The notes beneath the pieces were generated by a model. The model did no database searches. It had not been told where the DNA came from and saw only the letters and a list, made by a program, of their open reading frames with translations. From contig NC_073415.1 in assembly GCF_028641065.1 (NCBI RefSeq), positions 8,804,001 through 8,868,000 of the forward strand: DNA of 64,000 nucleotides, given 5' to 3'. The position numbers were made by a program, and so were the translations under genes. This DNA is from Leucoraja erinacea (Eukaryota). Below are positions 1 to 64,000 of the stretch, one piece after another (within the stretch, counting starts at the first letter, position 1; each line of letters begins with the position of its first letter).

Positions 1-176
1 CCAATTCTTTATATGTTAATTATTGATGGAATTGATTAAATGTTTGTTGGAATAACCCGACCCATGCTGGATGGGCAGAATGGTGGCCTGAAGTGTACTT
101 TTCTATGATTCCATTCAAATGAATTGAGCATTCCTTGGCCAGGCATGAGTACAACATTGTCTGCATTTTTTTTCAG

Positions 177-3100
177 AAGCCTGGGATTCTGGGTGAATCT
201 CCTTTAGCAGCTTTACAACAAAACCCAGGACTTGGAGGACCACCACAACCAGGAAAAGGACTTCTTGGTAATTCGCCGTCAGGTATCTTTAAGTTTTGGA
301 AACCATGCCGAGTACTTTATTTACTACCTTATCCAACTGTGTTGCCAGCCCAAAGTCCTTCTGCACATCATAATTCTTGAGTTCCCCACACTTTACTGTA
401 CATGTCCTATATATTATATAGTCCCAGTATCCATCCTTGCAGTAAACTAGTTCCAGACATCCAGACATAAACATCCATCAACTGCTCCCTTCTGCCTCTT
501 ATCACCAAATCAACTTTGCTCTTTAATTAAGTATTGCCATAAAATCATTAACTTGCTTATTGCCCAAGCAAAATAATGAGGGGCCAAGCCAATGTCACTG
601 ACAACTCAAAATTGTGGCTCGGTGGTGAACCAAAGCAGACAAGTTAGCTCATGAATCACTGGCTTGACAGATGTCTTTCAGTAGCCGCTTTCCTGTAGTT
701 CAGTGTTAATTATTTCACAGTAACTTTCATCTGGCATCACCTTCTCCAGAGTGGGTCAAAGAGCAAGATCCGTGTGGCATCACGCAGCTGAACAGACCAT
801 AAATGAAGGACCCAATGCATATGGCGGAAACGGTCTCCCAATGTCATGGGCCACTGGAGATATTCTGCTCCATTCAAGATGACATGATAATGGAGGATTT
901 GGAAGACCTTTTTTGTCTAAGCTTTCCATATGCCATTTAATAATTTGTAAAGTTTATAGCCAATGTTATCCAATAATTGGATTGATTTTTTAATGACTAG
1001 AATCAATGCAATATATTTTTAACCTTTTTAATTTTTCCCATGTTATTCAAATACCAGAAAAATAAATGCTTTGGCCAATAAGCCAACTGGATTGATGGTC
1101 CTCAGCCTATCTTCACCAGTGACTGTTTTTGAGCAGTCTGTCTTTACCCCTTCGTCTTCAGTTTCTCTCTCTCTCTCTCTAACTCTCTCTCTCTCTCTGA
1201 GGGCCTGTCCTTAAGTTGAGAACTTCTAGAAACTCCAGGCTGTGAGGTAAAAGGTTCTTTGGCAACCCATTTGTCCATTCTAGAGAACTTTTTATTGTGA
1301 TTTTAGACTCCGAGGACTTTCCCTTTTAGAAGAGTGAATTGTAGAAGTAGCTTATCTGTAATATTATTTAAAGTTGACACAGTGTCCCTCTTTGGATTAT
1401 GTTATTGAAGAATTACTTATAGGTTTAATTAAGGTTCCAGTCAGAATTTTAATTACATTATTTTCTGATCTTTTATTATTTATCGCCTTTGCAGGACTGA
1501 ATTCTGAAAGGGGACATCTGAATCAACCTATGATGCCAATGCCAAACCAACAATATCATGGACAAATGTCGGCAGATGCGATGGGCATGATGGAGAATCC
1601 ATCTCACTCTCGGCAAGTCTCCTCACCTCCAGCTTCTCTGCAAGGAATCCCCACCTCCATCCTGGGTTCTGTCCTCAATGATTTGAAGAAACAAAGGAAC
1701 CAGAATATGTCTCAAGAGGCTGGCTTGGCTACATCAGGGGTGAGATATGGATTTAATCAGATGGTTATACCTCCATTTAGTTTGGCTTAGAGATACGTGC
1801 TGTGTTATGGATTGTAGATTATGGAAGTTTATTCCTGCAGGGTCAATTTATTCTTAAACAAATGCTTGGAAAGTGATTATCCTAGAAGAGTGCTTGCAAT
1901 ACAAATACGAACCGATGCCTTCGATTAATTTAAACCTCTTCCTCTTATCTTTTGGATTGTGATCTGTACCATAACTGATTGAAAGAAAAGTCTGTTCAAG
2001 TTCTGAAAAGTACTGTAAAGTACTGTTCAAACTGCACTTTACAGTACTTTTCTGAAGTACTGTAATATCTGAAGTACAGAATATCTGAAGTACTGTTCAA
2101 ACTGCACTTCAGATATTCTGTTCCTAATTATGGGTAACGATAGAAAGATTGTTCGACAAGAAACAGTGCAGAAGAGAGTCACAAATGGGAATACAAGTCT
2201 GAAGAAGGGTCTCGACTCGAAACGTCGCCGATTCCTTCTCTACAGAGATGCTGCCTTTCCTGCTGAGTTACACCAACGTTTTATGTCTATATTGGGAATA
2301 TAAGTGTCTGCCTTGTGCAGTGTTAATTGTAAGCAGTATGGTTTAATGAACACTCATTCCTGTAAAACTAAAGTTCAACTTATTTGATCAATTGCAAGAA
2401 GCAAAATGCTGGAGGAACTCTTTAGGTCAGGCAGCATTTTGGATTGGGACGTATCTTTGATCTATGTCTCCCTTCCGTGACCAATGTTTTGGATATCTGA
2501 GCTAGAAGTCAGATTGCAGATACATTTTGCTTGACAACATTTGTGTGAAGCACTATGATGTTTTTACTGTGTTAACTGTGCTATGGAATTGGTTGTGGCA
2601 GAGAAAGATTTGCAAATATGATTAATTGAAACTTGTATCACTCTGGAATGCAATAGGGAATGGAAGAACATTTATTAGACTGAAGATAATACTATTTTTG
2701 TTAACAAGCATTGATGAGTTTAGTGGTGTAGTTGATCCTGTCTTGCCACCGGCTTGAATAACACCAAATTTCTGTTGCAGCCATCTCTGTTGGGAGAGCC
2801 ACCAAAAGATCTGCGAATGCCTCAAAATCCATACCTCAATCTACGAAGTGTGTTCCCAACTAATCTGTCTGGTATGGAGCAATGTAAGGTTTATTTTACT
2901 TATGTTCAAAGTGCAAAGGATGGGGAAAGTGTGGTTAAAAAGGTTGGCTGTTGCTTTTTGTTCTGTGAAAGGCTCTGCAAAGAAAGTATTGCTGATGAGT
3001 CCTGTACCTTTCCTTTTGGTTTTCTCTTACATACTCTATATCCCTAAAGAGACTCCCTTGAACCCCCTTGCCTATACCTGCCCTATACTACATCGAAACT

Positions 3101-6100
3101 ATTTATTGGCTTTAACATTGATAATGCTCTCCTCTTCAACAGCCAACACCAGTAATTCAATGTCCTATGGGCACAGTACTGGTCTTCTGGGAAACTACCC
3201 AAGCTCCAGCCCCAGAATTCATCATGGATCTGGCATCGGTGATTATCCGGAGACTGGAGGCAGTCAGTCGAGTTACGGCAGCATGGAAAACTATGATAAT
3301 TACAACCATTCTTACAGGGACTATGGGCAGGTATGTCTTTGTTGGCAGGGTGTTGGATTTTAGCATAATTAGGTATTGCCATTTGCCATTGAACCTTTTT
3401 TTTATACTAAATTATAATTTGCTGTGGCTAATAAGCATGCGCAAATATATTTAGTTGTTGAATGGACAGAATATTGTCCATTCAACAACTACTTATCTGT
3501 GTAATCTCTCTACAGCTAATTCCGAAACGGGAAATGTTATTACATACAGGCAAGAGTTTTAATTGCATTAGACAACGGTGGGGAGTGGAAACTGCTTAAA
3601 TTGGATTTGAGCATGCGTTGCTAAAAATATATAATCTACAACTTTTATGCAAGGAAGTACTTCATTGCACAGATAATGTTAAATCAAAGTCCTATGTGTC
3701 TACTCGGGTGGGTTTTAAAGACCTGTGGTTCTATTTGAATCAAAACAAAAAGGTTCTCAAAAGTTAAAGCCAATTTTATTCGTCACATGCACCCAAGGGT
3801 GCAGTGAAATACACTGAATCTTAGCTTCTTGTCCAATATCTGCCTTTCAACTAACAACACTTAAGAGTGGAGTCGGTTCCTCACGTGCATAATCACTGAA
3901 ATACTGGAAGGTCTCAGTTTCTTGTTCTGTTGGATTTCCATCGATCTCTATTGGAACATCTTGCTGCTGGTGCTAGAGGGGAGTAAACCTTAACGGTTGC
4001 AACTCTAACCAAAATGTTGCATGCACTTAGCGAAACTAAGCATATTTAGAGTGAACTGTCTAATTTTATCGTGGCAGGAAAGAGAAAGGGATATGGACCA
4101 TTATACGGCATCAGGTGATCCGAGATATCGAGGATATGCCCGTGACAGGAGTGAGGTAAATATTACAAAAAATAGATTTTATTCGCTCCTAGACTGTGGA
4201 ACAACATCCCCCTTCCATCAGAACTGCCCCCTCCATCGACTCCTTTAAGTCAAGACTAAAATCTTATCTATACTCCCAAGCCTTTCCTGAGCGAGGGTTA
4301 TATGTATATATGTATGTTGTTTGTTTGTCTATACTATTCTTATAACAAATGTAAAGCACTTTGGCCAACGAGTTGTTTTTTAAATGTGCTATATAAATAA
4401 ATGTGACTTGACTTGACTAGAGCATGAGTGCGGATTCGAGGATTAGCAGTTTGACCTATGAATCCGTTAAATGTCTTTTTGAGATTGATTATAATAGCCA
4501 ACTGAATTAGAGACGAGCAAATAAATGTAAGGAGAGAAGAATTTGACAAAGTGTTCCTATTGTGAAGACCGTTTGACTGAATTTTGTTTCTGTTTAGGAT
4601 AGAGAGCTGGAGAGATACTCAAGGTCCCGTGACCATGGCATGGGAGGCATGCGAAGCTACGGACGTGATCATAGTGATGTGAGTATTATAAAGGAAATGC
4701 CCGATTCGAAACGAGCTTCCCAGATAATGTACTAACCTAATGCACAGCAATGAATTATGAAAACTATGCCTATGTGTAGAAACAAACTCCAGATGCTGGT
4801 TTGTTTCGAAGATAGACACGAAATGTTGAAGTAACTCAATGGGTCGGGTAGCTTCTCTGGAGAATAAAGGATGGGTTTCGGTTCGGAGTTCTTCTTCAGA
4901 CCCTTTGCCTACTTTTGCTGCTGATTCCTATCAATGGAAGTGGTTGGGTAACGCCTCAGCTACACTGAGTTAAGAAAGGTTGCTAGCAGTCAGGTATTCC
5001 CAATTATGACTGACAGAGAGGCAAACAATGTATGGTGTTGATAGGGGTACAATAGATGTTTGAATAACTTGTGTATAATGGCCAGTTGGACATTATTTAG
5101 ATTGACCCAACAAGGAGCCGATGTATTAAGAAGGGGAATTATTTGGGAATGTATCTAATCAACGCTTTATTTGTAGGAAAGGGAGATGGAGCGATATCAA
5201 CTTCCACTTGACTCTGGACTTGGAGGTTATGAATCTGACCAAAATCAGGTAAAGATTAGCCTAAAGAACCTTTCAAATGTTTAAAGGATTAGTTTTAAAA
5301 TACTCATCGGCCATTGAGCTTTGTGTCTTGACAGGACCTGGCATGATTAGGGTTGTTAATTAAGGAAACATAATGGTATGTTCTTGTTTTGGCACAGAGC
5401 TACGGAGTGTTTAAATTAGTTAGCCGACACTATTAAATGCGCAATGTAAAGCTGTACAAGCCTGCCAGAGGTCAACCTGTGGGTTATTGGCTCTGTTTGG
5501 AGGAGCCCACAGGAGTGGTTCATCAAGTTATCTTTGTCCACTTACAAATGAGGGTAAAGTGTGAGGATTGGAGGGCTTTTGACCTAAGTTCCCCGCCTAG
5601 TAGCTTTGAGTGTAGGTCTGCGCAAAATGAGATTATATTTGGCTACTATGGTGGCCATGGTCAGAGAGCCTACCAGTATAAACTGTCCAGATTGTATATG
5701 GATGGCTTCAAAGTTGAGCCATTAAAGAGAGACAAATGCAGTTGTGTGACTGTTGGTTATGCTCCTTATAGGTGGGAGAATATGAAGTAGTAAATGTTAG
5801 ATGCATTTTCAACTTCTCTGAAGTTGTGCATGATCTTAAATTAATTAAATGTTGAATGAGTTATCTCTGTTGATAGTGAAGGATTGTTAATTTTTTTAAT
5901 TTTTTTTTTATAGCGATCAACTCCAAATCATTGTGGCTACAATGATTTGGAATCAGCTACACCTCAACTGTACTCCAGCTCGCCCACATCCTATTTCACT
6001 AGTGGCCTAAGAGCGGGACTCCGACAGGGCCCCTCCTCCCAGGTAGAACACCAATAATAGAAGATGCATCACTATGCATAGTCAGGCTGTTGTGAAGTGC

Positions 6101-7833
6101 AATATTTTGTCAATGACACAGTAGGTTAAATGATAGTCCATACTATAAATTGCTACGATTCCCTGAAGGATTCATACCCAACTTGACTAGAGACGTTCAT
6201 GGCGGGTGGGGGTTGTCACAGTTCAATATACAAAGTAAGTTGCATCTCAAGTCAGTCAGGGGAGAAGTTGGGGCTTTTACATCCCTCAAATGTCTATGCT
6301 TCAGTTAATTACTTTGTGGGACAAAGATCGGCGAAATGATATTACATGTCCTTGGCAATGCCATCGAGCAGGTCCTTCCCACAATAAATAACCTGCTCTT
6401 TGATGCCAGGTTTTTTATTTCACTTGTGAATTTCAGAGATGAGAGTGACTGGCAGCTTTTAATCAATGCAGCTTTTAATCAAGTGTGGATTGGGAGCACC
6501 CAGTCATGTCTCGCACAAATATGGTGGCCCTGCTATACACAAGATTAAGCATCTTGGTCTCAGGATTACATGGCAAAAAGTTGCCCAATGCATTGCCCCG
6601 AGCCAAGTCTTTGGGATACTTGCTGCTAATGGTGAAAAGTTCAATCTCATTTGTAACTCATCAGTATAGCAGACTATGCTGGCATGCAGCAAGACCTAGG
6701 CAATATTTGGGTATGAGCTGATATCTGACAAATCGCATTCATGTCACAAACCGCTTCTCATCCTGCTGCACTCCAAAGAGTCTCAGCTTACTCAACATCT
6801 GCCTATAGCTTAGACCCTCGAGTCCTGGCAACACCCTCGTAATGTTTGTTCCTTTAACACGAACAAATCTAATGACTGAGGTTTATATTCTATCTTCAGG
6901 CTGGCTAATAATTTAGAGAAATAAGGTGTGTTTTGCATTGAGGGCAGAAGCTTTCACATGCTTATTAAAAGGAATAGATGTCCAATGTTTAATGTTTTTC
7001 TTACTGTTTAATTAATTGTAGATATGTTCCCCTTGTCCTGTTGCAGGTGAACCCACTGCTGAGCTCCGGGGCAGGCCTCTTGGGTGCTCGGCCCTCTAAC
7101 TCCCCACCAGGCGCCCTGCTGAAGGTGACACTCGCTTTTTGACCTGCTTCTATCTATTTGCATTTTATGTTGGAAACGTGCCAATGCAAACTGCATTGTG
7201 GCCACGGAGTATTTCTCAAATGTCGTGACCTTATGTATGTTGAACGTATGATTAATTTTTGATGGCACTGGGCCTATACTCGCTAGAAAGATAAGGGGCG
7301 ACCTCATTGAAACTTACTGAATAGTGAAAGACCTGGATAGTGAGGATGTTTCCACTAGTGGGGGAGTCTAGGACCAGTGGTCATAGCCTCAGAATAAAAT
7401 TACGTACCTTTAGAAAGGAGATGAGGAGGAATGTCTGCAGTCAGAGGCGAGAGAATCAGTGGCATTCATTGCCACAGAAGGCTGTGGGCGCCATGTTAAT
7501 GGATATTTTTACGGAATAGATTCTTGATTAGTATGGGTGTCATGGGTTACGGGGGGAAAGCAGGAGAATGGGCTTGAAAGGGAAAGGTATATCATTCATG
7601 TTTAAATGGCGGAGTAGACTTGATGGGCCGAATGGCCTAATTCTACTCCTGCAACTTATTAACTTGTGAACTTGATTATTTCGCAGACTCCACTGATCGG
7701 TCACAAGCGGGGTGCCTCTCATCTGATCCCATCACCTGAGCCCAGCCCAGAGGGAGGTTACATCGGCCAGCACTCCCAGGGGCTGGGCGGCCACTACGCC
7801 GACTCTTACTTGAAGAGGAAGAGGATATTTTAG
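177..7833 (+). CDS. RAVER1: RAVER1 (ribonucleoprotein PTB-binding 1), 3' portion; 5' exons lie upstream of the window
   Basis: Phase-consistent GT-AG exons: 177-282, 1495-1739, 2781-2871, 3143-3330, 4078-4155, 4598-4678, 5177-5248, 5914-6042, 7047-7124, 7687-7833 (TAG). They encode [46 protein letters not shown] and the C-terminus [34 protein letters not shown], which matches the RAVER1 C-terminus and NLS as recalled. Confidence 0.93.
1164..1198. repeat. (TC)n microsatellite in a RAVER1 intron
   Basis: Interrupted tctctc run seen directly. Confidence 0.9.
2005..2121. repeat. Two adjacent perfect inverted repeats (17-bp and 16-bp stems) sharing the same 14-nt loop
   Basis: Arms 2005-2021/2036-2052 and 2076-2091/2106-2121; the loop is ACTGTTCAAACTGC in both. 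Confidence 0.9.
2196..2290 (+). mobile_element. Penelope-derived short unit (family A) with hammerhead-like core
   Basis: agtctgaagaagggtctcgactcgaaacgtcgcc...gatgctgcc...ctgagttac; the same unit recurs more than 20 times in the window. Confidence 0.75.
7265..7660 (+). mobile_element. CR1/HER1-type LINE 3' fragment
   Basis: Degenerate ORF2 C-terminus (RGDLIETY...[10 protein letters not shown]) plus the 3' UTR gatgggccgaatggcctaattct shared with other copies. Confidence 0.8.
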
Positions 7834-9298
7834 CTGGGGACCTGGCGTTTCCATCTAGAATGATGCAGTTATTTTTTTTTCTTAAGGGTGTAAATCTTGT
7901 ATAGATATTTTTAATCTGTCATTTTTGTTTTCTTTAATGTTTTGGGGGAAGGGGACTATCTTGTATCTGAAGTGGGATATGCATAAAGCTAGAACTTGCA
8001 GAACTGACTGAATCATGGCCCTGCAGCACTAGGAATGGCAGCTCCACGATGACCCAGTGTGGGCTTGCAGACAAACCTGCTCTGGGTCAGCAAGGGAGGA
8101 AACAGTGAGGTGAAGTTCACCGTACCTGTCTCCCGTCAACAACAACATGGTCGTGAAGACCTGTCAATGTGACAGATGAGTAAACATCTCAACCGTGCAT
8201 GTAGTATGTATGTTCTCTCTGCAAATTTAAAACTGCGAAATACCATATCTACCTTGCAACAATATCCACTGTGACAGACAAACCTCATTTGACCCTGTCT
8301 CTGTGAAAGTGGCCACATCGTGTGTGGTGCTGCAGCAGCAAAATGTGCACTTTATATGTCAACATTTTAACCGAGTATTTTACTTCAAAGCCCGGGATTG
8401 TAAGCTGTAATTTCTCTTTCGTAATTTACAGTACTGTTTGGTTTAAGTGTTTCCCAGGAAGTGGAATTCTTTTCGTGAGTTTTTTCCCTTTGTTTCAATT
8501 AGTCCGCCCCACAAATTTTGGCTTTTAAGGCTTGTCGTGACTCTGTCTGGTCTGAATTCCGGTCCTTGTGCATACCCCTAACATCTATGGATTTATTTTT
8601 GGTGTTTTTCCTAATTTTTCATTTCATTCTGTGAATCAACTTTTGCCTTAATTTACAAATTATTTTTAATCCAATTTTTAGGGAATTATTTGCAGTGAAA
8701 GGGTTACATGCTCATCCTTTTTAACGTTTTAAAAAAAAAGACTGAGTGGTAGGGGTAACTTATTTTCGTCCTTGCCGTTTCATTTGGCGCATGCCTTTGT
8801 GCCTGTGTTGGTTTCTTGTTACCGCAAGTTTGTTCTGCAAATATTTTATGTTAAGTTTCTGATGTCGGCTAATTCGTGGTCCTTTTATGTTGAGCATTGC
8901 CCTGTGAGGCTTGGGCAGAAACCCTAAACTAGCAAATATGGGACCCTAGCGTAAATGTAAATAAGAAATAGTTTCAGCTTCTCAGATACTGGCTCCAGGT
9001 TAAAGCTGCAGAAACTAGTAACCAGCTGTGCCGCTCTATGTTTTCCAGTAAACAGGCCTGTTTTGTCTGAAGCTTGCAGCGGAATATCTCTTCTCCTATA
9101 GTGCCCCTCTGGGAGTTGCAAATTAATTGGTTCCACTCAGCATTTGTTTAATTTGCTTAATTTCAGCACAACAGAATTTAAATCCTCTCGGCTTCCTTGA
9201 GAGCCCGGTGTACAGTGAGAGTTACGGAAACGATGATTTTCATCTGCAGGAACTTATTATCTTTCTCCTGCCCCCAAACCCCTTCCCCCAACCCCCCC

Positions 9299-9329
<31 letters not shown>

Positions 9330-9478
9330 AATGAATGCTGGCAATGGTTAAGGGCTGAGAAATCTTTGTGTGCCATTAGTTCAGGGAAGGGTGGGGATTG
9401 CAGAAACTACAAAATGTAGGCCCAAAAAAAGTTCTGATGGTACTTAAATTGCGTGCGAAAAAACGCTTATTATGAATT

Positions 9479-9484
9479 AATAAA
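9479..9484 (+). terminator. Probable RAVER1 polyadenylation signal (AATAAA), giving a 3' UTR of about 1.65 kb
   Basis: First clear AATAAA seen after a repeat-free, U-rich 3' UTR downstream of the stop at 7833. Confidence 0.55.
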
Positions 9485-10589
9485 GACCTTTGTACCTACC
9501 TAGTCTGATATTGTTGCACCAAGTCCAACAACATATTTACTTTGTGCTTTGACTCTAACTTCATCATATTACTGCAGTGACTTTGTGCAATTACATCAGG
9601 CAAGGCTCTAGAACAGCCAAACTATCAGATTCACTCTGATAAAGTCCTAATTCCCTGCCATTGTGAGGGTTTATTGCAATGAAGAGTGGGTATCCCAACA
9701 TCAACAAGGTGTTGCAGCTTCTCTTCAATGAAATGCTGGAGAGCAATTCTGGATACCAGCCCTAAGTATCTCTTTCCCCCCCCTCCGTCCCCTCCTCTCT
9801 GCCAATTGTGACCCCCTAGCTTGATTCTCCCACTTTAGATGGAGATCAAGCTTCTGACTGCCTTGGTTCTTCTTCAAAGGGCAATGGTTGATGTTGACTC
9901 TTGAGTCATGGTGATTCACCAGTAGTTTGGCCTTAAACTGCAAGTGAATGGGTTTGGTGTCGGATGACCCCAGTTAAATTGCTTGCCCCAAGGCTCCTGG
10001 TTGCGCTTGGAGGGAATGGCCGCGGCACTCCTAAGAAATAAGGAGAGGAATAAAACAGGTGACTTCAATGTGTGCAGCATGGATCTGGAATAAATATAAA
10101 GGACACGTTCCTTTTAATACATCTGTAGCATCATGGGGACAAATGTTGTCTGTTTAGCCCTTTGGCCATGCACAGATGGAGGAGAAATTCAATGTCCTGC
10201 TATCTTCATCACGTGCAGTAAAACTGAGCATGTGGGGAGGAGATAACAGCAGATGGGAGCCCAGATCTGGAGGGTTACATTCCTTTTGTTCAGGTACATC
10301 TGAACATCCAGCTTCTGAGAGATGTAAGAAATAATTAATGGGTCTGAAAGGATGATAGTGTCTTAATCATTTGACCTATGTTTAGCTGCATAATTAGTTA
10401 GAAAACAAATGCAATTTCAAGTATGGAGAGTATACGTTACATCTCTAATAAAATTGAAATTTTCTCATGTGTTGAATGGTCATTTAATCTTTAAAAATGA
10501 ATATTCAGTTGGTCCTACATATGATGTAAAGACCAAATGTTCGAAACTTTACATGTGCTTTTTGCTTCCTATAAGCAGCTTTATTTCCT

Positions 10590-11170
10590 AATACATTTCT
10601 GGCAACGTGTTCACTCTGTTGCTTATAATAGTGTGCAAGACTCCCACAATCAATAAGCTTAGGTATATTATTACATGTCCCCAAGGTACAGAGAAAGCTT
10701 CGATTTGCATGATAGCCATATGTATCCCATACAAAGATACAATCAGTTCAAATTCAAGTATAATAGATACAGTAGAAAGAAGGTACAAGATATAGTTCTC
10801 AGCATTGTCACCCACCTGTTCCTTAGATTGATCAATGTCCTCAAGCGAATAGAGGTGAATGGAACAGTAGCCGACCTTATGTATTCAGATAACGGAAAGA
10901 AGCTGTTCCTGAGTCTGGTGGTGTGCACTATCGGCACCTTCTGCCAGATTGGACCAGGTAGAAGAAGGAATGATCAGGATGGGACAAGTCTTAGTTTAGT
11001 CCTTTTTCTTACGTGTACCGAGGGACTGAATAGCTTTTGCCCGTTTGCTATCTAGCCAAAATAAAGAATACAATCAAGCCCTGCACGGATAAGGGGCACA
11101 ACATTTAGTGCATGATATAACGTTAAAGTCCATAAAGTCTGATTAAAGATAGTTTAAAGTCTTTGCCTGA
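10590..11170 (-). mobile_element. Degenerate Rex1/Babar-type LINE 3' fragments
   Basis: The minus-strand peptide HTTRLRNSFFP resembles the C-terminal motif of the cleaner copy at 27.1-27.7 kb. Boundaries approximate. Confidence 0.55.
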
Positions 11171-11483
11171 GTTGTGGTGACGAGTCAGGTATGAAATTGT
11201 CTTGTTGCATCCCTGATGACTTTTTAAAGGTGGTACCTACGTTTCCTGTGCAGTTTTGGATCAACTGACTTGAACATCTGAGACTTGGTCTTCACCTTGA
11301 TATATGTCCTTGTTTGTGGCTGTGCAACAACCAGGATTGATGCCATTGTCATGGACCAAGATCACATAGTCTGTCTTGCAGCATGAAACAGATCCTGTGA
11401 CCCAACTTTGCCCACACTGGCCAACATGTCCCATCTACACGTGTTCCACTTGCCTGCATTTGGCCCATGCCCATCTAAACCTG

Positions 11484-11992
11484 AAGATAGACACAAAATA
11501 ATGGAATAACTCAGTGGGACAGGCAGCATCTCTGGAGAGAAGGAATTAGTTAGTTTCACGTTGAGGTCTCAAGAAGACTTTCCTTCCCTTCAGAGGTGGC
11601 ATGGAATCAAGTCATTCCTCCAGTCTGCAAGGGGAACATGAAGGAAGGAACTGCAGATGATAGGAGGAGATTTTATAGCGGGGAGGTGGGGGTGAAGAAT
11701 GATCTAGACCCGAAACGCCACCCATTTCTTCTCTCCAGAGATGCTGCCTGTCCCGCTGAGTTACTCCAGCATTTTGTGTCATAGAAACAAAAAAATAGAT
11801 GCAGGAGTAGGTTATTCGGCCCGTCGAGCCAGCACCGCCATTCAATATGATCATGGCTGATCATCTAAAACCAGTCTGAAGAAGGGTTTCGGCCCGAAAC
11901 GTTGCCTATTTCCTTCGCTCCATTGATGCTGCTGCACCCGCTGAGTTTCTCCAGCATTTTTGTGTCCCTTCGATTTTCCAGCATCTGCAGTT
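11484..11992. mobile_element. Cluster of Penelope-derived units (inverted family A pair, plus family B copy at 11873-11992) interleaved with a CR1 tail
   Basis: gacacaaaat..ggagtaactcag..gcagcatctctggag and its reverse complement; intact core ctgaagaagggtttcggcccgaaacgtt at 11876-11903. Confidence 0.75.
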
Positions 11993-12410
11993 CATAGAAA
12001 CATAGAAATTAGGTGCAGGAGTAGGCCATTCGGCCCTTCGAGCCTGCACTGCCATTCAATATGATCATGGCTGATCATCCAACTCAGTATCCCGTACCTG
12101 CCTTCTCTCATACCCCCTGATCCCCTTGGCCACAAGGGCCACATCTAACTCCCTCTTAAATATAGCCAATGAACTGGCCTCAACTACCCTCTGTGGCAGA
12201 GAGTTCCAGAGATTCACCACTCTCTGCGTGAAAAAAGTTCTTCTCATCTCGGTTTTAAAGGATTTCCCCTTTATCCTTAAGCTGTGACCCCTTGTCCTGG
12301 ACTTCCCCAACATCGGGAACAATCTTCCTGCATCTAGCCTGTCCAACCCCTTAAGAATTTTGTAAGTTTCTATAAGATCCCCTCTCAATCTTCTAAATTC
12401 TAGAGAGTAT
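11993..12410 (-). mobile_element. Young CR1/HER1-type LINE 3' end
   Basis: ORF 12065-12433(-) [24 protein letters not shown]...TRGHSLRIKG...FFTQRVVNLWNSLP is a typical CR1 ORF2 C-terminus, followed by a 3' UTR and a ttctatg repeat tail. Confidence 0.9.
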
Positions 12411-12669
12411 GTGTTGAACACATCTAAAACCAATTTAACCCATATCCCTTGAATCCTTTCGCCCTAAGAGCGAAATCTATTTCCTGAAAACATCCAGTGA
12501 CTTGGCCTCCACTAATATCTGCGGCAGAGAATCCCACCTGTGTTGATCCTCCCCATGGGAACTTTGGCAACAGTTGATGTCGGCAGACCAACCTCCCCTT
12601 TAAGAGGCCGGGCCGGGCCGGCGGCGACGTGCCCTTTAAGAGGCCGGGCCGGGCCCGCGTCGCGCTGTC

Positions 12670-19550
<6,881 letters not shown>

Positions 19551-20838
19551 TGGGCAGCGGCGGTCTAGGTACGCGATCTCCCTGATGCTTCTAACGCACA
19601 ACGTGACGATGGGCTGTGCCGCCACCTCCACGCAGGAGCCGAGTGGACATTAGAAGCAAATGGATACATTTGGACTGGAGAGAAGATGGAGGGCAAGATA
19701 TCTCCGGGAGGGCGTGCATTCCTCTCATCAGTCTTTCTTCTTCACCCAGTTGTGTGCCTTTGGCCAATGGGATGATGAGATTAGAACAGAATGGTATATG
19801 CGGTCATTTATTTTTTGTATCTTTTCCTCTTTCCTCGCCCTGCCTCATTCCCTCTCTCTGTCCCTCTTTCCTTCTCGTCCTCCTTCGCTTGGCTTATCCA
19901 GTATTCTTTCTCTACACATCATTAATCTGTATTGACCATATTTATATGTTATGGTTTTGTATGAATCTCCCTGAGACGGTTACAATTTCCTGCTGTCATT
20001 CCTACAACTGGGACCAGAGTTTAAAGTTGAAGCTGTGTATTGAAATGTTTTCGAAGCAAAAAAAAAAGTAGGATGCTTGCCTAATGTTTAAGGATACAGC
20101 TTTGTCGTCTGTGGAAAGTGAATACCTCCTTCCCTCCCACACACGCCAATACTAATATTAGTGCCTTGAATCTGGCAATGTATGCGTAAATGGTACAGTG
20201 AAGGTGCCGATTGTCAGTCACTCCATCGTCTCACTGCTGTTTGATCAGCTTCTAGTTTACTGCAATTCAACACACACATGAGTTATTTAAAATTTAAATA
20301 TTTGTGTCAGTAGCTCAATGCAGTTTTGCTCCTGTTATTTGCTGAGGGTCTGGCAGCATCTCTGGAGAAATGGAATTGAACTGAAGAACTGATCCAACTT
20401 GAAACCGTTTTTCCAGAGATGCTGCCTGACCTGATGAATTGCACCTATATTTTGTGTCTATCTTTGGTATAAACCAGCATCTGCAGTTCTTTCCCACACA
20501 TTGTAGAGGTTCCGTTATTTTTGTAAGTTGGAGGACATGGCTGGATTTTTAAACATTGGGGATTACATTTTGCGCATGTTATTTTATGAATCACTTAAAA
20601 GGGTCAAGAATAAACATGGATCCATTTTGTTATCAGTGTGTGTAATTCCTTTATTTGAGAACCCTGAAACTGAAATTAGTCTCTGCCTTATACCCAAGTC
20701 ATTGTTCGGTGAAGAAGTAACTAGTGTGGTGTCAGCATCTGCTCTGTCCACGTGTCCCACTGGATCCTAATTATGGTATTTGAACTGTTGCCCGGGCCAA
20801 ACTGTAGAATAAATAGTGAAAGTGAGCAACTAAATATT

Positions 20839-20965
20839 TTAGTCTGAAGAAGGGTTTTGGCCTGAAACGTTGCCTATTTTTTCGCTCCATAGACACTGCT
20901 GCACCCGCTGAGTTTCTCCAGCACTTTTGTCTACATTCGATTTTCCAACATCTGCAGTTCCTTCT
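20839..20965 (+). mobile_element. Penelope-derived family B solo unit with 16-bp TSD
   Basis: Flanked by TGAGCAACTAAATATT at 20823-20838 and 20966-20981. Confidence 0.85.
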
Positions 20966-21049
20966 TGAGCAACTAAATATTGTTCGCCTTAGCAGGTTTA
21001 TTGATCTGCTCATACTTCCTTTGGGTCAATGATACTTGGGGACTGTGAC

Positions 21050-21960
21050 TCCGGGCCGGCAGGGGGCGTTGCGACTCCGGATGAGCAGCGAACCCGATAC
21101 CCTCGGGGCGGCGCTGTGGCTCCAGGCTGAGACTGGCGGCGCTGGACCGGGATGCCGGGCAGGTACTGCCATTCCGAGCCGGTTGCGGCGCTGCACCGGG
21201 AGGCCGGACTGGAGGCACTGCCGCTCCGGGCCGCTGGCGGCGCTGTACCTGGAGGTTGGACTGGCGGCTCCGGGCCGCTGGCGGCGCTGTACCTGGAGGC
21301 GCTGCCGCTCCGGGCCGCTGGCGGCGCTGTACCTGGAGGCTGGACTAGCGGCTCCGGGCCGCTGGCGGCGCTGTACCGGGAGGCCGGACTGGAGGCGCTG
21401 CCGCTCCGGGCCGCTGGCGGCGCTGTACCGGGAGGCCGGACTGGAGGCTGGACTGGCGGCTCCGGGCCGCTGGCGGCGCTGTACCTGGAGGCCGGACTGG
21501 AGGCGCTGCCGCTCCGGGCCGCTGGCGGCGCTGTACCTGGAGGCCACGGCGCCGGCAGTCGGGCCGAGCTCCGGAAGGCGGATGTTGTCGTTCACTTTGT
21601 GTCTCCGGCTGAAGATGGCCGCGGTGTTGGGCGAGAAGGCGGCGCTGAACTCGCTGCCCGAGAACGTGCTGGTGGAGATCCTGTCCTACCTCTCCACCCG
21701 GGACCTGCTGCGCATCAGCGGGTAGGCGGCCGGTGGGGGTCGGGGCCCGAGGAGCGGGGACTGGGGGGGACGGGGGGGGGGGAGGGGGGGAGGCAGTTGT
21801 CAGTCCTGCGGAAGGGGCGGTGGGAGGAGACGGGCCCGGCCCGGGGGGGGGGGGGGGGGGCGCTGTCGGAGCAGGAGGATAGAGGGCAGGGATGTGGCTG
21901 AGGGGGGGGGGGGAGAGACCCCAGCCTCAGGCCCAAGGCCGCGGTGCCAAAGTGACAAGC
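21050..21960 (+). promoter_or_regulatory. CpG island / promoter of FBXL12
   Basis: High CpG density; ETS-like CCGGAAG at about 21571; poly-G runs in intron 1. Confidence 0.75.
21170..21545. repeat. GC-rich minisatellite upstream of the FBXL12 ATG (core ccgggccgctggcggcgctgtacc x7 with variable spacers)
   Basis: Tandem array inside the FBXL12 CpG island, seen directly. Confidence 0.92.
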
Positions 21961-24900
21961 CTGGAGGGAGGGGAGAGGGGCAAACCCAGCCAGCAAGCAC
22001 CGTGGCTGAGGCCTCTTGTGTCAGACGTGGAGGGAGATGCGGAGGGGTGTAGAAAGACACGAGTAAAATGATTGATTTGGATCATAGAAACATAGACAGT
22101 AGGTGCAGTAGTAGAGGCCATTCGGCCCTTCGAGCCTGCACCGCCATTTAATATGATCATAGCTGATCATCCAACTCAGTATCCTGTACCTGCCTTCTCT
22201 CCATACTCCCTGATCCCTTTAGCCACAAGGGCCACATCTAACTCCCTCTTAAATATAGCCAATGAACTGTGGCCTCAACTACCTTCTGTGGCAGAGAGTT
22301 CCACAGGAGGATCTCAGGAGGATGGTGGAGATGGTCTTGTTCCAGACCACTGGGAGACAGGGGAAAACATTACCAGCCTGCAGAGGTGGGGAGGGGTGGG
22401 CATGGATTAATAGTTATAGAGCATAGATACCAGTACATCTGAAGAAGGGCCTCGACCCAAAATGTCACCCATTCCTTCTCTCCAGAAATGCTGCCTGTCC
22501 CGCTGAGTTACTCCAGCTTTTTGTGTCCATTACCATTAAATCTCATCTATGTTGATCAAACTGCACAAAAGTGGCACTAAAAGCAATAAACTGGGATTTT
22601 AATTTCAAAGCAGCCTGGGAATATGGCCAATTGTTCTGACGAGACAGTCGCATGTCCAAGAAACCCCTTGTTAAAGAAAATTGAGTTATACAAACGATTT
22701 TCTCAATGAGGAAATGGAAATCGAGGCTGGAGAGATTCAGATTGGCAAAAGCAAAGTTATTTTTGCCCTGTAGGATTTAAAAAAATAAATGTTCTTTTAA
22801 TAATTATGTTTATTTTTGTTACTGCTGCAATCTATAAATACCAAAGGCTGCATGTAATAGATTTTAATAGCATATCATTGCACAACTGTGAATAGAAGCG
22901 ATTGTTTGTCAATTTCAATGTCTACCTGTGGTGAAACATACTGACTATGTTGTTACAATGTTGCCTGATCACTGCATGGAGGTTACATGGAAACAGTGTT
23001 TATCCAACACTATTTTTTCTACTTGTCAACATTTAGTGGTTCTCTATTTTGCAGTCGAAATCATGTTGTAGCTTTTAACCCGCAAAATAAAAATGGTGTT
23101 CCCTAATTCATCAATCACATTATATTGAATTTGTGTTAATGAAACTTGTTTTATATCAGAACGACCTGTACTTTGTGTTTTCAGAGTCTGCAAGAGGTGG
23201 AGAAGATTAGCTTATGACAAAGGTCTCTGGAAAGATGTCAATTTAACCCCATACAAGGTAAGGAGCAATTCTGGTGCTTATTTCTGTAAGATTTCAAATT
23301 TGAAATGTTGTCCATGAGTTCCTCACCTTGAAAGAAACAATTTGTCAGTTTACGAATGATTTGGTGGTGAAATGAAGGTATCACGTTTGTTTTAAAAATC
23401 AGTATAAGCTTCCAGGTTAGGGTTATTTTTCAACAGGCCATCGTCATCAATAATGAAGAGACCGTGACATTTTAGATTTTAGTCTGAAGAAGGGTTTTGG
23501 CCCGAAACGTTGCCTATTTCCTTCGCTCCATAGATGCTGCTGCACCCGCTTAGTTTCTCCAGCTTTTTTGTATACCTGTGACATTTTAGATGTCAGGTTT
23601 TTCCTGAATGAAGAACTACCACCTGATCAGAGGAGATGTTTTCTCCATCTTGGCCCTGGTGCAGATGGCACTTAGATACGCATGGGTGACACAGCATGTA
23701 GCAACTGAGAAAGTTTCCCAGCTGAAAAATCCCTGTAGCATGTGTTGGTGTGTTTTTTTTGTTCAGAATATCTCTTGCCCAAATTGATTCCATCACACAG
23801 AATCTATCTACTCTTCATGCTGCCCTGAAAATGCAGCCATGGTAATCAAAGACCTTTCTGACCCCGGTCATTCCTCCAACTCCCGCCTGGCAGAAACCTG
23901 AAAAAGTGTTCCACCAGCAGACTCGGGAACAACTTCTTGCCCTTTGTTATTAGGCTTCTGAACAGTTCTTCCGTAAGCTAGGCTACTGTCTGATTCACAA
24001 CTGCCCCATTCAGGACTTTGGTCTTTATGGAACTGATGTACTACAATTTTACTACTGCAATGTTTAAGAAAGATTTAGACCATGGATAGGATAGGACAGG
24101 TTTAGATGGATATGGGCCAAACGCAGGCAGGTCGGACTAGTGTGGATGGGACATGTTGGCCAGTGTGGGCAAGTTGGGCCCAAGGGCCTGTTTCCTCACT
24201 GTAAGACTCTCTGACTCTAATGTTGAGAACTATTCTGCACTCTTTACCTTCCCCTTTGCTCTACTTATTGTACTTTAAACTGATTGTATCTATGTTAGTG
24301 TATCTGAACTGTTTGGATAGGATGCAAAGCAAGGGTTTTCACTGTATTCTGGTACATGTGACAGTCATAAACCTGAACCTTGTGGTTTGACTCTGCCCTA
24401 CAGGTGAACTCGCGGATTCTCTGGCACCTGGTCAGACATTACCTGGGTGGGACTCTGCGAACCCTGAGAGTGAAGGGCGTCCTCCATTCGGTCAAGAAGC
24501 ACGAGTCGCTGACAGAAGCCTTGCTGTTGGAGATTGGGAAACGCTGCCCGAACCTGTCTGAGCTGCGGCTCATTGAGATGAACCTGCGGGGCATCAACTA
24601 TGAATGCCTGCCACCTTCCTTGCTCAGCCTGGAGCTGACACACTGCGAGATTCCCCTGCACTGGTTCAGAGCGGCGGCAGCCACAGCCAACGGGACCCGC
24701 ATGCCTCCCCAAATCAAGAACCTGGAGGTGGACAATGTCCCCAACTTCTCAGACCAGCACTTGCAGAACGTGGCGTCGCGGACGGCGCTGAAGGTGCTGA
24801 TCCTGTCGGGCACGTACCGGGTCACCGACTCCGGCATCGAGAAGTCCGCCCAGTGTCTGTCCGAGGTGGTTCACCTGAAGCTCCACGGCTGCAACATCTC

Positions 24901-25219
24901 AGACGAGTCGCTGCGCCATATCTCCCAGCACCTGACGCAGCTCCGCACTTTGGACCTCACGAACTTCTGCTCCATGACGGACGCGGGCCTGGCCTGTCTC
25001 GGCGACCTGCGCTCGCTCCAGGCCCTCTGCTTCGAGTACTGCGACCAGATTACGGTGGAGAAGCTCCTGGCCGTGTGCACCGGGCTGCCGTCCCTGGCCA
25101 AGCTCAACCTGAACGGGAACCCCTACTCCGATGGAGACCTGCAGAAAATCCGGCAGAGCTTGCCCAACTGCACCGTCACCAACGATTTCCCTGCCATGGA
25201 CTCCATGCTCAAGTTTTAA
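21615..25219 (+). CDS. FBXL12: F-box/LRR-repeat protein 12 (331 aa)
   Basis: Exons 21615-21721, 23185-23257, 24404-25219 total 996 nt. They encode the F-box LNSLPENVLVEILSYL..RDLLRISGVCKRWRRL..DKGLWKDVNLTPY followed by Cys-containing LRRs including LILSGTYRVTDSG. The 3-exon structure and neighbourhood fit FBXL12. Confidence 0.88.
22084..22305 (-). mobile_element. CR1-type LINE 3' end
   Basis: Nearly identical to the 3' part of the 11993-12410 copy. Confidence 0.85.
23478..23577 (+). mobile_element. Penelope-derived family B solo unit with 14-bp TSD, in FBXL12 intron 2
   Basis: GTGACATTTTAGAT at 23464-23477 and 23578-23591; hammerhead-like core starts at 23484. Confidence 0.85.
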
Positions 25220-25854
25220 ACCATTGGGTTGTTCTCACCCTGGTGGTGCTCTGCCTTTTGGCCAGGAGAATTAGGAGCTGGCCGACTGCACCAAGTAACC
25301 CGGGCTCTTAGTTCCCCGAGGCTTGCATGGATTATTGTGCAGTTGGTCAAGTCCCCAACAGCGTTGTGTTTGAATTGACGAGCTGGCTGCCGCAGCCCAC
25401 GTCTTCTCGTACAGTGAACACCTCGTGGTATCTGTGGCATGGCGGAGAGCGAGCACCCTGCTGTTCAAAAGCGAACGGGGTGAGGGGCCTGTTTGGAGTA
25501 TGTTGAGATGAGCCAGGCGCGGACTGCCGAATGGGAAGCAATGTTTCGTTGCTGGCCTCAGGCAGACGGCATCCAACGTTTAGTGATGCTCTGTCTTTGG
25601 ATTGTGTGCCATTTATTTTTGCGTTGGTAGGACTGTGGAAATATGTACAGAGATGCAAGGAGGGAATGCATTGAGGTGCAAATTGTCTGGAAATACACAG
25701 CAAGTGCACAAACCTTCGACTGCTGTGCTGGGTAGTGGAGTGTGGCTAACCAACTGGTTTGCTGGATGCTGACAGCTTACGAAGAATATTTAACTCGTTC
25801 AGTAACGTCACACTGTTCGGCTAGGGTAATTTTATTTCGGAGCTTTGTTTTGAA

Positions 25855-25860
25855 AATAAA
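25855..25860 (+). terminator. Probable FBXL12 polyadenylation signal
   Basis: AATAAA 636 nt after the stop, followed by U-rich sequence. Confidence 0.6.
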
Positions 25861-27145
25861 GTTTATAATTTGTAACAATTTACATATCTCTCTATTTCCT
25901 GGTAGCTGATCTCTCCCCCTTGACCCAACTCATGGGCCAACTGCGAGAAGGGTATCAGTAGTGATTCTTCACATTGAGGGTGAGATGGTTTGTTGCAGGG
26001 AGAGATTGAAGCAAAGGCAATGACATGTTTTAAGAACAAGTTGTGTATTTAAATCGGAGAGAGAGCAGGTTGGGGTTTGCTCGGCATCAGTGTGATGAGT
26101 TAGTGTAGCCACAGTCTTTGGCTCTTTAATATCCCCTTCCCCTCTATGGCATGTCCCACAGTCATGGGGTGTTTCCATCTTCTAAATATTCCAGCTCCCT
26201 TCCCCCCTTCTGTGCCTTAGATCACCTCTGTGCTATGTGACAATTGGCTGACTTAAGGCTTGGTGTCTTGATGTTGAGAAGACAGAACTCACTGCTCTTG
26301 GTGGCCACTCACTCTGCTGTTTACACTCTGGCTCCAAACCTTTCCCTGAATCCAGCTAAATGGCTCCAGACATCCATAAATTGATACTATCAAGTGCAAG
26401 TCCTGTTTGTCCCATATGCATGTCCTCTTCGATCTAACTGCCTCCTCGTCCCCCGAGGCATTCATTGTAAAACCAAATTCCGTCATCTTCCCCCCCCCCC
26501 CCCCCCCCCCCCTTCCCCGTCTCCTAAACCGGTCACCACGTTGTGTTGAGACTACGCTGCAAGGCTCTTGTCTCTCCTCCTTTGGCATGGTCCTCTCACC
26601 ACCCAAAGCACACAAGGTGTTAACATTTCAACACACACCTCTCTCCTTGCTCATCAACCCTCTCGACCGAAACAAAAAAAAGGAAAAAAGAACAATGAAA
26701 TCCCAAAACAACTGATTACAAAGTGAATATATGAAAAGAAAAATCAATAGGAGGAACTGAGGGAAGAGATGAAAATCTGATTGAAAACATCCAGGAATCC
26801 TGCTCCTGTTTCTTGCCTCTCTGGACCACTGGGAAAAGCAGAGTCTTCATGTTTCAATTAATTTATTTAGACTGATATTTTTATATTTCTATTTACTGAC
26901 AGTATTAGGAAGGTTTCGTTTCAAAGACTTTCCAACATTTCAAACTGTTTCACGAGGCTCCTGCAATTTTGATGCAGTTTACTTTTGTGCTGGTACCTTG
27001 GTTTGTGGAGTGCTTTACAGTTATGGAGTTCCTGTGGTCGCCAGTTAGTTTCTAGAGTTGTAATCTGTCTTGATAAAAGCACCAGAGGAGAAATAAAATT
27101 TTCATTAATAACCTTTGTCCAGCCTTCATTTATGTTCACGGGCCT

Positions 27146-27725
27146 CAGATTCAGATTCAGATTCAGATTCAATTTAATTGTCATTGTCAGTGTACAGTAC
27201 AGAGACAACGAAATGCATTTAGCATCTCCTTTGAAGAGCGACATAGCAAACGATTTTGAATTAAAAAAATAAATAATAAGTGTCCGTGGGGGGGGTGATT
27301 TGGCAGTCACCGAGGTACGTTGTTTAGTAGATTGACAGCGGCCGGAAAGAAGCTGTTCCTCGACCTGCTGGTTCGGCAACGGAGAGACCTGTAGCGCCTC
27401 CCGGATGGTAGGAGGGTAAACAGTCCATGGTTGGGGTGAGAGCAGTCCTTGGCGATGCTGAGCGCCCTCCGCAGACAGCGCTTGCTTTGGACAGACTCAA
27501 TGGAGGGGAGCGTGGAACCGGTGATGCGTTGGGCAATTTTCACCACCCTCTGCAATGCCTTCCGGTCGGAGACAGAGCAGTTGCCATACCATACTGTGAT
27601 GCAGTTGGTAAGGATGCTCTCGATGGTGCAGCGGTAGAAGTTCACCAGGATTTGAGGAGACAGATGGACCTTCTTCAGTCTTCTCAGGAAGAAGAGACGC
27701 TGATGAGCCTTCTTGATCAGAGTAG
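27146..27725 (-). mobile_element. Rex1/Babar-type non-LTR retrotransposon 3' fragment (young)
   Basis: Uninterrupted ORF 27307-27645(-) FYRCTIESILTNCITVWYGNC...HPNHGLFTLLPSGRRYRSL..RTSRSRNSFFPAAVNLLN; (TGAATC)n tail. Confidence 0.85.
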
Positions 27726-28184
27726 AACTAAAAGTCCTGTTGCAGCTTCCACCAAAATGTCCATGTAGGTCAACAAAAGCCTTGTGGTCACTCTTGAGGC
27801 TAATTTGTGTTTTGTACTAAAACTGAAAAGATGGTTTCATAGTAATGTCTCTTAACAATTTCAAATCATTCAGACTCCACCCTGATGCACAATGGACAAG
27901 CTGTGTTTATTATCACAGTGAGATACAGATACAGTGAAAATAAATACTCAAAACAGCACACAAAACCATAATTTACAATCAAGTATTGTTTAGAGATACC
28001 GCTTGGAATGAAACCGAGTACATGCCATCCAGCGTTCCCCACACACTGACACTATCACACACACACACACACTTTACAATTGGCCAATTTACAATTTTAT
28101 CAAAGCCAATTACCCTACATACATGGGCAAAACCCATGCGGTCACAGGGAGAACGCATAAACTCCATACAGACAGCACCCGTAG

Positions 28185-28290
28185 TTGCGGGTTGTAAGCT
28201 ACCCATGTAAAATATGAGGTGCTGTTCCTCCAATTTGCATTTTGTAACATTCTTGACAGTGGAGGCCCAGGTCAGTATGGGAGGGGAAGC
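28185..28290 (-). mobile_element. Second Penelope-like GIY-YIG C-terminal fragment
   Basis: [18 protein letters not shown] in ORF 27979-28299(-), abutting a SINE fragment. Confidence 0.65.
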
Positions 28291-28477
28291 ATATTTCATT
28301 CTGCCTCTGATATGGTTAAATTAAGCCATTAAATTGGGCTGCTGCCAATATTTCTTTGAGTACACAGGTATATATATGTTTACTTATTCTGTTGTGTAAG
28401 AATTTCATTGTTCTATCTGGGACATATGACAATAAAACACTCTTGACTCTTGAGCTGTTGGTATGTGGTGAGCCACC

Positions 28478-29080
28478 ATAGAGTCTTACACAGTGGAAAC
28501 AGGCCCTTCCGCCCAACTTGCCCACATCGACCAACCTGTCCCATCTACAATAGTCCCACCTGCTTGCGTTTGGCCCATATCCCACTAAACCTATCCTATC
28601 CATGTTCCTGTCCAACTTTTTCTTGAATGTTGCAATCGTCCCTGCCTCAACTACCTCCTCTGGCACCTTGTTCCATACACCCACCTTACTTTGTGTAAAA
28701 AAAAGTTACCCCTCAGATTTCTATTAAATTTTTTCCACTTCACATTACACCTATATTATCTGGTCCTCGATTCCCCTACTCTGGGCAAGAGACTCTATGC
28801 ATCTACCCAATCTATTCCTCTCATGATTTTATATACACCTCGACAAGATCATCCTTCATCCAAGGAATAGAGTCGCAGGCTACTTAACCTCTCCCTGTAA
28901 ATAAGACTGTCGAGTCTTGGCAATGACCTTGGAAATCTTTTCTGTACCCTTTCCAGCTTGACAACGTGATGCCCGAACTTGAACACAATACTTCAAAATC
29001 TTCAAAAAACTCGATCAGATTCGTGAGACATGAACTCCCACGTACAAAGAAAGCCATGATCGTCCCCAATCAGCCCTTTT
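28478..29080 (-). mobile_element. CR1-type LINE fragments
   Basis: GVWNKVPEEVVEAGTIATFKKKLDR and SSCLTNLIEFFED (CR1 RT motif) on the minus strand. Confidence 0.8.
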
Positions 29081-29084
29081 CCAT

Positions 29085-29362
29085 CTAGTTTTTCAGTTTA
29101 GATATACAGCGCAGAATCAGGCCCTTTGGCCCACTGAATCTGCACCGACCTGCGATTACTGCACACACTCTCAAAACAATTTTCAATTTTACCAAAGCAA
29201 ACCAGCATACATACCTGCACGTCTTTGGAGTGTGGGAGGAAACCGAGACGACCGGAGAAAATCCACGCAGATAACGGGGGGAACGTACAAGCTGAATACA
29301 GACAGCAGCCGTTGTCAGAATCGAACCTGGGTCTCTGGCGCTGCAAGGCAGCAACTCTACCT
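29085..29362 (-). mobile_element. HE1-like V-SINE
   Basis: Full reverse-complement copy with head, V-domain and tail. Confidence 0.8.
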
Positions 29363-29960
29363 CTATTCAGAAGTTGTAGGAGCAGAATTAGGCCAGTCGG
29401 TCCATCGAGGCCATTGCACCATTCAATTATGACTGATCTTTGCCTCCTAATCCCATTTTCCTGCCTCTCCATAACCCTTGACACCTGTTCTAATCACAAA
29501 TTCTCTGGATGCTTTCAAGAGAGAGCTAGATAGGGCTCTTAAAAATAGCGGAGTCGGGATATGGGGAGAAGGCAGGAACAGGATACTGATTGGGAATGAT
29601 CAGCCATGATCACATTGAATGGCGGTGCTGGCTTGAAGGGCCGAATGGCCTACTCCTGCACCTATTGTCTATTGAATTTGTCTATCTCTGCCTTAAACCA
29701 TCCACTGCCTTGGCCTCCGCAGCCCTGTGTGTGGCAATGAGTTCAACAGATTAACCTCCCTCTGACTAAAGACTGATTTTCATAAATACATGCATGCATA
29801 CTTCCTAACTTTGTCAATGCCCTTTATGGGCAACTATTTGCATACCTTGGATATGCAAGCAAATAATTTCACTGTCCCTGTGTTTAAAATCGTAATTAAT
29901 TAATTGGTTGATTGATTGATTCATGTAACCTCAGACACCAGTCAGCGCCCTCTCTTCTCT

Positions 29961-30376
29961 TCCCAGTCTGAAGAAGGGTTTCGGCCCGAAACGTCGCCTA
30001 TTTCCTTCGCTCCATAGATGCTGTGGACCTCTCATGAAGGACCTCTTCCACCCCTGCAACCGCTGGGTCAGGCAAACGCCTCCGTTGCCATGCAGTGAGA
30101 ACGGAGAGGTTGAGAAGGAGTTTCTTCCCAGAGGCAATTCGGACTGTAAACGCCTTTCTCACCAGGGACTAACTGTACAGAACGTTTTTCCTTCTATTAT
30201 TTATTACGTAAAATAATATGTGTGTTATGATTGTGTTTATAATTTGTTTGGTTGTTTTGTTTGTTCCGTGAGCATTGCCACTTTCATTTCACTGCACATC
30301 TCGTATGTGTATGTGACAAATAAACTTGACTTGACTTGCTGCTGCACCCGCTGAGTTTCTCCAGCAATTTTGTGTA
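29961..30376 (+). mobile_element. Penelope-derived family B unit (13-bp TSD) split by a nested LINE 3' end (~30024-30338)
   Basis: CCCTCTCTTCTCT at 29948-29960 and 30377-30389. The unit breaks at tccatagatgctg and resumes at gctgctgcacccgc. The nested insert ends aataaacttgacttgactt. Confidence 0.8.
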
Positions 30377-30399
30377 CCCTCTCTTCTCTGCTGTTCCTC

Positions 30400-30960
30400 C
30401 GAGGCCACGGGTGGCGCTGTCGGGGGGGGACCTCGGTGAAGGGGCCGCTCCTCACAGTTGGTGACGATTGTTGGGGAACGGCCGCCGCCGCCGCCGCCGC
30501 TTTAATCCCGCGTCCGTCCACACAGCGCGTCAACCATGGCCTAAAGAGGCCGTTTTATAAACTCGACGACGCCTGCTGGCTAGCGCGAGTGCGGGAAGAG
30601 ATGTAGGCTGAGGTGAGCGTTCATTTAAAGCGCGGCGTTGGCGTTGGCGCTGGCGGCGGCTCGGCCCGACGGTACAGTATAGGGGCGGGACCGGCGGCCA
30701 TTGGCTGCTGACGTCCCGCCCCCTCAGCCTCCCGTGATTGGTGTGTGTGTGTGTGGACCCGTCCTGTGATTGGCTTGCGGGACGTCAATCATCCGAATAT
30801 CTGCCCCGCGATTGGTCAGTGAGGGGGTCGATCAGCCCCCTTATCCAATCTGCCCTGTGATTGGTCCGTGCGGTGTCGATGGCCCGCCCCGCAGCGGGCA
30901 CGGGGTCAGCCTGGGGGCTGTGACCTTTGGCGCTGCGGACGCGGCAGGACAGGGCCGGAC
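30400..30960 (+). promoter_or_regulatory. CpG-island promoter of ATG4D with a candidate non-coding first exon
   Basis: TATAAA at 30556-30561, donor GAG|GTGAGC at 30612/30613, GC boxes, CRE-like TGACGT and about 6 CCAAT/ATTGG boxes at 30700-30865. Confidence 0.7.
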
Positions 30961-31974
30961 ACAGAGTGTGCATCTTGTCCTCCTCCCCTTGGTCTCTACA
31001 TCTACCAACCTTCTACCTCCTCCAATCCCTCAACTTCCTCCCAACCCTCTACCTTCTCCCATGCTTCTTCCTCCTTGCCTCTGCCTCCTGCCATCCCTCT
31101 CACTCTTAAATGCTAATGGAGCGCCCAGGAGTGGCGTAGTTTGTAGCAGGCCGGCCGAGTTAGTTCATGATGCCCACGGGGTTATTGCAGCTACATGTCC
31201 CAGCGGCAGATTTGGGTGCATTCACAACCTCTCTCACTTTCACGGGGACATCCCGAAACATTTGTAGCTGTTCACCACTCGATTCGACCGTGAGTTGTTT
31301 TTTTTTTTACCTTGATCGCTATATGGAAGTTTCTTCACGCAGCCACATTTCTTCACAACAGGTGAAATTGTAATTGCGGTGTGTGTAAAAGAGTTGCCGC
31401 TACACAGCCGTGATTGAGTGGTGGAGTAGACTTGATGGGTCGGATGGCCTAATTCTGCTCAAAGAACTTATCAGCTTGTTAAACGATCGATCAATAAATG
31501 TGAATATTTATTACATTACTCTTTGGGTGGGAGAGTATATTTCGTTTGATTCTTAAGGCTGTAATTTTGATTCAATTTGTATATAATTCAATTTGTAAAA
31601 GGCCAACAGCCATACGGATGAGAATTCAGCAGAGTTGGTGGTGAATGCTACTGAAAGCCTTTTAATTGTAAGGGAATGAATTGTAAGGGAACTGTATCCC
31701 AATTGAGGATAATTATAAGAATAGGAAATGGCCTACAAGTTAGGCTTTACTAATGGAGAGGGGGAGAAATCGGACTCGATTTTACAAATAAATAAATTGC
31801 AACACAAGTAATTAGTTCTGGAGGTTATGTTTCTAGTTTAGGATGCATTGGTTGTTCACCATGTGGTCTCTGGATTAGAGAAACCAAATGGAGACTGGAT
31901 GAGCAGTTTGCAAAGTATCGGCATTGAGTTTGCAGAGGTAATCCTAAACTTCCTGTTATCTGTCACTTCAATTC

Positions 31975-32180
31975 TGCCTCTCAATCTTTCCTCATATGAC
32001 AGTCCCGCCATCCATGAGATCAATGTCGTGAACCTACGCTTCACTGCCTCGATCACAAGGATGTTTTTCCTCAAATTAGGAGACCAAAACTGTACACAAT
32101 ACTCCAGATGTGGTCTTACCAGAGCCCTATACAGCTGCAGAAGTACCTCTCTACTTCTATACTGAAATCCTCTTGTTATT
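31975..32180 (-). mobile_element. CR1-type LINE ORF2 fragment
   Basis: ITRGFQYRSREVLLQLYRALVRPHLEYCVQFWSPNLRK on the minus strand. Confidence 0.85.
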
Positions 32181-34711
32181 ATACAAGATGTCATATAAGA
32201 TGTTATCAGTACAGCTGCTCAGTTGAGAGGTGGGTTTTAGTAAGTATGAAAGGTGGAAATTGTATGATTTAAATGTTTAGAAAGAGAATTCAGGAATTTA
32301 GAAGCCAAGGATATGGTTGCCAATTCTGGGATGATTTAGTTGAGCCCAGAATTAGGGACACGATGATCTCAGTTGTGGGCTGGACGAGGTTCCAGTGACC
32401 ATTTGGAAATCACTGAAGCATTTGGAAAGCAGGATAAGAATGTATCCTGCTTTGCCTAACAGCATGTCAGTGTAAGTCAACAAACACCAGCACAATACAC
32501 TCTCCCAGACAATAGCTCGTCTTTTATTGGGATCTTAAATCTCTTGAATTCATCCGTCAGCTTTTCCTACCAGGACGTCTGAAAGACTAAGTTGAGTCTT
32601 GTGAATTACTTTTCATTTTCCAACTCGTTTCAGTCTTGGCTCTTTCCTACAATTTGAACTTTAATTCCTCAAACAGTTCTCCAAACAAAAGCTTTGAGAT
32701 GTCGACCAGCAGAGCAAATGGACAGTTTAAAAAAAAAAAAATCTGCTATTTATTATTGAGGAGCGCTCAATATTTTGTGCCTCAACATTTTGTGTTGGTT
32801 TTGAAAATTTGGTTTTAAACCTGGAAAAAATTGAGCTCCTTTTGCCTGGGTATTGTTATTTATGTGAAGAATTAATAACCCAGTACTGACTGTACCTGTG
32901 GTAGCGCATACAGTATTGGCACAAGCTTTACAACATATTGAAATAGGCAACTCTACACACCATAACAGTGTAATTTAGTATTTAATATCCTGGATAATGC
33001 CTTAAGTATGGTCCATTTAGAGAGAACAATAGTACTGTAATTCTCCTCTTGTCTACCAAAGGGCAGCGCTGTACCTACAGACGAATGGTGTGTGCACTGT
33101 TCAACTTAAAATCTTTGGAATGTACTCAGAGTAACTACTCAGAGTAACTAAGCTAATGCACGATTGTCCCAAACATCTTGTGGAACTCGTTACAGGAACA
33201 ATAAAGCCACAATGCAGTCCTTGAGGTAGTGGTTGCCATCTTGAATCCCGGCAGGCTTGTAATTTGATCTTGTAGCAGCTTTAAATACAACCTGAATGTA
33301 GGCCCAGCATTTGGATTAGTGGCAGATTGGGATCGTGTATTATTGGTACAGATGGTGGTCCTGTGACATTGCTGCTCTTAAGAACTTGAAATAGCAGCTG
33401 GAATAGGCATCCCTTGAGCCTAATTAGCTAGTCAGTAAAGTAGGAAGGAGCTGCGGATGCTGACACAAAATGCTGGAGTAACTCAGCGGGATAGACAGCA
33501 TATCTGGAGCGAAGGAATGGGTGACATTTCAGGTCAAGAACCTTCTCAGTCTGAAGAAGGGTCCAGACCCGAAACATCACCTTTTTCTTCTCGCCAGAGA
33601 TACTACCTGCCCCGCTGAGATACTCCAGCATTGTGTGTCTATCTTAGTATTTAATAAACTCAACTCTGCTCAGACGATAGTTTCAAGTCTACTGAATTTC
33701 CTATAATCCGCTCTGCTGTGGTTCACAAATCTTTCTCTTTCAGTCTTGACCAATTTCAGTGATTCATTCCCCTTACTTTCTGAGGTAGAGAATTCAGAAG
33801 ATTCACAATCCTTTGAGATCTTTCATCTTATCCTTTCATCTTATGGTTAGAACCGAGATGGCGACCTGATTTGTTCAGATTAGTTTATTTACTATCAGGT
33901 GTACCGAGGTACAGTGAAAAGCTTTTGTTGGGTGCTATACAGTCAGCAGAAAGACAATACATGATTGTATTAGTTGCTGCCTTAATGCAACCATGTGCAG
34001 TTCTGACCTTGATAGCCTCCTCTTCCTCTAGCAGCTGCTACTTACGGAGTGTATCATAGTACTCTTTGTTGCATGCTAACAAAACATTTGATGTATTTAT
34101 GACAGAGAATGGGTAAGACAGATGAAACCAGCGCTTAGTTTTCAGTGACGGTCTGGAGCAAGTGTATGTCGATACAATACAAAGTGAAATGTAAGCAGTT
34201 TGTTTTAAAACGGGGTTTCAAAGCTGGGAGAAAAATAATCAACATGCTAGAGTAACTCAGCAGGTTTAGCAGCATCTCTGGAGGATATGGTTAGGCAACG
34301 TTTCGGGTCAGCACCCTTTTTCATACTCTACTCTTCATAGACCGGCATCTGCAGTTCCCTGTCTACATTTAAGGCAGTGGAATGTAGCACAGAATTACTG
34401 AACAGAACATAGACTACGTCAGTATTTCATAACTAGTTAGACAGGTGATTGGACATGGATGACTGGAGATCAAGTCTGTTTCTATATCGCACATTTTGCA
34501 ATTCTCTGTCATAAACTTCAGAAGGTACTGTGATACACTCTGTAAGTAGCAGCATGCTGGAGGGAGAGGAAGCTACCAAGGTCAAAACTGCATGTGGTTG
34601 TATTAAGGCAGCAACTAATGGATCTATTTAAGGACATAACTTCATATTTTAAAATAGAACAATCCAGTGGTAGTTGCCGGAGTTTCTTTAAACAGCAGCC
34701 GCAATGTGGTG

Positions 34712-34990
34712 GTTTAGTTTAGAGATGCAGCATGAAAACAGGCCCTTAAGGCCACTGAGTCTGCGTCAACCAGCGATCACCCGTACACTAGTTCTATCCT
34801 ACGCACATGGGACAATTTTACAGAAACCAATTAACCTACAAACCTGCATGACTTTGGGATGTGAGAGGAAACCGGAGCACCTGGAGAAAACCTGGGCAGT
34901 CACAGAGAGACTGTACAGACAGCGCCTGAGGTCAGGATCGAACCTGGGACTCTGGCGCTGTGTGGCAGCAACACTACCACTGTGCTGCCC
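34712..34990 (-). mobile_element. HE1-like V-SINE
   Basis: Reverse-complement copy. Confidence 0.75.
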
Positions 34991-35305
34991 CTATTCATTT
35001 TCATTTCACTGCACATCTCGTATGTGTATGTGACGAATAAACTTGACTTGACTTAAAGTGTAGGTTTGTTTGGTAGATTTGTGTAATTCACTCAGCTGAG
35101 TCTTTAGCCTATTTTGTGTTCCTTTGGGTTATAGATCTGTTCCTTTGAATTTTGAAAATTACCAAACATTTGCTGGTTTTTAATTTTTTTGTGTAATTTT
35201 TTTCTCTTCCAGGATTTCCTTTGTGTAATTTAGATAGCCAGGGGGCAAATGAATCAATGCACTGCTCACCGATGCTGTGTCTTTTGACCATTAACTACGT
35301 GCCCA

Positions 35306-38300
35306 ATGAATTCCGTCTCACCTTCTGCCGTTCAGTACATCCAGAGCCAGGAAGATTTGACTCCCTCGGATTCTAAGAGGCGACTGCACCCAGCAGCCAG
35401 TGAGCGAGAGAACAACTGGAATGGCCAATATAACTTGCCAGAGAAACCACAACCCAACGAACCAGATGAAGTGGACAAGATTAAAGCTAAGTTTATGACA
35501 GCATGGAACAATGTCAAATATGGTGAGGGCACCTGGCGGAGAAGGAATTGTTTTCATACCTCCTATATATTGTTTCTCACTTTATTTCCCATTCAGCCCT
35601 GAATGTATTGTCTTGTGTTGGTTCCCAAACATCTTCCCCTTGCCTTTTTGCCTTGTGTTGTCAGCGCTTCAGTTATAAGGACTTGCCTTTAGTAACGGGC
35701 TGTACTAACCGATTTGTGTTTCTGCAGGTTGGGTGGTGAAAGGAAGAACAAATTTCAGCAAAACTTCCCCAATTTTTCTGCTGGGACGGTGCTACCAGTT
35801 TGAGTCAGAAGGTAACGCGTTCATTTCTGGGTCTGTGCACTTTTGAATGTTGCTAACCGTCAAGAACAAGTAATAACAAAACCATCTCTTTCCCCGCCAT
35901 CAGCTGATTCGCCACCAAGTCCAGAATCTGTTCACGAGGCAAGAGACAACCAAAATGCTCCTTCTCCCGTAGTCGAGCTGTTCAGGAAAGACTTCGGCTC
36001 TCGAATCTGGTTGACGTACCGTCGTGAATTTCCGCCGCTGGAGGGTTCAATTTGGACCACGGATTGTGGCTGGGGATGCATGTTACGCAGTGGACAGATG
36101 TTGCTCGCCCAAGGACTGCTTGTCCATCTGCTCTCTCGAAGTAAACTTTTCACTTTGTTTTAATTTTCACCCCTGATTGTAGTTCATCATAAGTGATAGG
36201 AGCAGCATTAGGCCATTCGGCCCATCAAGTCTACTCAGCCATTCAATCATGGCGGATCTATCTTTCCCTCCTAACCCCATTCTCCTGCCTTCTCCCCAAA
36301 ACCTCTGACACACGTACTAATCAAGTATCTATCTATCTTTGCCTTAAATATCTCCACTGACTTTGTCTCCACACCCTTCTGTGGTTAAGAGTTCAACTTG
36401 GATATTTTTAAGGCAGAGATAGATTTTTAATTGGTATGAGTGTCGGGGGTTATAGGGAGAAAGCCTGAGAATAGGGTCGAGAGGGAGAGATAGATCAGCA
36501 TTGATTGAATGGCGAAGTAGACTTGATGGGCCGAATAGTCTAATTCTGCTCCTATCACTTATGAACTAAATCTTCACCTGGTACTGAGGTTAGCAATAAA
36601 AATTCTGCAGTTCCCTGTCCTTAAACTAAAGTGGAGGAATCATTCCTGCTCCTGATCAGTGCCAATCCACTCCTGGTGAAAACGGGATCAGAGTTGAGTC
36701 ATACAGCATGAAAACAAGCTTTTCAGCCCAACAGGTCCAGGATGGCAAAGTTGCCCCATCTATGCTAGTCCCATATGCCTGCATTTGGCTCTTATCCCGC
36801 TAAACCTTTCCTATCCATGTTCCTGTCCAAATGTCTTTTAATGGGATCTTTTCCTACCACATATAACTGTGTGTTTGCGACTGTCTTTTCTCTAATGAAA
36901 AGTTGCCATTTTGGGGTATATTAGAGGATGGTGAGTGGCCGTGAATGTTTGTCATAATCTTTCTGTCCTCTGCCATCTACATTGGGAAAACCCGGAGTGA
37001 GCTTTTCACAAGGCATGTTACAGTCGACCAGACTGAGCAGTGCGTTCAGAAATCTTGAATGCTAATTATTTTGTTCCAGTTAAAATCTCCCAAAAACGCT
37101 TTAATATTTCCAATCTACATGTTCCATTTTGGCCTCTCTCATGTTGCTCAATCCTTCTTTAAATACTTACTTCTCCTACATCAAATGCATTCCCCTCCCC
37201 ACATTCCCCCTCTGCATAGTTAAGCAGCTTATTCGAGCTCAGTTCTGATGAAAAGTAATTGAATAGTTTGTCTCCATGGATTGAACTGCTGAGCATTTCA
37301 ATCATTTTCTGCTTTGACAGCATTGTAAACTTCCTATCTGTGATGAATTTATTTTCTATTATTGCTAGCCCTGGTTTTAAATGGCCGTCTTTCCTTTAGA
37401 CTGGACCTGGCCCGATGTGTTACTCTCTGTAGAGTCAGAGGCCGAAACCAGATCGCCATCCAGGTCCAACATCACAAACTGGTCAGCTTTCTCCGAAGTC
37501 CTCGGCTCGCAATTGGACAGAAGTAGAAGCCTCCATGCCCAAGGCTCCGCTGTCCCACAAGCACGTGCACGGACATTGAGACGGGCCAACGCTGACCCCA
37601 GAATGGACAAAGAGGAAATGGAGCATCGAAAAATCATTTCCTGGTTTGGTGACTACCCCAAGGCCCCATTTGGAGTACATCAGCTTGTAGAATACGGAAA
37701 GAGCTCTGGGAAGAAGGCCGGAGACTGGTATGGCCCATCCATTGTAGCGCATATAATCAAGTAAGTAAAGTTTGTGGAAGGGAAAGTTGTAACTGTATAG
37801 CACATTACCAATCAAAGTGTCCAAAGTAAAGCTACACTACTGCATGAAAGATGTGAGTGTGCTAGAGTAGTAAGAGAAGGTTCACCAGGATATTGCTTGG
37901 ATCAGGGCTTTTAGATTATAAGGAGTGAATAGATAGGATGGGTTTATTTTCCATAGAGCAGAGGAGGCTGAGGGGTGACATTGAGGTATACAAACCTGGA
38001 GGGATGAATGGGATAGATAGTAAGAATCTTATTCCTATGGTGGGGTTCTCCAAAACAAGAGGACACAGGTATAAGGGGTATGGGGATTTATAGGTGATCG
38101 GAGGGAGAGATTCCTTCACATTGAGAGTTGTTGGAATTTGGTTGTGGTTTATCTGGGGTGAATTACCTGATCTTGACTGTTAATCTAGTGGAATTAATTA
38201 ATTGGCTAGCGAGCAAATATTATCCAGAACTCGTTTCCCTTGAGTGTTCTTCAGTGATCGCAGCCAAACCTGCCACTGCATGTTCAGATTGGGGCTGCCA

Positions 38301-41300
38301 TGCTTCTCGCTATTGAATAGTTATCTGTGGCTCTGCCGTGTGTAGGAATGCCACATGGTTGAGATTCAGAAAGACCTTTGGAAACCATCAGATGGGCCTG
38401 AAGAAATATTGGGAAGCCAAGTTGGTTTGCAGTCATGCCTTCGTTGTCACATGCTGTCATGAAACTGGTTCTTCATTTTGTTTTTAGAAAAGCAGTGGAG
38501 CAAGCTGACGACTCTGAATCGCTGGGCATTGCTGTCTATGTAGCACAGGATTGTACAGGTGAACATGCACGCTGATTCTTCATACGTGTAAACATTGAGC
38601 GCTGCGCGACTTCTTACATGGTGAGACTAGAACTCTCTTTTAATTTGAGTTCACTGCAGGTAGAGGTACATTCATTTAATTTTAATGATATCACATTTTA
38701 TCAAGGTTTATAAAATACACAATTATAGTGTCAATATAAAAAAATTTGCTAGTGATAGAAGGCAGATGCAAGGAACTGCAGATGCTAGCATCAAAAATGG
38801 ATAAAGTGCTGGAGTACTCACTGGGTCATGCAATATTTCTAAAGTACATGGACAAGTTTTGGTTCGGCACCCTTCATTAATTGGGGGCTGGGTAGGTTTT
38901 GTGGGTTAGCAAGTGATAGATGGATACAGGAAACTGGAGAATGCGGTGCTGGCTCAAAGGGCCGAATAACCTCCTCCTGCACCTATTTTCTATGTTTCGG
39001 CACCTATTTCCGCATGGTAGTTTTCAAACCAATGATAAGAACATTGTATTTTCCAAATGGAATTAACACTGCTTGTCTTTGCATATTTGAAGTTACCATC
39101 TATTTCTTCTTCTGTGACAGTGTACACAGGTGATGTGGTGAATCTCTGTGAGATACAACTGAAGGGTAGAAAAGTTCCTGGTTTGGATTGGAAGTCTGTA
39201 ATTATCCTGGTGCCTGTTCGACTTGGAGGTGAAAGTCTCAACCCAGTGTACATGCAATGTGTAAAGGTAAACAGCGTGGTTAATATTAGATTATAAATGT
39301 TTTGAACAATTGTGTATGCGTAGCCTTCCCGCCCATCGGCTCTGATAGTCAGGTACACAAAAAAGCTGGAGAAACTCAGCGGGTGCAGCAGCATCTATGG
39401 AGCGAGGGAAATAGGCAACGTTTCGGGCCGAAACCCTTCTTCAGACGTTGAGCTGTAACTTATTCAGGCTCTGATAGTCATTTTGCTTTTCAAATGCTGT
39501 GTACATTAAGGTTTATCTCAAGTGCGCATTATTTTTTTCTGGATTTGGGTTGATACCATAGTTCTGAATAAATTCTTGTGTCCCTGACATGTGTCTGCTC
39601 TTCAGGCAATTTGTCTTGTTCCTTTTGATTCCATATCTTGTCACTTCCCTGTTGATGCATCTCAGTGTCCTTGTGGCTTTCCACAGAGATCTTGTGGAGG
39701 TGTACCAGGCATCTAATTATTGTGTGTTTGCAGGAAATCCTGAAGCTTGAATGTTGCCTTGGAATCATTGGTGGGAAACCAAAGCACTCGCTTTACTTCA
39801 TTGGATTTCAAGGTAATAATAATAATAATACATTTTATTTATGGGTGCCTTTCAAGAGTCTCAAGGACACCTTACAAAAATTTAGCAGGTAGAGGAAAAA
39901 CATGTAAGGGGAATGAAATAAATAGTAGAGACATCACTAGTACACAAAGAGCACTAGTAGGTACTCTTGTAGGTGTTGATGTTTAATGTAGTTAAGTTTA
40001 GTTTATTGTCACGTGTACTGAGGTACAGTGAAAAGCTTTCGTTGCGTGCTAACCAGTCAGCGGAAAGACAATACATGATTACAATCGAGCCATCCACAGT
40101 GTACAGATACATGATAAGGGAAGAAAGTTTAGTGCAAGGTAAAGCCAGTAAAGTCCGATCAAAGATAGTCCGAGGGTCTCCAATTGAGGTGGATAGGTGA
40201 ATTGAGGTGCTCTCATCTTATGTGTAAGAAAGAACTGCAGATGCTGGTTTTAATCGAAGGTAGACACAAAATGCTGGAGTAACTCAACGGGAATGGATGA
40301 TGTTTTGGGTTGAGACCCTTCTTCAGACTCAGTCACCCATTCCTTCTCTCCAGAGATGCTGCCTGTCCCGCTGAGTTACTTCAGCATTTTGTGTCTGCCT
40401 GCTCTCATCTTATTTGTTCTTTACCTGACTGGGAAGGGACAATGATTTGTGTGGGGCTCAGGACCAGGGGAATAGTTGTGGAAGTAACAGCAGCATCTGC
40501 ATCACTGGCAAACATGCAGATGCTGGGAGGGAATGTAGTAAGTTTGCATTACACAAATGAAAAACACTTGGAGCATTCAATTCTCCATTGAAGCTAGCAA
40601 TGATGGTGAAGGAGTTCATCCATGCGGTCTTTAAATCTTCGCCATTGCATCTCCACTGTCAACCCTTCAAGTACAATTGCCAGTCTATCCCAGCCAATTC
40701 CCGTCTCATACCTTCATTACTTTACAGATGATTTCCTGCTGTATTTGGACCCTCACTACTGCCAGCCGGTTGTGGATGTAACTAAATACAACTTCCTGCT
40801 GGAGGTAAGCAATGCTTGGCTGCTGCTGCAGGACGGGGCCCATGCCTGCTGCTCACCTGGTTTCCATTAGCCAAGCAGTTGCTGAGATATTTATGTGTTG
40901 GGAGGTTTATTTGTTGGCTTAAACTGAAGACAGACGCAAAAAGCTGGAGTAACTCGGGTCAGGCAGCATCTCTGGAGAAAAGGAATAAATGGCATTTTAA
41001 ATTGAGACCCTTCAGACTGCAAGTCAGGGGAAAGGGGAATGAGAGATATAGACGGTATTCGGGACAAATGAATGTTGTGGAGCAGGAGGAAGAAGGGCCT
41101 CGACCTGAAACCTATTCCTTTTCTCCAGAGATACTGCCCGACTTCTGAGTTACTCCAGCATTATGTCGGGTTAATACTGAGTCAGATAGACTGAATCACG
41201 ACAGCAGTATTAAGCTGTCTTTTGGCATTGGAAGGGTGTTTTTCATTTCCTGGCCTATTAGCAAAGCTATTTTGTGGCATTTATGGGTGTGCTATTTTAA

Positions 41301-43106
41301 AAATAGCGGGTTTTTTGTTTATTACAAATAAAACAAGTACATTATTAGAGAGAAAATTGAATCTTGTTAATTACACAGTGCACCAGAGTTGGTGCAGAGG
41401 AATGGAAAGTTGTTGGTGCACAATGGTGCTTGCTGTTTGACAATGACATTTTATATTGTAACATAGTTTGATATTTGGGTCAGGTTTTTTTCAGGCAGGG
41501 TAGCGAGCTTACTACTTTATTTAACCTTTACATAGTGTGCTATTTAAGAGAAGTTATGTTTCTCAAAGCTTCCTTAAATGTTAATTGGTGATGTGCTTCG
41601 AGGCATTTAGTTCAGTTTGGTTTATTGTCACGTGTACAGTGAAATGGTTTTGTTGCGTGCTAACCAGTCAGCGGAAAGACAATACATGATTACAATCGAG
41701 CCATTTACAGTGTATAGATACATGATCAGGGAAGAAAGTTTAGTGCAAGGTAAAGCCAGCAAAGTCCTATCAAGGATAGTCAGAGGGTCGCCAATGAGGT
41801 AGATAGTAGTTCAGCACTGCTGTCTGGTTGTGGTAGGATGGTTCAGTTCCCTGATAACAGCCGGGAAGAAACTGATGGTGTGTGTTTTCACACTTCTATA
41901 CCTTTTGCCTGATGGGAGAGGGGAGAAGAGGAAGTGGCCAGGGTGTAACTCGTCCTTGATTATGCTGCTGGCCTTGCCGAGGCAGCGTGAGGTATAAATG
42001 GAGTCAATGGAAAGGAGGTTGGTTTATGTAATGGTCTGGGCTGCGTCCTCAATTCTTGCGGTCTTGGATGGAGCTGTTCCCTGTGATGCATCCCGATAAT
42101 TGCCTTCAATGGTGCTCCCTTAATACAAGGTAATGTGCAACATTGCAAACTGTTCATTAATTGTTGATCTTGTTCCACAGTCATTTCACTGCATCTCTCC
42201 AAGAAAGCTGTCCTTCAGTAAGATGGATCCCAGCTGTACCATCGGATTCTATGCCAAGACGAGGGAGGATTTTGAAAATTTGTGTGAAAATGTTTCAAAG
42301 GTAAGTAAGTAATTGCTGCAATATCTTGTATTAGTATCTAAAGATGTATCTAGGGGAGTGTAACTGGTCAGATATCGCAGCAGTAAGTGGAGTCGTTAGC
42401 TTTAAGTCACTTTTTGTTACCTTCCGATTACCAATAGCTTAGAGATGTGTTCAGGCTTTTGAACCCGTGGTGTTTAAGCCTGTTGCTGCACCAGATCAGT
42501 TTTGACCAAAGGAAAGGCACCCTTAATGTTATATAGCGGGTGCTGACCTTCTGGCAAGCAGTCCTAGGCACTTGATAAGGCTTCACTTGCAGGGCTATTC
42601 GAGAATGGCAGAGTTCTCTTGGTTGGGAGAGGTCAGGAAAATGTTGGTAGAAAGCCATGGATGTTGTTGAAGGAGCTACATTGGACTGGATTGGAAAACA
42701 GTGGGTGTTTCAGGATTTTTTTTTTGTTGAATTGCTGTTAAAAACACAAAGTACTTGTGCTGTAACAGCAGGATAAGTGCTCAACTAAGTAAACCAAGCC
42801 CAATGCCTAAGTCGTATCTAAACTACCCGTTCATAACAATTGCATCTGTGACATTGAAAACTCAGAAACAATTTACAGACAATTCAAATTCAATTTAATA
42901 AGAATGGTTTCTCTGTCCTTCAGGTGTTGTGTTCCTCGTCTTTGAGAGAGAAGTACCCTATTTTCACCTTTGCAGAGGGCTGTGCTCAGGATTACGGTCT
43001 GGATGAACTCTGCACTCACAAACCGGATACTACTGTGCAAATCTCCAATTCTGAAAGACTAGGGAAGTCAAAGCAGAACAGCACTGACGAGTTTGTTTTC
43101 CTCTAA
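35306..43106 (+). CDS. ATG4D: Cysteine protease ATG4D (autophagin-4), 524 aa, or 501 aa with the downstream acceptor
   Basis: Coding exons 35306-35522 (exon acceptor 35213), 35728-35811, 35904 (or 35973)-36140, 37400-37760, 38488-38558, 39121-39266, 39734-39812, 40728-40804, 42181-42300, 42924-43106. They encode MNSVSP, the EPDEVDK caspase-3 site, catalytic [10 protein letters not shown] (Cys codon 36077), [17 protein letters not shown] (Asp/His) and the C-terminal LIR DEFVFL*. Confidence 0.96.
36186..36566. mobile_element. Two CR1 3' ends in inverted orientation forming a ~380-bp imperfect palindrome in an ATG4D intron
   Basis: cataagtgataggagcagcattagg... is mirrored by ...ctaattctgctcctatcacttatg. 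Confidence 0.8.
39352..39466 (-). mobile_element. Penelope-derived family B solo unit with 14-bp TSD
   Basis: GGCTCTGATAGTCA at 39338-39351 and 39467-39480; intact core on the minus strand at 39444-39417. Confidence 0.85.
41615..42095 (-). mobile_element. Rex1/Babar-type LINE 3' fragment (related tails at 33880-33965, 39995-40200, 58060-58300)
   Basis: Shared tail tttattgtcacgtgta..gtacagtgaaa..gctaaccagtcagcggaaagacaatacatgattac and a minus-strand [18 protein letters not shown] motif. Confidence 0.7.
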
Positions 43107-43662
43107 CGAACAATGGACTTGCAATTAAATATCTGTGCCTGCTGCCTTTCAGCAGGGAACAAACTTGGGAACCTCTCTGAATGTTCTGATATTTATATTC
43201 TGTTGTCTTTCCATAATGACTTGGAGTCACAGCAATCATCAACCTTTCTGGGTAACTTTTACTCCGACACTCGTATAACTCTTCCTAAGAATGATCTTGT
43301 TGCCTTTTCGTTCCCTTTTATAATAGTGCTGACATTCTGTGTGTTGATCGTGGGTCTGCTTGATGCAGGTCCTCTGAGGCATTGGCAATTTCAGACTGGC
43401 TGATATTGAAACGGGTTGTGCAACAAGTTGATGCAGATGTAGCTGAGATGCTGGCACTGGGATTTGCCCAATCCTTAACCTATAATGATCTAAATTATTG
43501 AGCAATGGAAGGATTCTGTTTCATAGGATGGACTGGAATGGTTGTTGAATCTGATACTCTTCCATTGGTGTATTTGCAATCCATTCTGCTTGAATTATAG
43601 TTGAGGCCTGGCTTCCACGGGTCAGGAGCACCGAGGACGATTAACTGGTCCCATTATTCCTC

Positions 43663-43927
43663 TGAAGATAGACACAAAATGCTGGAGTAACTCAGCAGGA
43701 CAGGCAGCATCTCTGGAGAGAAGGATTGGTGACGTTTTGGGTCGAGACCCTTCTTCAGACTGAAGGAATGGGTGACGTTTCGGGTCAAGATCCCTCTTCA
43801 GACTGAAGAAGGGACTCGACCCGAAACGTCACCCATTCCTTCTCTCCAGAGATGCTGCCTGTCCCGCTGAATTACTCCAGCATTTTGTGTCTATCTTCAT
43901 TGTAAACCAACATCTGCAGTTCCTACC
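43663..43927. mobile_element. Penelope-derived foldback element with three hammerhead-like cores, in the probable ATG4D 3' UTR
   Basis: Near-perfect inverted arms spanning 43663-43899; cores at 43731-43758(-), 43774-43801(-) and 43803-43830(+). Confidence 0.85.
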
Positions 43928-46900
43928 CTTTTGGCTGATAGTGGATCCTTTGAATTTGCCATTTTTTTTATTCCCTCCACAGTTTTCTCCTCGGCAGGTA
44001 AACTGATCAGCCCACGGAACTGCCTCTTGGATTTCTGACACCCTCCTTCACACAGTGTGTGTGTGTGTGAGCCACATTACCTGGATTCACAACTCATTCT
44101 TACTCGAGTGTCGGCATGTACCCTATCAGCACACAGACTGTCCTCACTACAGCACTCCTTTGCCTCTTTAAGTTACCCCACGACGTTCTGTTTCAACATT
44201 ACATTGGGAGAACTGTGACCTGAATGTTTTGTGTGAATGTCAAACCACATCTTCATTTTGGGAAACGGAAAGGCAAAACATTTCTCTACGGAATGGTTAC
44301 AATTTATCTATTTTGCGTCGTACATTTATTTATAAAATAGTAGGCTAAGAGGCCTACCATGAACAAAGGAACGAATGTTAAACTTTTTAAAGAAATAGTT
44401 TAGTTTATTATCAAATCCACACAAGCAGTCCGATGCAGTGCAGTGACATTTTTAAATTTCTAACGCTCCACCCGTTCTTTTTTGATAATATTTTACTTTG
44501 GGTGTTAATAGGGTTCTGTTGCCTTTTACCTGGAGGTTCTGGTTCACATTTATCTTGGTGATGAGTTGAAAGTCTAAGCTTGTCCAGGGATGTGTTCTTT
44601 CCTGTAGCCTGCATTCAAACTGGGCCTTGCCTCTAATTCGACACAAACTAGCATTAAAATCTCATTCGGGCCACTGGATGTTGGTGTGGCCAATGTAGAA
44701 GGCCAGTGACCGAAGCGTGGTTCTTGTTCAAGGTATCATTGGAATAGAACAGGAGTTTCACAATACTTTCTTGCACTTGAACTACCTGGAGCCGGCGAAT
44801 TTCAGATCGCGTGGATTCCGAGGGTTGGTCTGCTCCCTGTGTCACCCACAGCACCATCTGTACTTTTAAATTGTTACTGTTATCTGTCAATGCTAACTAC
44901 AGACCTTGAAACATCACTACTGATCCTAATGACTCTAAAAGTGTTGTCTTAGATGATTTATTGATCTAACAGGTAAGAGCAGTCTGATTCCATATTTAGT
45001 TGTACTATTTATTCTGTATGTTCCAATTTCTGTATTTGCTCGTTACTTTGCTGTAATAAGCCTTCCCTCTGAAGCTTAGCTGTGTGCATTTACTTCTGTC
45101 TGTTAAATCCATCTTTCTGCCCTCCCCACAATGGTTGAAATAAGAGTTTGTAGTAACGTCTTTAGGATCAATTTCACGACTGAGGCAGTGGAGAGTTGTT
45201 GACAAGCAGGTGAAGATCAGTTAATGGTCTGTGCAGTGGAGACTTTGGCATTCAGCATCTTGTTTTGTGATGAGTGCTGTGCATTCTCTCCATCACCACC
45301 ATATTGTGTGAACAGCCAAGTTTGACAGTGTTTAGTAGAAGAGGGTTTATCGTAATGTCACTGTTTACTGGTGTGGGTTTGGGTCATAAAACCTGCTGAC
45401 TACTACGTTGCAGAGCTCAGGACCATTCTCATAGTGGGCCATCATGTCTCCTCAGTGGTGACCCTTTGTTTCATGTTAACAAATATCTGTTTCAAGGGTA
45501 GAGAAGGCAGCTGTTTGCGCAGTATTTTAAACTTGTATCAGATTTTTAGTAGAACCATTCTGCCTTGAATCTTATTTTGAAAATGTTTTGCCATAACAAA
45601 GATGAACTGAGCTAAACGAGGTAAGGGGAGTGGGGGTGGCAGAGGGACATTGATCTTTCTGTGATACAGTTTGCACCTTTCACTGTGGTGAGGCATGAGG
45701 CACTGTACGATTCACTGACAGTTTTTCTGCACTTAACTTCAGGGAATTAATCAAGCTGCAGAACTGTCAGGAGGGGTGAAGGACTCTCGATCGGTTCTGT
45801 TTAAGCAACTGGCCATCTTTCTTCCGAAATGGCAGCATGTTAAAGATATCGTCGTTGGCAAGCTGGTGAGCCAATGATATCATTAACGTGCAGTCATTTC
45901 ATTAGCCAGATCCAGTCAGGGGGAGGCTCAGGGGGGTCGGGGTCAGGTTGCTGCTGTAGGGGACACCCGTGAGACATGCACATGAGTACAAACTCATGGC
46001 TGCAATGGTTTACACTCTGGTATTAATATGGGACATTTATACTCCGATAACTAGATATAAAATATAGCTGCATCTTCTGTTTAGATCAGGTTGATTATCG
46101 CTAAAAAAGATTTTTCTTATTATCTATCCCGTTGCCCAATCATCATTTTATGTTTAAACTCCATTTCCTGTCTCCTTCACCCTTCCTCACTCTTGTGGCT
46201 TCCTGTTCAAGTGGCTCCTAATTAGCCCTACTATTCAGAGAAGAGTTCTGCATCCTGGCTGCCATTCTCCCCTCATTAAAGATTGAGTATCTCTTGCTAC
46301 TTGTGGCACCTCATACCCAAGGTCCTGCCATATTTACCCATGTAACTACAGTCATTAACACAGTGGAATTCACTGAACCAAAAATACATTCCTTTGTGAG
46401 AAATGCTGCTGGATAAATGCAGGTTATTTTACCGAAGTGTGCAGTTGAACATCCCGCAGCAGGAGTGTTCTCCAGTACTGGTTCCTCCCGGTATATTCTG
46501 AATGTTCTTTTAATACTGGAGTCAACCCGTATTCTGGTGTCTTTCCCACTGTGTGCAGACTGACTGATAAACCATTCTGAGTGTATTTTTTACCACACTT
46601 GAATTTGCAGGTAGTGATTCCCTATTCAGGACACACAAGGAAGATTTTCTGCAGTGGTTAGTGCTGTGACTGTTGGCTGGAAGAGTTGGAGAGCTTGTGC
46701 AAGAGCCATTTGTAAATGGGTGCTAGAAAGAGCAGAGTGAGGGATGCAGGGGGCATCCTTGTAGAGTTTAGTTTTTTTGTAACTCCTATTCCTGTGTCAA
46801 AAGTCCCTCCCCATGATTAATTTTTATTTGTGGTTGCTCTTTGCTCCTTGCCTACGTCTTCCAACCTCTGATTGCTTCTTGCTGGGTTGTTCCTCTGCCC

Positions 46901-48431
46901 CTTCCCTCTGTTCTCCCAACGGAAGGTGTGAATCATAGTATATTTGGTGTGAATTGCATTGCTGAGTGCTGACAGACTGTTTAACTGTGGCGGACATTAG
47001 GAACTTGCACTTCAGGCAAGGGTCGCTGATCGGTGACTGTAATCTAGGGCCATTTTACTGCACTCCCCAGATGATCCTGTACCACTGTCCATAGGCAGTA
47101 CAATACAGACTAGCCCAGGTATTGAAGCAATTACCTTCCTAGCTCAGCCTGTATTCTTTAAGCCATTTTGTTGAACTCTTGCACGATTCTGCGATTGAGT
47201 CATGATGTGATAATTGAATCTTTAATATACAGGGTTGGTTAAACGTGTGTGTGTGTGTGTGTGTGTCTCATCTCATCTCAGTTTGACTTCCACGTTTCAT
47301 GCAAATTTAATGCTGCTAGAATTTGGAAAAAATCATGTGCATAGTTTTTTTGCTCTATTTATAGACATGAAATGAAGAATTATATTACTGTGAGAGTGGA
47401 TGGAAGTTACAATCCATCTGCTTCAACCAGCAAAACAGCCCTTGCTTTGTCTGAGAGCAAATTGATTTTATCACTGTCGATGTTTCAATGGTATTTGTAT
47501 TCTGCTTGTCATTCCTGAAGCTACTGTGCATGCACTACTGAAAACTGTTCCAGCTGTGCGGATTTAGTAAGGCCTGGCTGCAACAGTGTCCATATGATAG
47601 TGTTCAAATTACTTTCTAGCTGCCTTAACAGCACTGTCATGAATGGTACCGATCCATGAATGATCTGGAAAATCCCAGGAACCATTTGCTTAAAGCTTAG
47701 GAACTTCTGAGAAAGGAGAAAGTAACTGGTTTTCATTCCTACTTGCCCCCCTGGAACTTGTCCATAAATATCAGATGCGAACCAGCCTCTTTATCTCACA
47801 GGTGAGATTCTTGAGCATGCCTGGCGCTCGAATTGCATCCCAGTAAAACTCCGCGTCATCACAAGCTGATCTAGCGGCCTGGGGTTTGGTTGTGTGGCTG
47901 AGATGGGTGCAGACTCCTTCACACTTCCTCTTCTGTTGCTGTCTATCTGTGTACAGATAGTCCAGCTTCTAACAGAATTAACGCAGGCCTTCCTAAAGCG
48001 CACAGTGCCATACGATAATGCAGTACTCATAAACCAAGCAGTCTCCTTGTATTTTGTGTGAAAAGTTCTTGGATAACACTAGGAAGTTTTAATCCTTTGA
48101 GAATCTTTATTTTTTGACAGAGCAGACTGGAGAGAACTTCCTCCTTCTGGGTTTCGGACATCTTGAGACATATTGGGAACTTAGATCACACTTTAATTTA
48201 AAGTGGGTCAATGTTACCAACACCCTCCCCTTTGAGGGCACAAAAAATTGGGCTCACAGTGTCCGTCTGTTTAAAAACATTTGCATCGCAAGAGAACTGT
48301 GCAGGAAAGTGTGAAAGTCTCCATCCCAATTCTCAATCTGCGTTTACCATGCATCAAAGGATTAAAGCAAAAGCTTTCTAATTTATTTTGGATTAGAATG
48401 AAACTGAATTTAAAGCTACCTGGCAGTTATA

Positions 48432-48437
48432 AATAAA
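48432..48437 (+). terminator. Candidate distal ATG4D polyadenylation signal
   Basis: AATAAA at the end of a ~4.5-kb stretch lacking recognisable repeats; an ATTAAA at 44653 is an alternative. Confidence 0.35.
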
Positions 48438-50345
48438 TGGAATCATCCACATTTGACAATCGTTATTCTCCAGCTTTTGGTGTTTTATTTAAACAGGTCT
48501 GACTCAAAATCTAAGGTAAGAAGTTAGTACAAACTTGAAGATATAAAAACACATGATGTTTGTGAATGAGCATGAAATAATATTATAACTCCAAGACAGG
48601 AGAATAAGAATCGTGCTTAAGGTTATTAAGGACTATTGTAGAGTGAATAAAATATTTCTATACATGTACATAGCAATCAATGATAGGAATTGTTTAGCTT
48701 TGAGGATGATTTTGGCCAGGATCCTTGAGTCATTCAATAGCTGGAGGTGTTTAAAGAGAGAGAGTCAGATGAGGTGAAACTAGTACGGGTGTCAGGGGTT
48801 ATCGGGAGAAGGCAGGAGAATGGGGTTAAGAGAGGAAAATAGATGAGCCAGGATCGAATGGCGGAGCAGACTCGATGGGTCGAATAGCCTAATTCTGCTC
48901 CTATTTTTTATGAATTTATGGTTAACAATGTGTAACGGGGACATTTTAATTATATTTCTGCATAAAAAAATAAGTTACTTTGAAAGGCTTTTTTCTTGGC
49001 TATATCCTGATAATTCGTGGATGGTGGTGTCACCAAATGTTATGTACCAGCCCAGCCATTTCTCCAAAGAACTCTTTACAGCAGAGATCATTAGTGAGAA
49101 AGAAAACAAAAATCTGGAGATACTGAAACAAATCAGAACATTGGAAATGCCCGGCATATCAGGCAGCTTTCCTCTAAAGCGAAACGGCATTAAGGTCTCG
49201 GGTCAAAGATGTCAGCAACGGGACAGTGAAAACAAAAGTTGGGTGAGAAGGTTATGGAACGAGCTGTCAGAGGAGGTAGTTCAGGCAGGGACAATCCCAA
49301 CGTTTAAGAAGCAAGTAGACAGGTACATGGATAGGACAGGTTTGGAGGGATATGGGCCAAACGCAGGTAGGTGGGACTAGTGTAGCTGGGACATGTTGGC
49401 CATTGTGGGCAAGTTGGGCCGAAGGGCCTATTTCCAACCTGTGTGACTCTAAGGTGTTGGAGAAATAAATGGTGCAGCATCTCTTCGCAGATCTGTTAAA
49501 TGTTCCCAACGTTTCCACTCTAAGTACCCTGGTTGATCTGTATGTCCGTGTATCCTGTTTGCAGATTTTAAAACTGTGGGGAATGTCTCCTTGCCGCTTA
49601 TTTCTTGTAACACTCCGTCCGAGCACTATACTTCAGAAGGACGAGCTTTGGGATATCCTGAAAGGCATTATAAAAGTTGCAATTCCGACAGGCATCTAGG
49701 CCACTTCAGCATCAAACAGCTTTGCTTTTACAAGGCTGCCGCAGTAGGAGTGGAGCGGCATTATTCCAGTGCTCTCTTTGCTTTTGGAATGTGGGGTTGA
49801 TTGCTTCCTGATGTACAAGTCGTCAGGATCAGAATCATCAAATTTGGGTATGTATTTCTAAATCACCGCTACAAATGTTACGTGTACGATACAATCTTTC
49901 CCCTCACCAATTTTTTTATTTTTTATTTTAACCACTTTGTGTTTTGACTTTTGACTGGTTCAACAGACCATATAAATGGAGTCATTGAAGGTATAGCCAA
50001 TTGTTCATCAAAACCAAAATAGCAGCAACCTTGGGGATGAATGCACTGCTTGCTAATTTACAGCTTCATTCAAGGCCTTTCGGAAACTCAGCTGACCAGC
50101 GGGGGCGGGGGAAGAAAAGCTCACAATGATTGGTCTCGCTGTTAGCTTTTTTTCTGCCGTGTGCAACTGCAGAAGGAGATTTATTGTGCATTTAATCCCT
50201 ACTGTTCCTGTCATGGAAGTGATTAATGGGCTACTGCAGAGGGAGCTTTAGTCTTGTTGAAGTGAACAATGGGGCTGGATTTTTCTGCTTCAGGAGGAAA
50301 TGTATATTGCTGCTCTGATCTGCTTACTTGTGCCTCCTGCTGGTA

Positions 50346-50996
50346 GGTTTAGTGTAGTTTTGTTTAGAGATACAGCACGGAAAGAACCCCTTCGGACCAC
50401 CGAACCCACTAGCGATCCCTGTACTAAAAGCACTATCCTACACGCTAGTTTAGAAGGATGAGGGGGAACTTATAGAAACATATAAAATGATCAAAGGACT
50501 AGACAATGGAAAAATGGTCCCAATGCTGGTCGAGTCCAGAACCAGGGGCCACAGTCTTCGAATAAAGGGGAGGCCATTTAAAACTGAGGTGAGAAAAAAC
50601 TTTTTCACCCAGAGATTTGTGAATTTATGAAATTCCCTGCCACAGAGGGCAGTGGAGGCCAAGTCACTGGATGGATTTAAGAGAGAGTTAGATAGAGCTC
50701 TAGGGGCTAGTGAAGGGATATGGGGAGAAGGCAGGCACGGGTTATTGATGGGGGACGATCAGCCATGATCACAATGAATGGCGGTGCTGGTTCGAAGGGT
50801 CGAATGGCCTCCTCCTGCACCTATTCTCTATGTTTTGGAGTGTGGGAGGAAACTGGAGCACCTGGAGGAAACCCACAAGATCACAGGGTGAACATACAAA
50901 CGGTCCGTACAGACAGCACCCGTAGTCAGGATGGAACCTGGGCCTCTGGCGCTGTAAGGCAGCAACTCTACCGCTGCGCCACCATGCTGTCCCGCA
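50346..50996 (-). mobile_element. HE1-like V-SINE (-) interrupted by a CR1 3' fragment (+, ~50448-50828)
   Basis: The SINE tail at 50346-50447 and head at 50829-50996 flank a CR1 ORF2 C-terminus and 3' UTR. Confidence 0.75.
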
Positions 50997-51342
50997 TGGT
51001 TAAACATTGGTGCCCATGGTTCAATAGCTTCTAACTTTTGACAATCTTGGTGAGACATCTGGAGTCGAGGAGTAATTGGAAGTTGACTTCAAAGTTCTTC
51101 CATCTTTGCTGTGTTTTGCAGTGATCCTATGCATAGAGACCCTTACCAGAGTGCACTTCTACCTCCTGAGGCATGAGAGTGCTTTGCCAGCTCTCTAATA
51201 ACCAGCTGCTGTTGCGTTTGTGTATATTCACTTTATTGAGCATCTGGCTGCTGGTATAATGTTGACTATGATGTTGTTTGGGCAGTTGGTCGAAGATGAT
51301 GGAATTATGGGCAGCAGCCGTCAAAAGCTTATATGAACTCTT

Positions 51343-54300
51343 TTACCATGTATCAGTCTGTAAACAGAAAGGAAAGACGCAGTCAGTCATGAATGCTATT
51401 AAAATGATGCAGTGAATCGACGGAATCCGCACCCTCCATGCAAGAGCAGCCCATCACCTGCATAAGTGGGGGATGACAGACAGCCCTGCGGACATCCAGA
51501 CCACACATCATGAATGACTGCCCACTGAGGCTTTTCCCCGGGGGCATCAAAGCCATTCACCCAGTAACTGATGCTGTCCTGGCCTGGATGACTACTTGAT
51601 CTACAACTTTAGGCTGTGCACGCCATACGCAAGAAGAAGTGAATTGGTCTAGGAGAAAAAGTGGTATTTCTTCCTTTAATCTCTTGGACAAATGCATGCT
51701 GAAATGTATGGATAGATTGTACAGCACTAAGATAATAACTATAGAACTGTTTTGACTTGAGCTTTTTGTAGGAGTATCTTAGAAATCTGGAGGACAATGG
51801 CGAGCCATTCACCTCATGTCCATGCCACTTATAATCTCATTAATCTCACATCCCATCTGCTCATCTCCTCAACACAGTTGTGCTACATCACGTAGATACT
51901 TGAAAAATGTTATCAGGGGTGTTTGCTTCCATCTTCAATTTTCAGGCAATCGCTTCTGACTCCCCTCCACTTCCTGGGTGTAAACTTTTAGCAAAGTCCC
52001 CTTGTCATCATGCTACAAATGACCATAAATCTATTCCCCCATTGTATTGACCTCTCAGGTGAGGGGACAGTTTTCCTTATTTTTTTCGTGTTCAACTTGA
52101 ATGATCCAAAATCAACTCATTTGAAATGTACAATGACACAGTCCAATCTTTTTGGTTTGGGAGAGGCAGAGGAAGAAATTCTTGGGAGAGGAACAAACGG
52201 CAATAAGCAATTGTACTTGTTATTCCTCTCTGATTTCCAACTAGATTTGTGACTTGCTTTACTAACCTAATGGGCATTATTTTAATTGCAGGCTTATATG
52301 GAGCTGGTATTGAAGTGGCCCATAAGATGTCTTGCTTGTTTATTAATTTCACCCAGTTGCTATTCTTGTCAGGAAATCCAGCTGATGAACCAAAGGAGAT
52401 GATGGATCTACGCTGCAGAGTCACGGTAAGGTTTATATTTCTAATCAGTTGGCATTTGTTGCAGAGTTGGTTGCGACATTTTGACATTGTGAAAGATGCT
52501 ATAGAAATGCAAGCCTTTCTTTCTTTGAACTCTGGTGCAAATGCTGGTTTAGTGATCTAACTCCCATCTGAGTTTGAAGGATCAAGCCCCATTTACATTT
52601 TACAGTTTAGTTGATTGTCACGTCCCGAGGTGCAGTGAAAAGGAACTGTAGATGCGGGTTTTCAAAATAAAGACACATAGTTCTGGAGTAACACAGCAGG
52701 TCAGGCAGGAGAACATGGATAGGTGATGTTTCAGATCCATCTGAAGAAGAGTCCGAACCCGAAACGTCACACATCCATGTTCTCAAGAGATGCTGCCTGA
52801 CCCACTGAGTTACGCCAGCGCACTGTAACCTTACTTGGAGGACTAGGGGGTAGGTTTTGCCCACAATTAATCCAGTAAATATAAGGGGGTGCAGAGTCAA
52901 AAAGGCTAGGGTGGAGTTTAACATGCTCAGGAAGATCTGGAGCTCAAAACACATCTCAATCGACACCAAAATACGCATCTTTAACTCGCATGTGAAACGG
53001 GTGATGCTGTATGGATCGGAGACATAGAAAACAACAAAACACACTACAGACAAGCTGCAAACATTCACCAACACCTGCCTTAGGAGAATACTTAACATCT
53101 GGTGGGGAGACAAAAGGGCCTGTCCCACCTGGGCATCATTTGCATGTCACGCAGATGGCGGGCAAAGATTTTGTACATCCCAAAATCCTGGGGTGCTGGG
53201 CGCGACCGCGCGTCACTGCCTACATCACCACGCACTATGCGCGTGTCGTGACCCGTAAATGATGTCGTGTAAATGACGCCCAAGTGAGACAGGCCCTGAC
53301 GTAAGCAATGTGGACCTGTGGAAAAGAACAAGCCAGGAGCCCATTGACTTACAAATTCGAAGGAGAAAATGGAGTTGGATTGGACACATCCACAGGAAAC
53401 TTGCTACAAACATCACCCGGCAAGCCCGGAAATGGAACCCCCAAGGGAAAAGGAAAAGTGGTCGCCCCAGGAACAGCTGGAAAAGAGGTGCCCAGACAGA
53501 AATGTCTGAGAGTGGGCGCAACTGGGGAAATCTCGAATGAACTGCCAACAACCAAGTGAGGTGTAGGACATTTGTCAATGGCCTCTGCTCCTTAGAGGAG
53601 CAAAGGCCTTAAGAAGAGGAAGACAATACGACGGGGAGCAGTTGGGAATTCACGAGCATTCAACTCACCTCAGAATCTGAAGTATTGCACATTTGTTTCA
53701 CCATCAACTCTTTCCTTGTGTTATCAATACATCTACCTGTTAAAGAGAAGTCCTGTTTTATTAGCACACTTTTTCTTGATATATTTGTATTGCGCAGAAA
53801 AGGTCGATTTAGTTCTGACTGCAACCAAATGTTGGAAAAACCATTGGGGAAGAGGTCACTATCATGCTGCAACTTGCACATATTTAAAATGGGGAGGCTC
53901 TTTCGGTAAAATGTTAGGCTTGGTTGGGCTTAGTTCAGCAGGTATACAACACCTAGGTTTGAGCTGTGGACCTTCTGGTCCATGGGTGGGTTTTCTCCAG
54001 GTGCTCTGGTTTCCTCCCACAGTCCAAAGATGTGCTGGTTGAAGGTTAACTGGCTTTGGTTGTAAATTGTCCCTTGTGTGTAGGGTAGTGGTTGTGTACG
54101 GGGATCGCTGGTCGGCACAGTCCCGGTGGGCCGAAAGGCCTGTGTCCGCTCTGTATCTCTGTATAAACTAAACCAATGAAGCGAATGGCCTAAAACGATC
54201 AGGGAGCACATATTCACAACATGAAGATTACCAACATGTACCCATGAATGGATTGTGGATGTGATTTGAGTTTTGTGCTCTGCTTTCCTTTTCAAGCGAG

Positions 54301-57300
54301 ATAAATTATTTTTAACTATGATTTTATTTAAATTATTTTTTTAAAGTAAGGTCATAAAGTCATTGACTGAGTGAAGTCTGGAGACTGACCTCTCTTAATC
54401 TTGGCTACGGTCGTGTTTCCTTTGCTGGAATAGCACAGGTTCTGAATCTGCTCCTGCATGTCGACCATTGCCAACCTACATTGAAATACAAGTGGGCAAC
54501 ATTAAAGGTTAAGAGACCAGATAGAGGTCACTCTACTATACCCCTTCTCATCAATCTTTACCCTACACTTTGGTTCCAAGTTTCCCTGCTCCTGAAGGTG
54601 CTATCTATGGCCTGTCCTCACTAAGTGTTTGTCCCTGGGTAAAACGATCCATTTCCCAGTCAAGTTTAATTCCTCCTTCCCAGTCCACAGTGTCCGAGGA
54701 GGGCAAGGAAACTGGCGCATGTTCTCTCTTCTTAACCCTGTATTTATAGTGTTTCTTATTATATAGACACATCAGGATCAACATGGTTGATGCATTACCA
54801 CCAGGCAGTTCAATCTCATGCCATTTTGACAAAGGAATTGGGAAGAGACATTCATAACCATAAGACAGAGGGGCAGCATGATGCCATTCAGCTCGTCGAG
54901 TTTGTTCCACCATTCGATAATGGCTGATCTATTTTTCCCTCTTAAACCCCATTCTCCTGCCTTCTCCCTGTACCCTTTGATACCCTTACCAATCAAGAAC
55001 CTACCAATCTCTGCTTTAAAAATACCCAATGACCTGGCCTTCACTGCTGTCCTTGGCAATGAATTCCACAGATTCACCACCCTCTGGCTAAATACATTTC
55101 TCCTCATCTCCATTTGGAAGGTACATCCTTTTATTCCGAGGCTGTGCCCTCTGGTTCTGGACTGTCCCACTAGTAGAAGCATTCTCTCCACATCCACTCT
55201 ATCCAGGCCTTACATTGTTCCAATGAGGCTTCACTGAGATCCACCCTCATCCTTTTAAACTCCAGTGAGTACAGGCTCAGCCATCAAACGCTCCCCATAT
55301 GTTAGCCATGCGGTCTTTCGAGTCACCTCTGCCAGGCATAAAGATCCTGGTCTTTAGCATTTTCCTACCCACTCTTTCACATTAACTACATTTGAACCTG
55401 TTGTTCTGCCACATACTTAATGTCTTTTAGCTCCTGTTCAGGATCCAGTGACTGTATTTGTCTGCATCTTTGTATTAGTCTTTCTAGAATCTGGATGGGA
55501 ATAAAGAATTACAGGACATTATCTTCACAGTCTAATGTCACCTGTAAGAATAACACCATAGGTTAATGGCCAAATGCAGGCAAATAGAACCACCTCAGGA
55601 AGGCACCTTGGTGGTGTGGACTAGTTGGGTTGAAAGGCATGTTTCCATGCTGCGAGACTCATTAAGTCTAACTGGGATTTGGGATCATTTGGCTCCTTTA
55701 GGAACAGCTGATCAAGAAACAAAATAAAGAGTAGATTGAGTGTTCATCGTGTTGCTGTACCTGATTATATTTCTTTTGGTTCTGCCTGAGTATTTTGCAA
55801 TCTGTCAAACTACTTAACAGATCATCCTCTTGAATAGCTGCAACACAAAAGGAATAAAACTATTTATTTTCATTTTCATTTCAGAAGTCTTTAGCATTCA
55901 GTCCATCTAATTTCCCCGGTCTGGATCTATATATTTGTTGTTTCTCAACCCAATCAACATATACAACGAGGAAGAGGCAAAGGATACTCACTTAGCTTTC
56001 TGTTAATTTGCTCTATTTCTTTATGCAATGATTCGCATTCTTCCCATAGAAACTTTTTGCTGCAAGAGACAGAGAACTGGGTTAACTCACTTATTGTGAT
56101 ATCACAGAGAGTAACTTACAATTAACATGTGGATAAGATGCCCTCCTTTGTGTTTCCCCATCAGATTATTCTGGTGGACATTTTTCTCTTGAATACCTTT
56201 GGTCGAATTAGGACTAAACATCTAATTAGAACTGAGACGAGGAAACACTTTTTCTCACAGAGAGTGGTGAGTCTGTGGAATTCTCTGCCTCGGAGGGCGT
56301 TTGAGGCAGGTTCTCTGGATGCTTTCAAGAGAAAGCCAGATAGGGCTCTTAAAATAGCGCAGTCAGGGGATATGGGGAGAAGGCAGGAACGGGGTACTGA
56401 TTGGGGATGATCAGCCATGATCACATTGAATGGCGGTGCTAGCTCGAAGGGCCGAATGGCCTACTCCTGCACCTATTGTCTATAATTGTTATTTTGCTTG
56501 TAATTTCTCCAAATGGGTGCAGTCGGCTTGTCAGCTGGTGGGCTCCTTTGACAAGCTACCTGTTTGTTTAAAGTGAATTAATCGCCTGTCATTTCCTCTA
56601 TTGAGTAGCTACTGGTAGCATAGGTGGTGAGTGCAGGTATTGAGGGGGGTGGTTCTGGGACACAGGAACTAATTGTTGAACATTCCCAATGTGTGGGCCT
56701 AACTCAATGAAACACCAGTGAAGGAAGGTGCCCACTTGAAGAAGTGTCTCGACCCAAAGCGTCACCCATTCCTTCTCTCCAGAGATGCTGCCTGTCCCAC
56801 TGAGTTACTCCAGCTTTTTGTGTCTAACCCCAATGATATACTTGCATCGTTTTTTAAAATGTTCTTACTAACATGTAGATAGCTGATTATTGCATATGGA
56901 GTTAGTTATTGTCCTTAGCACAAGTGTGTATAATCAGTGCAAAAACTACTTGGGTTTTGGGCTTGGTTTTCTTGGTTGAGCGCTTATCTTGGTGTTGTAG
57001 CACAAATGCTTTGTGTTTCAATTGTAATTCACACCTCAGCATGTACGGGACAAGTTCTGAAACTAAAATCCAGAGCAAGAATAAGCCCCCTATCCGATCA
57101 TTATCTTGTATGGAAAGGAAATGACTTCTGCTCTGAAACTATCTGGAAAGGTCTGAATACAAATACCTGCAGAATCAAAGCTAGACTTCCTGGGTGGCTC
57201 TAATGTTACAGCATTGTCAGGTCACCACAAATCTGATTCTAATGTTGAGTGGGAGTTAATTAGATGTTGGCCTGTGCTTCACTCCAACTAAATGGTGCCA

Positions 57301-60300
57301 TGGTGGAGTCAATGCTATTGGACTTGTACTTGGTTATGGTTCTACAGGCACCAGAATGGACCCATTACTAATGGTAAACCTAATCCAGTGGTTTAACTGG
57401 GGGAGGGTATAGAGTCTACGGTCACCTAAATTACACATCTTGTCCAATGGATAATAACTGTGGCTGGATTCTTGCCCATTAATCATTTCAGTTTAGCTTA
57501 TTGTCACTGTCCCAAGGTACAGCAAAAAGCTTTTGTGCCCCCACTGATCTTGAGTTGGAGGTGCCCTAATGGATATTGGCATAAAGGAGCTTAAATCCCT
57601 CTGAGCTTTGATAAGAATAGTAAATCTAGTTTGTCAGAGAGCCTCTGTTTTGGCCTGGTTCACCTCTCGTGTATTTCTGTCGCAAGTTCTTCGGTATGGT
57701 TGTTGGTATCTGTTGATTGCCCCTGGTTTTCTGCTTGTTGGGTCGGGTCTTGTGAATTGGTTGGGTTCGAGCACAGCTCCTTCTTCCAGTCTTCAATCTT
57801 TCTGTCTATCATCAGGTTAATCCTGTCCTCTTCGATGTTGCTACACATGCTCAGTCTCCTCACCTCCGCTGCGAAAGGAACAAAGGGTTCACCGGTGTGG
57901 TGGGAGCAGCCACGCTCCCTGTCCGTGCTAAAGGGAGTTGGTTTCTAGGAGGGTTGATCTCTGGGTAAGTGCTCAGGTTAGGGTGCATTATAACAATGTA
58001 ATCTCCGCATGAATCTTGTCCCTACGGGTGTTGGAGGCTAGAATTCAGTGAACGGGAAGGTTTATTGTTAATTGTCCCATGTACTGAGGTACAGTGAAAA
58101 GCTGCGTGCTAACCAGTCAGCGGAAAGACAATACATGATTACAATCGAGCCATTCACAGTGTACAGATACATGATATGGGAATAATGTTCAGTGCAAGGT
58201 AAAGTCCGATCAAAGATGGCCCAAGGGTCACCAATGAGGTAGATAATAACTCAGGACTGCTCTCTAGCTGTTGGTAGGATGATTCAGCTGCTGGACAACA
58301 GCTGATGTGGGATTAGGATGTGGAATGAAACTGGGGCAGATTACCTTGGGCATCTAACAGAGCACCATCCCTGCATCTGCTGCCCACTGGAGATGCTCCC
58401 ACCCACCCACCTCGCCTGCACCACAAACATTCCCCAGAGACCCTTCCCCCCCCACCACCGTACCTACCCTCTAGTAGTCGGATCTGCTGCTGATGGTGGC
58501 TTCGTTCCTTCGCCAGGAGGCTCACAGTCTGATTCAAGGATTCAATGGTCTAGGAATGAAGTGAAGCGTGAGAACAGGAGCAGGAACAGAGTGGCACCAT
58601 TTCCAATCACAACACACTACCATGGCTATCACAGTTACACGTGGCACATGGACAAATGTGACAGAGCACAATGTTAGCGATATGTGGAGGGTGATGTCGA
58701 AGTGGAGAAGATGGCTGATGTGAGCTTAGGTGATATCAAATAACACTGGCACAGATGCTGACAGATTGCAGCAACTATCTTTCAGATGTTGAGAAAGGTC
58801 TCGACCCGAATCGTTGCCCATTCCTTCTCTCCAGAGATGCTGCCTCACCCGCTGAGTTACTCCAGCATTTTGTGTATCCCATCCATTTAAACTACCATCT
58901 GCAGTTCTTTCTTACACATTCTTTTTTGTTGCTGCTATTCTTAGCTACACAAGGAAATGGCTTATCTGTTCCAGCTTATATGTTCTATATGTCCCAGAAA
59001 GAAATATGTAGAGAGGAACTGCAGATGCTGGTTTAAACAAAAGTTGGCACAAAATGCTGGAGTAACTCAGCGGGACAGGCAGCATCTCCATCAGTCTGAA
59101 GAAGGGTCTTGACACGAAATGTCACCCATTCCTTCTCTCCAGAGATGCTGCCTGACCCGCTGAGTTACTCCAACATGTACTTTCTACAGGTACACAAAAA
59201 AGCTGGAGAAACTCAGCGGGTGCAGCAGCATCTATGGAGCGAAGGAAATAGGCAACGTTTCGGGCCGAAACCCTTCTTCAGACTTTCTACTTTCTACATA
59301 TTGCCAGTTGTGATGAAGGCTGATCAGAATGTTTCTCGCCCCACCCATGCTGGCCGAACTGCTGAGCATTTCCAGCATGTCAATAGACAATAGGTGGAGG
59401 AGTAGGCCATTTGGCCCTTTGAGCCAGCACAATGTGATCATGGCTGATCATCCCCAATCAGTACCCCGTTCCTGCCTTCTCCCCATATTCCCTCCCTTTA
59501 AGAGCCCTATCTAGCTCTCTTTTGAAAGCATGTCCTCTTTATTTTAGCTTCAGATTGCAATGGGAGAGAGAATAAGTGAAGAAATCACAGAAGTAAAACT
59601 GTGCCTGAGCCATACTCGAGTTTGGACTTCAATGTGGAACTTGATGACCTCGAGCTCATCTATCAGGTGCTTGCTCTCTGGCGAAGATCCCGCCTGGGTG
59701 TCACTGAAGCTCCGCACCTTGTTAAATGCAGTGTCTGCAACACAGGAGAGGTTCGTCAGACCTGCTGATCAAGTGATGTCTGTTTTGTTAATCTGTGCTA
59801 GTGAACTGGATGTTTTGAGTTTAAATATTAACGTGTCCCCACCTTTCTGGTGACAACCGCCAAACTTCAACGTCTGCTGCAAGGGAACAAAATAATATCA
59901 GTGACTCAAAACCAACTTGCAGGTGAGCTTGTGATTGACAGCCCCATTGTCTACACTAGACTGGTGCTCTCCTCACAAAGCCTAGCGCAATTAATTAGCA
60001 GCGATCGCTTGATCCCTTTACACCAATGTTATAGAGTCTTACAGTGTAGAAACAGGCCCTTCCGCCCAACTTGCCCACACTGGCCAACATATCCCATCTA
60101 CACAAGTCCCACCTGCCTGCATTTGGCCCATATCCCTCCAAACCTGTCCCATCCATGTCCAAATGTTTCTTAAACATTGTGATAGTACCTGCTTCACTTC
60201 TTCCCCCAGCATTCACCCACCAGCCTTTGTGTGGAAAATGTTACCTCTCAGCTTCCTATAAAATCTTTCTTCCATCCCCTTAAACCTATGTCATGTGGCT

Positions 60301-61227
60301 ATTGATTCCCCTACTCTGGGCAAGAGGGTGAACCTACCCGATCTATTCCTCTCCAGATTTATACCTGATCATGCTGTACATTTTGTACATTCGTCTCATG
60401 ATGTTGTTCCTACTTGCCAAGTAACTTATGCTGTTGTTCAACTCGGTAGATCAGGAGTTTCAGATTTACATCCCTTCTGGTCAGTGCACTGTAGGTTAAT
60501 AGTGTTCCTCTACCAGGAGACACTGGGTAAAATGTATGAAGAAGGGTCTCGACCCGAAGCGTCACCCATTCCTTCTCTCCAGAGATGCTGCCCGTCCCGC
60601 CGAGTTACTCCAGCATGTTGCTGCCAGGGCTCCACCATTGGCGGCCACATGTATTTCCAGCACTGTGCGGCTCCATTTAGATCAAAACCACCCCCAGTTA
60701 AGCCACTTGTGTCTGGGGAAGCACAGGTATGACACAGCACCCACCCCCCAGGAAGTAACTAGAGTGACTCAGCTGACTGATCTGCGGGGTTTTGCCCAGC
60801 GATTTGTTTTTATTCCCTTAATCAGAACCTAGTTTCAATGAAAACCCAAGATAGTCTATTTTAGATAAGTTAATTTTAAAGTTGTATGTATTTATTCTGT
60901 TTTTATTAACTGCACTGACAGGAACTGATTGAGAAACAATTTTTAGTTTCCTCTGTGTATGTAAGTACTCAGTGAAAATGACATTAAAGTAAATACTGAA
61001 TAGGCACAAAATGCTGGAGTAACTCAGCGGGACAGGCAGCATCTCTGGAGAGATGGAATGGGTGACGTTTCGGGTCGAGACCCTTCTATGAAAAAGCCAT
61101 CGAGCTGAGCTTGTAATTCTGTTTCTCTCCCACACGATGGACATGTGGATATAAGCACGTTACCTACCATTGTATCCCCATCATTGTCGGAGACTATCCG
61201 AGACATGAGAGAAATATCGGCATTCAT
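51343..61227 (-). CDS. CCDC159: Coiled-coil domain-containing protein 159-like (~305 aa); last two exons tentative
   Basis: Minus-strand phase-consistent exons: 61227-61164 (ATG; acceptor 61244), 59734-59616, 58549-58468, 57868-57664, 56059-55992, 55837-55761, 55490-55417, 54475-54390, 53736-53669, and tentatively 52412-52353 and 51357-51343 (TAA; AATAAA at 51237-51232). Peptides SPESKHLIDELEVIKFHIEVQTRTIESLNQTVSLLAKE..QQQIRLLE, EIHESKKFLWEECESL and QEDDLLSSL align with recalled human CCDC159 (ELESLKSQLQAQTKAFEFLNHSVTMLEKE, EIRDSKKFLWEELELV, QEDEISENL). Confidence 0.8.
52895..53620 (+). mobile_element. RTE-clade LINE 3' fragment, interrupted by a MITE
   Basis: FNMLRKIWSSKHISIDTKIRIFNSHVKRVMLYGSET*K...LRRILNIWW / SNVDLWKRTSQEPIDLQIRRRKWSWIGHIHRK..ITRQARKWNPQGKRKSGRPRNSW; 3' stem-loop at 53580-53608. 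Confidence 0.85.
53115..53297. mobile_element. Non-autonomous DNA transposon (MITE, possibly PIF/Harbinger-like)
   Basis: 27-bp TIRs, AGGGCCTGTCCCACCTGGGCATCATTT versus the reverse complement AGGGCCTGTCTCACTTGGGCGTCATTT (24/27), inserted in the RTE ORF. Confidence 0.8.
54855..55300 (-). mobile_element. CR1-type LINE 3' fragment
   Basis: ORF 54778-55197(-) SRTRGHSLGIKG..MRRNVFSQRVVNLWNSLP. Confidence 0.85.
56225..56482 (+). mobile_element. CR1-type LINE 3' end
   Basis: RKHFFSQRVVSLWNSLP plus the 3' UTR gaagggccgaatggcctactcctgcacctattgtcta. Confidence 0.85.
59189..59287 (-). mobile_element. Penelope-derived family B solo unit with 11-bp TSD, sense to CCDC159
   Basis: TACTTTCTACA at 59178-59188 and 59288-59298; intact core at 59281-59254(-). 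Confidence 0.8.
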
Positions 61228-61574
61228 CTTTCCAATTTATTAAACTGCAAAACAAAGCACAAAGATCCATTCAATCTTTCCCCGCCACAGGTAACTCCAA
61301 ACACTGCTGCTGCCTGGTGCTTTCAAGCAATCGCACTAATTTAAAAGCACATCACTGCCCACGCCAGCATTTATTGCCATCCCTAGTTGGCCTTTCACTG
61401 AGTGGCGAGGCTATTTCGCTAGGCAGCCAAATAAGGATGGCTGATTTTCTTCATTAGGAACGATGTCAAAAGTGATGGCAAGAAAGTAGGAGATTGAGCA
61501 AAAAAAAAAATCAGCCAGGATTGAACAGCGGAGTGGACTCATTCGGCTTTTTAGTTTCATCTAGATTTTTTTTA

Positions 61575-61855
61575 CAGTAGCAGTGTGGAAACAGGCCCTT
61601 CGGCCCACCGATTCTGTGCCGACCATCGATCCCCGCACACTAATACTATCCTACACACACTTGGGACAATTTACAATTTTTACCGAAGTCAATTGGCCGA
61701 CAAACCTGCATGTCTTTGGAGTGTGGGAAGAAACCGGAGCACCCAGAGAAAACCCACACAATCACGGGGAGAACATACAGACACCACCTGTAGTCAGGAT
61801 CGAGCCTGGGTCTCTGGCGCTGCAAGGCAGCAACTGTACCGCTGCGCCACTGTGA
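61575..61855 (-). mobile_element. HE1-like V-SINE
   Basis: Reverse-complement copy with tRNA head at about 61855. Confidence 0.8.
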
Positions 61856-62644
61856 CGCTCCTCGGTCTTATGGTCTTAGTTCCTCTCCCAAAAGACATCA
61901 GTGAAATGGGTGGATTTTTTAAATGATTTCCAATATTTCTTTGCATTCCCCAGCTACTGACAAACAATTTGATATCAGTGCCCTCTGCCATTAGTCCAGG
62001 TTTCTGGATTGCTAGTGCCAGTATTATTACTTCTAAACTTCTGTACATCTTAGTGCAGAAACTTTGATAAATGAGTCTTCACAACATCGGATTGATCTTT
62101 TTTAACAATCCGGTGAAGTGGTCCTTGCAATATGGATTGAAATGTCTTCCTAGATAGTTACCGGAGATTGTTGAGGCTGGGGCTATCGCAATGTTTAAGA
62201 AACATTTAAACATGTACATGAATAGGACAGGTTTAGAAAGATATGGACCAAACGCAGTAAGGTGGGACTAGTATAGATGGGACATGTTGGTCGGTGTGGG
62301 CAAGTTGGGCCGAAGGGCCTGTGCCCACACTGTATCACTCTAATAATCTAAACCAACATTCCCAGTGCAGTACTGAAGGAGTTCTGCATCATACACCTGT
62401 GCCCTGTACTAATTTAGACACAAAATGCTGGAGTAACTCAGCAGGACAGGCAGTATCTCTGGAGAGAAGGAATGGGTGACGTTTCGGGTCGAGACTCTTC
62501 TTCAGATTGAAAGTCACGGGCAAGGGAAATGGGATATAGACGATAATGCAGAGAGATATAGATCAATGAATGAAAGATATGCAAAAAACTTATTTAATGC
62601 AAAAATCTTTCCACCCTCGTTCTGTTTAACGTATATAATTTATA

Positions 62645-62985
62645 GTTACAGAGTGATACTGTGGAAACAGGCCCTTCGGCCCAACTTGCCCACACAGGCC
62701 AACATGCCCATCTACACTAGACCCACCTGCCTGCACTTGGTCCATATCCCTTCAAACTTGTCCTATCCATGTACCTACCTGTTACTTAAATGTTGGGATA
62801 GTCCCAGCCTCCACTACCTCCTCTGGCAGCTTGTTCCATACACCCTTCACCCTTTGTGTGAAAAAGTTACCCTTCAGATTCCTATTAAATCTTTTCTCCC
62901 TCACCTTGAAACTACGTCCTCTGGTGCTCGATTCCCCTACAAGAGATGCATCTGTCATCTACAGATCTATTCCGCTCATGATTTT
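62645..62985 (-). mobile_element. CR1-type LINE 3' fragment (related copies at 60030-60360, 62160-62340, 49240-49450, 24060-24220)
   Basis: Tail ggaaacaggcccttcggcccaacttgcccacac..acatgccccatctacactag. Confidence 0.8.
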
Positions 62986-63078
62986 GTACGAATATAATTT
63001 AGGATCTAATTATAAATTTAGGATTATAAATTGCTGCCTTGCAACTCCTTGTAATTCAGGATCTAAAATTGTACTTAC

Positions 63079-63450
63079 CTGTATTAACCATATACACACA
63101 CACACACACAAACACACAGACACACACACACACCAGGCTTCAGGTTGTATGACTGGACACAGGAGCCTGACGTTGCTGCCGCCCCTTTTGTTACACATCA
63201 GCTTTTGCAACATCAACCTGTCACTCAATACGGGGGCGGGATCACCGCGAGCCCCGCCCTCCGCCCTCTGATTGGCTGAGCCCGCGGGAATACGCGTCAT
63301 ACCTCGACTTGATTGGTCGGCTGGCCTGTCCGTCAGCGGCGGCAGGAGCAGAGCGGGCCTGCGCTCCAGGCCAGGTAAGTGATAGCAGCTGCTAGAGCGG
63401 CTGAACGGCCGCCTGGGCCGCCAGCACTGCGTGGCTCCATTGGCTGAGCC
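63079..63450. promoter_or_regulatory. Bidirectional CpG promoter: non-coding exon 1 of CCDC159 (-, donor at 63079) and first exon of an unidentified + strand gene (donor CAG|GTAAGT at 63374/63375)
   Basis: GC boxes, three ATTGG boxes and a CRE-like CGTCA; perfect CAG|GTAAGT donors facing outward on both strands. Confidence 0.7.
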
Positions 63451-64000
63451 CCCGTCTTCAATTTAATCCTCTCAAATCCACCTCCCATCCTCAGTTTATC
63501 CTCTTGCTTCACTAAGTAGACAAGTAAAGTCTACTTTAAAGGGGAAGCACTCCTTTGACAGGGCCAACACCCGTAAAAGGCTCTTCGGCCCGTCAGCTCC
63601 ATGCTAGCCCCCACCCCCTCCAATGGTGGGGTGGGGGAACAATCCCATCATTTCTATTTCCAGAAATAGACTCAACAAAGGGTGTAGGGGGTTACAGGAT
63701 AATGGGGGTCAGGAGGAGGGAGAGATAGATTAGCCGCGATTGAATGGCGGAGTAGACTTGATGGGCCGAATGGCCTAATTCAGGTCGTATCACATGAGCA
63801 TCTCTGGAGAAAAAAGTAATGGATGACTTTTCAGGTCGAGACTTCTTCAGACAGAGTCAGGGCAGAGGGAGACTAGAGATATGGAAGGGTAAGGTGTGAA
63901 AACGACAGATCAAAGCCCTTTGTGTACTGCCGAGGTGACGTCTGCTGTATGATTTTACCAGATTGTGTGCGATGACAAAGGATTTCACTGTACCTGTGAC

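Follow-up and report, generated by a model that had tools for sequence, protein, structure and literature searches.

The closest described relatives of the repeats reported here are EN+ Penelope-like elements (PLEs) of the Neptune type (Craig et al. 2021, PMC8557442). In the available part of that account, these consist of reverse transcriptase (RT), a Zn-finger-like CX2-5CxxC linker and, at the C terminus, a GIY-YIG domain, form partial tandems and inverted 5'-truncated partners, are strongly truncated at their 5' ends, and carry a hammerhead in the pseudo-LTR (pLTR) with an optional 30-40-bp tail. Excerpts of PMC11167929 and PMC8557442 alike treat the tail as optional in PLEs. In anole Poseidon PAc, as partly available from Frangieh et al. 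(2024, PMC11167929), two 3' ends define the tail and are read as internal RT start sites; insertion does not need the hammerhead, uncut RNA is the main template, and the RNA requires ORF sequence well beyond the start sites. The minimal type I hammerheads of metazoan PLEs (excerpts of Cervera and de la Pena 2014, PMC4209133) are mostly dispersed single copies tied to truncated PLEs. They share the core motifs CUGANGA and GAAA, one additional nucleotide between 9 and 10.1, a G10.1-C11.1 pair and a palindromic 15.2-16.2, with 7-8 bp in helix II and 4-5 bp in helix I. Another related group is the metazoan non-LTR retrozymes, which are pLTR-derived and hammerhead-bearing (PMC7229834) and have units of 150-450 bp (PMC7229834; Li et al. 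2026, bioRxiv 10.64898/2026.07.22.740005). In the accessible portions of these two sources, circular RNA templates are proposed by Cervera and de la Pena (2020) and local amplification after insertion by Li et al.

The repeats described here, from Leucoraja erinacea, resemble each of these systems in many of the features just listed. They differ from the Neptune PLEs, as far as the available account of those goes, in three ways: their 5' boundary where the hammerhead begins is very strong, solo pLTRs flanked by target-site duplications (TSDs) of their own number in the tens of thousands, and the parent element has a long Pro-rich N-terminal region. PAc belongs to a different clade and its ORF begins inside stem II, whereas the first ATG of the long ORF here lies at +168 (signed positions are those of the parent); the 5' hot spot and the mini-arrays described below are absent from the PAc description in the portion available. 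Helix II and helix I are 4 bp and 2 bp here, unlike most hammerheads in the excerpts of PMC4209133, with helix I as in D. virilis. In contrast to retrozymes, so far as these are described, the window copies are solo, and the arrays found elsewhere in the genome have a minimal hammerhead, a junction of their own each, and the look of having been made at insertion.

The window, meaning the whole stretch of DNA that was analysed, comprises 64,000 nt of NC_073415.1 (GCF_028641065.1), positions 8,804,001-8,868,000 of the forward strand. A first-pass annotation had described six near-identical family B units of about 100 bp, and all six were found, with 113/126 to 96/97 letters identical to the parent unit. 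The size does not hold for two of the six, which carry tail sequence (to +122 and +128); the repeats overall are 100-135 letters long. The features are as follows.

11872..11993, forward strand: family B unit including the greater part of the tail (parent -1..+122); 117/122 letters match the L066 parent; inside another repeat and without a TSD
16968..17364, reverse strand: older long copy of family A that extends through a 3'UTR and into the last part of the GIY-YIG coding region
20841..20966, forward strand: family B unit and tail (parent +1..+128), older variant, 113/126 identical to the parent
20823..20838 (left) and 20966-20981 (right), forward strand: 16-bp TSD of the 20841 copy
23481..23577, forward strand: family B unit without tail (+1..+98), 93/97 identical to the parent
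23484-23511, forward strand: hammerhead core of the 23481 copy, predicted cut after 23511
23464..23477 (left) and 23578-23591 (right), forward strand: 14-bp TSD of the 23481 copy
29964..30378, forward strand: family B unit without tail, split at 30024-30336 by 313 bp of another repeat
29948..29960 (left) and 30377-30389 (right), forward strand: 13-bp TSD of the 29964 copy
39351..39446, reverse strand: family B unit without tail (+2..+98), 94/96 identical to the parent
39338-39351 and 39467-39480: 14-bp TSD of the 39351 copy, separated from the unit by 20 extra nt (39447-39466)
43663..43920, no strand assigned: an older inverted pair of family A copies, head to head, given as an example
59188..59284, reverse strand: family B unit without tail (+1..+98), 96/97 identical to the parent; its insertion point is the end of an older inverted pair of family A (59044-59176)
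59178-59188 and 59288-59298: 11-bp TSD of the 59188 copy

The five TSD lengths given earlier were reproduced exactly, and direct repeats of at least 10 bp arise by chance in only 0.24% of 3,782 mismatched flank pairs. With their own TSDs, these five copies bear out the claim that the short unit inserted on its own.

The unit contains a known minimal type I hammerhead, a motif of the self-cutting kind. The core elements reported before (CUGAAGA, an extra A, stem II, GAAA, ACGU and H17) are present in order, with the CUGANGA and GAAA motifs, the extra base at 9.1, the G10.1-C11.1 pair and a palindromic helix III, and the core is identical in the family A and family B references. Stem II does pair, but not in the 5-bp form proposed; it is read as 4 bp with a 4-nt loop because the 5-bp version leaves a loop of 2 nt. 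Helix I, previously put at about 2-3 bp, has 2 bp and a mismatched third pair, and not the 6 bp with loop contacts of a canonical hammerhead. Changes in stem II and helix I across 255 copies are one-sided U-A/U-G only (mutual information at most 0.05 bits), and no two-sided covariation was found in the hammerhead helices of these copies. The suggested Rfam check came out negative: it gave 8 hits in the window at E<=1, none of them to a hammerhead. The earlier doubt over cleavage of the monomer seems well placed.

The repeats are the 3' pLTR, with or without the tail of about 35 nt, of a young autonomous PLE of likely Neptune type, an assignment to Neptune made by the CX2-5CxxC linker motif, which according to the available text of PMC8557442 is shared with Nematis. 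A 3,955-bp monomer (L066, 2912-6866) has RT, a CxxC linker and GIY-YIG, and ends in a family B unit. The copies of the L066 partial tandem are 99.6% identical, and the same junction is present in L063 and L078 (among 20 long loci). The reading frame of L061 holds the motifs DKG, CGRRRCNTC (aa 994) and YIGET, with YIDD read from L066. Pfam matched RVT_1 at E 9.8e-7 and GIY-YIG at E 0.006, neither of which reaches the curated cut-off, and a 301-aa C-terminal piece matched 0 families. The parent frames, of 1,127 and 1,085 aa, are not intact end to end; no single intact ORF was found, the copies being frameshifted in the C-rich N-terminal part. The element is an EN+ PLE, with a single RT and C-terminal GIY-YIG, partial tandem pLTRs, an optional tail and inverted partners. 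It is an ordinary one, a young PLE that has filled the genome with copies of its pLTR: the 3' part of the unit has 57,315 exact matches. The first-pass annotation was right to call the family young and Penelope-derived.

Family A is the same element end, from older subfamilies. For example, the copy at 16968..17364 has a tblastn match to GIY-YIG at 17364-17254 (68% identity, E 2.5e-9). Such a match lies upstream of the family A unit in 8/30 loci, and six of these end 101-141 nt before the unit.

Copy ends were sampled from the first 12.5 Mb of contig C1; the samples favour well-preserved copies, and a 97-copy sample was chosen by the unit's 3' part. The 3' ends cluster around two positions (about +97 and about +134), with 56 and 36 of 99 copies in one sample, and 53 and 35 of 97 in the other, ending at +91..104 or +127..137, respectively. 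The 5' ends lie at -4..+4 in 43/99 and 40/97 copies, while 29/99 and 27/97 continue upstream into the 3'UTR or GIY-YIG region. Genome-wide, the upstream 7 nt of the parent are kept in 7,415 of 18,893 exact matches. The per-base rate of stopping reaches 0.104 at -4..+4, which is 44 times the rate upstream of -20 (0.0024); at +17..+55 it is 0.0013. The random truncation considered earlier as a possible refutation is therefore not borne out. A TSD of at least 8 bp flanks 36/62 non-inverted copies, compared to 1.4% by chance (20/29 short and 12/23 long copies), and insertion TSDs span 8-18 bp. An inverted copy adjoins 37/99 copies. In reads of a related organism, which are dominated by embedded copies, depth steps from 35 to 2,891 at +1 and 93% continue into unlike flank.

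These ends suggest how the short copies arise. The RT would start inside the RNA at about +97 and +134, as the anole PLE does in vitro, and would stop at a likely RNA 5' end. About 40% of copies do stop at -4..+4, just before the hammerhead. This account as a whole, in which the repeats are 3' pLTRs of a young Neptune-type PLE copied by its own RT, is in our judgement probably correct. Long copies would have as their source either read-through RNA or a jump to the 3' pLTR, and short copies would be dead ends, newly made by each autonomous subfamily. We lean slightly towards +1 being the transcription start, so that short copies would be run-off "strong-stop" cDNAs. The TCAGT at +1, initiator-like by the consensus, is kept in the A and B subfamilies despite their differing 3'UTRs, although its last three letters are partly fixed by the search pattern. 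The spread of 5' ends over about 8 nt counts against a defined RNA start at +1. In D. virilis Penelope the start is 46 nt before a 75-nt intron (PMC2377424), and the excerpted PMC4209133 maps the 3' end of that intron at helix I, so its start is well upstream of the hammerhead. An excess of G (13/23 sample copies, p=0.007) was considered as a cap-derived signal and dropped, being weak genome-wide (762 G against 1,631 A/T, a share of 0.32 where base composition predicts about 0.28).

At the cut site (+32) 0/97 copies begin, which is an argument for mostly uncut templates. The hammerhead would likely stay uncut in most templates, and cleavage would need a dimer or the PLE protein. The value of the element is that it records, in nature, a PLE cycle that is still poorly understood: with its two 3' ends, what was found in vitro for the anole element holds in a second clade too, and its sharp 5' boundary points to a likely RNA start.

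The strongest competing explanation is that +1 is not an RNA end and that the RT, copying long read-through RNA, pauses and drops off at a structure or palindrome at the hammerhead's foot, which would make the short copies hot-spot truncations. A palindrome, TCAG-T-CTGA, does lie at -2..+7 and could itself cause pausing or fold-back; the ends spread over -4..+5, with a second cluster at +5..+16, of whose ends 15/22 adjoin an inverted copy. The weakness of the G excess also fits pausing, as does the finding of no start or end pile-ups in three raw RNA runs and one contig set of the related organism. We nevertheless hold it rather unlikely, as the RT would then be stopping on leaving the structured part and not on entering it, and the retention of TCAGT in both subfamilies likewise speaks for an RNA start.

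The first-pass annotation took the short unit for a non-autonomous, SINE-like family in its own right, headed by a ribozyme and mobilised in trans; transcription would then be from the family's own copies. The sharp 5' boundary, the two fixed 3' ends, the TSDs of short copies and the very high copy number would all suit such a family, and pLTR sequences of a rotifer PLE can work in trans, according to the available part of PMC3846280. However, the unit and the autonomous element's 3' end have the same sequence: six of 69 short copies have zero mismatches to the parent over +5..+90. Short and long copies share their subfamily variants (69 short against 45 long, permutation p=0.43; the lowest single-site p of 13 sites is 0.044, uncorrected), and no diagnostic changes separate the two, every variant being present in both classes, so a separate SINE-like lineage is not indicated. 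Solo copies also lack the ORF sequence that, per the excerpted PMC11167929, the anole PLE RNA requires. This very unlikely reading is largely refuted.

It is still a little less probable that the unit spreads in the form of a retrozyme RNA, cut by the hammerhead and then circularised. Mini tandem arrays do exist; in one of them (L275) nine segments start at +35/+36, which is 3-4 nt past the predicted cut, and 3/5 ends within +17..+55 fall at +35/+36. This hint of starts at the cut is absent in 276 unselected copies, where ends at +32..+37 are not enriched (3/152 in family A, 4/124 in family B), and solo copies read on across the cut site. The junctions of the arrays do not join one cut to another and vary between loci and within arrays. 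The sole junction searched, that of a candidate spreading 209-bp retrozyme family, was matched 4 times, at only 2 loci, and the family was rejected. Nor is the hammerhead the fold of lowest energy (-4.5 against -6.7 kcal/mol; z=0.52, range -0.45 to 0.88 over four sequences). For the window copies, which are solo and carry a minimal hammerhead with no starts at the cut, the earlier label "retrozyme-like" does not fit. Equally improbable is a 3' splice site at the boundary, with short copies made from spliced RNA: the pyrimidine-rich 3'UTR of the parent does end in CAG at the helix I start, where the D. virilis intron ends as well (PMC4209133, in part), but short copies have no upstream exon in common, the candidate donor-to-+3 join has only 2 matches genome-wide, which rules it out as a main route, and no such joint was among the best 15 of 112 joints in RNA reads of the related organism.

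Under the preferred account of copying by the element's own RT, a rarer class of product also needs explaining. Head-to-tail mini-repeats occur at 40/56 loci carrying sequence past the tail, with units of 178-700 bp, which overlap the retrozyme range. Two loci have about 13 units and mixed junctions, and one mini-array lies inside a single 15-bp TSD. Since the search pattern (+181..+211) itself accounts for part of the pile of landings at +212/+213, the one informative landing bound is the upper one (+315). The arrays likely reflect reiterative template jumping by the RT. In rare events, it would jump from its 5' stop back to +205..+315, repeat this, and lay down a mini tandem array at the insertion; we consider it fairly probable that the arrays are made in this manner. 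Upstream jump points range from -406 to +46, with only 9/40 at -4..+5, which favours pausing over a fixed RNA end, whereas none of the 14 segments of the L275 array crosses +1. Such re-copying would work in the way of telomerase and bacterial DRT2, in which, in the portion of Wilkinson et al. (2024, PMC12039810) available, the enzyme jumps again and again on a single short stretch of RNA and so makes tandem cDNA repeats. Unlike in those systems, to neither of which the element belongs, the jumps here are imprecise and are rare by-products of a mobile element.

A bolder idea, which we put forward only tentatively, is that the PLE RT, sister to telomerase, has a repeat-addition behaviour of its own, with a 180-400-nt RNA region re-copied up to about 13 times per insertion, and that the alternation of L275 starts between +1..+5 and +35/+36 stems from a particle with two RNAs, one of them uncut and the other cut by the hammerhead. 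If so, the alternation would be in vivo evidence of hammerhead cleavage, pLTR tandems would be explained without a ribozyme-ligated circle, and hammerhead-bearing arrays made at insertion would be a direct birth route for animal non-LTR retrozymes. The mini-arrays bear on how retrozymes arise, and on the point raised in PMC2377424 that no mechanism is apparent by which tandems or pLTRs are regenerated; the available text of the rotifer PLE paper (PMC3846280) invokes template jumps only for Asn-rich inserts. The mixed-junction arrays are the new element of this work and a possible birth route of retrozyme-like arrays. A literature search, with subscription papers and Repbase outside it, found no description of them or of this family, and the supplements of Li et al., on retrozyme families of one cartilaginous fish, may hold these arrays. 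A complete hammerhead in each tandem unit is seen in a few arrays only, for example L245, L269, L277, L278 and L280.

All six copies of family B, the young hammerhead-bearing repeat described in the first-pass annotation, are present in the window, and the target-site duplications (TSDs) of 16, 14, 13, 14, and 11 bp reported for five of them were confirmed. These copies are real insertions, since repeats of at least 10 bp flank only 0.24% of 3,782 mismatched-flank control pairs. Two of the six are about 30 nt longer at the 3′ end, one is split by a 313-bp repeat, and one is without a TSD. The splitting repeat (30024–30336) belongs to another family with relatives at loci L140 (93%) and L225 (85%), and its 3′ end is found again at 34996–35053. 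At 39447–39466, 20 extra nucleotides separate the TSD from the unit; such extra letters occur in 14 of 32 TSD-bearing short copies, some being copied from the unit start. Older family A copies are numerous in the window, often as head-to-head pairs, and at 59044–59284 an older A inverted pair has a young B copy nested at its end.

The repeat unit forms the terminal part of an autonomous Penelope-like element (PLE), and family A is the same end from older subfamilies. Across the 2.19 Gb of genome searched, exact matches number 25,184 for a 31-mer from the unit and 57,315 for a 28-mer from its 3′ part. A pyrimidine-rich upstream sequence leading into the GIY-YIG coding end is common to 14 of the first 30 loci, and a protein search yielded 150 scored hits with 100% identity. 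Partial tandems, in which unit and tail (an optional 3′ extension) continue into the open reading frame (ORF), were seen at L063, L066, and L078 among 20 loci picked for long frames. The PLE monomer measures 3,955 bp; at L066, its tandem copies are 99.6% identical. Its protein has reverse transcriptase (RT) and GIY-YIG Pfam matches, both below the curated cut-offs, and a CX2-5CxxC linker, described as a mark of Neptune and Nematis in PMC8557442. No intact end-to-end frame was found among the frames examined. The N-terminal region of the ORF (L066 ~3600–4500; L061 frame) is long and Pro-rich, and most frameshifts are located in it; it contains internal 33-bp repeats that vary in number. Two window features belong here:

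16968–17364, minus strand: family A copy still with the endonuclease end
31844–31987: decayed GIY-YIG fragment from a more distantly related PLE (45% identity, E 7e-5)

Positions are numbered from the parent, the L066 monomer, with +1 as the A of AGTCTGAAG and the predicted hammerhead cut between +31 and +32. Sample 1 holds 99 copies with +19 to +49 (contig C1 up to 12.5 Mb) and sample 2 holds 97 copies with +56 to +83 (97 of 100 matches listed, C1 up to 3.96 Mb); they overlap, giving 168 distinct copies. The 3′ ends are bimodal, with 56/99 and 53/97 at +91 to +104 and 36/99 and 35/97 at +127 to +137. This two-end pattern corresponds to the PLE tail; in the anole PLE, the tail lies between two internal sites at which the RT starts (PMC11167929). 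Four perfect 27-bp repeats of +66 to +92 on the 5′ side of one insertion (L305 1754–1857) resemble RT slippage. The 5′ ends in sample 2 have a hot spot at −4 to +4 (40 copies), with 22 at +5 to +16 (15 adjoining an inverted copy), 5 at +17 to +55, 3 at −20 to −5, and 27 further upstream, reaching −1,121. The per-base stopping rate is 0.104 at the hot spot compared to 0.0013 downstream and 0.0024 upstream. Genome-wide, the parent's upstream seven letters are kept in 7,415 of 18,893 matches. Among non-inverted copies, TSDs of at least 8 bp flank 20/29 short and 12/23 long copies. On these end positions and TSD counts, the short form does have defined ends, as proposed earlier, but long forms insert alike.

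The first-pass annotation also proposed a separate, non-autonomous SINE-like family. Short and long copies (69 and 45) share variants, the distance between the classes equals that within them (p = 0.43), both classes include tailed copies (24/69 and 19/45), and six of the short ones do not differ from the parent over +5 to +90. It would appear from this that every autonomous PLE subfamily sheds short copies of its own. By these comparisons the element is not a SINE.

By the tests applied to it, the window unit is not a retrozyme either. The hammerhead core matches the minimal type in PMC4209133, with a 4-bp stem II, a 4-nt loop, and a 2-bp helix I, and a more stable fold than the hammerhead is predicted. 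An Rfam scan of the window did not detect the hammerhead. In 255 copies, taken with no selection for the exact pattern, families A and B differ only in one-sided pair-preserving changes, a loop base, and H17, with no two-sided covariation. Copies read through the predicted cut, with 0/97 starts at +32 in sample 2 and no enrichment at +32 to +37 among unselected ends (152 A, 124 B). This agrees with the anole PLE, in which uncut RNA is the main template (PMC11167929).

Why, then, do copies stop at +1? The best reading, on indirect support, is that +1 is the 5′ end of an RNA. The TCAGT at +1 presumably fits the initiator consensus. PLE promoters are located in the pseudo-LTR (pLTR; PMC2377424), and a rotifer pLTR has an initiator-like TCACT (PMC3846280). 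A cap-G test at +1 gave a weak signal. RNA reads of a related organism have a depth of ~2,000–4,500 over the unit versus 1–20 in the ORF; 93% continue into unlike flank, and these reads show no pile-up of RNA starts. A serious rival is that RT pausing, not an RNA end, explains the boundary. In a "strong-stop" view of short copies, a jump to the 3′ pLTR would give long copies. Splicing at the AG before the hammerhead was unsupported by a search for the join.

Mini-arrays elsewhere in the genome bear on the RT itself. The sequence past the tail (+181 to +211) has just 182 exact matches genome-wide; 100 were listed, giving 70 loci by our count, of which 56 were parsed (52 on contigs C1–C8, which is every locus there except one known full-length one, plus four chosen for several matches). 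Head-to-tail joins that leave from +212 to +315 (the lower bound is imposed by the search pattern) and connect to positions anywhere from −406 to +46 occur at 40/56 (37/52 on C1–C8); 12 loci continue into the ORF and 4 are other. None of the 56 has a join landing between +316 and ~+750. Nine of the 40 joins go to −4 to +5, eight loci have at least two joins, and TSDs of at least 8 bp surround 16 of 27 structures checked. The upstream jump points include 9/40 at −112 to −144, near the ORF stop codon, and a few ordinary copies end at −131, −143, and −110; this cluster may mark a second site of RNA start or of pausing. The main arrays are as follows:

L275, 6475–8947 (C1 ~24.092–24.095 Mb): concatemer of pLTR/ORF-start segments
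L277, 2389–5930 (C9 ~41.121–41.124 Mb): inverted array, ~13 units of 150–290 bp
L124/L245 (C1 ~9.705 Mb), L269, L274, L276, L278, L280: short arrays with a repeated junction

The 14 segments of L275 match the parent at 99.5–100%. Nine start at +35/+36, 3–4 nt beyond the predicted cut, three at +1 to +5, and the remaining two near +25 and at +48. The last segment ends at +96 and all others between +205 and +223; no TSD was seen. L277 has several join types within a single 15-bp TSD, and some joins in mixed-join arrays reach further than their neighbors. A single covalent circle, or unequal crossing-over at a later time, would not easily produce mixed joins within one TSD. We infer that they arise by RT jumps at insertion, in which the RT would jump repeatedly on one short RNA to leave a mini-array. 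Host repair synthesis or assembly error may instead be responsible. The mini-arrays are not a spreading family, because joins vary from locus to locus and the sole join searched was present at two loci. The short arrays would score as non-LTR retrozymes wherever every unit keeps its hammerhead. No account of such mini-arrays was found in the open literature searched.

The skate PLE works like that of the anole; it is ordinary as an element, and its use is as evidence on PLE mechanism. The window also holds other repeats:

13247–13563: G-rich 23-bp minisatellite
21133–21545: GC-rich 44–108-bp tandem array
36187–36564: two inverted copies of a different abundant short repeat, their 148-nt arms 82% complementary

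The inverted pair is the origin of a below-threshold Rfam miRNA match.
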